Positions 1-64,000 are shown, numbered from the stretch's first letter. The stretch: DNA of 64,000 bases from Candidatus Obscuribacterales bacterium (GCA_965228855.1 CBDDIJ010000002.1:480001-544000); one strand, 5' to 3'. Notes: generated by a model from the sequence alone, not told the origin. Numbers and translations: made by a program.

Positions 1-73
1 CAGGACTAGCAAAGTTCCAAGACAAAGCCATCAACAGCCCTTTCGGAATACCTAGCCAGCTGCCACACAATTT

Positions 74-125
74 TGTCTATGACCCGATGACGGTTTCGGG
101 AGAAAGCGTCAACGCCTCGTAGACA
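74..125. repeat. Dispersed 52-bp palindromic element, copy E1 (TGTCTA-N40-TAGACA)
   Basis: TGTCTA 74-79, ATGACG 87-92, CGTCAA 107-112, TAGACA 120-125; TATAGTAG box at 217-224. Confidence 0.85.
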
Positions 126-234
126 GCCACCCGGTTTTTGACATGCGGAATCCGATAGAGTCGCCCGAAAGCGCTACCGACATGAGGTCCTGAGTTTCGA
201 AACGAATACGCTGGTATATAGTAGTTATTTTGCG

Positions 235-269
235 AAAAAGGAACCAAGAGGTTTAACCCTCCTGGTCCC
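235..269 (-). terminator. Intrinsic terminator of the 321..1631 gene
   Basis: Minus strand GGGACCAGGAGG-gttaaa-CCTCTTGGTTCC followed by TTTTT. Confidence 0.7.
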
Positions 270-320
270 AGTCCTCATGCGACTCAACGGTTTGAACGAT
301 GAGTGCGCACTTGAAAAAAC

Positions 321-1631
321 TTAGTCGGAGCCGCCACCGGAGTTGGTATCACCACCGAGACGCTTGAACGAATCGTAATAGCGCTTGAGCTCAGCGAACT
401 CAGCAGCCATTTGCGTCGCGCCCTTGCCGGACGTGACGTCGTTTTCGTACTCCTTCGCGACCTCGACGAGACTGCGGCCGGCTTGGCGCAGCTGAACATC
501 GGCAGCGATACAGTTGATCAGCGCCAGGCGACGCGTGAACAGCTTATCCGTGGTTGCGCAACGATCGCCGCCGATTTGACGCTCGAGCTCCTCGCATTCG
601 ACCACCGCCTCGCGCAACGTGGCGAGCACCTCGCGGCGCAGAGCCTCAGCGGCAACGAGTTCGGAATACACGACGATGCGCTGGCTTTCGAACATCACAC
701 GAGCGCGTTTCTGACGCTCCTGCTCGTCCTTCATCGCCTTCGGACCGGCGTATCCACACGTGCCGGGCGTGCCATCGAGCACATTCAGCAACCGATTGGC
801 ATACTGACGCTCGTTGACCTTGCCCTTCTCACCGCTCCGAAGCGCGTTGGCGGCTTCTCGAGCCTTGCGCACAGCGATGTCGAGAGCGCTCAGCAAGTCT
901 GAGAGCTTCTGCAGCGCTGGATGCTTGTCGTTGACGGTGTCGAGGAAAGGTTGAGCCGGGCAGACCCGCATCTCGTCTCGCTTGAAGTCCTTGCCGATGG
1001 CAGCGGGAGTGACAACCCCCTCCAGCGGATAGAGCTGCTGAAGCGAGGACCTCAGATCCTGATTCCCGAACGAATAGGTCCGCAACGACTTCACGAATTC
1101 GGCGACTTCGGCGAACGCGCCCTTGAGCGCAGCCAGTGAAGCCGAATCGCGATCAGCGTCGACGCGATTGGGAATGGAACCTTCTGCGAACATCGGGCGC
1201 CGGCGGCGGATTTCCTCGGCGCGCAGAGCCGCGTTGACCAGGATCGGCCGAAGCCAGGCATCAGCCGAGTGACGCTGTTCGCTGCTCGCCTGCTCAACGA
1301 CAAGCTTGATCGCTTCGAACAGATCACGCTGCACATTGCCGAGACGATCGCCCATCGAATAGAAACCGAAAAGGAGCGATTGCGCCAGAATCAGCGCCTC
1401 ACGCCGCTCCACGCGGAGAAATTCGAGACCCTCGGGATTATCCAGATTGGACTCGATTCGAGTCGTCCAGGCGCTCGCCTCCGTCTGCTGGAGAGAACGC
1501 GTCACTCCTTCGGCACGCCTTGTGATATCGGCGTCGAGTGCCAGCGCTTCTTCCATCATGCGTTCCAGCGCTTGCAGCGCGGGAGGATGAATTTCTTGGA
1601 CTGGGGTTTGGTACATAAGTCTTGTCTCCAT
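321..1631 (-). CDS. Soluble helical/coiled-coil protein with two degenerate MCP-signalling-like motifs
   Basis: 436-aa ORF, biased codon use, no TM segment; ILVNAALRAEE...GAFAEVAEFVKSL and LALINCIAADVQLRQAGRSLVEVAKEY. Confidence 0.7.
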   Translation of the reverse strand: METRLMYQTPVQEIHPPALQALERMMEEALALDADITRRAEGVTRSLQQTEASAWTTRIESNLDNPEGLEFLRVERREALILAQSLLFGFYSMGDRLGNVQRDLFEAIKLVVEQASSEQRHSADAWLRPILVNAALRAEEIRRRRPMFAEGSIPNRVDADRDSASLAALKGAFAEVAEFVKSLRTYSFGNQDLRSSLQQLYPLEGVVTPAAIGKDFKRDEMRVCPAQPFLDTVNDKHPALQKLSDLLSALDIAVRKAREAANALRSGEKGKVNERQYANRLLNVLDGTPGTCGYAGPKAMKDEQERQKRARVMFESQRIVVYSELVAAEALRREVLATLREAVVECEELERQIGGDRCATTDKLFTRRLALINCIAADVQLRQAGRSLVEVAKEYENDVTSGKGATQMAAEFAELKRYYDSFKRLGGDTNSGGGSD

Positions 1632-2166
1632 GCCTGAGAGGTTAATGGCGAGGGACGTAGCTCAGGCGCGCTCCCACACCGGATGTCCGCGACAGGCAGA
1701 GTTGGAATTCCCCGGCTGTCGTTGTTGTGGACGGTTTACTTCTCCAGAATTCTGCTCACCGAAAAGCTCTGCCACGGACGATCCTCAGCGACTGGAAGTC
1801 AGCTCGCGTCATAGGAAATCGTGCACAGCAGTTTTGTTTAGCTTGGTTCGGTATTGGAAAAGAGAAGTAGATGAAACCTAAACGATCTCTTGTCAACATA
1901 TCAACAATAAGCCCCTTGCATGAATTCGCTTTTACCAAATCCTGCTTTCGGAGCTGCCGCTAACGCGTCTTCTTTCTTAACATGCGACAGTGCCGCTCGG
2001 TCAATGCCACTGTATGTGATACCAGACCAATCACGTTTTCGTCTGCATTTTGAAAAACGGAAGCGAGCAGTTAATGTTGTCAAGAAGATTAAGATTGACA
2101 GGTTCAGCGCTGACAGCCACTAGGATAGTCACAAGTTCAATTCCCGCCTGCAACTGAGCTAAAAAT

Positions 2167-2664
2167 ATGCATCATCACCATACCCAGATGTCGCCCGGTC
2201 TTCGGAATTTCCTATATGTCTGCTACATGGTCGCATTCGGTTTCGCCGCTTTCACTGTGTTCTTCATGGCAAAGGAGACGGAAACCTGGCTTCCCACGCA
2301 TGGTGTGGTTCAAAACAATACCGTCGAGAAGCGCACCATCGCCTATTGCGTCGGGAAGAAAACCTTCCGAACCTCGAACGAAAACCTGCTCAATATGCTG
2401 GAACAGAAGATTGGCATGCAGATCCCATACAGCCGTCCCGGACAATCTAAGCAAACGTGGAACGGCGTCGACCCTGAAATCGGCCGCTCTGTCACGGTCT
2501 ACTACAACCCCCAAAATTCAGCAGAGGCAGTTGTGCTGCCCGGATGGTCCGGACCGGTCGTAATCGTGGGAATATGCACAGCTATACCCCTGTTTCTTAT
2601 GGCTTGGCTGTCGCTGGTAGGCGACTGGGACGTTTCGCCCTGCTTCGGCGACGACGATTACTAA
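2167..2664 (+). CDS. DUF3592-like membrane protein
   Basis: N-terminal TM, W.PT.GVV, G..VTVYYNP.N..EAV motif, C-terminal TM. Confidence 0.7.
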   Translation: MHHHHTQMSPGLRNFLYVCYMVAFGFAAFTVFFMAKETETWLPTHGVVQNNTVEKRTIAYCVGKKTFRTSNENLLNMLEQKIGMQIPYSRPGQSKQTWNGVDPEIGRSVTVYYNPQNSAEAVVLPGWSGPVVIVGICTAIPLFLMAWLSLVGDWDVSPCFGDDDY

Positions 2665-2959
2665 CTCTGTACCAATATATAGGATCACAAGAGGACCAAT
2701 TTGGCTGCGCCACGGCGAAAGGTTCAAAAACTCAAGCACACGAAACTCCTATAGGTTGCAAAGCGACCCTGTTTACTCTAGGTTCAGAAATCATGTTTGA
2801 TACTTGAACTAAACCTTCAACCTCGCCGCACTTCTGTATCTCGCTGAATTCGCCAACTGTTCCGAGCTTGTCCAACCAGGTTCGGTTTATGCTCGCCTGG
2901 AACAGCTCGGAACCGAAACAGAGTGCCGCCCCCATTCATACCTCACCTGGAGTCCTATC

Positions 2960-3403
2960 GTGAAAATCGCTATCTTGCTGGTTCTCGTGGTCATCGCACT
3001 GCAGCTGTTTTGGAACGGTCGCCGTCTGCTCGCTGGGTGTGCCAACGTTCGAAACCTGCAGCAGAAGAACGCTTTCGTAGAACAACTCATGACGAAATTC
3101 GGCGAACAGCGCGAATTGCTGAAAGAGTTGCATGCATCCTTCCACCTCGCCTACCGCGATGAAGACAGCCGCACCAAGTGGCTGCTCGTGGAGCATTGGA
3201 AACAGGATGCCGTGAAACACCTTTGCGAGTTCGATTTCGCGGGCGCACTGGCACGTATGACACACGCCGTCGAGCAAGCCCGGCGTCTCATCGAAGACAC
3301 TCAGAGCATTTCTCCGAGCATCTCCGTCGGTCACGTGCGCGCGTTTCTGGAACGTCAACGCCTCGGCATGTCGCTTAAAGGCGCACCGCTCGAGTTCGTT
3401 TAA
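2960..3403 (+). CDS. Hypothetical membrane-anchored protein
   Basis: GTG start with GGAG SD, hydrophobic N-terminus, 147 aa, followed by a hairpin at 3411-3438. Confidence 0.6.
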   Translation: MKIAILLVLVVIALQLFWNGRRLLAGCANVRNLQQKNAFVEQLMTKFGEQRELLKELHASFHLAYRDEDSRTKWLLVEHWKQDAVKHLCEFDFAGALARMTHAVEQARRLIEDTQSISPSISVGHVRAFLERQRLGMSLKGAPLEFV

Positions 3404-3534
3404 ACCCACCGCAAGAAGCCGCATCCCGGGCTTCTTGCCTAAAAAACCGCCTACTACGCAATGTACTAACTTCATTTCTGAAAAATGCCTTGCTCACTGA
3501 GGTCTGGACATGAGCAATAAAAAGCTGAACACTT

Positions 3535-3586
3535 TGTCTATCCACGAATGACGCATTTGCCGAAATCCGGCATTGTCAGATAGACA
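3535..3586. repeat. 52-bp palindromic element, copy E2
   Basis: TGTCTA 3535-3540, ATGACG, CGGCAT, TAGACA 3581-3586; boxes CTACTACG 3451, TATAGTCA 3646, TATAGTAG 3762. Confidence 0.85.
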
Positions 3587-3844
3587 AGCGAATTCGAGGG
3601 CGATATTTTTGGCAAGTACAAATCTACCAATATCTTGCATATTAATATAGTCAATTATTACTTCAATCCTTTATACCGCATCACGCAACGCTCACAGAAG
3701 ACGGCCAAAAGTCAGCCTCGCAAAACTCAGAAATTTTTTTCAGCCCGATTATACTTATCCTTATAGTAGCAAAGTTTTTTAAAGGCTCGGTTCAGAAAGG
3801 GGGTTCCTTTCCAAACCGAGCGAAACCGGGATTGAACCCGTGCG

Positions 3845-4141
3845 TCAGCCGCCGATGACCTTGGCCTCGATGAAGCCGAGTTCGGCGAGCTTAGCCGCGA
3901 TGACGCGATGGCGACCGTCTTCGACGTTATAGCCACCGCCCGCACGCGGACGCAGAACAACACGAACCATTTCGCGGCCGTCCTCGAAGTCCTGGCGCAT
4001 CTGCTCGATCTGACCGAAGTCGCGGTCGAGCAGCTTCTTCCAGGTGCTTTCGGAAACGTACACCTCATCGAGGCGGACGAAGATGGTATCGTCAGCGGTC
4101 GCCTCTTCGTAGAAGCGATCGCGCTTGTAGGACTTGCCCAT
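3845..4141 (-). CDS. Small ParB/Sulfiredoxin N-terminal-like domain protein
   Basis: VVLRP...YNVEDGRHRVIAAKLAELGFIEAKVI matches the ParB-N GxxR motif; GGAGG SD before ATG 4141. Confidence 0.7.
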   Translation of the reverse strand: MGKSYKRDRFYEEATADDTIFVRLDEVYVSESTWKKLLDRDFGQIEQMRQDFEDGREMVRVVLRPRAGGGYNVEDGRHRVIAAKLAELGFIEAKVIGG

Positions 4142-4430
4142 GGTGCCTCCTGATAGGAGGGCCAGGTGCAAGATTGGAAATGAATGGAACCTACGAATCG
4201 ACAGCCGGAGCTGCTTTCATCGCATGCTCACATCCGGGCATTCGTCTGAACGCCCTTCTGCACCGGCCCTACCGTATCTTCGGCATGGGATGTCCTCCTT
4301 TGAGTTCGGTCATATAGAACCTTGGGTTGAGGGTTTCGGTTTCGCACAATCCGGCTCCGCACGGAAGATGGCGACAGTTACCCGTCGTCACCCTTCCGTG
4401 CAGAAACCGAATCACGCAGCCGGACTGCGC

Positions 4431-6155
4431 TTACTCGCTCTCGCCGTCCCGCTTCGCCTCTTCCTTGCGGCGGCGATTGGCGAGGACGTGATTGCTGGCA
4501 GCGAAGACGATGAGCAGCATGAACAGAGCGCAGCCGGCAGCGATTGCCACCGGGTTGCTCGTCCAGTCGCCCTCGCCGAACTGCTTCTTGGCGTCGTCCT
4601 TGACGGGCGCCGTCAGCGGGTCCGGGTGGTTCGCCTTCAGCAGCTTGATGGCTGCGTCGAGCTGTTCGTCGACCTTGGCGCCCGGCGTACGCTCGACCAC
4701 GACCTGCGGGGGGATGCCCTTGTTCGACAGGTTGTAGCCGGACGGCGTCAGGTAGTCCATGGTCGTGATGTACATGGTCCCACCCGGAGGGATGCCACCC
4801 GAGATGTAGCCCACGCCCTTGCCGTAGGTCGTGGTACCGAGGATGGTGGCGCGACCGGAGTCCTTGAGGGCACCGGTGACGATCTCCGAGGAGCTCGCCG
4901 AGCTGCCGTCGACCAGAACGACCATCGGGACCTTGTAGAAGTCCGTGATCAAGGTGACGATCTCTTGCGGGGCGCCCATGAAGTCATGCTTCAGCGGAGC
5001 GATCGTCTCGTAGCTCTGGTGAGTGACCATGCGGCCCTCACGCGTAGTGCTGTTGACGATGGTGCCCTTCTCCATGAAGATGCTGGCCACCTGCAGCGCG
5101 ATGTCGACGACGCCGCCGGGGTTGCCGCGCAGGTCGAAGATCAGCCCATTGAGATGCCCACCGGAAGCCATGTGCATCTGCTGCAGACCGCGGACGAACA
5201 GCGGGAAAGCCTGCTCATCGAACTGGGGAAGACGGATGTAGCCGATGTTACCCGGCATGACATTGACGACGACCGCAGCATCGGCAGCCGGCGCTACGGT
5301 GAGAACTTCCTTGTACTCCTTGCCGTTGCGGCTGAGCACAAGTTCGATCCTCGCGCCGTCTTTGCCCTCGAGCAGAGCTTCCGCGTCCTCCTTGCTGAGC
5401 CCCTTGAGCGGCTTGCCGTTCGCGGAGATCAGGTCATCGTACTTGTGGATGCCCGACTTGTAGCTCGGCGTTCCCCAAGTCGTGTAGTCGACCCGGTAGG
5501 AGCCATCCGGCTTCTGGACGATCCAGATGCCCAGGTCGGAGATTCCGGCCTCGGCGTTGGCGCGCGCCTTCTTGATCTCGGTCGTGGTGATGTACTTCGT
5601 CCAGGGGTCGTGCAGGCTGCCCAGCATCTCCTTGAGAGCGTTTTCGAGCTCCTCGGGAGTGGTGAGCTTGCCCTTGTACTTGTCCTGGTACTTGTACCAA
5701 TCCGCCAGCCGATCCGGGTCGTGGTACGACTGGGCGACCTGCTGCCAGACCTTCTGATAGACGGTCTCGAGCATCTCGGGCGTGGGCTTGCCGGGCGCGC
5801 CCTGATTGCGACCGAAGAGCTGCTGGATCATCCGGGGGTCCGTGATGATCTGCAGTTCGCCGGGAACCTGCGGAGCGACCACCGGAGTGTCCGGCTTGGC
5901 AGGCGCGGCGCTCGGCGCAGGGGTAGTTGGCGCCGTCGTGGGGGCGGCGCTCGGAACAGGCGTCGGCGCGGGCGTGGGCACGGCCGGGGTCTGCGGGGCA
6001 GGAGCCTTGGGGGCTCCGGAATTCGGGACGACATCCAGCCCCAGGAAGGGATGGGCGGGCGTAGCTTTCGGCTCATCGGCGACGGAGTACGTCGCGCCAG
6101 TGACCGCGAGGAACGCCAGCATCGTCGCGCTGACGATGATTTTTCTTACCGACAT
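4431..6155 (-). CDS. S41A carboxyl-terminal processing protease (CtpA/Prc-like) with C-terminal TM anchor
   Basis: Signal peptide, Pro-rich linker, PDZ, DLRGNPGG, SASSSEIVTGALKD, TYGKG. Confidence 0.9.
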   Translation of the reverse strand: MSVRKIIVSATMLAFLAVTGATYSVADEPKATPAHPFLGLDVVPNSGAPKAPAPQTPAVPTPAPTPVPSAAPTTAPTTPAPSAAPAKPDTPVVAPQVPGELQIITDPRMIQQLFGRNQGAPGKPTPEMLETVYQKVWQQVAQSYHDPDRLADWYKYQDKYKGKLTTPEELENALKEMLGSLHDPWTKYITTTEIKKARANAEAGISDLGIWIVQKPDGSYRVDYTTWGTPSYKSGIHKYDDLISANGKPLKGLSKEDAEALLEGKDGARIELVLSRNGKEYKEVLTVAPAADAAVVVNVMPGNIGYIRLPQFDEQAFPLFVRGLQQMHMASGGHLNGLIFDLRGNPGGVVDIALQVASIFMEKGTIVNSTTREGRMVTHQSYETIAPLKHDFMGAPQEIVTLITDFYKVPMVVLVDGSSASSSEIVTGALKDSGRATILGTTTYGKGVGYISGGIPPGGTMYITTMDYLTPSGYNLSNKGIPPQVVVERTPGAKVDEQLDAAIKLLKANHPDPLTAPVKDDAKKQFGEGDWTSNPVAIAAGCALFMLLIVFAASNHVLANRRRKEEAKRDGESE

Positions 6156-6238
6156 GGTATTGTCCTCAAGTTAAAGTTGCGGCAAAGGCGCGACACCACA
6201 TCTGGTATCGCGCCTTGCCTTTGTTGAAACTAGAAGTC

Positions 6239-7855
6239 TTACTTGGTCGGCGCCGCCGGAGCGGTGCCGGTGCCGTTGCCGCTGAGCGCCTTCTTGGCCG
6301 CGTCGAGTTCCTTCTGGAACGCATCGACATTGGCCTTGCGAGTGTCCTCGCTCTTCTTGGCGTGAGCTTCGGCCTTGGTGACCGCATCCTGGACAGCCTT
6401 CTTGGCGGCGTCCAGCTGCATGTCCTTGGTCGGATCGACGATCACCTCATCGGGGTTGGTCACCTCGATATCGGGAATCACGCCGACCCAGTCCATGGGC
6501 ACACCACCGGGGAGGAACTCGAAGGTGGTGACGTGGATGTTGCGGTCGAACGGCAGCGGCACGACCTGCTGGCCGACGCCCTTGCCATGCGACGTCTTGC
6601 CGACGATGACGGCGCGCTTGTTGGCCTGCAGGAGCCCCGAGAGAATCTCGGAAGCCGAAGCAGAGCCTTCGTCGATGAGGACAGCGATCGGCATGTCCTC
6701 GGGAACGATCATCTCCTCGCGTTCACCGCTGACCATCCCGATCTTGCCGGGCTGCGCGCTGGACTTCATCAGCTGGAGAGCGAACTCCGGCTGCAGGACG
6801 GTCTTGGTCTCGACCATGGCGTCGCCACGGCGCTCCTTCATGGTCAGCAGGGTGCCTTCCTTGAGGATGAACTGACCGACCGTCTCGACGGCATCCAGGC
6901 GACCGCCCGGGTTGCCGCGCAGGTCGATGACGATGCCCTTGCCCTTGGCGGCGTTGGTGAGCGCCTCGTACATCTCCTTCTCGACGAACCGGCTGGACCA
7001 GTCGTTGAGCTTGATGTAGGTGATGCCGTTGCCGAGGTCCTTGACCTTGGTCACCTTGGACACGACCTGGGCGCGGGTGATGTCGATGGTCTGTTCGACC
7101 GTACCACCCTTGCCGTCGTCGCGCGTGACGGTGATCTTGACGACGGTGCCCGCCTTGCCGCGAATGGTCTTCACGACATCGTCCAGGCTCTTGCCGTTGA
7201 CGTCGGCGCCGTCCACCTTGGTGATCCGGTCACCCTTCTTGATGCCGGACTTCTCGGCAGGACCACCTTCCATCGGCTCTTCGACGATGATCGGATGGGC
7301 GTCCGAAACCGCTTTCAGCGGCTCGAAGATCTGCTTGAGCTGTTCCTTCGTGGCCTTCTCGCCGAGCTTGCGAGCCTGGAGGATGGCTTCCGCCTGCCCC
7401 TTCAGCTTGAGCTGGGCGCCGATGCCGACGAGCGTGGCATCGAACTGCTCGCGCTCGGCCTTGTTGCGAGCCGGCGGGTTGTAGTAGTCGAAGCGCTGCC
7501 CGAGGCTCTGGATCATCTCATAGACAGCCTTGTCGGCCGACTCTTCGGTGTCGAGAGCGTTGTCATTGGCATGCTTGTTCTCCCACTCGGCGGCCCACTT
7601 GGCGCGCGCGGCGGGGTCCGACAGCGTGATGTGCCGGTCGCGGAGGTTTTCGAAAACCTCCTTGTAGAGCTTCTTGCCGTCGAACTGGACGGCCGGTGCG
7701 GTCGCCGGAGCCGACTTGGCGGGGGCGACGGTGGACTGAGCGACAGGGCTCGAAACAGGCGTGTCGTCTGCCGACGCGAAGGTCAGCGGCGCGGACAGCA
7801 TGAAAGCCGCCACGGCAAGAGCGAACACGCGCGAGGCGATGTTTCGCGATTTCAT
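6239..7855 (-). CDS. S41A carboxyl-terminal processing protease (CtpA/Prc-like)
   Basis: Signal peptide, PDZ (GPAEKSGIKKGD), DLRGNPGG, SASASEILSG, SHGKG. Confidence 0.92.
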   Translation of the reverse strand: MKSRNIASRVFALAVAAFMLSAPLTFASADDTPVSSPVAQSTVAPAKSAPATAPAVQFDGKKLYKEVFENLRDRHITLSDPAARAKWAAEWENKHANDNALDTEESADKAVYEMIQSLGQRFDYYNPPARNKAEREQFDATLVGIGAQLKLKGQAEAILQARKLGEKATKEQLKQIFEPLKAVSDAHPIIVEEPMEGGPAEKSGIKKGDRITKVDGADVNGKSLDDVVKTIRGKAGTVVKITVTRDDGKGGTVEQTIDITRAQVVSKVTKVKDLGNGITYIKLNDWSSRFVEKEMYEALTNAAKGKGIVIDLRGNPGGRLDAVETVGQFILKEGTLLTMKERRGDAMVETKTVLQPEFALQLMKSSAQPGKIGMVSGEREEMIVPEDMPIAVLIDEGSASASEILSGLLQANKRAVIVGKTSHGKGVGQQVVPLPFDRNIHVTTFEFLPGGVPMDWVGVIPDIEVTNPDEVIVDPTKDMQLDAAKKAVQDAVTKAEAHAKKSEDTRKANVDAFQKELDAAKKALSGNGTGTAPAAPTK

Positions 7856-8249
7856 GGTATTGCTCCTAAAGTTGAATTCTTCGGTTGCGACCCCTTTGGA
7901 TGGGGACAGGGTTAGAAGAGTGGTCTAGAGCGTTGAAAACATGAGGTGACGGCTTGCCACGCGCATGGGAGTCAAAGGATGGCCGCAGGTTTGGACAACT
8001 GCCAGCCATTCCTTGACACCACATGTGGTGACAAGGTCCAGTTCGGGATGAAGCGTGCTCTAACGCCCGACCCGTTACGCACGAGTCGACTGGAACCACC
8101 TGAGGGAAGGCGCACTTGACGATGAGCGTCCGCATCTGCTCAGCGACAACTACGCCCTCCCGACATCCGGCACCGGTCTGATTGCTCAGAACCGGCACCG
8201 AATGTGGTGGCTTAGGTCGACTGGCAGACTGTTGCCGATGCTACCGTAT

Positions 8250-9389
8250 TTAGCGCTGCTCCCAGGGCCGCGGGACGAGCTGCTCGATCTGCTTGAGCAG
8301 TTCGCGATTCTCCTCATCCGAGAGCGTGGCACCGTGGTACAGCACCCGTTCGCACTTCGTCAGCGCACTCTCGATCTTGTCGAGCTCGGGGTCACCCTCG
8401 AGCCGGTCGCGCACCTCGAGGAAGGTGGCGGGTTCGATCGGCACGCCCTTGGTCGCGCCCAGATAACGCCGGAACGCCGACGCGATCTGCTTGTAGTGCC
8501 TGTACTCGAAGCCTTCCGCCTTCGCTTCCGCGAAGACCTTGTCGAAGACCTTCCAGGCAGCCGCCTTGGGAGGCAGCACCTTGCGCGGACGCACGCGATT
8601 GATGTACTTCGCCACTTCGATGCCGGGCAGGAGCCCGATCATGAAGATGGCGAGCGCAATCACGGGGATGATCATCCAGGACGAACCGAGAGGCTTGGCC
8701 TCCAGGTCGCCCTCGAGCAGCGCTTCGCCGTTGTCCGCCGTGGGCGAACGCGAGACGACGAAGTCAGGCGTGGTCAGGCGCTTGAAGTTGGGCGTCTTGC
8801 CGTCGGGCGCAAGCTCGGTGGCGTAGCGCAGGTCGAGGTTGAACACCACGTTGTCCTTCGGCACCCAGGTCACGACCGTGAGGTCGAGCCGATAGAGCAC
8901 CTTGCCGTTCTGCAGCTTCTGGCTGCGAACCACCGCCGGGGCAGCGAGTTCGAAGTCGGAGCCCTCGAAGCCGAGGACTTCCTGCTTCAGCGACGTGAAG
9001 TCGATCGTGACGTTCGGGTCGACGGCGATCAGCACGACCAGGGGAATCCGGTCGCCGATGCGGTAGCCGAAGTGGCGCGCGTTGCCCAGTCGAATCTCGA
9101 CCTTGCCGTCTTCGCAGACTTTGCGGACCGGATTCTGGGGCTTGGGAGGCTCGGGCGGCTGAGCATTGTAGCCGCCGCCGTCCTCGGGATATTCATAGGG
9201 GTAGCCGCCGTACGCCGGCGCCTGTGCCCCCGATGCGTCGGCCATGACACCGCAGGCGGTGCTGGCCTTGCTCTGGGCGGAGCCCGGACCGGCAGCCTGC
9301 GCCGCCGCATCCTGAGCCATCGCGGTTGCTCCGACGGCGACCGTCAGAGCGAGAACCAGAGCCTTCAATCCAAACAGTTTCGTTTTCAT
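8250..9389 (-). CDS. MxaA/BatD-like exported, membrane-anchored protein of the MoxR operon
   Basis: Signal peptide, RHFGYRIGD motif resembling the MxaA N-terminus, TM helix near aa 265, context. Confidence 0.6.
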   Translation of the reverse strand: MKTKLFGLKALVLALTVAVGATAMAQDAAAQAAGPGSAQSKASTACGVMADASGAQAPAYGGYPYEYPEDGGGYNAQPPEPPKPQNPVRKVCEDGKVEIRLGNARHFGYRIGDRIPLVVLIAVDPNVTIDFTSLKQEVLGFEGSDFELAAPAVVRSQKLQNGKVLYRLDLTVVTWVPKDNVVFNLDLRYATELAPDGKTPNFKRLTTPDFVVSRSPTADNGEALLEGDLEAKPLGSSWMIIPVIALAIFMIGLLPGIEVAKYINRVRPRKVLPPKAAAWKVFDKVFAEAKAEGFEYRHYKQIASAFRRYLGATKGVPIEPATFLEVRDRLEGDPELDKIESALTKCERVLYHGATLSDEENRELLKQIEQLVPRPWEQR

Positions 9390-9401
9390 GATTTTGGCTC
9401 C

Positions 9402-10346
9402 TTACCGACGGTGTCCAGCGAACAACCGCATGAGTTTGGGATAAGCGGCGACGCCTTCTTCGGTCGAAACAACCGTCCAGTCGACGTGCGCCGAACGGAA
9501 GAACTCGAAGAGGGCAGTCTCATGCCGTTGGAAGTTCTCGGCGAACTTGGCGCGATTGGCCTTGCTCAGCCAGATCGAACGGCGCTCGCCAGTGAGCAGG
9601 TCCTGGAAGGTGTAAACACCGAACCCGCTGGGGAGCTCGCGTTCACGCAGGTCCTGCACACAGATGCAGACGACGTCATGCTTGACGGCCGTCCGCTTCA
9701 GAAGCGTCTTCTCCTCGTCCGTGAGGTTGAGGAAGTCCGAGATGATGAACACCAGGGACCGGCTCTGTCCGCTGACGGCCTTGAGGGCCTTCATCAGACC
9801 AGTGGTACCGTCCTTGGTGTCTCCACCGCGGCGGGCGGCACGCTCGATCGCCGAACCTTCGACAATCGAGGCAAGCGCGGGGAAGAGCATGACCTTGGCG
9901 CTGCGCGCCGGGAGGTAACGCTCGACCGCCTTTTCCGAGTAGGCGATGATGCCGACGCGGTCGCCGGTTTCGTCCGCCGACTTGATGATCGAACCGGTCA
10001 GTTCGCCGGCAAGATGCCGTTTGATGGTACGGAACGAACCGAACTCCATCGTCATACCGGTGTCGACCAGGCAGTACATCTTCACGTCACGCGGTTCCCG
10101 ATAGAAAACCGTGCAGACCGTCTGACCGCCCGTTTGTGCCGTGGCGTGCCAGTCGATCGAACGCGGATCGTCACCGGGCTCGTAAACACCGCGAGAAACA
10201 AGATCGTATCCCGTATTCCCGCGCTTCTTGCCCTTACGGCCAGCCCCGGAGGGCATGGCAGTCGAGCTGCGCCAGGTAATCGGGATCGGATGAGAAACGA
10301 CCCACTTAACGAGTTCGCGGACCGTTTCCCGTGTATTTGTCTTCAT
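9402..10346 (-). CDS. DUF58 family (MxaS-like) protein
   Basis: YEPGDDPRSIDW.ATA, DTGMTMEFGS, FIISDFL, D.RERELP. Confidence 0.9.
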   Translation of the reverse strand: MKTNTRETVRELVKWVVSHPIPITWRSSTAMPSGAGRKGKKRGNTGYDLVSRGVYEPGDDPRSIDWHATAQTGGQTVCTVFYREPRDVKMYCLVDTGMTMEFGSFRTIKRHLAGELTGSIIKSADETGDRVGIIAYSEKAVERYLPARSAKVMLFPALASIVEGSAIERAARRGGDTKDGTTGLMKALKAVSGQSRSLVFIISDFLNLTDEEKTLLKRTAVKHDVVCICVQDLRERELPSGFGVYTFQDLLTGERRSIWLSKANRAKFAENFQRHETALFEFFRSAHVDWTVVSTEEGVAAYPKLMRLFAGHRR

Positions 10347-10445
10347 GTGAATACTCCGGAAGCGGTTTGAGTTAGTTCAGCCGAGAGCGGCGATCACTAA
10401 ATAGCGACCGCCGCTCTGGCTTGGTAATAAGTACCGAACGACCGG

Positions 10446-11498
10446 TTACTTGCCCTTGGCGCGACCGACCACCGGGACCTGGGACTCGACCGCCGTGATG
10501 AACGTGTCGGTCTGGAAGCGATCGAACGTCGCTTCCTGAGTCAGGATGAGGCGGTGACGGACGGCGTCGCGGTAGACCGACTTGACGTCATCCGGCTCGA
10601 TGTGAGTCCGGCCGTCGAGCCAGGCGTTGCAGGCGGCGCCCTTCTGCACCCAGATGCCGAGACGCGGCGAGGCACCGTAGGCGATGCGCTCTTCGAACGA
10701 CTTACCCTCGGCGTCGCGGATCTTGCCGAACGACGGGTCGGTCGGACGAGTGGCGCGCATCAGGTCGACGATGTACTCGCGGATGGCGTCCGAAGCGTTG
10801 TCGACGACCTGCTGGACTTCCGTGCGGATGGCGCGGAGGTCGGACAGATCCATGACCGGCTCGACCTTCTCGGTGGCGTTGCGACCGTGGACCTGGGTGT
10901 TGGCCAGGACCTTGATCTCGTCGGCGCGCGAGACGTAGCCCATCATGATCTTGAACATGAAGCGGTCGAGCTGCGCTTCCGGCAGAGCGAAGGTGCCTTC
11001 CTGCTCGACCGGGTTGATGGTCGCCATGACCATGAACGGATCGGGCAGCATGATGCGCGGCACGCCGGGGATGTCGGCGAAGCGCTCCTGCATCGGCTGC
11101 AGCAGGGCAGCCTGGGTCAGGGCGATGCCGCGGTTGAGCTCGTCGGCCAGGAGCAGGTTGACGGCCGACTTGTAGTTGGCGTCGACGGCGCCCAGGAGCG
11201 GGCCGGGAACGAAGTCGTACTTGCCGGTGACGGGGTTGAAGACCCGCGTGCCCTTCACGTCGGAGGGCTTCAGGTCCGGGTCGAACTGGATGCGGCCGGA
11301 GGTCGCACCGTCGATGGTCTTCTGCAGGGTGTTGATCATCAGAGTCTTGGCCAGACCGGGCATCGACTCCAGAAGCACGTGACCGTCGGCCATCAGGGCG
11401 AGGGTGAGGGCGCGCTTCACGGGGGTGTAACCGACGATCACCTTGTCCATCTCGGTGGACAGGGCGTTCGCCTTGATAACGAGCTGATTCTTAGACAT
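10446..11498 (-). CDS. moxR: MoxR family AAA+ ATPase (MxaR-like)
   Basis: HVLLESMPGLAKT Walker A, RIQF.PDL.PSD, LLADELNR, ATINPVEQEGTFALPEAQLDRF. Confidence 0.93.
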   Translation of the reverse strand: MSKNQLVIKANALSTEMDKVIVGYTPVKRALTLALMADGHVLLESMPGLAKTLMINTLQKTIDGATSGRIQFDPDLKPSDVKGTRVFNPVTGKYDFVPGPLLGAVDANYKSAVNLLLADELNRGIALTQAALLQPMQERFADIPGVPRIMLPDPFMVMATINPVEQEGTFALPEAQLDRFMFKIMMGYVSRADEIKVLANTQVHGRNATEKVEPVMDLSDLRAIRTEVQQVVDNASDAIREYIVDLMRATRPTDPSFGKIRDAEGKSFEERIAYGASPRLGIWVQKGAACNAWLDGRTHIEPDDVKSVYRDAVRHRLILTQEATFDRFQTDTFITAVESQVPVVGRAKGK

Positions 11499-11600
11499 GG
11501 TCGTAATCTCCGTTTGGGATTTGAGAGAAAGGTTGCTACGAAAGAGGCGGACCATCGGGTCCGCCTCTAGAGGTTTGCGTTGGACGAAACACTGGAGTCG

Positions 11601-12677
11601 TTAGCGAACCAGGTCCTTCCTGGGCAAGACTCCTCGGATGAACAAGCCGGTCAGAAGGATGATCGCCAGCCCCAGGGGGTACTGGAAGATCGGATCCTCT
11701 TTGGTCTCGGCTTTGCTTCCACCGAGGGAGGCTGCCCAGCTGATTTTCAGCTCGCCGCCGTTACCCGGATCGAGTGGAAGGTACTCGGCGCCAGACATGG
11801 CGACGAGCTTCGAGAGATTGCTCTCCTCACGGCCGGACAGCGACACCTTGCCTTCCTCCTGGAAGTATCCGGTGAGCTGCCCTTCCTTGTTGTATTCGGG
11901 AATCGGCGACGGCGAAAGCGAGCCGACGCCGACGACGATGAAGCGAATGCCCTTTTCCCGAATCTTCGCGACCGCGTCGGCGAGAATCTTCTCGTCGCCG
12001 GTGAAGCCGCCGTCGGAGAACAGGACGATGACCTGCTGCCGATTGGCGACCTTGTCGCGGTCCAGCATCGCCAGAGCCATGGTCAGACCTTCGGCGTAAT
12101 CGGAACCGCCGCCAGGGGCGTTGCCGACACGAATCCAGTTGTCCATGACCCACTTGGTCGACGTCCAGTCGTCGGTGAGGGGAATCTGCTCGAAGCCGTT
12201 GCCCGAGTAGGTGACGATGCCGAGCTGGTTTCCGATGATCGCAGGCATGACCTGCGTCTGGAGAATCAGCTTGGTGTAGTCGAGGCGGTTGCCGTACGGT
12301 CCCGGCACCAGGTCAGGCGTGTAGCCGTTCTTCGAGGGCATGAACGGGCGGTATTCCTCCGCCGCCATGCTCTTCGAGACGTCGATCACGCCCACGACCT
12401 GCAAGCTCCCCGCCCGAACATTGGTGGGCAGAGACTTGGAGATGGGACCGGCGGCGGCAGCCACCATAAGCGCGACCGCGATTGCCCACACAGAGGCAAT
12501 CGCGACTTCGCCCGCGAACCTGACTGCGCGCGTGTAGCGCGACACCAGCTTCTCTTCGCCGTATGCCGCACGAGCCTTGCGCCGGAGGTCGTACCCCAGG
12601 TAGCAAAGCCCGTACACAGCAGGGACGACCAGCAAGAGCGCTGTCAGGTAGTGCGGACGCAGGAATGTGATATCCAT
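11601..12677 (-). CDS. VWA domain membrane protein (MxaL/BatB-like)
   Basis: N-terminal TMs, MIDAS DVSKSM, VLFSDG, C-terminal TM. Confidence 0.85.
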   Translation of the reverse strand: MDITFLRPHYLTALLLVVPAVYGLCYLGYDLRRKARAAYGEEKLVSRYTRAVRFAGEVAIASVWAIAVALMVAAAAGPISKSLPTNVRAGSLQVVGVIDVSKSMAAEEYRPFMPSKNGYTPDLVPGPYGNRLDYTKLILQTQVMPAIIGNQLGIVTYSGNGFEQIPLTDDWTSTKWVMDNWIRVGNAPGGGSDYAEGLTMALAMLDRDKVANRQQVIVLFSDGGFTGDEKILADAVAKIREKGIRFIVVGVGSLSPSPIPEYNKEGQLTGYFQEEGKVSLSGREESNLSKLVAMSGAEYLPLDPGNGGELKISWAASLGGSKAETKEDPIFQYPLGLAIILLTGLFIRGVLPRKDLVR

Positions 12678-12689
12678 AGCGTCTTCTCC

Positions 12690-13307
12690 TTACAGAGTGT
12701 TGGGCTTGCCTTTGCCGGGCTGGTCGCCAGGTTCCTGTCCAGGAGCCTGCTTCTTGCCTTGTCCGGGCTGAGGCTTGCCTTTGCCTTTGCCCTTGCCCTG
12801 ACCTTCGGCCTGCTGTTTGTTGTTCTTGAAGAGAAGCTCCAGGTCGTACTTGACCTGCAGGGCTTGCTCCTCCAGGCGAACGACGTCTTCCTTCGTCACC
12901 TGCTCGAAGCCGGGGACGTTGGCATAGTCGTTGCCGGGGTTGAGCCGAAGCGATTCCTTGAAGGCCTCGACGGCGGGCTCAGCCTGCCGGAGTCTCAGGA
13001 GCGCTTTGGCTTTGTGGAACTGCGCGAGAGCCGCACGTTCACGGGAAGGCGCCGGGTACAGGAAGCGCTCCATCCAGGACGACGCCCGGACGCGCTGCTT
13101 GTACACCGCCACGGAACGGTCGAACGCTTCGATCGCGCCCTTCATCCCGTCTTCGTCCTGCGCGGTCTGGTACATGGTGAGACCGACGTTGTAGTACGCC
13201 GCCTGGGCGTCCTGCCACGTCAGAAGGCGGAATCCGAATCCGCCGACAAGCAAGCCGCCGACGAGAATCGCCAGCAGCCACAATCGTGATTTGCTGAAAA
13301 ATTTCAT
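12690..13307 (-). CDS. TPR protein (MxaK/BatC-like)
   Basis: TM anchor, AVEAFKESLRLNP...KYDLELL, low-complexity G/Q/K tail. Confidence 0.75.
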   Translation of the reverse strand: MKFFSKSRLWLLAILVGGLLVGGFGFRLLTWQDAQAAYYNVGLTMYQTAQDEDGMKGAIEAFDRSVAVYKQRVRASSWMERFLYPAPSRERAALAQFHKAKALLRLRQAEPAVEAFKESLRLNPGNDYANVPGFEQVTKEDVVRLEEQALQVKYDLELLFKNNKQQAEGQGKGKGKGKPQPGQGKKQAPGQEPGDQPGKGKPNTL

Positions 13308-13334
13308 TTTCAGGTTTCTCCTAAAGGTTAGCTG

Positions 13335-14318
13335 TTAGGCGTCCTCGCGGACGAGTGCAGCGGCTACGAGGAAGAGGCAGAGCACGAGCCCGGCGCCAAT
13401 CAGGAAGAACTGATAGATGTCGCGATAGCTCACGGTCTTCTCGACCTCAACACGGGATTTCTCGAGTTCGGAGATCTTCTGGAAGCCGGCCTTCATGTCG
13501 GCGCCGTTTCCGACGACGATCACCTGACCGCCAGTGGCTTCCGTGATCTTGCGCAGGTCGTTTTCCGCATTGGGATTGGACCAGCCGATCGCGAGCGTGT
13601 AGATCTTGATGCCGCCCGCTTGCAACATCGGAAGGAGCTGTTGCATGCGCTCCTCCGGAATGGAGTCCTCACCATCGGTGACCATGATGAGAACCTTCGA
13701 CTGAGCCTGACCGAGCTCCTTGAAGTGGTCGACTGCAGCCTGGATGGGACCGGACTCACTGGAGAAGTCGGTGCCACCGCCGTTGTAGGTGCCGGTGCGG
13801 CCCACGTTCTTGAGCTCGATCACGCGCAGGTCCTTCGAAAGGGGCCAGCTGTAATAGACGCTCGTGTCGAACATGAACAGCGCGACGCGATCACCTTCCC
13901 GTTCCTTGACGAACAGGCTGATCGCCTTTTCGGCGAGCTGGATGCGTTTGACGGTCTGAACCGGTTGTCCAGCCGCATCCTTCACTTCACCAGCGACAGC
14001 GAGCTGGTCCGGGTCAGAAATCTGACCTTGCATCGAACCAGAGATGTCGACTGCGATGATGAAGTCACGAGTAATGATCACCTCTTTCTCGCCGACGTCG
14101 GGCAGCTGCGGTCGCGACATGGCGAGGGCAGCGAGCACGAAGAATGCGACAAGAAGGATCTGAGGCAGACGTCCCACGAGGGGAACGGAACGCACGTTGC
14201 CGTGCATGCCGACTTGCGTGTGCCCCAAAGCTCTCCGGCGCCGGTATGCCAGCCACAAGGCGGGCACAGCCAGAAGCGCCAGCAGCATAAACTGCGGGTA
14301 TGCGAACGTGATGGGCAT
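13335..14318 (-). CDS. VWA domain membrane protein (MxaC/BatA-like)
   Basis: F.YP..LLALL N-terminus, ALAMSRPQ, MIDAS DISGSM, GDRVALF.F, MVTDGED; GGAG SD before ATG 14318. Confidence 0.88.
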   Translation of the reverse strand: MPITFAYPQFMLLALLAVPALWLAYRRRRALGHTQVGMHGNVRSVPLVGRLPQILLVAFFVLAALAMSRPQLPDVGEKEVIITRDFIIAVDISGSMQGQISDPDQLAVAGEVKDAAGQPVQTVKRIQLAEKAISLFVKEREGDRVALFMFDTSVYYSWPLSKDLRVIELKNVGRTGTYNGGGTDFSSESGPIQAAVDHFKELGQAQSKVLIMVTDGEDSIPEERMQQLLPMLQAGGIKIYTLAIGWSNPNAENDLRKITEATGGQVIVVGNGADMKAGFQKISELEKSRVEVEKTVSYRDIYQFFLIGAGLVLCLFLVAAALVREDA

Positions 14319-15260
14319 GTTAGCGCTCCAAGTTAGGAAATTTTTGCGATTACCCAAGACAGCAAGGATGCAGGGCATCCAAGCTGGAGGTTTGTAACTG
14401 GATGCAACCGTATGGAACAAGTCCATCCAGATGCAAACAGACCGATAGAGCCCGCAGCGCAAGCCGCGAACTCAGAGGTCGTGCTGAGGTTACCGTCGCC
14501 GAGGCAACTCGTGTCGCCGCGGTGAGAACGATGGCTCGAACAGTTGTTCTCGTTGGCGGACTCACCGACGGCAAGGTAGTGACCCGAATAGAGATTCGGA
14601 GACAGGAGAGGTTGCTCTGCTGTCTGCGAACATCCGGATCACGTGCAGCTCGCTAGGGAGCTGGATTGCTATTGGTCGGAACTGAGAGAGGATGAGCCGT
14701 GTGGATGTGAAACAGTAACCTTAAGGAAAGATGAATGGATGCATTCAATGTACTAAAAGGCAGATATCGAGACAAACCTATAAAACACTAATGAGATCCT
14801 GAACTAGCTCGCATATACATGCATCTCTTGGCCTGCAGCGCTTACAAGACGTTCGCTCACACGGTTTCCGTAACCCCCCGGGCAGCAGCGGAAACGCCCA
14901 TCTACTGACAACTTGAGCACTTTAGATATTTCGTGAACGGTCGGTCAAACAATCCTCTTGATAACATCACGGGCTGCCACTCTTAATAGGTTTCCAAGAA
15001 GTGTTGATATTTAGCGCAGCTTCACGACTGGGCATGTTTAGATATTAGCGCCGCTCGCGCCAACAATCTTAGCCTTTCCTTAACAATTGGGCTCTAAAAT
15101 GTAAAGAGTTTGTCATGCCTCCACGGGCGGTGCCGTATTTGGTACCACCGTGAGCCTTCCGGAACACGAGCCGAAAGCAACTGTTTTTCAAGGTTTAATG
15201 CGCGCAAAACCGCTTGAAACTTGAGCGAGCTAACCCATAACTTTCACCAAGCTGAGCGCG

Positions 15261-16340
15261 TCACAGCTCCACCCGGCAACTCAAGACTGTCTTCGAATCG
15301 TTGCTTTTGCAGCCAAGCTCAATAAGACGCATGACAGCCAGAGCATCGTCGGGCACCACCGGATTCGCAGCGCCATTTCGAAGAGCATCTCGCACACCGG
15401 AATAATAAGCGAGATAATCGCCTCGTTCTGTCGACAGTGAATTCGAGACGAGAGCGGCGCCATCAACCAGCCCGGAGGCGATGGTGAGCAGACCATCTCT
15501 GCCATCAACTCCGAAATCCTTATTGTGAACATCGATTTTTCGCTTCAAAGCATCCTCTTGGGTGTCCAGTCCGAATTTGATGTAGCTGCCGAGCTTCCCA
15601 TGAATAGTGAATCTCGGTGAATCCGCCGCCACCAGAGCGCCGCCATGAAGGACAGCACGCATTTTCCCGTAGCGCAAAACCACATGGAAATAATCCACGG
15701 ACTGAGCCTGGTCGCGCTGCATCTCCAGGTCCGCTTGAATGGCGTCCGGCATACCAAATAATTGCAGCACCTGATCGAGCAGGTGAGGTCCCAGGTCATA
15801 CCAGATGCCGGAAGCCGCCCCGGCTTGTTCGCGCCAGCGTTGCCTTACCTCCGGACGATAGCGATCGAAGTGCGACTCAAAATGCATCACATCTCCCAAT
15901 GCTCCCTCTTCCAGAAGTCGACGAACAGTCAGAAAATCGCTGTCCCATCTGCGATTATGAAAAACAGAAAGAAAGCGATTCTGCTCTCGAGCAAGCTTAA
16001 TGAGTTCCTCCGCCTCCGAGCTGGTCGTCGTAAAAGGTTTATCAACGACAACATGCTTTCCGGCAAGAAGCGCTCTTTTCGCCAGATCGTAATGAGTGTC
16101 GTTCGGCGTAGCCACTACAACCAGTTCTACGTCGTTGTCGGCAAAGACCTGATCATGACTAGCGCTAACTGCAACTTGCGGAAAATCTTCTCTGACTTTG
16201 CGCTCGTCGCTAGAAACCACCGCAGCCAAACGCAATCCAGAAACGCCCATGATGAGCGGAGCATGGAATGTTTTACCAGCGTAGCCATATCCGAAAAGGG
16301 CGACATTGATGCCGTCAGATCTATTCATACTCGGTCTCAT
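15261..16340 (-). CDS. ydgJ: Gfo/Idh/MocA oxidoreductase (YdgJ-like)
   Basis: GYGYAGKTFHAP, GKHVVVDKP, FHNRRWDSDF, DLGPHLLDQ. Confidence 0.88.
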   Translation of the reverse strand: MRPSMNRSDGINVALFGYGYAGKTFHAPLIMGVSGLRLAAVVSSDERKVREDFPQVAVSASHDQVFADNDVELVVVATPNDTHYDLAKRALLAGKHVVVDKPFTTTSSEAEELIKLAREQNRFLSVFHNRRWDSDFLTVRRLLEEGALGDVMHFESHFDRYRPEVRQRWREQAGAASGIWYDLGPHLLDQVLQLFGMPDAIQADLEMQRDQAQSVDYFHVVLRYGKMRAVLHGGALVAADSPRFTIHGKLGSYIKFGLDTQEDALKRKIDVHNKDFGVDGRDGLLTIASGLVDGAALVSNSLSTERGDYLAYYSGVRDALRNGAANPVVPDDALAVMRLIELGCKSNDSKTVLSCRVEL

Positions 16341-16875
16341 GAAAGGGGAACGCTATTCTCTCAAAGTACCGGGCGGTAAGTCGCGAGCGGTTTCAAACTG
16401 AACGGTTAGATGAACTGATTCGCGAGCTAGCGCAGGCGAAGATCAAGATTGAATAATTGCTGATATCGGGCGTAAAACGGGCTTCTCACATATAAGAAGA
16501 GCTCTAGACTCTGTCATAGATTGATTTTGAGACTTCACAGAAGTTCTATGTTCTTGACAACATATCTAAAGCTTTGCTATCCCAAGATACACTCTACTTT
16601 TTCTGCTTCAGGTAACCATTACCAACACCCAAATAGTCTAACCAAACTTATTTGAGAACCTCTCGTGCGACCTCCCGGTGCGCTTGAGGAACAAGGTGTT
16701 GCAGAAAAACGAAGCGTCTGGCGCGTGTCAGGGGCTTCTGAGTGCTTTTTTGAACCTGGTTCGCATCGGTGTGAAACGGTCGGCAGCTTGCAGGACTGGC
16801 GCGAATTTCTCGCGTTTGTTCTGGAGCGCCACCATTCTGCACCCGTGCGAGCTCAACCTTCGGAGACCGAATCGT

Positions 16876-18105
16876 ATGGGACTGAGAATCCTTATGCTCG
16901 CCTGGGAATACCCGCCCCGGCTCGTTGGCGGCCTTGCCCGCGTTGTTTGTGCCGTTTCACGTGAACTCGTTCGACAGGGACACGAAGTCCATGTCATCAC
17001 GTCGAACTTCGAAGGCACTGACGAACACTCGATGGACCAGGGTGTTCACGTTCACCGCGTCAAGACCCAGACCGGTCCCAATGGCGCCGACATGGAGACG
17101 CCCGACTTCCTGACCTGGGATGCCAGGCTCAATTTCGGCATTCTCCAGTACGCCATCAAGCTGCAGCTCGAGCAGCCGTTCGACATCGTGCATGCGCACG
17201 ACTGGCTCGTGGCCGACGCTGGCTGGGTGATGAAGTCCTTCGGCGTGCCGATGATTTCGACCATCCACGCGACCGAATTCGGCCGCAACCACCAGTCGAT
17301 CCCGAACCCGAGCAGCAAGTACATCGACGACATCGAGTGGCGCCTGATTTACGAATCGGGCCATGTGATTGTGAACAGCAAGCACATGCACCGCGAGGTC
17401 GTCGACCACTTCCACGCGCCCGCCGACAAGGTCTCGGTCATCCCCAACGGGATCGAACCGGACCGCCTGAAGTGCGACGCCGGCAAGTTCGAGCTTCGCG
17501 AGAAGCACGGCGTCGGCGACGGACCGATGATTCTGTTCGTGGGTCGCCTCGTTCAGGAGAAGGGCATTCAGGTTCTGCTTCAGGCTGCCCCGCGCATCCT
17601 CGAGAAGCATCCCGATGCCACCGTCATGATCGCGGGCACCGGCTACTTCATGGACGACCTGCAGCGCAAAGTCGCGGAGCTGGGAATCGGCAACAACGTC
17701 CGGTTCTTCGGTCACGCCGACGACAAGTCGCTGCCGGAACTCTACAAGATGGCCGACATCTGCGTGGTGCCGAGCCTCTATGAGCCCTTCGGCATCGTCG
17801 CGCTCGAAGGCATGGCGGCTTCCCTGCCGACCGTGACTTCCGACAACGGCGGCCTGACCGACATCATCCAGCACATGGAGAACGGGCTCACCACCTTCGC
17901 CGGCGATTCCGACAGCCTGGCGTGGGGTCTGCTGCAGGTTCTGGACTCTCCGGAACTGGCGGAGAAGGTCGGACAGCGCGCCCGCGCTCACGTGCTCGAG
18001 CACTACTCCTGGGAGGCGATCACCACCAAGACGGTGGCTGCCTATCAGGACGTGATCGAGAACGCGAAGCGTCCGCGCGACATCTCGAGCGACTCGGCCG
18101 AATAA
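16876..18105 (+). CDS. Glycosyltransferase family 4
   Basis: WEYPPRLVGGLAR, HAHDWL, TIHATE.GR, FVGRL..EKG, PSLYEPFGIVALE. Confidence 0.92.
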   Translation: MGLRILMLAWEYPPRLVGGLARVVCAVSRELVRQGHEVHVITSNFEGTDEHSMDQGVHVHRVKTQTGPNGADMETPDFLTWDARLNFGILQYAIKLQLEQPFDIVHAHDWLVADAGWVMKSFGVPMISTIHATEFGRNHQSIPNPSSKYIDDIEWRLIYESGHVIVNSKHMHREVVDHFHAPADKVSVIPNGIEPDRLKCDAGKFELREKHGVGDGPMILFVGRLVQEKGIQVLLQAAPRILEKHPDATVMIAGTGYFMDDLQRKVAELGIGNNVRFFGHADDKSLPELYKMADICVVPSLYEPFGIVALEGMAASLPTVTSDNGGLTDIIQHMENGLTTFAGDSDSLAWGLLQVLDSPELAEKVGQRARAHVLEHYSWEAITTKTVAAYQDVIENAKRPRDISSDSAE

Positions 18106-18287
18106 ACCGACGCTCAACGGGCGCCACTGCCAGTGGTGCCTGACCGGTAGTGAAGGTCGCTCTCCTCTGTGGCAAAACCGCACGAGAGCGACCTTTGCTT
18201 TCTTTCCTGGAATGCTTCTTCTTTCGCCGAAGGCGACCGACACAGTCGCCTTTCAAATTCGAACGAAACAAACGCAGGATTTCCAAG

Positions 18288-18713
18288 ATGACAACCTTCC
18301 TCAAGCTGCTCGGAAGTGCAATCGGTGCGGTCGTCGGCTTTGTCATGCTCGTCGCATTTCGCGGCATGCTTGCACCGCTTCTCAACGAGGGCTCCGCCCT
18401 CATGATCGCCGTCATCCTCGGCATCGTCGGACTGGCGATCGGTACCACGATCGGCGCCTACGAGAAGGATAACGGTCCGGTCGGCATCCTCAAGGCTAAC
18501 CTCGTGGGCGTCGGCTTCCTGATCGCGATGGCCGTGAGCGTCATCCTCGCGTGGTTCGCCATCACGATGCTGGTCCCGCGCGCCGAACCCCTGACGATGA
18601 CCTGGCTCGGCGCCTTCTCGCTGGTGCGCGCCATCCTCTTCGTCGCCGTCCCGGCAAGCAGCGGTTTCTTCATCGCCGGCAAGCTCGCTTCCACTTCCAA
18701 AACCTCGGCATAA
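18288..18713 (+). CDS. Hypothetical membrane protein (about 4 TM)
   Basis: Hydrophobic ORF with biased codon use; start taken at ATG 18288. Confidence 0.7.
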   Translation: MTTFLKLLGSAIGAVVGFVMLVAFRGMLAPLLNEGSALMIAVILGIVGLAIGTTIGAYEKDNGPVGILKANLVGVGFLIAMAVSVILAWFAITMLVPRAEPLTMTWLGAFSLVRAILFVAVPASSGFFIAGKLASTSKTSA

Positions 18714-18723
18714 GGAACTAACG

Positions 18724-19059
18724 ATGCATCAACTCGAGTTCGTCGTGGACCTGCTGGTCTGGTCCTTCCTCAGCGGCTTCGTCGGCGTCGTCGTCGGCCA
18801 GCTGCTCCCCAGCCGCGTGGCCAGCCTCCGGGTTGCCACCTGGATCTTCCTGGCTGCCTGGGCGGTGATCGTCACCACCGCAGTCGTCATGCTCGGTCTC
18901 GCCACATTCGTCGGCGACCCGAACCAATACGTGCCGGCCTGGCTCGTCGCCGGAGCTCTGCTCTCCTACGTCTTCGCCGCCGGCATCACCCGCGGTATCG
19001 ACATCCGCGCCGCCGGCTACTGGCGCTGGTTCCCCCGCACTCCGGTGCTGAAGAACTGA
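18724..19059 (+). CDS. Hypothetical membrane protein (3 TM)
   Basis: AAGGA SD, hydrophobic 111 aa, followed by a hairpin. Confidence 0.7.
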   Translation: MHQLEFVVDLLVWSFLSGFVGVVVGQLLPSRVASLRVATWIFLAAWAVIVTTAVVMLGLATFVGDPNQYVPAWLVAGALLSYVFAAGITRGIDIRAAGYWRWFPRTPVLKN

Positions 19060-19070
19060 ACTGATACGAC

Positions 19071-19102
19071 GGTGCAGCGAACCCCTTTCGCTGCACCGTT
19101 TC
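19071..19102 (+). terminator. 3' hairpin/terminator of the GT4 operon
   Basis: GGTGCAGCGAA-cccct-TTCGCTGCACC then GTTT. Confidence 0.6.
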
Positions 19103-19244
19103 CTCCAAATCTTCCTACTATATTCCGGCGTATACGCGAAGACCCCCTACTATATTCCGGCGTATCCGGAGATGTCCGGCGAAGCTGCATCGACAGCAGT
19201 CTTAAGACCTGCGACTCCGCGATGGAGTGTGGGAAAGGGCAATT

Positions 19245-19296
19245 TGTCTACGGTACGTTGCCGAAATTCGGCAAATCTGTCTACGCACGATAGACA
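19245..19296. repeat. 52-bp palindromic element, copy E3
   Basis: TGTCTA 19245-19250, TTGCCG, TGTCTA (inner), TAGACA 19291-19296; CTACTATA at 19115 and 19147; TATAGTAA at 19377 and 19424. Confidence 0.85.
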
Positions 19297-19438
19297 AGAG
19301 CAGACGCGTCCGAACAGGCGAAGCGACCCGACCCTCCCGCTGCAGCCCTCGCCGCGATTCTATTTATCCTATCGTATATAGTAACATGGCTATTGGCGCC
19401 ACTGTTTCACTTATCCTATCTTTTATAGTAATCAAACC

Positions 19439-19488
19439 AAAAAAAATGAAACCCAAAGATCCGCTGGTGAAGCGAATCCTTGGGTTTC
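19439..19488 (-). terminator. Intrinsic terminator of the prkA-spoVR block
   Basis: Minus strand GAAACCCAAGGAT...ATCTTTGGGTTTC followed by A-T8. Confidence 0.75.
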
Positions 19489-19512
19489 GAAACGGGGAAG
19501 GGCGACGACGGT

Positions 19513-20055
19513 TTACTTCACCGTGATGGTGAGCTTGTAGGTCGTGCCGGTCTTGCTGTCCTTGACGTAGCCGGAAGAACCGCCCCAATGGCTGTATTCC
19601 CAGCGCATCTGCCACTCCTCGATTTCGAGGGTGGTGGTGCCTTTCGCCAGAGCCTTGAACTTCAGCGTGCGGTAACCCGTGCTGTAGTTCTGACCCTGGG
19701 TGAAGTCGCCGCGATGAGTTTCGGAGATGAAACTCGAGTCGTGCGTGCGGCCGGTCCAGTACTCCTTGGCGCGCGACTCGTCGAGAGTGATCTCGAGTTC
19801 GTCGCCGACATTGAGCGAAGCCTTGCCGCCGTTGTCCTTCATGTTCTTCTTCAGGACCCAGTTCGAAGGAGTCCCCGTCGAGCCGGAACACGAGCCCTTG
19901 GTGCCCATGTCGGTCCGGCAGATCTCGCACTCGTCGAGATCCGTGCTGCACTGAGTGCAGAGCTTCTGGTAGTAGTTCGGAGTGGCAGCGGAGCAGTGGG
20001 CACAAGTGCCCGCCGCGCTTTGCCACGAATAACGCGTGCAGTTCGGACAGAGCAT
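19513..20055 (-). CDS. Cys-rich (putative Zn-binding) domain fused to a chagasin/I42-like protease inhibitor domain
   Basis: Four CxxC pairs, then DNG...LNVGDELEITLDES...W...RTLKFKALAKGTTTLEI...W. Confidence 0.65.
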   Translation of the reverse strand: MLCPNCTRYSWQSAAGTCAHCSAATPNYYQKLCTQCSTDLDECEICRTDMGTKGSCSGSTGTPSNWVLKKNMKDNGGKASLNVGDELEITLDESRAKEYWTGRTHDSSFISETHRGDFTQGQNYSTGYRTLKFKALAKGTTTLEIEEWQMRWEYSHWGGSSGYVKDSKTGTTYKLTITVK

Positions 20056-20099
20056 ATGCCTACCTCTCGTAGTTCAGACCATGTCAGGAGCGCCGGACC

Positions 20100-20170
20100 A
20101 AAAAAAAGGAGAACGGGAGCAGACAAGCGACTCAAGCTGACGCCGAGTCTCAAGCCTGCCCCCGCTTCCT
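20100..20170 (-). terminator. Intra-operon long hairpin + U-tract
   Basis: Minus strand AGGAAGCGGGGGCAGGCTTG...CTTGTCTGCTCCCGTTCTCC-T8. Confidence 0.6.
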
Positions 20171-20207
20171 AGCCCAGTCTCAGACGGGTCGGTTCAGGGA
20201 TGAACGG

Positions 20208-20858
20208 TTACTTGTCGCGCCGGCAGCACGAGCACCAGCGGGGCTCGATCTTCTCGGGCGGCACGATCTTGTGGAAGTTCGCCGCGACCATCTGGTTGTG
20301 GTCGTCGGGCGGGTTCATCTGGAACGCGACCTGGTCCTCATCGTACGGAGGAGGCACGACACCGGGGATGGGCGCCTGTTCCGTGAACTTCACGGAGACG
20401 ATCAGGAATCCGGTGATGTGCTCCGGCTGCGTGGACTCCAGCATGGCCAGAGCCTCGTCGCCGCCCACGACCACGTCGCGGACAGCGCCAGCCAGCACGT
20501 CGGGGGAGACGTCCTCGTCGAAGCCCTCGGTCGGCACTTCGGAAGCCGAAACTTCCTCGCAGACCATGGGCGAGCCGGCACCGCGGGCGGTGTCAGCGGC
20601 GGACTTGAACTCGAAGGCGCGACCATCCTGTCCCATCGCCAGCTCGGTGATGCCGGCCGGGATCTTGGCGGACAGAAGCGACTTCTGGTCGAGGGTGATG
20701 GCGACGTCGGTCGGGTGAGGCGTGATCAGCCGAACCTTGAACGGTCCGTGCGGAACCTTCACCAGGGTCAGCCCGCCCTCGAGCAAAACATTCAGCGGAA
20801 GCCGATTCGGCGTGTTGGCGTTCAACACGTCGATGGCAATGCCGTTTTTCGATTGCAT
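20208..20858 (-). CDS. Hypothetical protein with C-terminal CSCC motif
   Basis: 216-aa ORF, AAGGAG SD, biased codons. Confidence 0.7.
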   Translation of the reverse strand: MQSKNGIAIDVLNANTPNRLPLNVLLEGGLTLVKVPHGPFKVRLITPHPTDVAITLDQKSLLSAKIPAGITELAMGQDGRAFEFKSAADTARGAGSPMVCEEVSASEVPTEGFDEDVSPDVLAGAVRDVVVGGDEALAMLESTQPEHITGFLIVSVKFTEQAPIPGVVPPPYDEDQVAFQMNPPDDHNQMVAANFHKIVPPEKIEPRWCSCCRRDK

Positions 20859-20952
20859 CGTTTTGACTCCTTTAAGAGTTAGCCTGTTAGAGAAGACGAG
20901 AAAGGGAGAGCCGCATAGCGACTCCCCCTCAACAAGTCACGTTGACCTCGGC

Positions 20953-22800
20953 TCACGCCAGGTAACGCTCCCTGACCTCGCCGTCCTCGTCACAGAAGTA
21001 CTCGTACGGGCGGGGCGAACCGATGGGACGACCCCAACGATCCTGCGCCTGTTCGACGGTGATGAGACGGACCGGGCGACCCCAGAGACGACGCGCGTAA
21101 CGCACCGTATCCTTACACTCCGACTGCTTGAGGAAGCCGAAGGTGGGATCGAACACGTGACGAAGCGTCAGCGAGCCGGTCAGGTCCTGCGAGAGCGGAC
21201 CGCCGTCAACCACCTCGATGTCCGGGATGGAGTGACGACCGGTGCGCAGAATCAGCATCGAGCGGAACTTGGCCTTGTCCTGGTCGTAGGCGGCCACGAT
21301 CTGGAGGATCGTGCCCATCACCTGCAGGGTCTGCGGCGGAACCGGGAACGCGGGCCAGCCCTGCTGCTGCAGCTGCTGACCCATCTGGGCGAAGTTGCTC
21401 CAGGTCTCGACGATCTCGTTGAACACCTCGAGCGAAGCGTTCGTGAGCTTCTGTTCCATCGGGTGGAACGAGACGGCGGGCGGGAAGCCGGACGCACGCA
21501 GCTGACGGCTGATGACGCCGCAGACGCGATGCATCCACTCGAGCGCCTTGCCGTTGATGTGCTGCACGTGCTTCTCGGTCAGGTACTCACGGAAGAACGA
21601 CTTGTCCTCGTGGTGCTGACGCACCTGGAACATCTTGTCGCGATTCCGGTTGACCGTCATGACCTTGTGGGTCTCGCCGGTGTACTCGATGACCTTGCCG
21701 TCCACCGTGCGGTACTGGAAGTCCGACTCTTCGTCGTTGTCGGCAGGGGTCGCTTCGCGAGTCGTGAAACTCGGAGCGTCCACCTCGACTTCGCCGTCGT
21801 CGAACCCGTGTTCCCGATCGATGTACTCGAAGCAGGACAGGCCCAGCGCGTACGGGTCGAAGTACCAGGCGGTGGCCTGGCGGTCGTGCATCGACCAGTA
21901 CTGCGGCATCTCCATCGCCCAGTTCGCGGGCATGGACACTTCCGGCTGGAGAAGCAGATTCTTCTCCCAGTAGGACGCCCAGCCCTCGTTCATGAACTTG
22001 GTGCGCGCCTGCGGATGCAGGTACAGCGCCTGGTCGCGCACGATGGCGATCAGACCGCGCTCTTCGTCGCCGAGACGAGGGTTGTTGCGCTCGTCCATGA
22101 TGAACGAGAGCACGTCGGACACCGGGTTGATCGGGTCACGCTTGAGGCGCGCCGCGATCTCGTCGATGCGCTCCTGGATGCCGCGCGACTCGAACTCGCT
22201 CGACTCCGCCTGCTTCAGCCGCTGACGCAGCTCGACAAGCTGATGCTCGAGTTCCTTGCGCACCAGCTTGTCGCTGACGCGGTCCTTGATGGCGGGCACC
22301 CAGCCGACGTGATCGTCCAGAGCATGGGCGGCGTCGAGGATCCATTCGACCTTCTCGACACCATATGCGGGGTCACGCGTCAGTCGCTTCACGAACTCAC
22401 CGTTCTGAGCCAGCCGCTCGATGATCGAGTCTGCGCCGGAGTCTCCGAAGGTTTCGTTGTTGGCGAAGAAGTCGACGTGACCCCACTTCGCGTGCGCCAT
22501 CACCAGAAGCTGCATGGGCAGCCGGTTCGTGACGCCGAGGTAGCAGAAGCTCGGCGAAGAGTTGATCACAGCTTCGAAGATGTGGAAGTTTCCACCATCC
22601 TTCATCTGCTGCTCGTACTTCTTGCCGAAGCTCCAGTGACGGTAGTGAGCGGGCAACATCACGTAGGGGATGAGCCGGACCATCTGGTCGTCGCCGACCA
22701 GTTCGTAGCGGGTTTCGTAGGGCTTGAGGCCCACACGAACGCCCGCCCTGGTCAGGCGCTCGTCCCACATTCGAATGTGCTTAATGAGCTTATCGTACAT
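20953..22800 (-). CDS. spoVR: SpoVR family protein
   Basis: HYRHWSFGKKY, FEAVINSSP, MAH..GHVDFFANN, TKFMNEGWASYW, DPYALG. Confidence 0.92.
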   Translation of the reverse strand: MYDKLIKHIRMWDERLTRAGVRVGLKPYETRYELVGDDQMVRLIPYVMLPAHYRHWSFGKKYEQQMKDGGNFHIFEAVINSSPSFCYLGVTNRLPMQLLVMAHAKWGHVDFFANNETFGDSGADSIIERLAQNGEFVKRLTRDPAYGVEKVEWILDAAHALDDHVGWVPAIKDRVSDKLVRKELEHQLVELRQRLKQAESSEFESRGIQERIDEIAARLKRDPINPVSDVLSFIMDERNNPRLGDEERGLIAIVRDQALYLHPQARTKFMNEGWASYWEKNLLLQPEVSMPANWAMEMPQYWSMHDRQATAWYFDPYALGLSCFEYIDREHGFDDGEVEVDAPSFTTREATPADNDEESDFQYRTVDGKVIEYTGETHKVMTVNRNRDKMFQVRQHHEDKSFFREYLTEKHVQHINGKALEWMHRVCGVISRQLRASGFPPAVSFHPMEQKLTNASLEVFNEIVETWSNFAQMGQQLQQQGWPAFPVPPQTLQVMGTILQIVAAYDQDKAKFRSMLILRTGRHSIPDIEVVDGGPLSQDLTGSLTLRHVFDPTFGFLKQSECKDTVRYARRLWGRPVRLITVEQAQDRWGRPIGSPRPYEYFCDEDGEVRERYLA

Positions 22801-22813
22801 GGCTAGGACCTCC

Positions 22814-24085
22814 TTACTTTTTCTTGTCCTTGTCGAGGATCTGCTTGAACGCGTCCGGCACCTGCTTCAGGTTTTCCACCCGAGCCATGCCAACGTGTTT
22901 CTTCACATCCTCAGGCAAAGACTTGAGAGCCAGGCCACCAGACTGCCAGCCGCTTCCACCCCAGCCCATGCCACCACATTCGAGGTAGCCGAGATAGTTG
23001 AAATCGGTCTTGACGAGCTTGGTGTACCAGCCGCGGATGACATCATCGCCGTCGAAGAGCACGCCGTCCGTCGCCTGGAACATGTAGCGGTTCCAGGTTG
23101 CGGCGGGAAACTCCGCTTGAGCGATATCGTAAACCATCTGATAGGCCGGCTCGGCGACAGTGCCACCACCAGCCTCGATCTGGAACCACTTGGTCTCGTC
23201 TTCGATGCGGAAGGCGTGAGCGTCGTGGGCGATCATCACAACCTTGACGTCCTTGTACTTGTTGCGCAGGAACATCAGGTTGAGGACGAAGAACGCCTTG
23301 GCGATCATGAGCGGGTCACCGCCCATGGAGCCGGAGCGATCGAGCACGAAGAAGATGACCGCCTTCGACTCGTCGTCGAGGGTCTCTTCCACCCGGTTGT
23401 AGCGGAAGTCCTTCTTGTGGAAGGGAACATCCTGCACGCTCGGGATCTTCTTCTTCTTCTCGTCTTCGAGAAGTGCCGCGAACTTCGGGTCGTCGGGGTT
23501 CGCATTGCGCATACCGATGGAACGGCGAACGCGAGCGCGCGCCGTATCACCCTTGCGCAGACGCGGCTTCGGCCCAGTGGGCTGGACGCCGCGGTACTTG
23601 TGAGCTTTGACCTTCGTGGTGGCGAGCTGCTTCTTCAGAAGCTCGGGCAGCTCCATGTCCTCGAAGAGCATCTGGAGGAGCTCATCGAGGTCGATTTCCA
23701 CGAAAATTTCGTCAGCCGGGTCGGAGCCGGCGTCTTGGCCGCCTCCACCACCGCCGCCCTGCTGGTCGCGTCCATAGCGCCAGCGAGGCTCGTAACCGCC
23801 GGAAACGGGCACTTTGATCTTGCCCTTGTCCCCGAAGATCGGGTTGCCGCCGATGAGTTCGGGCAGCTTGGGCTTGATCTGATCCTTGATACGATCTTTG
23901 TGCCGCTTGCGGTCTTCTTCAGTGCGGTCACCACCGTTCGGGTCGGGCGGGCTGACGACAGCGTCGGCAACGACGGCCCGGGTCATGAGCGTCAGAGGAA
24001 ACGGACGCGAACCCGAGTCGTAAACCGTGACGGAGCTCAGGTTACCCTGAACGTCCGCCTTGTCGTGAGTCTTGTCGTTAGACAT
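22814..24085 (-). CDS. YeaH/YhbH (DUF444) VWA-like protein
   Basis: DRKRHKDRIK, Gly-rich linker, LF.DMELP.L, FFVLDRSGSM, GGT...AY, WNRYMFQATDG; AGGAGG SD before ATG 24085. Confidence 0.9.
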   Translation of the reverse strand: MSNDKTHDKADVQGNLSSVTVYDSGSRPFPLTLMTRAVVADAVVSPPDPNGGDRTEEDRKRHKDRIKDQIKPKLPELIGGNPIFGDKGKIKVPVSGGYEPRWRYGRDQQGGGGGGGQDAGSDPADEIFVEIDLDELLQMLFEDMELPELLKKQLATTKVKAHKYRGVQPTGPKPRLRKGDTARARVRRSIGMRNANPDDPKFAALLEDEKKKKIPSVQDVPFHKKDFRYNRVEETLDDESKAVIFFVLDRSGSMGGDPLMIAKAFFVLNLMFLRNKYKDVKVVMIAHDAHAFRIEDETKWFQIEAGGGTVAEPAYQMVYDIAQAEFPAATWNRYMFQATDGVLFDGDDVIRGWYTKLVKTDFNYLGYLECGGMGWGGSGWQSGGLALKSLPEDVKKHVGMARVENLKQVPDAFKQILDKDKKK

Positions 24086-24160
24086 GCGGAATACCTCCTG
24101 CTTCGGTTTAGATGAGAAGCCGGGTAAGTTTGAACCGCCCAGAAAGAGCGGCCGGCATTC

Positions 24161-24250
24161 AAAAAAAAGAGTTGGTGTTTCTGCCGAAAGCCGCTTTTGA
24201 AGCGGATGTTGTCGTATGAACGACGGAGCGGATGGCAGAGAACACCACTC
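24161..24250 (-). other. Multibranch RNA structure ending in a U8 tract (candidate attenuator/terminator)
   Basis: About 16-bp closing stem (24169-24185 with 24234-24250) enclosing two hairpins, followed by T8 on the minus strand. Confidence 0.55.
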
Positions 24251-24409
24251 CCTGAAAAATGTCGAGCCGCTCAACCGAAGCGACCGAAACTCCCGTCAGA
24301 AAATGCAACCAGGCAAGCGAAGGAAGCGAGCGCTCCTATAAAGGAACGCCCGCCTCCTTGCCATTCGCAACATCAAGGAATCTTGCGATTCCTATCTATT
24401 GCTAGCCGA

Positions 24410-26629
24410 TTACACCTCCTTCAGGAAGTCCCGGGTCTCTTCGGCTTCCTTCAGGACCTCGTCAGCGGTGTACTCATCGAAGCCGTGCTCCGAGATGAGA
24501 CGCTGCTTGACGGTGGCGAGCTTGCGACGCTCCTCGTCCGTACCGGCGTTCGCCGAGTTGAGGACGCGGGCGGTGTCCTTCACCTTCGCGCAGACGAAGC
24601 GCTCGATGGCGCGCTGCAGCGGCTCGTAGCAGGTGTAGGGCACGTCGACGGTCTGGTTGTCCGTCATGAACGCGGCGACGACCGAGGCGACCTCGGCGCG
24701 GAACGACTTGGACTGAGCCGACGTGATGTTCAGCTCGGGGTCCGCCTCGATCTTGCGCATGAAGTCCTCGTCCGGACCGCTGCGGAAGGACGAGCCCGAC
24801 GAAGCACGGACAGTCGTGTTGCGGTTGTACGCCTGCACGTTGTCGAAGTACTTGCGGAACACGTCCTGGACCTCGCTCTTGAAGCCCTCGACCATGGCGG
24901 CGAGAACGATGCGAGCGAGGCGCTTGCGGCGCCATTCGTCGAGCTGACGCGAGATGAACTCGCGGTACTGCTTCTGGACCTTCTCGTCCTGGATGTGGCG
25001 GATCGACTCGTAGAGCCGCTCGCGCACTTCACGCGACGTGATGGCGTGGTTCTTCACCACCGCCTCGGAGGCCAGACCGGTCAGCAGCTTGCTGATGAAA
25101 CGGGGCGAGACGCCGTCCATGCCTTCCCACGGGGTGGCTTCGCGCTTGAGCGCGAGGACGTCGATCTTGGTGCCCATGCCGCGCAGACGCGACTCGTCGC
25201 CGTTGTAGGCGTCGAGCTTGATCATCAGGTCGGCAACCTGGGTGGAGGGCTCCAGGCGGGTGAGCACGGCGAAGCGCGCCAGGTACGGCACGATCGTCGG
25301 CTCGAGGTGGCAGCCACCCTCGGACTGGGGAATGGCGAAGTCGGTGCCGCCCCATTCCTTCTGGATGACGCGCTCCATCTCGGACGCCTCGAGCGGGTAC
25401 GGCCAGTTGATCTGGATGAAACGGTCCAGATACGGCTCGTTCTTCGGCTCGTTCTTGAACTCCCGGAACTCGGGGGCGTTCGAGTGGTAGATCAGGACGC
25501 CGTCCCAGTGCAGGTTGAGGCGCATCGGATCGGGAGCGGGGATGCTCTTGTCCTGCGTCGCTTCCAGCACGGAGCGGTGGGCTTCCTTCGGGTTCTTGAA
25601 GCCCTCGACGAACTCCAGCATGCCGCGGTTGGACAGGTTGTACGCACCGTTGAGCTCGACGGAGCGCGGGTCGGCGCGGTCGACGTTGCCGAGGACGGCA
25701 ATGTTCTCCTCACCGATCATGACGCGCATGTCGAAGTTGAGCGGCTGCACTTCCTTGACCGAGCAGATGCCGACGGCACCTTCCTGGTCGTCCGCGAAGT
25801 AGAACGACTCGACCGGGTAGTCCCACAGCGGGAACGTCTCCGACTTGTCGATGTACTTGCCGAGCACGCGGTCCTTCACGAACGGGTCGGGGTAGCCGAG
25901 GTTCGCGCGGGTGGCGCGGGGCAGACCCATGGCGTGCACGATGGCGGACACGAGCTGGTCGGCGTCGGTGATCTCGCAGAGACCGTCGAAACCGGGCTCG
26001 GCGCCGGCCTGGTTGAAGGCCTTCAGCGCGTCGCGGTTCTGGTAGTTGAGGGGCAGGTCCTGCAGGCCGAGGTTGGCGAGGATGAGCTTGCGCGCCTCGC
26101 GGGTCGACTTGGCCTCGCCGTCCAGCACCATCTTCTGCGCGACCTGGGGAATCAGGAAGAGCAGGTTGAGCGGGTTCACGCGCATCGGCGAGTGAGCCGC
26201 GTAGGGGATGGGCTCGGAGGTCTTCAGGATCTTCTTCAGCTTCTTGGCGAACTGGGACTTGCCGGAGCCCTTGGGCCCGATCAGCACCAGCACCTGCTTG
26301 TCCGCTTCACCACCGTGGATGGCGGCGCCGAAGCACTCGGCCACGACCTGGTGGATGTAGGGCTCGATGCCGTAGAACTCGTCGAACGCCTTGTAGGCGA
26401 CGATCGGCTTGCCGTAGATGCGCTCGAGCTTCTCGGAGCGGACGACGTTGACGCCCTGGCGGACGATCAGGCGGAACATGCGGCTCTTGGCGGACTCGAC
26501 GTACGCCGGGAACTCGATGGCCGTCGGGAGGAAGGTCTTCAAGGTACCCTTGAACGGCTCTTCCGGGAGGAAGAACTTCGCGCGCTCTTCCTCGGAAATC
26601 TGGAACTTCTTGTCATTGATGGTCGACAT
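24410..26629 (-). CDS. prkA: PrkA/YeaG family AAA+ serine kinase
   Basis: EFYGIE, LIGPKGSGKS, DPRS..LNGAYNLSNRGMLEFVE, LEATQDK, EGMDGVSPRF. Confidence 0.9.
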   Translation of the reverse strand: MSTINDKKFQISEEERAKFFLPEEPFKGTLKTFLPTAIEFPAYVESAKSRMFRLIVRQGVNVVRSEKLERIYGKPIVAYKAFDEFYGIEPYIHQVVAECFGAAIHGGEADKQVLVLIGPKGSGKSQFAKKLKKILKTSEPIPYAAHSPMRVNPLNLLFLIPQVAQKMVLDGEAKSTREARKLILANLGLQDLPLNYQNRDALKAFNQAGAEPGFDGLCEITDADQLVSAIVHAMGLPRATRANLGYPDPFVKDRVLGKYIDKSETFPLWDYPVESFYFADDQEGAVGICSVKEVQPLNFDMRVMIGEENIAVLGNVDRADPRSVELNGAYNLSNRGMLEFVEGFKNPKEAHRSVLEATQDKSIPAPDPMRLNLHWDGVLIYHSNAPEFREFKNEPKNEPYLDRFIQINWPYPLEASEMERVIQKEWGGTDFAIPQSEGGCHLEPTIVPYLARFAVLTRLEPSTQVADLMIKLDAYNGDESRLRGMGTKIDVLALKREATPWEGMDGVSPRFISKLLTGLASEAVVKNHAITSREVRERLYESIRHIQDEKVQKQYREFISRQLDEWRRKRLARIVLAAMVEGFKSEVQDVFRKYFDNVQAYNRNTTVRASSGSSFRSGPDEDFMRKIEADPELNITSAQSKSFRAEVASVVAAFMTDNQTVDVPYTCYEPLQRAIERFVCAKVKDTARVLNSANAGTDEERRKLATVKQRLISEHGFDEYTADEVLKEAEETRDFLKEV

Positions 26630-26689
26630 GGTTTTCACCCTTTCAGAGTTAGTGTGAGACGACGTAAGGAACCGGTTGGATCGGCACCG

Positions 26690-28903
26690 TTACTTCCAAA
26701 GCTCGAACTCTTTGAAGTACGCGAGTGCAACCTTGCGGCTGGCCTCGTTGTATCCGGAGCCCGAGCCCTCGAAGCGCTCAATGGACTCGGTACGGAGCTT
26801 GCGATCCTCTTCGCCGAGGTTGGTATCGTCGCCCAGGATCGTCTGAACCTTGAGCGCGATCTCGTCGTCGAGAATCTTCTTGATGGCCTTCTTCAGGTCC
26901 GGGTGCGTTTCCCAGGTGAAGATGCTCTTGTCGAGCCGTTCCTCACCGTCGGTGGACGCAGCAGCCTCGCGCATGAGCTCGATGAACTCAGACTCGAGAG
27001 AGCGCCGGAAGTTGGCGGCATCGTCGCCGGACTTGCCCATCGCCGCTTCGATCTTCATCAGATGAGCGGTGTCGATGGACAGCATGCGATTGTGCCGTTC
27101 GTCGAAGACCTTGTCCTTGCCCTTGCCCCATTCCACCGCGTGCTTGTGGTACTTGCGGAACATGTCCTCGGCACGGGTGTCATAGTCGGGCGAGAACGCT
27201 GCCAGGACCTGCGCCTTCAGCAGACGACGATATTCGGCTTCGATCAGTTCGACCGTGCCGTACTTCGACATCAGCATGGTGAGGTGCTTCTTGGAGCGCT
27301 CGAAAATCTTCTTGGTCGCGTCCGTGAGCCCGGGGCGGGTGAGCTCACGCTCGACGCGCGCCTTCAAGTAGTTCACAGCGGCGAGCGCAGTGACCGACTT
27401 GTGCTTGGACTGCAGACCGAGCTCGCAGAGCTGCGAGACCGAAGAGAGCATGAAGCCGAAGTCGATACCGGTCCGTCCCTCCTCTTCGCCGGCGGCGATC
27501 CAGAGATCGGAAACCGAGTAGTTCTTGCTCTGAGCTTCGTTCTGCTTCGCCGCGTTGCCGAGGCTGGCAGCACCGCCCAACCAGGGGTTGGGTCGCTCAT
27601 TGATCGAGCTGGACTTCTTCTCCAGGATCAGCGGTTCGCCGTTGTACATGCGAATGCGCTGCGCGAGCGTGGGACCTTCGGTCTCATCCTTCATACGGCT
27701 CGCAACGGCCGCGGTAGCCAGAACCTGCAGCACGAGCGGATCGAGGTGCGGCACCTCCTTGAGCTGCTTGATGAAGGCAGCGTAGGCGGCGACCTCTTCA
27801 CAGACCACGGTGTTGTAGTCCATGACGAAGACCTGGCCGCGGCGGTGCCACTTGCCCGGGTCTTCCTGATCCTTTACAAAGCGCAGCCAGGCGCCTTCGT
27901 TGGTCTCGACGACCTGCATCTGGTCGAGGGGGATGAAACCCGCACTCGAGCCGCAGCTGACCGCCGAAGCCGGCATGCGCCGACCTTCGGTCGCTTCCAG
28001 AAGAACCTGGAGCTGGCTGACGGAACCCGCCTCGGCGCCCTTGGCGTCGAAGGCTTCCTGCATGCGGACGACGCCACGGTTGCCCTGGCGAATCGCGACC
28101 GGCAGGCTGCAGCCCTGATCCGGAGCACTGGGAGTCCACACGGAGATGCCCGCGTTGCGCGAGGACAGGCGCAGAGCTTCGACCTTGAAGGACGAGAGGT
28201 TCGGCGCGGTCTCCGCGTGGGCATGGGTGTCTTCGCCTTCGCCGCAACCGGTGTTGCAGGCGCCGGCAGACGGCTTCTTGTCGATGCCCATCACGGTGCG
28301 GAAGCAGTGAGCACACGGCTCCTGCGCCACCTTCAGAAGGTCATCGAGCTTGTCACACTTGATCTTGCCGTCATCGCCGCGCTCGATCATGCCGAGCTGT
28401 TCGGAGATGGCGACGCGCTCCTCGGGGGAGAGGAGCTTGAGGAGATTCATCGGGCTTTCGTGCTCGGGGCAGCCGGCGACCGCGTAGACGATCTGTCCTT
28501 CCAGGGCGCGAACCATGTGGTCCACGAGGAAAGACTTACCGCTACCGGGGCCACCGCACAGCACGAGCATCTGACGAAGCTGATACCCGTTCTGGGCAGC
28601 AGATTCGTAGAATTTCATCAGGCGCGCAACAACACGTTGGCTGCCGCGCACACCGGCGAATGCCTTATAGGACGGAATCTTCATCGCGCGAAGCATCCGG
28701 AGGTAGGGCTGGCGTTCCGGATGGGCTTCGTCGATGTTCTCCTCACCGAGCGATTTCACTGCGCGAACGAACAACGCTGCAGCGGTGTCCGCGCGTTCGG
28801 GATGTTCCTTGAGCGAACCCAGGAACTCCGGAAAACTCATGGTCTCAGCGACGAGCGGCTTCAGCCCAAGCAGCTCGGTGAGACCATCGGTGGTTTTCGA
28901 CAT
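26690..28903 (-). CDS. Second, divergent PrkA/YeaG family AAA+ protein
   Basis: LCGGPGSGKS, GCPEHESP, GNRGVV, LLEATE; GGAGG SD before ATG 28903. Confidence 0.82.
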   Translation of the reverse strand: MSKTTDGLTELLGLKPLVAETMSFPEFLGSLKEHPERADTAAALFVRAVKSLGEENIDEAHPERQPYLRMLRAMKIPSYKAFAGVRGSQRVVARLMKFYESAAQNGYQLRQMLVLCGGPGSGKSFLVDHMVRALEGQIVYAVAGCPEHESPMNLLKLLSPEERVAISEQLGMIERGDDGKIKCDKLDDLLKVAQEPCAHCFRTVMGIDKKPSAGACNTGCGEGEDTHAHAETAPNLSSFKVEALRLSSRNAGISVWTPSAPDQGCSLPVAIRQGNRGVVRMQEAFDAKGAEAGSVSQLQVLLEATEGRRMPASAVSCGSSAGFIPLDQMQVVETNEGAWLRFVKDQEDPGKWHRRGQVFVMDYNTVVCEEVAAYAAFIKQLKEVPHLDPLVLQVLATAAVASRMKDETEGPTLAQRIRMYNGEPLILEKKSSSINERPNPWLGGAASLGNAAKQNEAQSKNYSVSDLWIAAGEEEGRTGIDFGFMLSSVSQLCELGLQSKHKSVTALAAVNYLKARVERELTRPGLTDATKKIFERSKKHLTMLMSKYGTVELIEAEYRRLLKAQVLAAFSPDYDTRAEDMFRKYHKHAVEWGKGKDKVFDERHNRMLSIDTAHLMKIEAAMGKSGDDAANFRRSLESEFIELMREAAASTDGEERLDKSIFTWETHPDLKKAIKKILDDEIALKVQTILGDDTNLGEEDRKLRTESIERFEGSGSGYNEASRKVALAYFKEFELWK

Positions 28904-29125
28904 ATTTGTCCTCCAATCGTTAGGAGTCTGTTGGCAGAGCCATGAATGAATGTCGGTCGGCAGATGGAGACCCGCGTTTGGCATTCGAATGTCACCAGCT
29001 GGTTTGACACTCGTGCCGATGGCGAGCCGCTCCCTTATCAAGGAAGTTGCTGCCAAACGCGTTTCACACACCTGCATCTGACAAGGAAAACTAACCGCAC
29101 TAACGACGCTGAAGCATCCACCGAT

Positions 29126-29464
29126 TCACGTGACCCGGCTCAGCATGCGTAGCGCAGCTGGTGGTTCAATTTTGTGCTTCGAGGCGTCGATAGAGTTGCG
29201 GGCTTGGGTTTCGGGTTCCGTGAATTGGAGTCGGTAGATATCTGCCAAACTACCAGACACAGACACATATTCAAAACCTGTAAACGCCCGTCTATTGACA
29301 ACCCCGGGAGATTCTAAAGGAAAGGCTAATTGGGTGTTGCCAAGCAGCAAATCCCCCGAAACCTTTGTGCCCCAAACGATACACCAGCTGGCAAAATCCC
29401 CGGTTGCCAAGAGGGGCTCAATATCATCAACTCGCCCCCTATTTTTGGGGTATATATCCAGCAT
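29126..29464 (-). CDS. Possible hypothetical protein
   Basis: 112-aa ORF only; no recognised motif, lower GC. Confidence 0.25.
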   Translation of the reverse strand: MLDIYPKNRGRVDDIEPLLATGDFASWCIVWGTKVSGDLLLGNTQLAFPLESPGVVNRRAFTGFEYVSVSGSLADIYRLQFTEPETQARNSIDASKHKIEPPAALRMLSRVT

Positions 29465-29758
29465 GCCACCATGACCAGCTTTACCTTTACAGCCAGGTTG
29501 TCATGCGGTTGAGAATCCTTAAGGAAACCTGAAACCCATAGCGAGGCTCTGAGAGCCTTACCAAACGGGCGTTTCCAGCCTAATTGTCATGAGGTCGCAC
29601 CCACCTGGACATAACACCTCTTTACGACCCATCGGAACCGATACCGATCAAATCCGACACAAACGACATCCTCTTTACATATTCGCAGCAAACAAGATCA
29701 CTACCGGGGTCGCGATCTTCCAGATTCTAAAAGCGCCAGGAGCTGCGCCCGTTTAGGC

Positions 29759-30890
29759 TCACGTCACCGATGATGCCGCCGCTTTCTGGCGTAAAAATGC
29801 ATCTATAAAAGGATCAATGTCGCCATTCAAGACAGACTCGACATGCGGTGTTTCATGCTTAGTTCGGACGTCCTTCACCATTCGGTCATCCAAAACGTAC
29901 GATCGAATAGCATTGCCAAAACTAGCTTGCACGGTTTCCCCGCGGAGCCGCGCTAATTCTTCCTCTCTCTCGGCCTGCTTTTTCGCCAGGAGCTTCGATC
30001 TCAGGATTTCCATTGCCAGCGCTCTGTTCTGCAGCTGGCTGCGCTCCTGCTGGCATTTGACGGCGATTCCGGTGGGTATGTGAACTATGCGAACAGCCGA
30101 TTCGACCTTGTTGACGTTTTGACCACCCGCGCCACCTGAGCGCATTGTGTCCACCTCTATGTCATCATCACTTATTTCAATCAACGACTCACTGTCACTC
30201 ATCATAGGAGTGACATCCACAGCCGCAAAGCTTGTCTGTCTAGAATCGTTGCCCTGCTTGAATGGTGATTTGCGAACCAGCCGGTGAACACCCTTTTCGC
30301 ACGACAGATATCCGTAGGCGAAAGGTCCTTCTACCTTTATAGTGGCACTTTTCAAACCGGCTTCCTCTCCGGGAGACGAGTCCAGAAGCTCGGTCTTGAA
30401 ACCACGCACTTCGCACCACCTTGTGTACATGCGCAGCAGCATCTCTGCCCAATCCTGAGCATCAGTACCTCCGGCACCCGCGTTAATAGTTACAAGAGCA
30501 GCAGAATCATCGTATTCGCCCGAGAGCAAGTTCTCAAGCTCGTATCGCTCAAGCTCCTTATTCATCTCTTTGACGCCGACTGACACTTCGGTTGTCACTT
30601 CTTTGATCAGCACTTCGTCTTGCTCAGCTTGGCCAATCTCTACGAGATCAAAAAGGTCTCTGAGACGTGCATGCCAACCTTCATATTTCTCAATCGTGCC
30701 CTTAACACGACTTAGCTTTTGCGTTACATCTTTGGCACGCTTCTGGTCCTGCCAGAACTCCGGGTCCAGAGTCTGGTTTTCGAGGCTCTCTTGCTCTTTC
30801 TTCAGCGCAACTACGTCAAAGATATTGGCTGACTTTCGTCAACCGTTCCTCGATCTCTTCAAGATCTCGTTTAAGTTCCGACAGATCCAC
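29759..30890 (-). CDS. prfB: Peptide chain release factor 2, +1 programmed frameshift at CTT-TGA-C (30821-30815)
   Basis: GGAGG SD + GTG 30890, 24 codons to CTT TGA C, then +1 frame DVVALKKEQ...[11 protein letters not shown] and GGQ motifs. Confidence 0.95.
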
Positions 30891-30999
30891 GACAAGGCCT
30901 CCAATCAATCGAATCCGGCACAGAGAGCCGGCGAGCTCCAACTTAGTCTAACAATCATTCATACGAGCGCATCACGAAAAAAAATGCGAGCGTCCGGAG

Positions 31000-32208
31000 T
31001 TATTGGAACTGTGGCGGGACAGAGAAAGGAGAGTATCCATCACTGTTTTCAACGTTCCGCATAGAGAAGAACATGACACCCGGCTTCTTGCACTTATTGC
31101 CGTTAACCGTGACCTGGACTTCCTTCATCGAAGGCATATCCGTGATCTCCGGCGTGCGAACGGTGATCGACGAGTCACTTAATGAGAGTATGTCACCAGG
31201 CACGCCGCCGAATGTGACTTTCACCTTGGAAGCATCTTTGCCGAAATTTTTACCGGAGATAGTCATCGTCTGTTCAGACGCGATAGAGACGTGACTGAAT
31301 GAAGAGATCTCTGGATCTGCGCCTAGCTTAAGCGTCATCGCCTTGAATTTTATTCCGGAGGCGGTGATTAATACAGGCACTTCGCCTTTAGTATCAGCCT
31401 TGATACCGTCGGGAACCTTAAACTCAACAGCCTCGGTTGTCGCCGTAGTCACAGTGGCAGCTTTTCCACCAACGGTAATTTGATAGGCTTTGGGCTCCAC
31501 CGGAAGCATTTTCCCAACCGCTTTAACAGTTGCGCCAATCACAGCGGAAGCGGGATTGAGTTCCTTAATCACCGGACTTATTTTAGAGGTCAGGTCCCAG
31601 GTGAAGTATGAACCAGCTTCACCGTAGCACTGGAAAACAATCTGCGTGGAACCAGGTGTAAGCGCGCCGGTCAGGTCCAGCACTAAAGTACTTTTGCCGT
31701 TGAAGCTCTTTTCGTTGAACAGATCTCGCCCGGAAAGGGTGCCGCGAATAGCCCGCATCGGCTTGCCGTTTTCACCGCCGTTGTTTATCGTGAGCGTCAG
31801 GGGAAGCACTTCCTGACCCGGCTTTAGGATAATGTAGTCGGCAAACTGATTCCACTTTCCACCAGTCGCCACATGCTTCAGCGGCTTGACTATGGTCAGA
31901 GTCTTGCTGGTTTTGGCGGTCGTGCCTGCAGCTGCAGGAGTCCCTGTCCCCGTGGTCGTGGTTGTCGTAGTCGTCACTTTCGTGCCGCCATCTTTTGTTT
32001 TCGTTGTAGTGGTCGTTGTTTTGCTGTCGACAGCAGAGCGAACCGGTTTGATACTACCTGTGGTACCAGCAGCCGGCGGCGGTATGTTCTTGCCATAATC
32101 GGTGACGTATTGAGACTGCGACAATGCTGCGCGAGGCACCAGCGAGATTGTGATCGCAACCAGCGAAATCACTGAGAATAATCTGCGAGATCTGGAAACT
32201 TGTAGCAT
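31000..32208 (-). CDS. Secreted protein with Thr-rich linker and two IPT/TIG domains
   Basis: Signal peptide; TISGKNFG...VKVTFGG...ITVRTP. Confidence 0.8.
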   Translation of the reverse strand: MLQVSRSRRLFSVISLVAITISLVPRAALSQSQYVTDYGKNIPPPAAGTTGSIKPVRSAVDSKTTTTTTKTKDGGTKVTTTTTTTTGTGTPAAAGTTAKTSKTLTIVKPLKHVATGGKWNQFADYIILKPGQEVLPLTLTINNGGENGKPMRAIRGTLSGRDLFNEKSFNGKSTLVLDLTGALTPGSTQIVFQCYGEAGSYFTWDLTSKISPVIKELNPASAVIGATVKAVGKMLPVEPKAYQITVGGKAATVTTATTEAVEFKVPDGIKADTKGEVPVLITASGIKFKAMTLKLGADPEISSFSHVSIASEQTMTISGKNFGKDASKVKVTFGGVPGDILSLSDSSITVRTPEITDMPSMKEVQVTVNGNKCKKPGVMFFSMRNVENSDGYSPFSVPPQFQ

Positions 32209-32523
32209 GGTCGCAAAACCTTTCGATAGGGGCAGGGCGGATAGTAAGAGTACAACTGATCAGCGCCATTATAAGGTCTTGGCCTGCGTTTTGCAGAAAA
32301 GGTCAAAGGATGTTTTACTATATCCTTTCGTAACTCCTAAAAACAAAAAACGAGGACTGACCAGCGTTTCGCTGCGTCCTCGTTTCCAAGACCAGAGCAA
32401 ATGCCCGCCCCTCGAAAAGAAAGCAATCGGCTAAGTTCGTCAAGCAATTGCTAACAAGAACCGGTCTAGCAGCTCGCTTCCGAGCATCGTTCCGGCTCTC
32501 GACGAGCACACTAGGACGAAGCC

Positions 32524-32826
32524 CTACTTCTTCTCCAGCATCTGTTTTCTCAGACGCCAACCAGAGCGAAAAACGAACCCACCCATAATGGCGAAACCCC
32601 AGCCGAGCAGGTAGGTGAGGAGCCGGCGCTCATCGATGAAGGCGTGAGCAAGGATTCCATCCAGCCCGAGCGCGATGTACGAAACACCGGCGAAAAGTTT
32701 CGCCAGATAATTCGTCTTTGGTTCGCCGCCGCTCAAACTGGAGAACCAGTTGAACAATCCAAGAAGAGCGGTGACGAATGCGATGGCAGACAGGGTCAGC
32801 AAAGCGGGAACTACATAATCAATCAT
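32524..32826 (-). CDS. Small membrane protein (3 TM)
   Basis: GGAG SD, three hydrophobic segments. Confidence 0.6.
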   Translation of the reverse strand: MIDYVVPALLTLSAIAFVTALLGLFNWFSSLSGGEPKTNYLAKLFAGVSYIALGLDGILAHAFIDERRLLTYLLGWGFAIMGGFVFRSGWRLRKQMLEKK

Positions 32827-33117
32827 AACCAGGACTCCAGGCTAAGTGATGTCACGCTGGCGCAGATGCGCAAGCGGACGAGAGGCGCGATAGCTGTTTC
32901 CAAATCAGCCAGCAATCGCGTTTTTCAGATGAGTTTCACTCCATCGTCAAATCCGAAAAGGTCAAACCGAACGCGCACGACCATCCGTAAATGGCGGCAG
33001 TTCTCTCTGAGTAGTGCAGTGGCAGCGCGCGGTTCTTAAATTCAGAAATGAATAAGAAGCAATGCCTGACCCTAACAATCACAAAAGTCGGTTCTCAAGA
33101 CATACGTGTTTAATAAA

Positions 33118-34116
33118 TCAGGATTTGACGGTCTGAGCGCTCAGGAAGGCATCTAGCTCGGCTTTCGTGGGCAGCGCCGGTATCGCTCCAGGCTTAGTAC
33201 AGGCTAGCGCGCCAATCGCATTGGCTCTATGGATGATTGACAGCATTTGCTCCTGAGAAAGCGCGTCGAGTGCCGCTCTTCGGTTCGCCGTCCCTTTTAT
33301 GTGCTCTAACAACCCACCCAGAACTCCGGCGTTGAAGCCATCTCCGGCACCAGTCGCCTCTACCAACTTCACTGAGAATCCCGGAACAATCTTAGAACCG
33401 TTGGCGGTAGAAATGTAGGCGCCACGTGAGTCGAGCGTGACAATCATCAAACCGATGTTGTTCTCCTTCCTCAGTTTATCCGCTTCGCCGTGATCGCGAG
33501 AACCGGTTAGAAACTGAAGTTCGTCCTCATTGATTTTAACGATATCGCCCCAGTGAAGAGTCTTCAAAATCGCATCTCGACATGCCGACTCCGATGGCCA
33601 GAGGCTGAGACGCACGTTAGGATCGTAAGAGGCAAGCATACCGTTTTCCCTGGCCATTCGAACAGCCTTTTCAGTGCTCGATTTAGCAGGCTCCTCAATC
33701 AACGAAATCGAACCAAAATGCAGTATGGAGGCTTTAGCAAACTGCTCAGCATCAAGGTCTTCTTCACGAAGGCGTGTATCGGCGCAAGCGATTCGCGAGA
33801 ACTCTGCCAGTTTTCTATCACCGTTCGCCATGGTGACGACGTAGGCCATCCGCGTCTGAGCCTGACTATCCTCGATTGTCATTGAGACGTCGATATCGTT
33901 TTCCGACAATACAGCTTTTAGCCATTCACCAAACGCGTCTTTTGAAACTCGACCGATGAAGCCCGTCTTAATTCCCTGTCTTGCTAAACCGACTGCAGTG
34001 TTCGCCGGTGCGCCCCCCGGAGCTTTCGTGAACTGTGTCGACTGCGGCAGCTCTGCGCCGACGGTCGTGCAGACCCAGTCTACGAGTATCTCTCCGAGGC
34101 AAAGGACATCAGACAT
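33118..34116 (-). CDS. PfkB family carbohydrate kinase (fructokinase-like)
   Basis: GGAPANTAVGLARQG, YDPNVRLSLW, ATGAGDGF. Confidence 0.92.
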   Translation of the reverse strand: MSDVLCLGEILVDWVCTTVGAELPQSTQFTKAPGGAPANTAVGLARQGIKTGFIGRVSKDAFGEWLKAVLSENDIDVSMTIEDSQAQTRMAYVVTMANGDRKLAEFSRIACADTRLREEDLDAEQFAKASILHFGSISLIEEPAKSSTEKAVRMARENGMLASYDPNVRLSLWPSESACRDAILKTLHWGDIVKINEDELQFLTGSRDHGEADKLRKENNIGLMIVTLDSRGAYISTANGSKIVPGFSVKLVEATGAGDGFNAGVLGGLLEHIKGTANRRAALDALSQEQMLSIIHRANAIGALACTKPGAIPALPTKAELDAFLSAQTVKS

Positions 34117-34344
34117 TATCTACTCCGTTTCCGTTCTCAGACTGAACGACTTCTTTTTTCGCGCCCACGAAACATCGCCGGCCACAATCACTGTCGGTCG
34201 AATGTTACCAGGGATATACCCCGATTGTGAACCGCACACCAGTCTCTCTACTATATGCCGCCATGATTTGTTTCTAGTAATTTCACTTAAACGGCGGGCA
34301 TTTCAGACGATTTCTACGTTCTGTCATCTCAGAAAAACTGCTTC

Positions 34345-34396
34345 TGTCTACGAGACGTTGCCGCTTTTCGCGAAATTCGTCATCGTCTCGTAGACA
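34345..34396. repeat. 52-bp palindromic element, copy E4 (most symmetric copy)
   Basis: TGTCTACGAGACGTTGCCG...CGTCATCGTCTCGTAGACA; CTACTATA 34248; TATAGTAG 34485 and 34511. Confidence 0.88.
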
Positions 34397-34528
34397 AGCG
34401 GGCAAATTTGCCTTGAGTCAGACCAGGTGGATGCTCGAAAGCACCACGGTTACTCATCAGCCGGAAAACACGGATACGCCCGAATATAGTAGTTAATTCT
34501 TACGCTCAAATATAGTAGTAAATTCTTC

Positions 34529-34574
34529 AAAAATCAGAGAGCCTGGAGCTTGGGCAAGCATCCAGGACTCTCTG
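34529..34574 (-). terminator. Intrinsic terminator of the HAD-ydcF block
   Basis: Minus strand CAGAGAGTCCTGGA...TCCAGGCTCTCTG then ATTTTT. Confidence 0.7.
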
Positions 34575-34625
34575 CAAAGCTATGGGTTATCGCGTCGCAA
34601 GTTTCTTTCTAAGCCTGGAACTTGT

Positions 34626-35192
34626 TCAGGCAGCTCGCTCTTTGTAAGCGGGAATCCGCTTGAGGAGCTTTTCCATGCACGCCGACAAATCTCCTGGATT
34701 GATATCCTCGAAGAATTCGCGTGCACGTATCATCGCTGCCGGAGCACCAGACTGTCGGTTTTCACGCGACCATTCCGGAGCTTCATGGGCCACGACTTTC
34801 CACTTAGGTCCAAGTACTTGTTCGAAGATGTACACCGCGCGTTCCATATGGAACGGCGAAGTGACCACGAACAGCGTACCCGGCTCCATGTGCTGGAGGT
34901 GGCGAGAGACGGTGAAGATGGCATTGCCGAAGGTGTCGAACGACTGATCCTCCAGCAAGACATCCTCACTCACTCCCTCAGCTTTGATGATTTCCGCCAT
35001 CACAGCGGCTTCGGTTTTTCCGTGCCCCGAAGTGTCACTCGGAGCGCGAGAACCTGACGCGATAAGCCTCATCGGTTGGCTTTTGACCAGGGCGGCCGCG
35101 GTTTTTGCCCGCAAAGCCGTCACCTCAGTCGCCGTACCGTCAGCTTTTAAACCACTGCCAAGCACGACGGCGACTGAGTTCTCGAACGACAT
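34626..35192 (-). CDS. YdcF/DUF218 family protein
   Basis: VVLGSG, TEAAVM, EDQSFDTFGNA, VVTSPFHMERA. Confidence 0.88.
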   Translation of the reverse strand: MSFENSVAVVLGSGLKADGTATEVTALRAKTAAALVKSQPMRLIASGSRAPSDTSGHGKTEAAVMAEIIKAEGVSEDVLLEDQSFDTFGNAIFTVSRHLQHMEPGTLFVVTSPFHMERAVYIFEQVLGPKWKVVAHEAPEWSRENRQSGAPAAMIRAREFFEDINPGDLSACMEKLLKRIPAYKERAA

Positions 35193-35210
35193 GTCAGTGC
35201 TCGTCGATTC

Positions 35211-36131
35211 TCAGTCGGGGTCGGTGCTGCCGGTCGTCACAGGTCCAGTGCCGGTTTCCGGCTGAGCGTCGGAGACGCTGCCGCAACCGCACGAACTCGG
35301 AGCCGGAGCACCGCCCTTGTCGGCAGGGGAGGAAGGAGACGGAAGACCAAGACGAATCGCCCGGCGGCGCCGGCGAATCAAGCGGTTGAGAGCGCTCTCT
35401 TCGACGTCGAGCCAGTCCTTGCAGCGCATGGTCTCGAATCCGGTATTCTCGGGCAGCTTGTCGCTTGCCGAGGCCAGGCTGGTCTCCAGGGGCAAGTAAA
35501 CAAAGTTGGTCTTCGACAGCGCAGCACCGTCGGACCGGATGCTGTTGCCGACGAAAGCCGAGTAGTGGGGGCTGGCGTCCATGTCTTCGATGAACTGACC
35601 CACGAGGCCGGCCTTGTTCTCCTGCAGCGTGATGATGATGTCGTCGAAAACCGCCGACAGACCACCCTGCCGAATCTTGTACTTCTGCGCCTCACGGTTG
35701 CCGACGGTCACAGCCACAATCATGAAGTTGTGGCGCGCGCGCGTCAGCACCGGCAGCGCGTAGTCGAACAGCTCCGGAGGGTTGAAGAACGGGGCACGCC
35801 CGATGCGCTCGCAGATGTCGGCGACGAGCTTCTTGCGTCGAACCCCATTTTCACGGCAGAGCGCAGTGTAGGACTCGGCAATCGCCTGACCGAACTTTCC
35901 GCGCTCGAAGCCGCGATGGGGCATGGACCCGTAGTAAACCTGATTGAGCTTGGCCTCAGCCGCTTTGCGATTGAAACCGCAAAGGCTCATCAGCTCGGCA
36001 AACTCCTGAATCGCTCCGTCGAAATACTTCTGACAGACCATCACGGTACCGTCGATGTCGACGAAGAGAACAGCGAGTTTGCCATCTGGAGCGCACATGT
36101 TGCGATCCGGAGTATGACAGTTAGTCACCAT
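35211..36131 (-). CDS. HAD-superfamily hydrolase
   Basis: FVDIDGT motif I, VTVG..EAQ..K, FVGNSIRSD. Confidence 0.82.
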   Translation of the reverse strand: MVTNCHTPDRNMCAPDGKLAVLFVDIDGTVMVCQKYFDGAIQEFAELMSLCGFNRKAAEAKLNQVYYGSMPHRGFERGKFGQAIAESYTALCRENGVRRKKLVADICERIGRAPFFNPPELFDYALPVLTRARHNFMIVAVTVGNREAQKYKIRQGGLSAVFDDIIITLQENKAGLVGQFIEDMDASPHYSAFVGNSIRSDGAALSKTNFVYLPLETSLASASDKLPENTGFETMRCKDWLDVEESALNRLIRRRRRAIRLGLPSPSSPADKGGAPAPSSCGCGSVSDAQPETGTGPVTTGSTDPD

Positions 36132-36647
36132 AGGTCACCTCTTCCGTTATCCGATGCGCCACACCAGCAAAACCGGCTTCGCAGCCCGTTTCACAATGGA
36201 GCGATGTATCGGTGATTCAGTTCGGACAATCAAACCGGAAAGATCACGGACGAACCAATACAAGCCACACGTTGTGCACCTGCCTTAGTTCTGGAATCCG
36301 AAAATACTTGTATTTACTGGCTTGATGTCTGAATCAAAAAAATAAGATTGTGTTTCAAACTTAAGGGCTCTCGTTCTACCACGTAAATCCAGTAGTCAAG
36401 AGCACCATATCTCAATGGCGGCTTTCCACAAAGGCAAAAATAAGCTGAGTACAGCGATTCGAAATATCCGTTGTTTCTCTCAGGGCTCGCAAACAGTCAA
36501 TCTTTATACCTGCGCGAGCTAGATTCTCATGACAAGCCGAGCTCCAAGCACAGCCTCGCTTTTAAGACTCTGAAACCTTGCGCTAACCAAGCAAAAACGA
36601 GCCCAAGTCAGGCTCGTTTTCAAGTGCAGTATGTCCCTTGTCCTGAC

Positions 36648-37313
36648 CTACGGCTTCGCAACCGCGTCTTTGTTGAAGGATGTGATGTTCGAAAGGAAGG
36701 CTTCGACCTCGTTCATATCGATTGGCTTATCATCTTCACTCGCTGCATACACTGTGACCGCCGCGTCCGGTGTCGGCAGTACGCAGCCCATGAAAGCCGG
36801 CGAGCGCTTACCAGTCGATTTATTTTCCGACATCCCGAGAATATAGGGCATCTCCATGCCGCCAACAGTGGTTTTACCTTTCTTCTCCACTTCGATTGTC
36901 GTCGTCGAGGACGATCCCCCTGCGCCAGGAGTCGAGACACCTCGCTCGGCAATCTGCTCCACGAGCTGGTCCGCAGATGTTACCTTCGAGTCGGAGTTCG
37001 GAACTTTAATTAGCATGTAAGTCGTCTTGGTGCTCTCGTTCTGCACCGCAACCATAGGCAGCATGCCGAACATGTCGAAACCGAAGGCGTACTTATATGG
37101 TGGTCCCAACTCCTTCATGGTGACCATCTTTGCGACGACTTTCTTCGCATTCTCAGGATCCATAGCCTTCTGCACTTCCTGGTAGCCAACGTAAAAAACC
37201 GTTCCGCACGTCGCCAAACACAGAACGAATCCGACAGCCATGATTCCAAGCAACCATTTGAGCCAGGTTGCGATGCCTTTGTTGTTGCGGCTTTGGCGTT
37301 GGCGTTTCATCAT
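36648..37313 (-). CDS. Hypothetical membrane-anchored protein
   Basis: Basic N-terminus, TM helix, soluble domain; start uncertain (37313 or 37379). Confidence 0.7.
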   Translation of the reverse strand: MMKRQRQSRNNKGIATWLKWLLGIMAVGFVLCLATCGTVFYVGYQEVQKAMDPENAKKVVAKMVTMKELGPPYKYAFGFDMFGMLPMVAVQNESTKTTYMLIKVPNSDSKVTSADQLVEQIAERGVSTPGAGGSSSTTTIEVEKKGKTTVGGMEMPYILGMSENKSTGKRSPAFMGCVLPTPDAAVTVYAASEDDKPIDMNEVEAFLSNITSFNKDAVAKP

Positions 37314-37871
37314 TGCACCTTTTCTTGAGAGGAGAAACAGACCTGATTTCCGTTTGCTCAGTTTATCATTCATATACACTTAATGCTTAACGGCAATATC
37401 GCAACAATTGGTCGCGAAACCCGTTTCACTAGCGCGAGCACTTAGCAACCGCGAGTGGTGGCAGATATATCTGTTCGATACGAAAAACACTTGCAGCGAT
37501 TCAAATGCGCATATCGGCTTGCAATAGGCAGAACCGCTTGAATTCTCGCCCTTAAACATTTGATTCAGTTTGTGCGCTAATCAGTGATCAAAAAGAAAAC
37601 GTAAACAGCAGGTTCGCGGTATTGATTTAGAGCGGCAAAACACCGTTCACTACTCTGGTAATTATTTCGAATCACTCTTGGAATTCCCGAACCAAAAACG
37701 TTCTGCGCCCCACGGAATCCAACTCCTTATCGAACTCAGCCTCTGACATCGAGGTGCAGTTAGATCGCCGTTTTGAAACCGACTCTCACAGAGCCGGTGG
37801 TGTGATTCGCGATGATTGCTCTGTCTTGCAGACTCTTCATGCTACTTCCAGACTTCCCAAGGAAAACAAAA

Positions 37872-38195
37872 ATGCAAGGCGTGACTGAACTCAACACTTC
37901 CAATTTCGACAGCACCGTGCTCCAGAGCTCCCAGCCGGTCATCGTCGATTTCTTCGCTACCTGGTGCGGCCCCTGCCGTCAGCTCAGCCCGCTTCTCGAG
38001 CGCCTTTCCGCCGAATACGCCGGACGTGTCACGATCGTGAAGGTCAATGCCGATTCCAGCATGGATCTGGCAGCGAAATACAACGTGAGCGGCTTGCCGA
38101 CACTGTTGTTCTTCAAGGATGGACAAGTGGTCGTGCGCAAGGCCGGTCTCGTCCCGCTCGGTGAACTGAAGCGAATTTGCGACTCGCTGCTCTAA
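37872..38195 (+). CDS. trxA: Thioredoxin
   Basis: VDFFATWCGPC, V.GLPTLLFFKDG; hairpin terminator about 38226-38260. Confidence 0.92.
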   Translation: MQGVTELNTSNFDSTVLQSSQPVIVDFFATWCGPCRQLSPLLERLSAEYAGRVTIVKVNADSSMDLAAKYNVSGLPTLLFFKDGQVVVRKAGLVPLGELKRICDSLL

Positions 38196-38403
38196 GCCGT
38201 TTCTCGTTCCGTTAAACCGTGGCCGCGGAGATGTCTACTTAAGTGGCATCTCCGCCTTTCTGCTCGCGAGGAGACTCGCTTGTGATGCAAATTTACTTCA
38301 GAAAAGGAGACGAACATTTGATCGAATGCCGCACCAGATATGGTGCAAAGCTCGCATTACTGAGCGAAGCCTCTGGCAAAAACTAAAAACAGGGCTCATA
38401 ACA

Positions 38404-39585
38404 ATGAGAACAATTGCTCTGTTTCTCGCAGCTTTGACCTTAACTTTTGGATTCGCAGTCGAAACCCACGCTGACGATAAGGTCGCAACACCCGAAGACG
38501 CGAATAGCGTTTCCACCGCCCGGAAAGACTTGGAAACAGCCGCAGCTGACGCGAAGCTGAATCTGGCTCGTCTGCAAGAACGAATGAACGAGTTCGAATC
38601 CCGCGCCACCAATAGCGGTATCACCTCGAAACAAATTTCTGACAGCTATAGCCGCTTGACTGAGTTACTGGTCGCGACCGGCAACGGTCCGCACTTCGAC
38701 ACCGTGACACGCCAGCGGCTGGTCGAGCTGGTGATGCACAACATCGCTCGTCCGACTAAGATCGATCAGGGCGCACACCCGACCTGCAATGTCACCACGC
38801 TCGAAGTGTACACAGCGGCCCGACATCCCGACGTTTATGCCGACCTTGTTAAACAGGTAGCTCTGACGGGTGAGTACGCGACCCAGACCAAAGAAACCGT
38901 ACATATCCCGAAAGCTGCTTTGATGCCGGGCGATGACGAGAAAAGTTTCGACATGGATAAGCCGGCGTCCAACAAGCGAAATCACGCCAGTCAAATCATT
39001 CAGATGACATTCATCAACGGCGTGTATGAAACCGGTCGCTACCACTCGACCGATCATCAGGGCAAAAAGATTGACTGCACCGGTTATCGATATGTGATGG
39101 GTCCGCCCGTGAAAACCTGGTTTACGTTACCCGACGGAAACCGAGCGTTCACGACCGACGAAGATAAACTAATCGACGGCAACGGAAAGCAGATCCGCGA
39201 CAGTCAGGGGCAACTCTCTACGAGTCCAATCTTCATCGGAACCGATGTACTGGCTGCATCTGAGATGGTTCTCGGTTATAAGATGCCTTATTTGAACTCG
39301 CCTTACAAAGTCGAAAACCAACCGTGGGTCTTCGATTTACCGACAAAAGAGCGGCTTTTGAAATACAAGAAAGACGGTCAATTTCCGCTAGGCGTGCCGA
39401 CCCGGCGCGGTAACCACGTGCAAACCATTCACGACGTCATCGAAGAGAATGGAAACGTCTGGATCTTGATCGACAATCAACACGGCGAAAAAGAAGACGG
39501 TTGGATCACGCTCAGTGAGCTGCATAAAACAATGCAAGATGCAAACTATGATTTAAAAACGCGCAAAGAGCGACCGACAAAGTAA
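38404..39585 (+). CDS. Secreted protein, putative papain-fold cysteine peptidase
   Basis: Signal peptide; IDQGAHPTC, GNHVQTI, LIDNQHG motifs. Confidence 0.6.
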   Translation: MRTIALFLAALTLTFGFAVETHADDKVATPEDANSVSTARKDLETAAADAKLNLARLQERMNEFESRATNSGITSKQISDSYSRLTELLVATGNGPHFDTVTRQRLVELVMHNIARPTKIDQGAHPTCNVTTLEVYTAARHPDVYADLVKQVALTGEYATQTKETVHIPKAALMPGDDEKSFDMDKPASNKRNHASQIIQMTFINGVYETGRYHSTDHQGKKIDCTGYRYVMGPPVKTWFTLPDGNRAFTTDEDKLIDGNGKQIRDSQGQLSTSPIFIGTDVLAASEMVLGYKMPYLNSPYKVENQPWVFDLPTKERLLKYKKDGQFPLGVPTRRGNHVQTIHDVIEENGNVWILIDNQHGEKEDGWITLSELHKTMQDANYDLKTRKERPTK

Positions 39586-39720
39586 CAAAGCGCCACCAGG
39601 ATTGGTGCTGAGATGACAATGAGTTTCTGACAGAGAGCCCGGGAGTCTACCAGCCATGCTTCTCCCCCTCTCGTCAAAGCGGCGCTTCTACTATACACGC
39701 TCGTTGAGTAAAACTGTCCG

Positions 39721-41943
39721 TCAATCCCGGAAAGAATCCTTTTCCAATCCAGCCTTTGCCGCCTTTTCGAAGTCCAGAACTTTTACCAGGAACGCGAATT
39801 TGTCGGTCCATTCCTCGATTATTTTGCTGGTCGGCTTTCCTGCGCCGTGTCCAGCACTCGTCTCGATCCTGATTAGAACGGGGTTGTCACCCTGATAGGC
39901 ATTTTGCAACGCGGCGGCAAATTTGAAACTATGCGCCGGAACTACTCGATCATCAGTATCGGCAGTAATAACCAGGGTTGCCGGATAGTCCTTTCCTGAC
40001 TTGATATTGTGCAAGGGTGAATAGGCAAGAAGCGTATCGAAATCATCAGCATTGTCGGCACTGCCATAGTCAGACACCCATCCCCAACCGATCGTGAATT
40101 TGTGGAAGCGCAACATGTCGAGCACACCGACCGTCGGACATGCCGCAGCAAACAAGTCGGGTCGCTGAGTCATACAAGCTCCAACGAGAAGCCCACCATT
40201 ACTCGCGCCGGCGATCGCCAGTTTTTTACTCGACGAGTATTTGTTGTCGACCAGCCACTCACCGCAGGCTATGAAGTCATCAAACACATTCTGCTTTTGC
40301 TTCTTCATTCCTCCCAAGTGCCACTTCTCACCGTACTCTCCGCCTCCACGCAGACAAGCCTGCGCGAACACTCCACCCATCTCCATCCATTCAATCAGCG
40401 CGACGGAAAAGGCCGGTCGCAACGCGTGATTAAAACCGCCGTAGCCGTATAAATAAGTCGGATTTTGGCCGTTCAATTCAATACCTTTGCGGTGAACGAT
40501 GAACAATGGCACCTTTGTTCCATCTTTACTCGTCACGAACACTTGCTTGGTCTCGAACATATCCGGGTCGAACTTGACGTTCGGTTTAAAGAAGAGTGTG
40601 CTTTTTCCAGACTCGATGTCGTATTTATAAATCTGAGGAGGAGTATTGAAACTGGTATATGTATAGTAGGTCTGCTTATCATCGCGACGCCCACCAAAAC
40701 CGCCTGCCGTGCCAATTCCCGGCAATTCAATCTTCCTGATTGTTTCACCACTGGTAGTGGCTTCTTCCATCTGCGTAAACGCGTCCTTTAAGTATCGACT
40801 GAAGAAACGTCCTCCTACATAGTTGACTTGCTCAAGAGTCTCGTCGCGCTCCGCAATAATCTCTTTGATTGCGACATCATCTCCATTCGATTTGCTGATG
40901 TCCACAGCAATAACGCGCCCTTTGGGGGCGTTCAAATCAGTCAAAAACCAGAAGGTGTTACCGTCGTTTCCAATAAAATTGTAACGAGCATCCATTTTGT
41001 TCAAAAGTTCGACAACTTTGGAATCAGGCTTGGTCAGGTCTTTATAGAAGACGCGATTTTTCGGCTCCGTTCCCTTCCACACCTGGATGATGAGAAACTT
41101 CCCGTCATCGCTTACGGTTCCATCAAAACCCCATTCTTTTTGATCCTTGCGTTCGTAAACTAGCTGATCCTCCTCTTGCTTGGTTCCAAGCTTATGGAAG
41201 TAGAGCTTCTGGAAGTAATTACGATCTTCGAGTTTCGTATCCTCGTTGGGTTTGTCATAGCGGCTGTAGTAGAAACCGGCACCATCAGCGGTCCACGACG
41301 CGTTGGAAAATTTCACCCATTCGAGTTTGTCTTCCAGATCTTTGCCGGTTTCAACGTCGCGAACATACCATTCTTGCCAGTCAGAGCCTGACTTCGAAAT
41401 GCCGTACGCTAATTTCTTAGCGTCACGCGTCAACTCCAACCCAGCTAGCGCGACTGTTCCATCCTTGGAAAGCGTGTTGGGGTCAAGGAGAACACGAGCC
41501 TCTGCATTCTCATTGTCTTTCACATAGACGACATCTTGATTTTGGAGTCCGCTGTTTTTGAAGTAAAACAGCTTGCCGCCCTCGAGAAACGGCGTCGCGT
41601 ATTTTTCGTAGTTCCACAATTCTTTCAGTCGCTTGTTTATCTCAGGCCTGATACTAACTGAATCTATAAACGACCTGGTCACTTTATTTTCTTCGTCGAT
41701 CCACTGCCTCGTCTCTTTTGTATGAGGATCTTCCAGCCACCGATAGGGATCTTCAATCTTTTTGCCGTGGTATAGATCGACATGATCGATTCGTTTCGCC
41801 TGGGGATAGGTAAGTTTTTGCGACTGTTTAGTTTCCATGCTACTTGACTCTGATTGGGCTGCTAAAGGACTTTGCGCAGTCGCTAATAGCAACGCGCCGG
41901 ACAAAATTGACAATGACAGCGAAATGCATCTACGTCTATCCAC
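39721..41943 (-). CDS. Prolyl oligopeptidase (S9A)
   Basis: DPYRWLED, YGYGGF, GASNGGLL, DDRVVP.HS.KF, AGHG. Confidence 0.95.
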   Translation of the reverse strand: MDRRRCISLSLSILSGALLLATAQSPLAAQSESSSMETKQSQKLTYPQAKRIDHVDLYHGKKIEDPYRWLEDPHTKETRQWIDEENKVTRSFIDSVSIRPEINKRLKELWNYEKYATPFLEGGKLFYFKNSGLQNQDVVYVKDNENAEARVLLDPNTLSKDGTVALAGLELTRDAKKLAYGISKSGSDWQEWYVRDVETGKDLEDKLEWVKFSNASWTADGAGFYYSRYDKPNEDTKLEDRNYFQKLYFHKLGTKQEEDQLVYERKDQKEWGFDGTVSDDGKFLIIQVWKGTEPKNRVFYKDLTKPDSKVVELLNKMDARYNFIGNDGNTFWFLTDLNAPKGRVIAVDISKSNGDDVAIKEIIAERDETLEQVNYVGGRFFSRYLKDAFTQMEEATTSGETIRKIELPGIGTAGGFGGRRDDKQTYYTYTSFNTPPQIYKYDIESGKSTLFFKPNVKFDPDMFETKQVFVTSKDGTKVPLFIVHRKGIELNGQNPTYLYGYGGFNHALRPAFSVALIEWMEMGGVFAQACLRGGGEYGEKWHLGGMKKQKQNVFDDFIACGEWLVDNKYSSSKKLAIAGASNGGLLVGACMTQRPDLFAAACPTVGVLDMLRFHKFTIGWGWVSDYGSADNADDFDTLLAYSPLHNIKSGKDYPATLVITADTDDRVVPAHSFKFAAALQNAYQGDNPVLIRIETSAGHGAGKPTSKIIEEWTDKFAFLVKVLDFEKAAKAGLEKDSFRD

Positions 41944-42184
41944 GCACGCTCATCCTCCGGAGATACTCGCGCTAAATCATATCTCGTTTGGATATCAATT
42001 GCTTTTAAAAGCCCATCGCAAGACTTGATGTATATCTTTTCAACAGTTAAACCCCCAGCGCGCGCCGTTTATCACAACGAAAAATGACCGCAGCGCCGAA
42101 TTTTCATTGAGTTTTTAGCGAAGATAGACGATAATTTCATCGTTCGAGGCGTCCCGTATCGTCGATGTTTTAACGATCGAAAGC

Positions 42185-43135
42185 ATGGCAACGCGTCCTA
42201 AATTCAATTTTCGCCGGTTGATTAGCTTGACAGTGTCGCTGCTCGCCGGGCTCACCGCGCCGTTTTACGGTGCAGTTTCCGATCTCGATTCGCAGGTTGC
42301 AAACGCCAACGCCGCGTTCGCGCGATCTCGCCCACCGGCACTAGCGCCCGATGCAGTCAACATGATTTATGCGCTCTCCGCCCAACCGGAACTGATGAAC
42401 TTGTCGTATTTGCGCTACATGATCGGCGATCCGGAAAATGAAAGATCTCAGATGGCGCTCAAGGCGAAAACGTACTACTGGTATCAAGAGCCGAAGCGCA
42501 TTGCAACTTATTCGCTGCACCAAGACGGTCCTCAGCCCGGAACGGTTACGCGTTCAATCTTCACCATAACGGTCCCCGACTCGCAGCTCACAACCAAAGA
42601 GATGGAGCGATTGTTCGGACAGGAACATAAGCGCGTGTTCGACCACAACTCACATCCGACCGATGTTTACTCGTTCGGTCCGCATACTTACGTTGCATTT
42701 GCTCAGCCTCAGGACACATTCCGGGTGAATAAAATCCACGTTGGATACGAAGGTCCGCCTCTGAAGCCGCCTCCGCAAGAGGCTGTTTATGCCGCATACA
42801 ATTTCGGCAAAAACAAAGCCGTCGGCGCGGCAATGAAGAATGGCGACTGGCGCGAGGCTATCGGCTGGCTACGACGCGACGCGGCTTTGAGACCGAGTGA
42901 CCCATTCGTTCACATTCAACTCGGACAAGCCTATCGAGCCGGTCTGATGATCAATGAGGCGATTTCCGAATATTCACAAGCCGCTAGATGCGGAGCCGGA
43001 AATCCAGAGGTGGAGAAGATTTGCCGAGCAGCGCTTGTTGACATGAAAGTACTTCCTGCACATGCACAACATCGCCAAACCGACCGACGCAGCTACGTCG
43101 CCGGCGGTTCTCTTGGCAGCGCAGCCGGACTTTAG
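42185..43135 (+). CDS. Exported hypothetical protein with C-terminal TPR
   Basis: Signal-like N-terminus; P.DPFVHIQLGQAYRAG...EAISEY. Confidence 0.7.
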   Translation: MATRPKFNFRRLISLTVSLLAGLTAPFYGAVSDLDSQVANANAAFARSRPPALAPDAVNMIYALSAQPELMNLSYLRYMIGDPENERSQMALKAKTYYWYQEPKRIATYSLHQDGPQPGTVTRSIFTITVPDSQLTTKEMERLFGQEHKRVFDHNSHPTDVYSFGPHTYVAFAQPQDTFRVNKIHVGYEGPPLKPPPQEAVYAAYNFGKNKAVGAAMKNGDWREAIGWLRRDAALRPSDPFVHIQLGQAYRAGLMINEAISEYSQAARCGAGNPEVEKICRAALVDMKVLPAHAQHRQTDRRSYVAGGSLGSAAGL

Positions 43136-43341
43136 CAGAAAAAGTCATTTGTGACCGTTTTGGTCGAGCGCCATATCCGAACAAGTTTAACCTTCTCGAA
43201 AGCCACGCCGGTCGGTCGGTTTCAGCCCCAGCCAGATTAATTCCGCTTGACATTAACACCTCATATGGTCTAATTACAAAATACACATGGATATGTGTGT
43301 CATTCCGGTCCGAAATCTTACTATCACAGGCGTGCGCATTT

Positions 43342-43830
43342 ATGTCTCTCGGAAACAATCAAGCTTTTGACGGCGGCGTGGGTCGCGGCACATCCGATCG
43401 CACCGTCGATTCCTCGAACTTCATCACCGTGTCCGCACCTACCGAAGCACTCCAGGCAGATGCCTACAAAGGTTTCGGTCACCCGAGCGACAACGGCAAT
43501 GTCAACGTCAAACAATCAGACGGTTTTCTTGCCGGCATGGACCGCGCCATCAACTCCGTTCCGGAAGAAATGGTCGGCGCGCAGCGCGAAATAATCGGCG
43601 GAAAGTCGACCCAGGCGATCTGGGATGCAAATGGGAATGGCAAGGTCGATGTGGACGAATTCAAAGACAACCAGGCAGAAAAAGACCGCAATCATGCCGG
43701 TTTAGCTGCGTTAAACTGGGGCTTCGGTAAAGGCGGGGATGCACCCGGCGACCTGACCAAAGAACAACAAGAGCTGGTCAAGAAACTTGCTGACGAGATG
43801 ATCGCGAAGAACACCACTTCTAACGCCTGA
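43342..43830 (+). CDS. Hypothetical protein with an EF-hand-like loop
   Basis: DANGNGKVDVDEF. Confidence 0.6.
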   Translation: MSLGNNQAFDGGVGRGTSDRTVDSSNFITVSAPTEALQADAYKGFGHPSDNGNVNVKQSDGFLAGMDRAINSVPEEMVGAQREIIGGKSTQAIWDANGNGKVDVDEFKDNQAEKDRNHAGLAALNWGFGKGGDAPGDLTKEQQELVKKLADEMIAKNTTSNA

Positions 43831-43935
43831 GCAAGCGAAACGTCGACTTTAAAGATACTCAAGCTGTGGATTTACAGCTTGAAGTGAATCGCATCGGACA
43901 TTTACTCTAAGAGCACTTATTTCAAGGGCTCTCTA

Positions 43936-44967
43936 ATGTCTCTCACATCAAATCTAGCCTCCAGCGGAAGCAAAGCCGTTGTAGTCGTTCACGGCGGTGC
44001 AGGCGCGATTGAACGAGCAAAACTCACAGCGAGTCGAGAAAAGGAAGCCAGAGATAAACTGACCGAAGCATTGAGAGCCGGACACAAGGTTATTTCAGAA
44101 GGCGGTAGCAGTTTAGACGCTGTAGTTGCGGCTGTAAAAGTTCTAGAAGACGCCTCCTGCTATAACGCCGGGCGTGGGTCTTGCCTGAGTCGGTCCGGCA
44201 AAGCAGAGATGGACGCGGCCGTCATGGACGGTTCCAATTTGAGAGCCGGCGCAGTCGCCGGGCTGACCTGCGTAAAGAATCCGGTCATGGCCGCACGCGC
44301 GGTGATGGATCACAGCGATCACGTTCTCCTCGTTGGAGCCGGAGCCAACGCCTTTTCGCGCAAGATTGCCAACCAGGCGGGCCTCAAAATTGTCTCTCAA
44401 GAATACTTCGTAACCGCCCGCGCTGAGCGTAATCTGCAACAGTTTCTTCAGCAAGAAGCGGAAGCCAAAAGACTGGGTATCAAGGGACCATCGGGATTAA
44501 CCACCGGCTCGTCACAGGATGACGATCGGCTTGAGGAGCCGCTCGGCAAGAAATACGGAACGGTAGGTGCGGTTGCAGTCGATAAAAACGGACACATCGC
44601 AGCAGCTACGTCGACCGGGGGCATCGTCGCCAAAAGCCCAGGACGAGTGGGCGATTCGCCGATTGTAGGCGCCGGCACATTCGCGGACGACGAGACCTGC
44701 GCGCTGTCCGCTACCGGCACCGGAGAACATTTCATTCGCGGCTGCGTCGGACACGAAGCCAGCGCGCTAATTAGATACCTTGGAATGACAGTTGCTGAAG
44801 CCGCAGAGCGCATTTTCTCTGTGACACTACCTCGCACCGGCGGCGAAGGAGGCGTAATTTTGATCAATACGAAGGGCGACTTCGCAATGCGCTTCAACAC
44901 GCTTGGAATGTACCGCGGCGTCGTTCTCGAAGACGGCACGATCGAAACCTCCGTCTACGCAAACTAG
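43936..44967 (+). CDS. iaaA: Isoaspartyl peptidase/L-asparaginase (Ntn hydrolase)
   Basis: HGGAG, EMDAAVMDG, GTVGAVA, AATSTGG, GRVGDSP. Confidence 0.93.
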   Translation: MSLTSNLASSGSKAVVVVHGGAGAIERAKLTASREKEARDKLTEALRAGHKVISEGGSSLDAVVAAVKVLEDASCYNAGRGSCLSRSGKAEMDAAVMDGSNLRAGAVAGLTCVKNPVMAARAVMDHSDHVLLVGAGANAFSRKIANQAGLKIVSQEYFVTARAERNLQQFLQQEAEAKRLGIKGPSGLTTGSSQDDDRLEEPLGKKYGTVGAVAVDKNGHIAAATSTGGIVAKSPGRVGDSPIVGAGTFADDETCALSATGTGEHFIRGCVGHEASALIRYLGMTVAEAAERIFSVTLPRTGGEGGVILINTKGDFAMRFNTLGMYRGVVLEDGTIETSVYAN

Positions 44968-44983
44968 ACGGAAACGTTCACCG

Positions 44984-45940
44984 CTACTGACAAACAGCCA
45001 ACATTTTGTTCAAAGACTCTTTGAAGAAACGTTCGTCATCCTCTGAAATTCCCAGGCAAACCTCCTGATTTACCTGACGCGCAAGCTGAGGCAGAACCTG
45101 GATCAAGCGCTCTCCATCCGCAGTTAGCCAAACTAGATGGGAACGCCGATCGCGCTCATCTCGCTCTTTGCGGATCAAAGATCTCTCTTCCATTCTCTCG
45201 AGCACACCGGCAAGGGAACCGCCAATTTGCTCGAGGTAATGCCCGATCTCGGAAACCGGGACGCCATCTTCCTGCCAGAGCCTGCACAGTACGACCCAGT
45301 GACTTGGAGTGACGTTATGCACCTCGATAAGATCAGCGAAGCGTCGCGTCGTGAGCAGCTGCAAGACCTTTAAACGGTAGCCGGGACCTCGGGGTGGAAG
45401 AATGAAGTGAAATTTTTGGGGAACCTCAACGCTTTCATGTGGAAGACAAACCGAGTAGGACGGCTCAAAATTGTAAATCATGCGATCCAAAATTTTTGAG
45501 AAACGCTCCAATTCATCCTCGGAAAGATCTTGCCAGGCATGGTACCAATGGCGGTGCACCAACGCCGGCAGCGAAGCACTGAGGGCGCGTCCCTCGTCGC
45601 TGAGAAACACTCTCCAGATGCGCTTGTCGTTCTTATCCCGCTTGCGCTTCAAAAGCTTGCGCTTCTCCATTCGCGTCAGCAGATCAGAAAGCGTTCCACC
45701 AATGTGCTGCAGCTGGCTTGCAATGTACATGACCGGCAAGCCGTCCTTTTGCCAGAGACAGGAAAGAACAACCCAATGACTGAGCGTGATGTCGAATTCG
45801 CCAAGCGCGTCGTTAAGCCGTTTCGCCATAATCGTCACGACGCGTTTCACGAGATAACCGACTGATTGCCTGGCAAACAGTTCGGAAAATTCTTTTTTGA
45901 TCTCGTCTTTGTCGCGCGTTTTTTCGAGCATGTTGTTCAA
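44984..45940 (-). CDS. Tandem double-MarR transcriptional regulator
   Basis: Two similar wHTH repeats (SHWVVL..LWQ.DG.PV...RME...D.R). Confidence 0.88.
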   Translation of the reverse strand: MNNMLEKTRDKDEIKKEFSELFARQSVGYLVKRVVTIMAKRLNDALGEFDITLSHWVVLSCLWQKDGLPVMYIASQLQHIGGTLSDLLTRMEKRKLLKRKRDKNDKRIWRVFLSDEGRALSASLPALVHRHWYHAWQDLSEDELERFSKILDRMIYNFEPSYSVCLPHESVEVPQKFHFILPPRGPGYRLKVLQLLTTRRFADLIEVHNVTPSHWVVLCRLWQEDGVPVSEIGHYLEQIGGSLAGVLERMEERSLIRKERDERDRRSHLVWLTADGERLIQVLPQLARQVNQEVCLGISEDDERFFKESLNKMLAVCQ

Positions 45941-46023
45941 TCACACCCCGATCACAATCATACATCAGTCCGGCACCAAAATGCCCACCGGTACTAGCAG
46001 ACGATTGCCAAGGTTAATTATGG

Positions 46024-46053
46024 TTGGCACGAATAGTTCGTATCACCTATAAT
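46024..46053 (+). promoter_or_regulatory. Putative sigma70 promoter of the RND operon with an overlapping palindromic operator
   Basis: TTGGCA 46024, 18 nt, TATAAT 46048; ACGAA-tag-TTCGT inverted repeat at 46029-46041. Confidence 0.5.
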
Positions 46054-46085
46054 AACAACAAAGGCATACCTGCGGGTCGATTACT

Positions 46086-49000
46086 ATGTGGATCGTACAG
46101 CTGGCGCTTAAACGACCATACACTTTCGTAGTCGTTTCGCTATTCATATGCATCCTCGGATTCGTCAGCATCACAAAAATGCCGACGGACATTTTTCCAA
46201 CGATCAACATGCCGGTAGTTTCAGTTATCTGGAGTTACAACGGGCTTCCGGCTGAACAGATGGAAAACCGCATAACGACTATATGCGAGCGAGCCATTAC
46301 GACAGTCACGAGCGACATCGACCACATCGAATCCTCATCGTTGAACGGCATCTCCGTCATAAAGGTTTATCTGCATCAAAGCGCCGATGTCGGAAGAGCG
46401 GTTGGAACTATTTCCGCCCTGTGCCAGACACTTCTTCGCATTTATCCGCCAGGAACGACGCCACCATTGATTACTTCGTTCAGCGCATCCGACGTCCCCG
46501 TACTTCAGCTGGGCGTCGGAAGCAGAGTGCTGTCGGAGCAAGAACTATTCGATTACGGTTTGAACTTCATTAGAACTGGTCTTTCCGGCGTCCAGGGCGC
46601 GTCTCTTCCGTTGCCATACGGAGGCAAAAGCAGGCAGGTTATGGTCGATCTCGACCCGCACGCGCTGCAATCAAAAGGTCTGTCTGCAACCGACGTCTCT
46701 CTTGCCCTCGCCGGGCAAAACGTCATTCTTCCAAGCGGTCAGGCAAAAATCGGCGCCACTCAATTTCCGGTCCAACTCAACAGCACTCCTGAAACAGTGG
46801 AAGGGTTCAACCACCTTCCGTTGAAACAGATTAATGGAACCACTGTCTATCTCAAAGATGTCGCACACGTCCGCGACGGCTTTGCGGTTCAAACCAATAT
46901 CGTCCACCAGGACGGCAGAAGATCGACGCTGCTGAACGTTTTGAAAAGCGGCAGTGCCTCTACGATCTCGGTGGTTGAACGGGTTCGCAAAGCACTTCCT
47001 CAGGTACTATCCACGGTGCCTAAGTCTTTGAACGTTCAGCTGATCGCCGACCAATCCGTTTTCGTTAAAGCCGCCGTCGACGGTGTTATTCGCGAAGCGG
47101 CAATTGCAGCTTTTCTGACGGCAATGTTGATTCTCGTACTCCTGGGGAGCTGGCGTAGCACCTTCGTGGTCGCAATTTCGATCCCCCTATCAATTCTCGC
47201 ATCGATCATTTGTCTCTCGCTCTGCCATCAGACCTTGAACATCATGACTCTCGGCGGACTGGCTCTGGCCGTGGGTATGCTTGTTGATGACGCTACGGTC
47301 GAAGTGGAAAATATCCACCGCAACATGGCCATGGGCAAGCCTATAACGCAGGCGATCCTCGATGGTGCCGAGCAGATCGCAGCGCCTTCGTTTGTCTCGA
47401 CGCTCGCGATTTGCATCGTGTTCGTCCCCGTTCTAATGCTAACCGAGCCGGCAAAATCGCTGTTCGTGCCGCTCGGCATGGCAGTCGTATTCGCGATGAT
47501 GTTTTCCTACTTCCTCTCACGCACGCTCGTTCCAGTGATGTGTCAGTACCTTCTGAAAGGTCATGAGGAGGAGGATACTGAAACTCACAAAGGCAACATC
47601 TTCACCGCAGTCCATCTGTTTGTAAACTCGATTTTCGATGCCGTTCGAGACAAATACAAAGTCATTCTGGATTTTTTTCTCCTCCGGAAAACACTCACTG
47701 TCATCGCCTTTTTGACCTTCTTCAGTTTGTCGTCGTTTCTAATTCCGGTAATCGGCATGGACTTCTTCCCCAGCGTCGATGCCGGTCAGCTGCGAATGCA
47801 CCTGACGGCGCCTACAGGAACAAGACTGGAGGAAACCGAGAGAATTTTCTTGCAAGTCGAAGACGAAATCAGGAAGATCATCAGCCACGAGGATCTGGCT
47901 ACAATCCTGGATAACATCGGCATTCCCACAAGCGGGATAAACCTGGCTTACGGCGACAATATTACGACCAGTGAGTTCGATGGTGAAATTCTGATTTCGC
48001 TTACTGAGGAACATAAAACTTCCACGTTCGTTTACGCCGACAAAATACGAGCGATGCTAAAGAAAAAATTTCCCGAAGTGAATTGCTTCTTCCAGCCCGC
48101 TGACATCGTGAGCCAGATTTTAAACGCCGGTCTGCCGGCTCCAATCGATATTCAAGTTGCAGGACGCAATAAGAAGGCGAACTACAAGATTGCCCAGCAG
48201 ATTCGCAAAGAAGTCGCTGCAGTGCGCGGATCCGCAGATGTCACTCTTCATCAAATCACCAATGCTCCACAGTTGAACCTGAACGTCGATCGCACCAAAG
48301 CCAATCAACTCGGTTTCTCTCAACGAGATATCGCATCCTCTCTGCTAATCAGCCTGGCCTCCAGTTTTCAAACCGCACCAGGCTTCTGGGTAAATCCGGA
48401 AAACGGAGTCAACTATCCTGTCGCCGTTCAAACGCCTGAGCATCGGATTGGCAGTGTCGACGCGATCATGCAGACTCCAGTCACCAGCCCGACAAGCAAC
48501 TCGCCGCAGCTTCTGATGAACCTGGCGACGGCGCAACAGGGAACAACCGCGACAGTCGTCAATCATTACAAGATTCAACCTGTGTACAACGTGTTCGCAA
48601 ACGTCAACAATCGCGATCTCGGTGGCGTGATGGCTGACGTCGAAAAGATTGTCAAACGCATCGAGCCGGACTTGCCGCGCGGCAGCTCCATTTCCGTTCG
48701 TGGACAAGCTCAGAGCATGACGGCGGCTTTCTACGGATTGCTCAGCGGACTGGTATTCGCGCTATTACTGGTTTACCTGCTTCTCGTAATCAATTTCCAA
48801 TCCTGGACCGATCCATTGATCATTCTCATGGCACTTCCGGGCGCCGCCACAGGCATCTTATGGGCTCTCTACTCAACGCAAACCACCTTCAGCGTCCCCG
48901 CACTCATGGGGGCTATAGTATCGATTGGTGTAGCCTCTGCTAACAGCATATTGCTAGTCACATTTGCCAACGACCAGTTGGCGGAGGGGTATGATGCCAC

Positions 49001-49280
49001 GGAAGCAGCCTCGCAGGCTGGATTCACGCGATTTCGTCCAGTCGTCATGACCGCCAGCGCAATGATAATCGGCATGCTTCCCATGGCACTGGGGTTGGGC
49101 GAAGGCGGCTCGCAAAATGCACCGCTGGGACGCGCCGTGATCGGTGGACTTAGTGTCGCGACAGTGGCGACTCTGCTATTTGTCCCCTGTATTTTTGCAA
49201 TCGTTCGAAGAAACGCAAAGCAACCGATCGTGAGCCACGAGCACGATCTGGCGCCGTCCGGAGGAATCAAGTATGACTGA
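46086..49280 (+). CDS. RND efflux permease (AcrB/AcrD/AcrF family)
   Basis: 1064 aa; GMLVDDATVEVENI, RFRPVVMTA. Confidence 0.95.
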   Translation: MWIVQLALKRPYTFVVVSLFICILGFVSITKMPTDIFPTINMPVVSVIWSYNGLPAEQMENRITTICERAITTVTSDIDHIESSSLNGISVIKVYLHQSADVGRAVGTISALCQTLLRIYPPGTTPPLITSFSASDVPVLQLGVGSRVLSEQELFDYGLNFIRTGLSGVQGASLPLPYGGKSRQVMVDLDPHALQSKGLSATDVSLALAGQNVILPSGQAKIGATQFPVQLNSTPETVEGFNHLPLKQINGTTVYLKDVAHVRDGFAVQTNIVHQDGRRSTLLNVLKSGSASTISVVERVRKALPQVLSTVPKSLNVQLIADQSVFVKAAVDGVIREAAIAAFLTAMLILVLLGSWRSTFVVAISIPLSILASIICLSLCHQTLNIMTLGGLALAVGMLVDDATVEVENIHRNMAMGKPITQAILDGAEQIAAPSFVSTLAICIVFVPVLMLTEPAKSLFVPLGMAVVFAMMFSYFLSRTLVPVMCQYLLKGHEEEDTETHKGNIFTAVHLFVNSIFDAVRDKYKVILDFFLLRKTLTVIAFLTFFSLSSFLIPVIGMDFFPSVDAGQLRMHLTAPTGTRLEETERIFLQVEDEIRKIISHEDLATILDNIGIPTSGINLAYGDNITTSEFDGEILISLTEEHKTSTFVYADKIRAMLKKKFPEVNCFFQPADIVSQILNAGLPAPIDIQVAGRNKKANYKIAQQIRKEVAAVRGSADVTLHQITNAPQLNLNVDRTKANQLGFSQRDIASSLLISLASSFQTAPGFWVNPENGVNYPVAVQTPEHRIGSVDAIMQTPVTSPTSNSPQLLMNLATAQQGTTATVVNHYKIQPVYNVFANVNNRDLGGVMADVEKIVKRIEPDLPRGSSISVRGQAQSMTAAFYGLLSGLVFALLLVYLLLVINFQSWTDPLIILMALPGAATGILWALYSTQTTFSVPALMGAIVSIGVASANSILLVTFANDQLAEGYDATEAASQAGFTRFRPVVMTASAMIIGMLPMALGLGEGGSQNAPLGRAVIGGLSVATVATLLFVPCIFAIVRRNAKQPIVSHEHDLAPSGGIKYD

Positions 49281-50721
49281 AGAGCTCAAGAGCCCCGACC
49301 TGGGAGCGCGCGCCTCAAACGTGCAGCCGATTCAAATAGCTCGCTCGGTTCATGCCGTTCATCCCGAAGGCGGTCATCCGGACGCTAAGTTCAAAACCGG
49401 TTCCGGCTCGAAGATTCCGCTTGCCGTCACTGCCTTTCTCGTAGGAGGCGCCGTTGTCTTCGGGGGAATATTCGCAGCCGGTCTCATACCTCGCTTGCAA
49501 CAAAAAGAACAAGCGGCCGCTCTCGCCAAAGAAGAAGCGAAACAGTTGCCATCATATGCGGTGACAACGATAAAACCAGGCAAGAAAATTACGGAGCTCA
49601 CTCTGCCTGCAAACATACAGGCAATCCAAGAATTCAGTATCTACGCCCGCTGCGATGGTTATCTGAAGCAACGATTGGTCGACATCGGCGACCGGGTTAA
49701 AAAAGATCAGCTATTGATGGTGATAGACGCACCGGAACTCGAACAGCAATTGAAGGGCGCGCAGGCTGCGTTGCAACAAGCCAAAGCCCAATTGAAGTCT
49801 GCTGAAGCAGATCTCGCGCAGTCGGTTTCTCTCATAGAAAACAATAAGGCTTCTGTGAAACGGCTACAGGCGGTGTTGACATTTGCAAAGCGAGAACTGC
49901 ATCGTTACGAGGAATTGGCGAACCAGGGAGCCGTGAGTGTCGAGCAACGAGATGAAAAATTAAGGGATCTCGACGCCGACCGCGCATCTGTCGAGGCAGC
50001 CAATGCGGCTGTCGAAGCGGCTCAAGCTCAGGCTTCAGCGAATCGCGAAAAGATCTCAGCAGCAAAAGCGTCAGTAGAGGCGGCTCACGCACAAGTGCGC
50101 GAGATCCAGTCGCTAGCCTCATTCCAGCGCCTGCTAGCACCCTGCGATGGCGTTATCACTGCGAGAAACGTGGATGCCGGAGCTCTGGTCTCCAAAGGCA
50201 GCAGCACGAACAATCAGGCCCTGATGAAGATGGCTCGAACTGACGTGCTGCGTGTGTTCGTATTTATTCCGCAATCGGATTACCAGGGTGTATACGTTGG
50301 GATGCCTGCAAAAATCAAAATCGCCGAGTTGCGAGACAAAACTTTTGAGGGCCGCATCGCACACATCTCAGGAGGCATGGACCCGACCTCCCGAACACTT
50401 CAAACAGAAATTCAGATTCCAAACCAAACCGGCTCACTGCTGCCGGGAATGTACGCGCAAGTCAGCTTATCCGCGGAACGCGAGAATCCACCGTCAATTA
50501 TCCCCGACCAGGCAATCGTTGTTAAACCGGATGGGCAGTTTGTCATCACCGTTTCACGCGACGGAACAGCTCACTATCAGCGGATCAAACTGGGACGAGA
50601 TTTCGGACACGAAAGCGAAGTGCTATCCGGGCTCAAACCTGGAATGGTTATCACGACCGAACCTTCAAATGAAATAATGGAAGGTCAGAAAATTAGCACG
50701 CGCTCCGCAACCGCGGACTAG
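49273..50721 (+). CDS. RND membrane fusion protein
   Basis: TM anchor, lipoyl halves, APCDGVITARNV, LLPGMY. Confidence 0.92.
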   Translation: MTEELKSPDLGARASNVQPIQIARSVHAVHPEGGHPDAKFKTGSGSKIPLAVTAFLVGGAVVFGGIFAAGLIPRLQQKEQAAALAKEEAKQLPSYAVTTIKPGKKITELTLPANIQAIQEFSIYARCDGYLKQRLVDIGDRVKKDQLLMVIDAPELEQQLKGAQAALQQAKAQLKSAEADLAQSVSLIENNKASVKRLQAVLTFAKRELHRYEELANQGAVSVEQRDEKLRDLDADRASVEAANAAVEAAQAQASANREKISAAKASVEAAHAQVREIQSLASFQRLLAPCDGVITARNVDAGALVSKGSSTNNQALMKMARTDVLRVFVFIPQSDYQGVYVGMPAKIKIAELRDKTFEGRIAHISGGMDPTSRTLQTEIQIPNQTGSLLPGMYAQVSLSAERENPPSIIPDQAIVVKPDGQFVITVSRDGTAHYQRIKLGRDFGHESEVLSGLKPGMVITTEPSNEIMEGQKISTRSATAD

Positions 50722-51015
50722 AAGTAGATTCCATCAGTCTGCACTTTTTTCTCCACCAAATCTACACCAGTTACTCACGCGACGATCACAAGCCTGAAAC
50801 AATATATTGGATATGGTCATCGCTCGCCAAGCCAGCATTGCCCAGCTTCCGCACCTTGCGAACGCGGCGAGCGGTTTACTGCTGGTACTGGATATGGTGC
50901 AACAATTTTGCGCAATTATCGTCGCTAAATCACAAATACGCAATTAGGATGATGCGATCCAAAGTTGCCTTGACCTAATCTTCCTCTGTAACCCGATTTT
51001 TTAGAAACCCGATTC

Positions 51016-52065
51016 ATGAAAATAATAAGTACGGCCACCAGCTTTCCCAACCACTATTACGCACAATCTGAGATTACGACGGCTTTAGGAGATTATTGGC
51101 AGGATGCGCTTAAAAAGCGCGAAGTAATGGAGCGTTTCCATCGCAACGCTGGTGTCGAAGGAAGACACCTGGCAATGCCCGTTTCCGAGTTTCCAAAGGT
51201 GAAGGACTGGGGCGAATCAAACGACATTTTCATTCGGCAGGCAGTTACTCTTGGCGAAAGTGTCATCAACAAGGCTCTTGCGGAAAGGGCAGTACAAGCC
51301 AATCAGATCAGTGCTTTGACATTTGTATCGATAACCGGAATATCAAATCCATCGATTGATGCGAGACTGATGAATCACATCGATTTTCCCTCCAATTTGA
51401 AGCGAACTCCGATATTCGGTCTGGGCTGCGTGGGCGGAGCCGCCGGCATCGCAAGGACCGCCGATTATCTGAAAGCGTATCCGGACCAGATGGCTATTCT
51501 GTTGTCGGTAGAACTTTGCTCATTGACCTGGCAACGCGCCGATCTCACTCCCGCACACGTCATTTCATCTGCCCTCTTCGGCGACGGAGCCGCGGCGGTT
51601 CTAATGTGCGGCGCTGAACTCGATCATGACGGACCAACGGTTATCGATACGCAATCGAACTTCTATCGCGGCACCGAGGATTTGATGGGATGGAACATCA
51701 CTGCCGATGGATTTCGCGTCCTGTTATCGCCCGATGTACCGAAAGTAGTGCTGGAGCACTTGCGAAGCGATGTCGACAAGCTGCTCGGCAAGCACGGATT
51801 AACACGTGCCGATATCGGTCAATGGATTATGCACACCGGAGGACCGAAGGTTCTTGAGGCCACTCAGAAAGCACTCGACCTTCCGCGTGAAGCACTAGAA
51901 GTTTCGTGGCAATGTCTGAGCGACATGGGCAATCTCTCCTCAGCATCTGTGCTTGCGGTGCTCGACCGAATCATACGCACAGCTCGTCCCCCGAAAGGCA
52001 CCTGGAGCGTTATGTCTGCGATGGGCCCGGGCTTTTGCTCAGAGCTGGTTCTGATTAAGTGGTAG
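51016..52065 (+). CDS. Type III polyketide synthase (chalcone-synthase-like, SrsA/BpsA type)
   Basis: GLGCVGG (Cys), ALFGDGAAA, HTGGPKV (His), GNLSS (Asn), MGPGF. Confidence 0.92.
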   Translation: MKIISTATSFPNHYYAQSEITTALGDYWQDALKKREVMERFHRNAGVEGRHLAMPVSEFPKVKDWGESNDIFIRQAVTLGESVINKALAERAVQANQISALTFVSITGISNPSIDARLMNHIDFPSNLKRTPIFGLGCVGGAAGIARTADYLKAYPDQMAILLSVELCSLTWQRADLTPAHVISSALFGDGAAAVLMCGAELDHDGPTVIDTQSNFYRGTEDLMGWNITADGFRVLLSPDVPKVVLEHLRSDVDKLLGKHGLTRADIGQWIMHTGGPKVLEATQKALDLPREALEVSWQCLSDMGNLSSASVLAVLDRIIRTARPPKGTWSVMSAMGPGFCSELVLIKW

Positions 52066-52085
52066 TTCTTTTCGGTAACTCAAAA

Positions 52086-53285
52086 ATGAAAACAGAATCA
52101 ACCGATGCGGTGATAATTGGCGGCGGTCCAGCCGGTCTAGCTGCGGCGATCGCACTAGCCAACCGCGGAGCTAAATGCACCGTGGTCGACTTCAAAAAAC
52201 CTCCAATCGAAAAACCTTGCGGGGAGGGCTTAATGCCCGACTCCCTGAAAGAACTCGCAAAGCTGGGAATTGAGCTTCCAAAGACCAGCGGATTCGTATT
52301 CGACGGCATCAGATTTAAACGAGGCAAATATCAGGTGGAGAGCAGCTTTCCGCTAGGCGAAGGTTTAGGTGTAAGACGAACGGTGTTACACCAAGCTCTA
52401 GTTTCCAAAGCGGAAGAATCGAAAAATATTTCTCTCGTTTGGAATACACGTGTCAGCAGAATCGACCCTGATTCAGTTTGTGTCGGGGACCGCGAGATCT
52501 CATATAAGTGGCTCATTGGAGCGGACGGAATTAATTCTGGTGTGCGTAAGTGGGCGAGCCTCGATGTCGGTGAATCGGCGACGTTCCGCTACGGCTTCCG
52601 CAGCCATTATCTGATCGAACCGTGGACATCTCGGATGGAACTTCACTGGGCAGACATCGGGCAGATGTACGTAACTCCAGTAAGTGAAGACGAAGTCTGT
52701 GTCGTCTTCCTGAGCCGAGACAAGAGTATGCGTTTCGAACAGGCGCTCCAGCGTTTTCCGGAGTTAAACGAACGACTGAATGGTGCATGCCTGTCGTCTA
52801 AACTGCAAGGCGCGGTCACTGCAATCAGAACGCTTCGTGCAGTGTCCGGAGAAAATACTGCACTTATTGGCGATGCCTCCGGATCGGTCGATGCTATCAC
52901 CGGAGAGGGACTCGCATCCTCGTTCAGGCAGGCTCTCGCTCTTGCAGATGCACTGGAGCAAAACGATCTTGCAATTTATGCCAAGGCCCATAAAGCACTT
53001 GCACAGTTACCGACGCGAATGGCTCAGCTGATGCTTCTTCTCGACCGTTTGCCAGGTCTTCAAGATCGAATAATTCGAGCCCTTTCACTTACGCCCGACA
53101 GCTTCGGAAACCTGCTGAGCGCCCATGTCGGACATCAATCCCTTCCTCTAACGATCTGCCGAGAAATTCCCAAAATCGCATGGAATCTTTTCGCGACAGA
53201 GCAGACCGGCTCTGAGTGCGACTCAATACCGTTTCCAACTCCCGCACAAACTACGTCCAAGCATGAGGTGACCAAGATTGCGTAG
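52086..53285 (+). CDS. FAD-dependent oxidoreductase/monooxygenase
   Basis: GGGPAG, KPCGEGLMP, GADG, GDASGSVDAITGEG. Confidence 0.88.
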   Translation: MKTESTDAVIIGGGPAGLAAAIALANRGAKCTVVDFKKPPIEKPCGEGLMPDSLKELAKLGIELPKTSGFVFDGIRFKRGKYQVESSFPLGEGLGVRRTVLHQALVSKAEESKNISLVWNTRVSRIDPDSVCVGDREISYKWLIGADGINSGVRKWASLDVGESATFRYGFRSHYLIEPWTSRMELHWADIGQMYVTPVSEDEVCVVFLSRDKSMRFEQALQRFPELNERLNGACLSSKLQGAVTAIRTLRAVSGENTALIGDASGSVDAITGEGLASSFRQALALADALEQNDLAIYAKAHKALAQLPTRMAQLMLLLDRLPGLQDRIIRALSLTPDSFGNLLSAHVGHQSLPLTICREIPKIAWNLFATEQTGSECDSIPFPTPAQTTSKHEVTKIA

Positions 53286-53892
53286 CAGAGCGACGAAGGC
53301 TTATTTAAAATCGATAGCTGTTTCGACCGTCCTTCTCGGACTTGCAAACTGCGCTCCCGCACTCGCAGAAAACAAAGTTTGGAAGATTGATGAGCAAACA
53401 TCATCGGTTGAATTTTCGGTTAAACATCTGCTCGTTTCGAATGTAACCGGACGTTTTCCGGGTTTCTCCGGCGAAATCGGTTATGACGGTAAGAATCTGG
53501 CACAAGCTACCGTGAAGGCCTCGGTCTCCACCGGTAGTATCAATACGAAAAACCAAATGCGCGATAAGCATTTGAAAGCAGAGAACATCCTCGCTGCCGC
53601 ACTCTATCCTGCAATAACCTTCAATTCGAATCGGGTCGTTCCACTCGCGGATGGCAAATTTGACATCATGGGAAAGCTCACTTTGCACGGTGTCGAGAAA
53701 GAAGTTACACTGCACGCCAGTCCATTGAAAGTTCACTCGGATAAAAACAAACAACGCCTCAGCACCACTGCTTCCACAGACATCGCCCGCAAAGAGTTCA
53801 ATATATTTGTCGATAAGGCGATTGATAAAGGCGGCGCGGTTGTCGGTGAAACGGTAAAAGTTAAACTGAAAATCGAACTTGTCGAGGAATAA
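53278..53892 (+). CDS. YceI family lipid/polyisoprenoid-binding protein
   Basis: Signal peptide, FSVKHL.VS.V.GRF, RDKHL, GKLTLHGV. Confidence 0.88.
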   Translation: MRSRATKAYLKSIAVSTVLLGLANCAPALAENKVWKIDEQTSSVEFSVKHLLVSNVTGRFPGFSGEIGYDGKNLAQATVKASVSTGSINTKNQMRDKHLKAENILAAALYPAITFNSNRVVPLADGKFDIMGKLTLHGVEKEVTLHASPLKVHSDKNKQRLSTTASTDIARKEFNIFVDKAIDKGGAVVGETVKVKLKIELVEE

Positions 53893-53904
53893 TTCGACGG
53901 ACCA

Positions 53905-55431
53905 ATGAATTTGCCAAACACTGTCGACGGTCGGCGCATATCGAGGATATGTAAGCTTATCGTAGCCGTTTCCATCATTGCCATTGCCGGCAGTTCATGC
54001 CATACAAACCAATCGCAACCGACGGATCGAATCGAAATAGACGGCAGAATAGAAGCTGATGAAACGCGATTGTGCGTACTCACGCCAGGCAAGGTGAGCA
54101 AGGTAAATACCGAGGAAGGTGCGTCCGTTCAAGCCGGACAGGAGCTGCTTGAACTTGATAGCAGTTTGTTTAAAGACCAATTAAAAAGCTTGGATGAACT
54201 TATACGAAAGGCTCAAAACGAAAGAAATGAGATCTCACAGCTGGCGTTGAAGCTGAAGAAACAGCATCCTAGCAAAGCCTTTTCCAAACTTGATATACCG
54301 GCTCTTGAGTCGATTGATCCGAAGCCCGGCAAGCAGTCATTGCCGAAACGAGAAAGCAAAACCGTCGCTAGCACTGATGACGACAGAAACGCAACTGAGA
54401 CAAAAAGTAAAGGTCTAGCAGAGCCGCTGGAGCAAATAAACGAAGTTCAAAGCACGCAGACAAAACTGCTGAACGAGGCAACGGCAAATATGCTCGCCAC
54501 CGTAGATGGTGCGTATAGTCGCGAACTACAGATGCTAAAAGACGGCAAAGAGGACGCCCTGAAGGCTCTCGGCTCCAAGTTTCCATTCTCCTCCATGGCA
54601 AAAGCTAAGAGAACCGGAATCGAGCAAGTTTTTGACGCAAAAGAGAAAGCACTTACACAAGCTTATCAAGCCCAACGAAAGGCGATCACAGAATCGTCCA
54701 CGGCAAAGAAGAAGGCTCTAGACGAGAGTATCGAGTCACGAAGACAATCGTTACGTCAATTGAACACCGCCAGAGATGAGATGCGAAACGAACTGGTCGG
54801 CGCGCAAACTAGTATTCAACAAACAATCGAGAAACAAAAGCAACTTCTCAGCTCCGCCGTGCGACTAGAAAGTAACAGAATCGCTCGCGCCACACTCGAT
54901 CAAGTCCAACGAGCCGGCGCCCGCAGCAAGGCTGAGATGATCGAGATGCAGAAGGAACAGGCGCGAGCGCGCCTAGCGATGCTGGATACAGACATCCTCA
55001 AAGCGCAGGCGCTAAGAACAGAACTGCAAAACAAGATCGACCTTTGCACCGTTCGCAGCCCGGTAAAAGGAGTCTGTGTCATGCGTGCAGTGCAGCCTGG
55101 TGAACTCGTGATTCCGGGACAGACTCTGTTGAAGCTGATAGACGACGAGAAGTTGTATGTTCGTGCAACAGTAACCGCAGGCGACCTTTCCAGGCTGAGA
55201 GTTGGTCAGAGAGCAGAAGCAAGGCCTGGCTCGGCGCTGGAAAAACCGCTGTTGGCAAAGGTGACTACCATCGAAACAACCCCATGTTTCACTCCCAAGG
55301 GCGTCTATTTCAAGGAAGATCGAGTTAAACAAGCTTATGGCGTAAAGTTATCGCTCGAGGAACATAACATCGCAGCAAAGCCAGGGATGCCGGTTTCAGT
55401 CACTGTTTTTGCGGACGGGAAAAGCAAATGA
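53905..55431 (+). CDS. HlyD/YbhG-like membrane fusion protein with an extended coiled coil
   Basis: GRIEA, GKVS.V..EEG..V, RSPVKG, FTPK.V....RVKQ.YGVKL, KPGMP. Confidence 0.8.
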   Translation: MNLPNTVDGRRISRICKLIVAVSIIAIAGSSCHTNQSQPTDRIEIDGRIEADETRLCVLTPGKVSKVNTEEGASVQAGQELLELDSSLFKDQLKSLDELIRKAQNERNEISQLALKLKKQHPSKAFSKLDIPALESIDPKPGKQSLPKRESKTVASTDDDRNATETKSKGLAEPLEQINEVQSTQTKLLNEATANMLATVDGAYSRELQMLKDGKEDALKALGSKFPFSSMAKAKRTGIEQVFDAKEKALTQAYQAQRKAITESSTAKKKALDESIESRRQSLRQLNTARDEMRNELVGAQTSIQQTIEKQKQLLSSAVRLESNRIARATLDQVQRAGARSKAEMIEMQKEQARARLAMLDTDILKAQALRTELQNKIDLCTVRSPVKGVCVMRAVQPGELVIPGQTLLKLIDDEKLYVRATVTAGDLSRLRVGQRAEARPGSALEKPLLAKVTTIETTPCFTPKGVYFKEDRVKQAYGVKLSLEEHNIAAKPGMPVSVTVFADGKSK

Positions 55432-57371
55432 GTGACGGCGAAAGAAACGCTCCGGTCTATTCAGTGCGGCTGCATCAGCTGACCAAGACGTTCGCCGGAG
55501 TCAAAGCCGTGAACAATCTTGACCTGGAGATCCAACAAGGCGAGCTGTTTGGATTCATAGGTCCTGATGGTGCTGGGAAATCAACCCTCTTTCACGCGAT
55601 TGCGGGAGTGCTGAAACCCACTTCCGGTTCTGTCGAAATACTCGGTAAAAGAGCGCGCGAAAATCGCCTCGTGATTGGTTACTTGACCCAACAGTTCTCT
55701 TTGTATCCGGAGTTGTCGGTCGACGAAAATCTCCGCTACTTCGCCGGTACAAGGTCGATTCCGAAAGAGGTGTTTGAACCAAGGCGCGACCAGCTGCTTA
55801 ACCTGGTTGGTCTAACACCATTCGCCAACCGGCTAGCCATCAATCTCTCAGGCGGTATGAAACAAAAGTTGGCGCTCTGCTGTGCGCTGATTTTTTCTCC
55901 GCAGATTTTACTTCTAGATGAGCCAACTACCGGTCTGGACCCGATATCGAGGCGCGAATTCTGGTTGTTACTTTCCAGAGTCGCCCACTCCGGCGTGACT
56001 ACCCTAATCGCAACTCCGAATTTCTCTGAAGCCGAACTCTGCGACCGGGTCGCGCTCATGAGACACGGAGAAGTCCTGGCGCTGGGTCGACCGGATAAGT
56101 TAAGAGCGGAGCTATCTGTCAGTCGGATACAGATCCGAACAGATAACATCAACGATGCAGTTCAAGTCGTTTATAAAACAATAAATACTCAATCGGATAT
56201 TGAAGTATGCGATATCAACACTTACGGCGATCGTCTCGACCTGTTAACCACCAGCAAAGAGAAAACTGTAAGCACTATAGAAAAGGCGCTGGTGCTTAAT
56301 GGTATTGCATCTAATACCATTTGCTCGATAGAGGAGCCAACTCTCGAAAATGTTTATATACTGAACTCTCGGCAACATGGAACTGCAGAGCAAGATATTG
56401 TGCCCTTCCCGAAGAGCATCCGCTCTCCTTCTCTGCATGGAAACGCCAGCGTCGCAATTTTGGCCGAAGATTTGCAGAAGAACTACGGCGGTTTTTGCGC
56501 TGTAAACAAGGTCAGCCTGGCGATTAAACGCGGCGAGATCTATGGTTTGCTGGGCGCCAACGGCGCGGGCAAAACCACTACCATCAAAATGCTGTGCGGT
56601 TTGGTCAAGCCAAGCAATGGCAAGCTGCGAATAGGCGACGGGAACTTAGCTCAAAACTCTCGTGCATTGCGCCAGACTATCGGCTACATGAGCCAGAAAT
56701 TTACTTTATACGAAGATCTCTCCGTGATCGAGAATCTCAACTATTACGCATCTGCATACGCTATTCCCAATCGAAATCGAATCGCCAAGATCGACTGGGT
56801 ATTCGCCATCTGCGAACTCTCCGACATCCGCAACGCGCTTGTAAAAACACTTCCGCAAGGCTTGAAACAGCGCATCGCATTCGGTGCCGCAGTAATGCAT
56901 GAACCGGAGATACTTTTCCTGGATGAGCCTACCTCCGGGCTTGATCCGCTAGCACGGCGGCAGCTGTGGAAGGCAATTCGTCAAATCGCACAGCATGGAA
57001 CGGCAGTCCTCGTCACCACTCACTTTCTCGATGATGCGGAATACTGTCACAGGTTAGGACTTATGGTCTCGGGTAAGCTTATCGCCGAAGGATCGCCACA
57101 AGCCATCAAAGCAAACAGTGAACCGATTTTCGAGCTTGTGGTCGACAATACACAGAAGGCTTATGCCGTTCTCTCAGAGAGGCTCGACGGGGCGCGGATA
57201 TCGGTTTTTCCAAATCGAATGCACTTGCAAATCAGCGACGGTGATGTAGACGAAAAACGAGTTATGGAATACTTGAGCGTTGGCGGTATCGAAGTAAAGC
57301 GAGCCGGATTAATACCGCCCTCGCTGGAAGACGCCTTTGTCCAGCTGGTCGGAAGAGGAAATTTCGATTGA
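55428..57371 (+). CDS. ABC transporter, double ATP-binding domain (YbhF-like)
   Basis: GPDGAGKS, LSGGMKQ, GANGAGKT, two LDEPT motifs. Confidence 0.92.
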   Translation: MSDGERNAPVYSVRLHQLTKTFAGVKAVNNLDLEIQQGELFGFIGPDGAGKSTLFHAIAGVLKPTSGSVEILGKRARENRLVIGYLTQQFSLYPELSVDENLRYFAGTRSIPKEVFEPRRDQLLNLVGLTPFANRLAINLSGGMKQKLALCCALIFSPQILLLDEPTTGLDPISRREFWLLLSRVAHSGVTTLIATPNFSEAELCDRVALMRHGEVLALGRPDKLRAELSVSRIQIRTDNINDAVQVVYKTINTQSDIEVCDINTYGDRLDLLTTSKEKTVSTIEKALVLNGIASNTICSIEEPTLENVYILNSRQHGTAEQDIVPFPKSIRSPSLHGNASVAILAEDLQKNYGGFCAVNKVSLAIKRGEIYGLLGANGAGKTTTIKMLCGLVKPSNGKLRIGDGNLAQNSRALRQTIGYMSQKFTLYEDLSVIENLNYYASAYAIPNRNRIAKIDWVFAICELSDIRNALVKTLPQGLKQRIAFGAAVMHEPEILFLDEPTSGLDPLARRQLWKAIRQIAQHGTAVLVTTHFLDDAEYCHRLGLMVSGKLIAEGSPQAIKANSEPIFELVVDNTQKAYAVLSERLDGARISVFPNRMHLQISDGDVDEKRVMEYLSVGGIEVKRAGLIPPSLEDAFVQLVGRGNFD

Positions 57372-58483
57372 AGGCGATCAGATCACAGATTGAAAAGGAG
57401 TGGTCTTCGTTTCGCCGAGACCGGCTCGGGATGTCACTTGCCATTCTGCTACCGCTAGCCACGCTATTGCTATTTGGATACGGAGTTCGTCTTCAAAACT
57501 CCGACATACCGATCTGCGTCGAAGACCGTGACAAAACCGCCAGCAGCAAGAACGTGATTGCGCACCTTCGAGAATCCAGGGAATTGAAAGTGCTGGAGGC
57601 GCCATCCGGCAATGATCTTTCTACTCTGCTCCTGGAAAACAAAGCAAAGGCTACTGTCTTTATTCCAAAAGGTTTCTCCACAAAGATAGAGAGCGGAGAA
57701 GCCAGTCCGTTTCAAGTCATTGTTGACGGAAGCGACGTAGGATGCGCCGAGACTGTGAACGCACTCGCACAGAAAGCCGCTTTCCAGGCGGAACACCAGA
57801 CGAAGACAGTCAATCCACAGGCATACTTCGCAGTGCCCGAGTTCAAAATTCTCTTCAACCCCGGCGTCGACGAGACACCGTATATAGTATCAGGTGTTTT
57901 CGCCATTGTTCTCTGGATGTATCCGGCTCTGTTGTCCGCTGTTGCGATTTCACGAGAGCTCGAACAAAAGACTATTATTCAGGTTTACGCTTCAGGTCTA
58001 ACACCATCACAGTTTCTCGTCGGAAAAGGCGCTGTATATTTCCTGGTTGGAGCAGCCGTCTCAATTGCTATGGCAGTCCTCGGCAGCGTCATATTTGGAC
58101 TAAAAACCGATATAGCCTGGGCACCGCTATTTCTCTCGACCCTTACCTACATTGCAGCAGCAGTATCTTTCGGACTGTTCGTCGGCGCAGCGACCCGCGA
58201 AGAGAATATCGCCGTACAAGCCACCGCAACTGGTGGCTTCTTCCCAGCATTGCTATTGTCGGGCTTTGTGTATCCATTATCTAACATTCCCTATCCGCTT
58301 TCATTGGTGAGTTACATCGTTCCCGCTCGTTATTACATCGACATTTGTAGAGACATCTATCTACGAGCCGGTGGCTGGGAAGATGTGTGGTGGCGAATAA
58401 TCACCATCGGAGTCTTCGGACTGATACCTTATCTGGCCGCCTGGAACGCGATCCGGCGCATGAGTCTGGAGGGCAAGGAATGA
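57368..58483 (+). CDS. ABC-2 permease (YbhS-like)
   Basis: TM pattern, LLSGFVYP..NIP. Confidence 0.88.
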   Translation: MKAIRSQIEKEWSSFRRDRLGMSLAILLPLATLLLFGYGVRLQNSDIPICVEDRDKTASSKNVIAHLRESRELKVLEAPSGNDLSTLLLENKAKATVFIPKGFSTKIESGEASPFQVIVDGSDVGCAETVNALAQKAAFQAEHQTKTVNPQAYFAVPEFKILFNPGVDETPYIVSGVFAIVLWMYPALLSAVAISRELEQKTIIQVYASGLTPSQFLVGKGAVYFLVGAAVSIAMAVLGSVIFGLKTDIAWAPLFLSTLTYIAAAVSFGLFVGAATREENIAVQATATGGFFPALLLSGFVYPLSNIPYPLSLVSYIVPARYYIDICRDIYLRAGGWEDVWWRIITIGVFGLIPYLAAWNAIRRMSLEGKE

Positions 58484-59598
58484 GTGCCTTGAAACGCTTG
58501 TTCGAGAGCAGGCTCTTCGGACTGGTCTATAAGGAGACGATGCACACGCTTCGCGACAAGCATCTTCTATTCCTACTAATTTTTCCTCCGACCCTGCAGC
58601 TCTTCATCCTGGGAGCTGCGCTAGACGTGGGGCTCCGAAATGTACCAATCGGGCTGGTCGACAACTGCCAGAGCGTGACGAGCAGAAGACTTGTTTCCGC
58701 TGTCACGGACACAAACATTTTCAAACTAAAATCTGCGTACTTGAGCGAACAGGAGCTGACGAATTCGATCAAGAAAACCGAAGTGAAGCTAGGACTGGTC
58801 ATACCATCCGACTTTGACCGCAGCCTTGCACGAGAACATGTCGGTCGCGTCGCAGTTATCATCGACGGCGTTGACGCCTATACCGCCAATATTGCCCGTG
58901 GTTATTTGATGCAGATCTTCCAGCACTTCGAGGTGAATTCAGATCCTCCGCAACAGTTGATTGAGCCGGTCGTAACCGTATTTTTCAACCCCGGACTTGT
59001 GAACAGCTGGTATTTTGTGCCGGGCGTGATCGGAGCGATGTTAACACTCACCAGCACGCTGGTTTCATCCGCATCACTTCTTCGGGAGAAGGAGCTGGGC
59101 ACGCTGGAACAACTTTTAATGACACCATATTCGGTGAGCGAAATTCTATTCGCCAAGGTCTTGCCCGTTTTCGTATTGCTACTTTGCGATGTCTTCCTCG
59201 CCCTCGGCATGGCGTTGTTCGTCTTCAAACTTCCATTTCGAGGCGACATATTCATATTCCTTGTCGCCAGCGGGTTGTACATCTGCGTCGGCATCGGCCT
59301 TGGTATCTTGATGGCAACGGTTTGCAAAACGGAGAGACAAGCTCACCTCGTTTCTTTCTTCGTCAATATCCCGTTGATGCAACTTTCAGGTGCCGTTGTC
59401 CCATTTGAGACCATGCCTCAATTGCTCCGACAAATCGCCTCGATCGATCCACTGCGGGACTATACGATCATAGCCAGAAGCCTGTTCCTGAAAGGGTCCG
59501 GATTAAACGCTCTGATGCCGCACCTTCTGATGCTGGGCGCGGCTGCGCTTGTCTTGTTCAGTTTCAGCATTCTACGCTTTCGCAAACAATTGGACTGA
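58480..59598 (+). CDS. ABC-2 permease (YbhR-like)
   Basis: REKELGTLEQLLMTP, LSGA..P.ETMP; ATGA overlap with the previous gene. Confidence 0.9.
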   Translation: MSALKRLFESRLFGLVYKETMHTLRDKHLLFLLIFPPTLQLFILGAALDVGLRNVPIGLVDNCQSVTSRRLVSAVTDTNIFKLKSAYLSEQELTNSIKKTEVKLGLVIPSDFDRSLAREHVGRVAVIIDGVDAYTANIARGYLMQIFQHFEVNSDPPQQLIEPVVTVFFNPGLVNSWYFVPGVIGAMLTLTSTLVSSASLLREKELGTLEQLLMTPYSVSEILFAKVLPVFVLLLCDVFLALGMALFVFKLPFRGDIFIFLVASGLYICVGIGLGILMATVCKTERQAHLVSFFVNIPLMQLSGAVVPFETMPQLLRQIASIDPLRDYTIIARSLFLKGSGLNALMPHLLMLGAAALVLFSFSILRFRKQLD

Positions 59599-59683
59599 CG
59601 CGAACCCGCTACTATATCACCCCAAAGACAGTTCAAGCACCGGGCGGGCTTTCGGACATCATGATCAGACTTGAGCTTTGCTT

Positions 59684-59735
59684 TGTCTACGAGCCATTGC
59701 CGCTTTTCGTGAAATCCGGCAATGTGTCATAGACA
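59684..59735. repeat. 52-bp palindromic element, copy E5
   Basis: TGTCTA 59684, TTGCCG, CGGCAA, TAGACA 59730-59735; CTACTATA 59609; TATAGTAG 59826. Confidence 0.88.
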
Positions 59736-59959
59736 AACAGGCAAAAAGATAACGGCTTCGGATAGGTGGGCGCCCGAAAGCCCCATGGGTTAACTACTCT
59801 GCCGGATTTGCTAAATACTGCCTTTTATAGTAGCAAAACCGAAGAGGCGAAGACCGCCAGGAACCGAGGGTTCCTGACGATCTCCGGGGCGATTTTCGCA
59901 AGGTGTCGCGTGGGAAGATTCACCTTCCGCAAGCGCAACTCTGCAGAAATCGAAATAGC

Positions 59960-60172
59960 TCAGTCCTGGTCTTTGAACACGATCCCGATGGTGACGAGCA
60001 TGTTCAGGAAGGCGTTGACCATGAAGAACATGGTCCACTGCAGGTCGTTCGCTTCGTTGAAGTGGTGAGCTCCGACGAACGACGAGATGGTGATGAAGAG
60101 CGCGATGCAACCGCGAACGCGATCGCTCTTGCTCGAAATACCGGTCCCGGTGGGTTTGAACATCGGGGTCAT
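59960..60172 (-). CDS. Small 2-TM membrane protein translationally coupled to ftsH
   Basis: TAATG overlap with the ftsH stop, GGAGG SD, 70 aa MTPMFKPT...FKDQD. Confidence 0.6.
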   Translation of the reverse strand: MTPMFKPTGTGISSKSDRVRGCIALFITISSFVGAHHFNEANDLQWTMFFMVNAFLNMLVTIGIVFKDQD

Positions 60173-62358
60173 TAGAGCACCTCCTTCTTCTTGGCGGGCG
60201 AGATGTCGATCACGAGCTTCTTGGGGTCGACCTTGGACGGATGGGTCTTCTTGAACTCCAGCCAATCCTGCTCGATCATGGTCTCCTTCTCGCGAAGGAT
60301 GGCGACGAGCGCTTCGAGGCGTTCCCTGTCGGTCTCGATGATGTAGACGGCGAGGTCGTAGCAGGCATTCGCGATGCGCCGCCACTCGTCGTCGATCTCG
60401 TCCATGAGCTTGGGACCGACCGAGGAGATCGGACCGCTGCCCATGCCGCGCATGCCAGTGCTGCCGCCGGCGCCGACCGAGATCATCCCGAGACGGGACA
60501 TACCCCAGCGCGTCACCATGGTGTGAGCCATACGGCAGCCCTGCTCGAAGTCGTTGGAAGCACCGCTGTCCATCTTGCCGAGCAGCACCATCTGAGCGGC
60601 ACGACCCGCCATCGCCATGACGATGCGAGCGACGCACTGCTCGAAGTCCATGCCGTAGCGATCCTCGCCGGGCATGCTCTGAACGTAGCCGAGCGCCTTG
60701 GACCGATTCATGATCGTGATCTTCACGACCGGGTCGGCACCAGGCATCACGTCGGTGGCGATGGCGTGACCGCCCTCGTGCACCGTCGTGTTGTTCTTGT
60801 TGTCCTCCGACATCGCCTTCTGGCGCTCGGGATTCGCACCGCCGTAGCGGACGAAATCGATGCCTTCGTCGAAGTCGGTGTTCAGGATGACGGCGCCGGC
60901 AGCCTGCAGGCTGGCAATCGCTTGCGCAATCGCAGCTTCCACGGCTTTCTCGTTGACCTTGCCATCGACCAGCGGAATTTCCGGCAGGTCGAAACCGTGA
61001 CGATCGGCGGCGAGGAGAGCAGCGCGGCTGCAAGCACCTTCGATTTCGGCGCCGCTGTAGCCGTAGGTGCGCTTCGCCAGAGCCGTCAGCTCGACGTCCT
61101 GAGCGAGCGGCTTGCCGCGGGTGTGGATCTTGAAGATGGCAGCGCGACCTTCAGTGGTCGGCAGATCCACCGTGACCTGCGCGTCGAAACGGCCCGGACG
61201 CAGAAGCGCGTCATCGAGCATGTCGACACGGTTGGTGGCGGCGAGCAGGAAGAGACCTTCGTTGTCGTTGATGCCGTCCATCTCGACGAGCATGGCGTTG
61301 AGCGTCTGTTCACGCTCCTGGTTGCTGCTCTCGCCGTGACCGCCACCGCGCTTGCCGCCCACCGCATCGATTTCGTCGATGAAGATGAAGTGCGGCTTGC
61401 CAGTTTTGCGAACCTTGGCACGACCGGACTCGAACATGTCGCGAACACGGGACGAACCCACGCCGACGAACATCTCGACGAAGTCGGAGCCGGAGGTTGC
61501 TTCGAACGAGCCGTCGGTTTCGCCCGCGAGGGCGCGTGCCAACAGCGTTTTGCCGGTACCCGGAGGTCCGACGAGCAGGATGCCCTTCGGCAGCTTGGCT
61601 CCGAAGAACTTGTAGAGCCAGCGACGCTTGACCGCCTTGGCGAGACGACGAAGTTCCTTGACCGCTTCATCGGCACCGGCGACATCGTCGAACGTCACCA
61701 CGCGCATCTGCTTCGTCTTGTCGTCCGAACTCGTCGAGCGAGCCTTGCCGAAATTGGCCATCTTGCCACCCGGACCGGCAGCACCCATGGCCGCGCGATT
61801 GCGGTTGGACATCCAGACCATGGCGAGAACGAGGATGACGATCGGACCGAAGGTCCAGGCGAGACGCTGAAGCGAAGAGGTGGAATCATCTTCCGCCTTC
61901 CAGAGAATCTTCTTCTCGCGCGCGGTCTTCAGGACCTCGGCACGGCCGCCCTGTTCAGGCAGGGTGACGAAGTACTTGGTCGAGTCACCGGTCTTGTAGA
62001 CGGCGATGCGGTCGACGCCGTTGAGGAAGGTGATCGAGCTCACGGCACCGGGGTTGGTGTCCATGAGGAGGAACAGCTCGGACGCCTGCATGTAGGCGGT
62101 CGGCTGAACGCCACGTCCACGAGACGGAGCGGCGGGTGAAGCGGGGGAGGTCTGGGTGCTGGTTCCGACTTGAGCTCCCGGCGCCTGAACGGCGGGGGGT
62201 GCCTTGGTCACCACGGGCGCGCCACGCGTGTGAACAGCGGGCGGGGTGACAGTGCGGACGGGTCCTTCCGAGGTGAGGACAAACCCGACAAACGCGGCAA
62301 TCAGCGGAATCGCAAGCATCCAGATGACGAACTGCTTGTTTTCAGGTGAGAGTTTCAT
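60172..62358 (-). CDS. ftsH: FtsH family ATP-dependent Zn metalloprotease (accessory paralog)
   Basis: Two TMs, [25 protein letters not shown]...[27 protein letters not shown] before ATG 62358. Confidence 0.92.
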
Positions 62359-62831
62359 ATCCGTTACTCCAGATTTGAAGGCTGGATTAGACGCAGCCTT
62401 TGTCCGGCATATTTGCGGGACGAGCGAAAAAGGGTAAGAACACCGCTCGAGTGACTCGAACGATCCATGACGCGCTTGCAACTGAGACTCACCCACCGTA
62501 AAGACCCGCCGTCACTGTTTAAGACGCGCGAAATCTGATTTTGGAGGTGAAAAGGTTATTGTGCCTTGGTTTTCTCAGAGAGTTGCAGAAGCTGATATGT
62601 AATTCGAACCTACGCGCCGAGGCATCCTCATGACAATAGGCCGATAGTCGTAACTGACAACTATTTACCATATGAACTTTTATGTTTCCTTAAGAATCCT
62701 TGAAACCTAGCGCTAGATTAGCGTAGCGGCAGAGAAGACAGAGCCACTACTATCACATACAGGATCCGCAAAATCGTACAGAGCCCTAGCAGACCGGCTT
62801 TCCGGGTTCCAGCTATCCGTAGCCCCGAATT

Positions 62832-62883
62832 TGTCTACGAACGGATGACGGAATGCGAGAAAATCGGCATCCCCTGAGAGACA
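62832..62883. repeat. 52-bp palindromic element, copy E6 (right end GAGACA)
   Basis: TGTCTA 62832, ATGACG, CGGCAT, GAGACA 62878-62883; CTACTATC 62747; TATAGTAG 62986. Confidence 0.8.
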
Positions 62884-63327
62884 AGCCGCCTTCTCAGGGC
62901 TAGACCCCGTTCGGCAAAATCTCTGCAGACCGAGCCGGGTCAACCTTCCTGACGATTCAGACGTGGCTCAAAGATTCTTATCCCGTATAGTAGCACGAGC
63001 AATACTAGCGCGAGCTGAGTCGTGCAGTAACAAAGCCGAAAAGGCTCACGGTTTCATATTGTATCTAGTTGTAAAGAGAATAGTTAATCAAACTTTTGAT
63101 GATTCAAAATATCCATTTCTGCTTGTCTAGATGTATCCACATCACTTCGATCTCTGAAGGCAACTTTCTCTCTAAAAACAGCGCCTCTAGCTCTAAATAG
63201 TTGCCTCTCTCTGAACGATTTGACCGTTGGTAGACAATCGCACGTTCGCACGTGGGGTTGTGTCGGTGGGTTCAATCCGCTGTGCGGGATGAATCCAGTG
63301 TCTTAGCTTTCGCATCAGGAGCGAATC

Positions 63328-63873
63328 ATGCAATTCTTCCGCATCAAAGTTGGCCAAGATAACGCACCGGTCATCGAGCCCTTCCTGGAATGGCTGCGTC
63401 TCGACGGCACGTCGTACATCTCGGTCGGCGGCTCCGGTCTGTCGTACATCTCGGTGGCACCGGAATTCCAAGCAGACGACCGCACCGGCCGCCTGCAGGT
63501 CGGCGACATTCGTCCCAACAGCCGCGGCGGTATCGAACTCTTCCCGCAGGGCATCATGCGCAACGGCGTGTTCATCCCGAGCAGCTCCGGCGCAGACGAC
63601 CGGGCTTTCGTGGTGCTCCCGTCCGGTGCCTACGACTTCCACGTCGACCGCGGTATCCACGCCGTTCCCCGGCGGGATCTGATGCAGGCTCTCAGCGTCG
63701 TTCTCAACCCCGGTGACGTCATCAAGGCTCTGCCGAAGGTGCGCACCATTCGCGAGATGGACGCCATCAAGCCGATGTATCTGCATTATCACGGCTTCTG
63801 CAAGCTGACGTTCTCGGCCGAGCAGCCCGCTGCTCTCACCGAGAACAGCAACGCCGAAGCCGCTCTCGCCTGA
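63328..63873 (+). CDS. Hypothetical protein
   Basis: AGGAG SD, 181 aa, strongly biased codons. Confidence 0.7.
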   Translation: MQFFRIKVGQDNAPVIEPFLEWLRLDGTSYISVGGSGLSYISVAPEFQADDRTGRLQVGDIRPNSRGGIELFPQGIMRNGVFIPSSSGADDRAFVVLPSGAYDFHVDRGIHAVPRRDLMQALSVVLNPGDVIKALPKVRTIREMDAIKPMYLHYHGFCKLTFSAEQPAALTENSNAEAALA

Positions 63874-64000
63874 CGCGTAACGCTTAGCGCAGTCCGCGCC
63901 GATGAGGTTCATCGCAAGATGAGCTCGTCCCGCGGCTGCGCCACCGTCCGCGTTTTAACCGCGCATCGCACAAGCGATGTGTATCCCATCAACATGGTGC

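Follow-up and report, generated by a model that had tools for sequence, protein, structure and literature searches.

On balance, we favour the reading that the 52-bp core repeat described here is the highest-copy member of a group of four-half-site repeats that adjoin genes for a predicted phospholipase-D nuclease/helix-turn-helix (PLD-HTH) protein, and that it is bound by that protein and copied by it into the intergenic DNA of the origin region. The pairing of gene and repeat is, in our best reading of the analyses, a REPIN-RAYT-like system built on a PLD nuclease. This kind of bacterial repeat system is apparently undescribed: a literature search covering main texts only, and few subscription papers, yielded no account of such repeats in Obscuribacterales or of PLD-HTH-associated repeats.

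Geometry and conservation of the core

The window is a stretch of 64,000 nucleotides from the genome (G000) of an Obscuribacterales bacterium, a non-photosynthetic relative of cyanobacteria. A preliminary description had reported six copies of a palindrome with fixed geometry in this window. Screening for TGTCTA-N40-TAGACA returned five exact matches (cores E1 to E5 in Table 1), with none expected from 100 shuffles, and the sixth copy, E6, has one mismatch. Genome-wide, a spacer of 40 gives 60 exact hexamer pairs and any other spacer from 0 to 100 gives at most 2. A core PWM of 52 columns (54 bits) detected 210 copies scoring >25 bits, our copy threshold, whereas no site of the reversed genome reached 0 bits. 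Allowing the centre to vary by 1-2 bases and the N7 linkers by 1 base brought only 2 extra sites, and the geometry is therefore fixed in the additional copies too.

The core consists of two 19-bp palindromes, offset by 33 bp, around a T/A-tract centre. Its consensus ends are TGTCTA...TAGACA, the invariant portion of the half-sites is GKC/GMC plus a YpG step, and constraint extends to the "N7" linkers (YS-NNN-SR, with adjacent bases coupled); the central bases vary freely. Convergent genes surround 80 of the 210 cores and tandem genes 101, while 15 lie between divergent genes and 14 overlap a crude gene call. Most are located 100-300 bp from the end of the upstream gene.

Between sister genomes, 1.6% of the high-information core columns changed, compared with 12.3% at 4-fold sites. 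Pairing over the whole core (0.664 vs 0.616 when shuffled) revealed weak hairpin covariation, and the 19-bp halves contain no covarying self-pairs (z -6.6 to +0.5). With its boxes conserved and its hairpin covariation weak, the core behaves, as far as the sequences indicate, as a double-stranded protein site. Together with the fixed geometry, this supports the selected dimer-of-dimers protein-DNA architecture put forward in the preliminary description. An RNA hairpin or terminator was considered and rejected: single strands do fold (z -1.3 to -5.0), yet the covariation is weak and is absent within the halves. Within the window, no Rfam model matched at gathering score.

Outward arms and turnover of the repeat

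Most cores are flanked by outward TATAGTAG motifs at stepped distances of 67, 78-80, 88-92 and ~100 nt (Table 1). Neither these motifs nor the concentration of cores at the origin nor the gene family linked to them had been noticed in the preliminary description.

Table 1. Cores and outward motifs in the window (positions counted from its first nucleotide; distances are to the core)
Feature	Position	Strand	Remark
Left partner motif of E1	just ahead of window start		78 nt
Core E1	74-125	.	four-half-site palindrome, between convergent genes; 53.3 bits
Outward TATAGTAG of E1	217-224	+	91 nt
Core E2	3535-3586	.	no motif at stepped distance
Nearest TATAGTAG to E2	3762-3769		175 nt
Left outward motifs of E3	19115-19154	-	TATAGTAG at 19147-19154, 90 nt
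32-nt duplicate of E3 left motif	19115-19122	-	
Core E3	19245-19296	.
Right outward motifs of E3	19377-19431	+	TATAGTAA at 19377-19384, 80 nt, and its duplicate at 19424-19431
Left outward TATAGTAG of E4	34248-34255	-	89 nt
Core E4	34345-34396	.
Right arm of E4	34397-34530	+	TATAGTAG at 34485-34492 (88 nt) and 34511-34518
Left outward TATAGTAG of E5	59609-59616	-	67 nt
Core E5	59684-59735	.
Right outward TATAGTAG of E5	59826-59833	+	90 nt
Left outward motif of E6 (GATAGTAG)	62747-62754	-	77 nt
Core E6	62832-62883	.	terminal GAGACA; 44.9 bits
Right outward TATAGTAG of E6	62986-62993	+	102 nt

TATAGT fits TAnnnT, activator-promoter pairs typically show such stepped distances, and of the 208 arms that bear a motif, 58 point at a gene start. 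The core might thus be an upstream activator site and TATAGT the -10 element of an outward promoter giving short antisense or downstream transcripts. We consider this very improbable, because the other 150 arms point towards the 3' end of a gene, as a rule with a terminator-like hairpin 10-25 nt away, and ordinary genes have no excess of TATAGTAG upstream (4 occurrences vs 5 on the opposite strand). Moreover, it is the -11 A that varies in the motif (TCTAGTAG), and TAGTAG does not change. The arms are also missing from the repeat of G013 and from the type C repeat, and so do not belong to the design in general. A de novo search for promoters by EM did not produce a motif that could be used.

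The ~230-bp core-plus-arms layout may also resemble the arms of lambda and Tn916, and there are several arm-core-gene-core-arm arrangements with outward-only arms. This would fit an attP-like site, made up of a core and phased arm sites, at which a tyrosine integrase takes up gene cassettes; the preliminary description had likewise raised a tyrosine recombinase or an attC site. Such ideas find little footing in the data: none of 29 discordant arm mappings contains a hybrid type-A core, the centre bases vary freely, and synteny is collinear across the first 400 kb compared. The one Xer-like gene searched, of two near the origin, is genus-wide (7/7 genomes) and not co-distributed with the cores, and it seems to have altered catalytic motifs; no core lies closer than 11-150 kb to the integrase genes of arm-binding size. 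We therefore regard the attP-like reading as extremely improbable. Searches with the resolvase (PF00239) and histone-fold (PF00808) profiles gave 0 matches.

The strict core pattern occurs 183 times in G000 and 171 times in G007, and in none of the other 102 of the 104 family genomes. Comparison of 320 orthologous intergenic regions identified 55 shared loci and 3 one-sided ones, the core loci being stable in position between the sister genomes. In G006, where the gene clade is missing, the repeats look degenerate, and one orthologous composite persists. Length changes of at least 50 bp affected 31/55 element-bearing regions vs 22/262 others. Units of a core plus one arm are common to distant loci, two pairs having 52/52 identical cores, and one contig from a related strain has 96 other letters, starting at the core edge, in place of ~133 nt of the E4 right arm. 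The 36 tandem junctions measure 6-9 nt in 23 cases and 15-21, 27 or 33-34 nt in the remainder; tandem periods peak at 73, 144-146 and 156-157, with weak phasing (R 0.25, unique periods). These comparisons indicate that the loci are old, yet that core-plus-arm units have been duplicated and copied between loci. The earlier view that the copies do not reflect recent copying thus holds for the age of the loci and fails for the units, which continue to duplicate and exchange.

As to possible insertion footprints, 6-9-mer target-site duplications beside 52 two-armed composites were no commoner than in shuffled sequences, and 5-mers were in excess (24 vs 15.8 +/- 3.4) in one search window only. Phages gave 0 core-pattern matches and one PLD-only match, at the end of a 950-aa frame. 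Cross-phylum transfer was rejected: matches on an Acidobacteria-labelled contig start inside a conserved gene, occupy only the final ~7 kb and share ~93% identity with G000, and we read this contig as an assembly chimera.

PLD-HTH genes and clustering at the origin

The candidate partner gene (G000 C2:103074-103844) is located outside the window and encodes a predicted Nuc-like PLD nuclease fused to an XRE HTH. Type A cores lie 172 and 48 bp from it, and a second gene copy in G007 has 6+4 type-B cores around it. The clade A/B genes (ultrafast bootstrap/SH-aLRT 100/100) are bracketed by cores with outward-only arms, and among the 104 family genomes matches of >50% identity exist only in G000 and G007. 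About 25 type-B cores are retained in G000 without a B-type gene. The genes are under purifying selection (dN/dS 0.06-0.07), and H107, K109, D114, G121, S122, N124 and CxxC are invariant in 34 sequences. The match to PLDc_2 (E 2e-5) is below the Pfam cut-off, and the predicted structure (AF2 pLDDT 92) resembles NucT (Foldseek E 7e-7), Zucchini and Nuc. From the HxK...GSxN motif and this modelled fold, the protein is predicted to be an HKD-superfamily PLD nuclease. The ESM Atlas returned just generic HTH clusters under 0.9 and PADLOC only partial MkoC/HTH matches.

The family comprises 327 protein clusters at E<=1e-30. A first scan of the PLD-HTH genes of four other genomes, which required one exact word at four places, was negative; it was superseded by a de novo scan of the flanks for four similar half-sites at an offset of 32-34. 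Scores >=25 were obtained for 14/51 PLD-HTH loci, from several genera, and for 0/119 control gene flanks (Fisher p ~1e-8), figures to be read with the kinship of the 51 loci in mind and with offset and thresholds (>=25 and >=26) chosen after G000 had been seen. At >=26, 12/51 flanks scored at offset 32-34, compared with 1/51 at 27-29 and 2/51 at 37-39, and 8/46 still did so after excluding five loci first spotted by eye. The other 37/51 loci are without a clear four-half-site repeat; three of the five G000 paralogs score 21-23, and the type-B-flanked gene scores 23. Different paralogs adjoin different repeat sequences, several families occurring within one genome, and several of these repeats are scattered genome-wide. 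The type C repeat has 44 copies in G000, 39 in G007 and 0 in 102 other genomes; that of G013 has 64 copies, and 0 in four other genomes searched. Repeats adjacent to PLD-HTH genes number 10 copies in G042 and 8 in G010, and all reversed-pattern controls gave 0. HTH identity and half-site similarity are weakly correlated (Mantel rho 0.29, p 0.011, 12 proteins).

The cores are concentrated near the origin, with 174/210 located within -716/+328 kb of dnaA, i.e., in 13.4% of the G000 chromosome. In a second genus, pattern and family search of G042 placed 10/10 copies between 2.28 and 3.04 Mb, an interval that includes dnaA (2.83 Mb; -555/+207 kb). The G013 assembly consists of 50 contigs, so its repeat positions give no reading on origin clustering. 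GC content is high near the elements; AAG/GAG/CAG rise too, and translational selection was rejected as its source. Because GC is just as high in the orthologs of relatives that have no cores, it was not used as evidence.

This clustering would suit a PLD-HTH protein that binds the repeat as an organiser or regulator of the origin region (RacA/ram- or TrmBL2-like), with host-selected sites and copies made by ordinary recombination or slippage; a nucleoid-organising role was among the options of the preliminary description. The asymmetry resembles that of the 25 RacA regions, -412 to +200 kb, in the accessible part of PMC4914108. The loci are long-lived, as the composite surviving in G006 illustrates; chromosomal ParB was not found in G000, only a 727-aa match on the atypical contig C4; and the fold matches include the archaeal chromatin protein TrmBL2. 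We nevertheless judge this reading, the main rival, unlikely, though it deserves serious weight: the repeat sequence differs per paralog, 102 of the 104 genomes are without this one, several families coexist within one genome, copy numbers span 8 to 210, locus spacing is no more regular than random (P = 0.66) and the catalytic residues are invariant.

Another host protein might bind the cores, the PLD-HTH genes being frequent passengers at sites that are unstable. The protein encoded at C2:82811-84028, between elements, matches the RacA DNA-binding domain (E 4e-4) and MerR_1; TGACG/CGTCA of the inner boxes recurs in the ram consensus TGACGCCGGCGTCA; and a PLD-HTH cassette took the place of one G000 core that is intact in G007 and a metagenome. 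This protein was rejected as the partner, since its HTH is virtually identical in relatives without cores (70/104 genomes match). Nor can one protein account for unrelated half-sites of the same 33-bp design beside different paralogs, and we consider a host-protein reading of this kind quite improbable.

Proposed mechanism and relation to known systems

For the favoured reading, in which the PLD-HTH protein binds and copies the core, we envisage two protein dimers occupying the two palindromes with the A/T-tract centre between them, probably on one helix face because 33 bp is ~3 helical turns. In G000, the partner would be the product of C2:103074-103844. Paired PLD domains might nick DNA via a phosphohistidine intermediate, as in BfiI, and strand transfer or host repair at the nicks could yield both ectopic copies and tandem arrays spaced at close to whole helical turns; the distal limit of the copied unit would, in this lineage, be the arm that ends in TATAGTAG. 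Copies could be retained near oriC because they spread locally, because copy number is higher there or because the host benefits.

Several observations stand against it. Co-distribution of clade A/B and cores is expected of any gene private to G000/G007; cores also bracket other genes; and new loci are rare, as seen above, with target-site duplication not found. The 37 loci with no clear repeat, the type-B cores that G000 keeps without their gene, the absence of arms from other repeats and the weak phasing of tandem periods count against it as well. Since IS110 elements likewise target cores (7/7), the PLD-HTH genes could be visitors.

A bolder version, which we advance only tentatively, is that Obscuribacteraceae carry a new self-propagating element, in which a PLD nuclease with a swappable HTH acts as a metal-independent transposase/recombinase on its own four-half-site repeat, seeding up to hundreds of copies only near the origin, with hundreds of paralogs each having a readable target. 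To our knowledge, persistent short bacterial repeats have so far been linked to HUH (RAYT) or DDE transposases. If an enzyme of PLD fold does maintain its repeat, this would be new chemistry for DNA mobility, and the 327 clusters, many with a candidate site beside the gene, would form a natural library for HTH-DNA recognition. Confinement to the oriC region in two genera, with no chromosomal ParB found in G000, makes origin-domain definition directly testable, and the pairing of a small protein with a 52-bp site is concretely testable at the bench.

Integron attC sites have RYYYAAC...GTTRRRY ends and same-orientation cassette arrays. Like them, the core has four boxes in an imperfect palindrome; unlike them, it ends in TGTCTA...TAGACA and lies mainly between convergent or tandem core genes, with no one-orientation cassette array. 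MITEs, like the repeat here, are non-coding 70-300 bp repeats near gene ends, as far as the available part of PMC3733652 describes them, and unlike a MITE or IS end the core has no terminal inverted repeat accompanied by a target-site duplication.

In the portion of PMC4914108 accessible to us, the ram site of Bacillus subtilis is a 14-bp GC-rich palindrome present in 25 regions. On that account, the two systems share palindromic sites placed asymmetrically around oriC, as well as YpG steps and the TGACG/CGTCA of the inner boxes. The consensus differs from 14-bp TGACGCCGGCGTCA, the units here are 52-bp pairs of palindromes with up to 210 copies and lineage-private sequence, and no co-variation links the sites to this genome's RacA-like protein.

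The partner protein resembles BfiI, Nuc and Zucchini in its single HxK PLD domain and predicted Nuc/NucT-like fold, and here an XRE HTH and CxxC linker replace BfiI's own DNA-binding domain. BfiI combines a PLD domain with a DNA-binding domain and transfers DNA ends by transesterification via a covalent intermediate, according to the accessible part of PMC2475615. Unlike BfiI, the PLD-HTH protein is associated with self-flanking, dispersed repeats, and no methyltransferase was noticed.

The comparison with REPIN-RAYT systems draws on the available parts of 10.1101/2021.07.10.451892 and PMC3733652. The enzyme here is a predicted PLD nuclease with an XRE HTH rather than an HUH/Y1 transposase, and the RAYT profile PF01797 gave 0 matches in G000 (95% complete), with the control positive in 6/14 genomes. 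A fixed four-half-site duplex design replaces the GTAG/CGTC-tagged hairpin: GTAG and CGTC occur, but inside palindromic boxes, and not as the unpaired tag of a 20-40-bp stem-loop. REPs are found throughout the genome, <20 bp from stop codons (PMC3733652, in part), whereas the cores are confined to the origin region and lie farther from genes, and many paralogs have private repeats. By the features tested, the core is not a REP, attC, MITE or ram site.

There are also likenesses to REPIN-RAYT, as far as those parts describe it. A conserved, low-copy nuclease-type gene under purifying selection, PLD-HTH instead of RAYT, is flanked by its own short palindromic repeats; these are dispersed extragenically between convergent or tandem genes, gain copies slowly, occur in mosaic clusters and serve as targets for IS110 elements; and in G006, which lacks the gene clade, they appear degenerate. 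The PLD-HTH protein may maintain its repeats much as RAYT enzymes maintain REPINs.

The repeat and its placement around the origin

According to the preliminary description, the window (C2:480001-544000 of the 8.2-Mb, six-contig genome G000) contains six copies of a 52-bp four-half-site palindrome with a fixed geometry, which consists of two 19-bp palindromes offset by 33 bp and is referred to here as the core. Both claims held: five copies match exactly, and the sixth, E6, has one mismatch. In the whole genome, TGTCTA-N40-TAGACA occurs 60 times and every other spacer between 0 and 100 at most twice, and only two length variants of the core were found in G000. The proposed genome-wide count with a gapped PWM yielded 210 copies above 25 bits, set apart by a clean gap, versus none in the reversed genome. 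About 25 copies belong to subtype B, frequently as 73-bp arrays. The strict core pattern is present 183 times in G000 and 171 times in its sister genome G007, and is absent from the 102 other genomes of the family. One relative (G006) retains two degenerate cores, one of them with both arms (the outward flanks) at the orthologous locus; another (G002) has arm-end-like motifs without cores, 7 versus 3 in the control, which is a weak sign of older presence. A pattern search covering 185,579 species matched Candidatus Obscuribacterales, a non-photosynthetic lineage related to cyanobacteria, and one contig end judged to be chimeric.

The cores are concentrated around the origin. The dnaA gene is located at 793 kb of contig C2, coinciding with the GC-skew minimum, and 174 of the 210 cores lie within C2 77-1121 kb, which is 13.4% of the chromosome. 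Convergent intergenic regions carry cores in 54/123 cases inside the origin region versus 11/947 outside, and divergent regions are avoided (15 of 196 intergenic copies). Core spacing was not found to be more regular than random. A search of G000 for a chromosomal ParB was negative, and the sole ParB-like match is on contig C4. This contig (GC 0.29-0.66) and C2:1-61 kb (GC 0.66) are both unlike the remaining genome, and are probably an island or contamination, because in G007 the sequence from C2:62 kb is contiguous with the end of C5.

The origin region (C2:62-1125 kb, ~1.05 Mb, including the whole window) has a GC3 of 0.61-0.79 versus 0.53-0.57 elsewhere. GC climbs toward the elements in all codon families, from 0.57 at 12-25 kb to 0.73 within 1 kb. 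Orthologs of this region are equally GC-rich in relatives without cores, and the region is an old compositional domain. Separately, a RacA/MerR-like HTH protein occurs family-wide, with an HTH that is almost invariant in 70/104 genomes, and is by itself a candidate for chromosome anchoring (see the table).

Features of the window and of the G000 contigs C2, C3 and C5
Feature	Location	Strand	Remarks
Orphan arm end, TATAGTAA plus arm features	window ~32315-32322	minus	29 bits; no core within 400 bp
Tandem pair of PrkA-type ATPase genes, plus DUF444 and SpoVR genes	window 20953-29077		ordinary families
MoxR/vWA cluster with two S41 peptidases	window 4431-14462		ordinary families
RacA/MerR-like HTH protein	C2:82811-84028 (stretch L243:7811-9061)	minus	coiled coil, disordered linker, small C-terminal domain
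Two Xer-like tyrosine recombinases	C2:923144-924055; C2:369775-370713		apparently altered catalytic motifs (TGMK/TGIK, QVLRD); the former recombinase 83% conserved across the genus
IS110, first family	C2:774714, 858575, 1120784		identical copies
IS110, second family	C2:197226, 988082; C5:861390, 1461431		identical copies
1.9-kb cassette with PLD-HTH paralog	C2:1001890-1003782		replaces core exactly up to right edge; composite at this site intact in two relatives (L038, L168)
tRNA array	C3:724518-727973		3.5 kb holding 21 tRNA gene calls; close to a type-B core (C3:729322)

Selection on the core and duplication of its units

Differences between G000 and G007 amount to 1.6% in high-information core columns, 5.6% in low-information columns and 12.1% in the arms, based on 62 half-cores with at least 44/52 identical bases and an alignable arm; 4-fold sites differ by 12.3%. 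The motif TATAGTAG also gave 1.6%, a figure biased low by the way in which the motif was selected. Gene conversion could contribute to the low divergence of the core. In 162 non-redundant copies, within-copy pairing is slightly above shuffles (0.664 versus 0.616), and no hairpin covariation was detected inside the 19-bp halves. The strongest couplings are between adjacent bases, which would fit shape readout. Judged from these comparisons, the core behaves as a double-stranded site under selection.

Outward of the cores, TATAGTAG is strongly enriched (163/322 arms versus 1.2 expected). It occurs with at most one mismatch in 213 of 330 outer arms, and in reverse orientation in 28 of 420 arms; of its 292 genomic occurrences in G000, 236 are no more than 500 bp away from a core. 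Its distances from the core fall almost entirely (240/242) into bins of 66-68, 76-80, 86-92 and 98-103 nt, which together span 21 of 60 positions and are ~11 bp apart. The arms contain A- and T-tracts with a period of 10-10.5 bp, and by eye TATAGTAG is mostly 10-25 nt from the terminator-like hairpin of the flanking gene.

The loci are stable: among 320 orthologous intergenic regions of G000 and G007, elements are present in both genomes in 55, in one in 3 and in neither in 262, and a third relative, which is metagenomic, has 59 of its 66 anchorable cores (of 99) beside a G000 core. Length changes are far commoner in occupied regions (31/55 versus 22/262; p 2e-14). The duplicated unit, 146 or 157 bp long, comprises the core, one arm, TATAGTAG and mostly 6-9 nt (23/36 junctions). 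Core-plus-arm units are shared by loci far apart, and one contig from a related strain has other sequence in place of the E4 right arm, starting at the core edge. Searches for target-site duplications around the elements and for hybrid cores of type A, the main core sequence, were negative.

Each of the seven IS110 copies detected interrupts a core, at the outer or the inner box. The non-coding ends of these elements are likely to specify bridge RNAs that target the repeat; insertion of IS110 into REPs is reported (PMC1525189).

A predicted nuclease-HTH gene family paired with the repeats

Where G007 cores lie close together, the open frames between them yielded the proposed partner gene: two of the 11 intervals listed encode related ~257-aa proteins with a phospholipase-D-like domain and an XRE HTH (PLD-HTH). 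All five G000 homologs lie within the origin region. The closest homolog, at C2:103074-103844 and with a dN/dS of 0.06-0.07, sits in three genomes between cores that have arms only on the outward side. The family comprises 327 clusters at E<=1e-30 in a 50% library and is present in 56/104 family genomes; a sample of 300 further genomes of the phylum gave no match at E<=1e-30. Neither the catalytic motif, which includes His107, nor a CxxC varies, and the predicted structure (pLDDT 92) is similar to NucT, Zucchini and Nuc, with a weaker likeness to TrmBL2.

Repeats of the same design but of other sequence exist. In G000 a second family, type C, consists of CTGCAA-N6-TTGCAG twice, with a 33-bp offset and in 102-bp arrays; 8 of its 11 clusters are in the origin region, and it brackets a cassette holding another PLD-HTH paralog. 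Type C numbers 44 copies in G000 and 39 in G007, and the 102 other genomes lack it. A PLD-HTH paralog flanked by type C lies at C2:1042759-1043469. We then scanned 51 PLD-HTH loci, which include kin and hence are not independent, for four similar half-sites at offsets of 32-34 (maximum score 28). Scores of at least 26 were reached at 12 loci and of at least 25 at 14. With the two sets of control offsets, 27-29 and 37-39, 1 and 2 loci reached 26, and none of the 119 control gene flanks scored 25 or more; five loci had been spotted by eye beforehand, and 8 of the 46 others reach 26. The remaining 37 loci have no clear four-half-site repeat.

The repeat next to the G013 gene occurs 64 times in G013 and is missing from the four other genomes searched; the G042 and G010 repeats number 10 and 8. 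The ten G042 copies all fall within 2.28-3.04 Mb of one 5.0-Mb contig, on which dnaA is at 2.83 Mb. Clustering around the origin is seen in two genera. A T-tract/A-tract centre is common to the repeat families, the TATAGTAG arm is absent from the G013 and type C repeats, and HTH and half-site similarity correlate weakly (rho 0.29). The sequence case for the pairing of gene and repeat is strong. A further palindromic G013 repeat (AGAAAAA-N7-TTTTTCT-like; stretches L316, L321-L329) often abuts the G013 arrays and may represent one more family of this kind.

Possible mechanism and comparison with known systems

On the sequence data, we lean slightly towards PLD-HTH binding, nicking and propagating its own repeat. 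Two HTH dimers would occupy the two palindromes, three helical turns apart, and paired PLD domains would nick the DNA via phosphohistidine, for which BfiI is a precedent (PMC2475615). Joining or repair after the nicks could then generate phased arrays and ectopic copies. Alternatively, PLD-HTH might be an origin organiser that binds the repeat without catalytic propagation, which we regard as rather unlikely. The remaining explanations are each very improbable, and readings of the repeat as attC or as a MITE were rejected.

The repeat-plus-protein system is real and apparently undescribed; no description of one was found in the literature searched, of which coverage was partial. As a repeat/enzyme system, propagation by PLD-HTH would work like REPIN-RAYT (10.1101/2021.07.10.451892; PMC3733652), from which it differs in enzyme, hairpin and genome-wide spread. 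Its placement is like that of ram sites (PMC4914108), and what separates it from these is its sequence and the lack of a RacA-type protein that co-varies with it.
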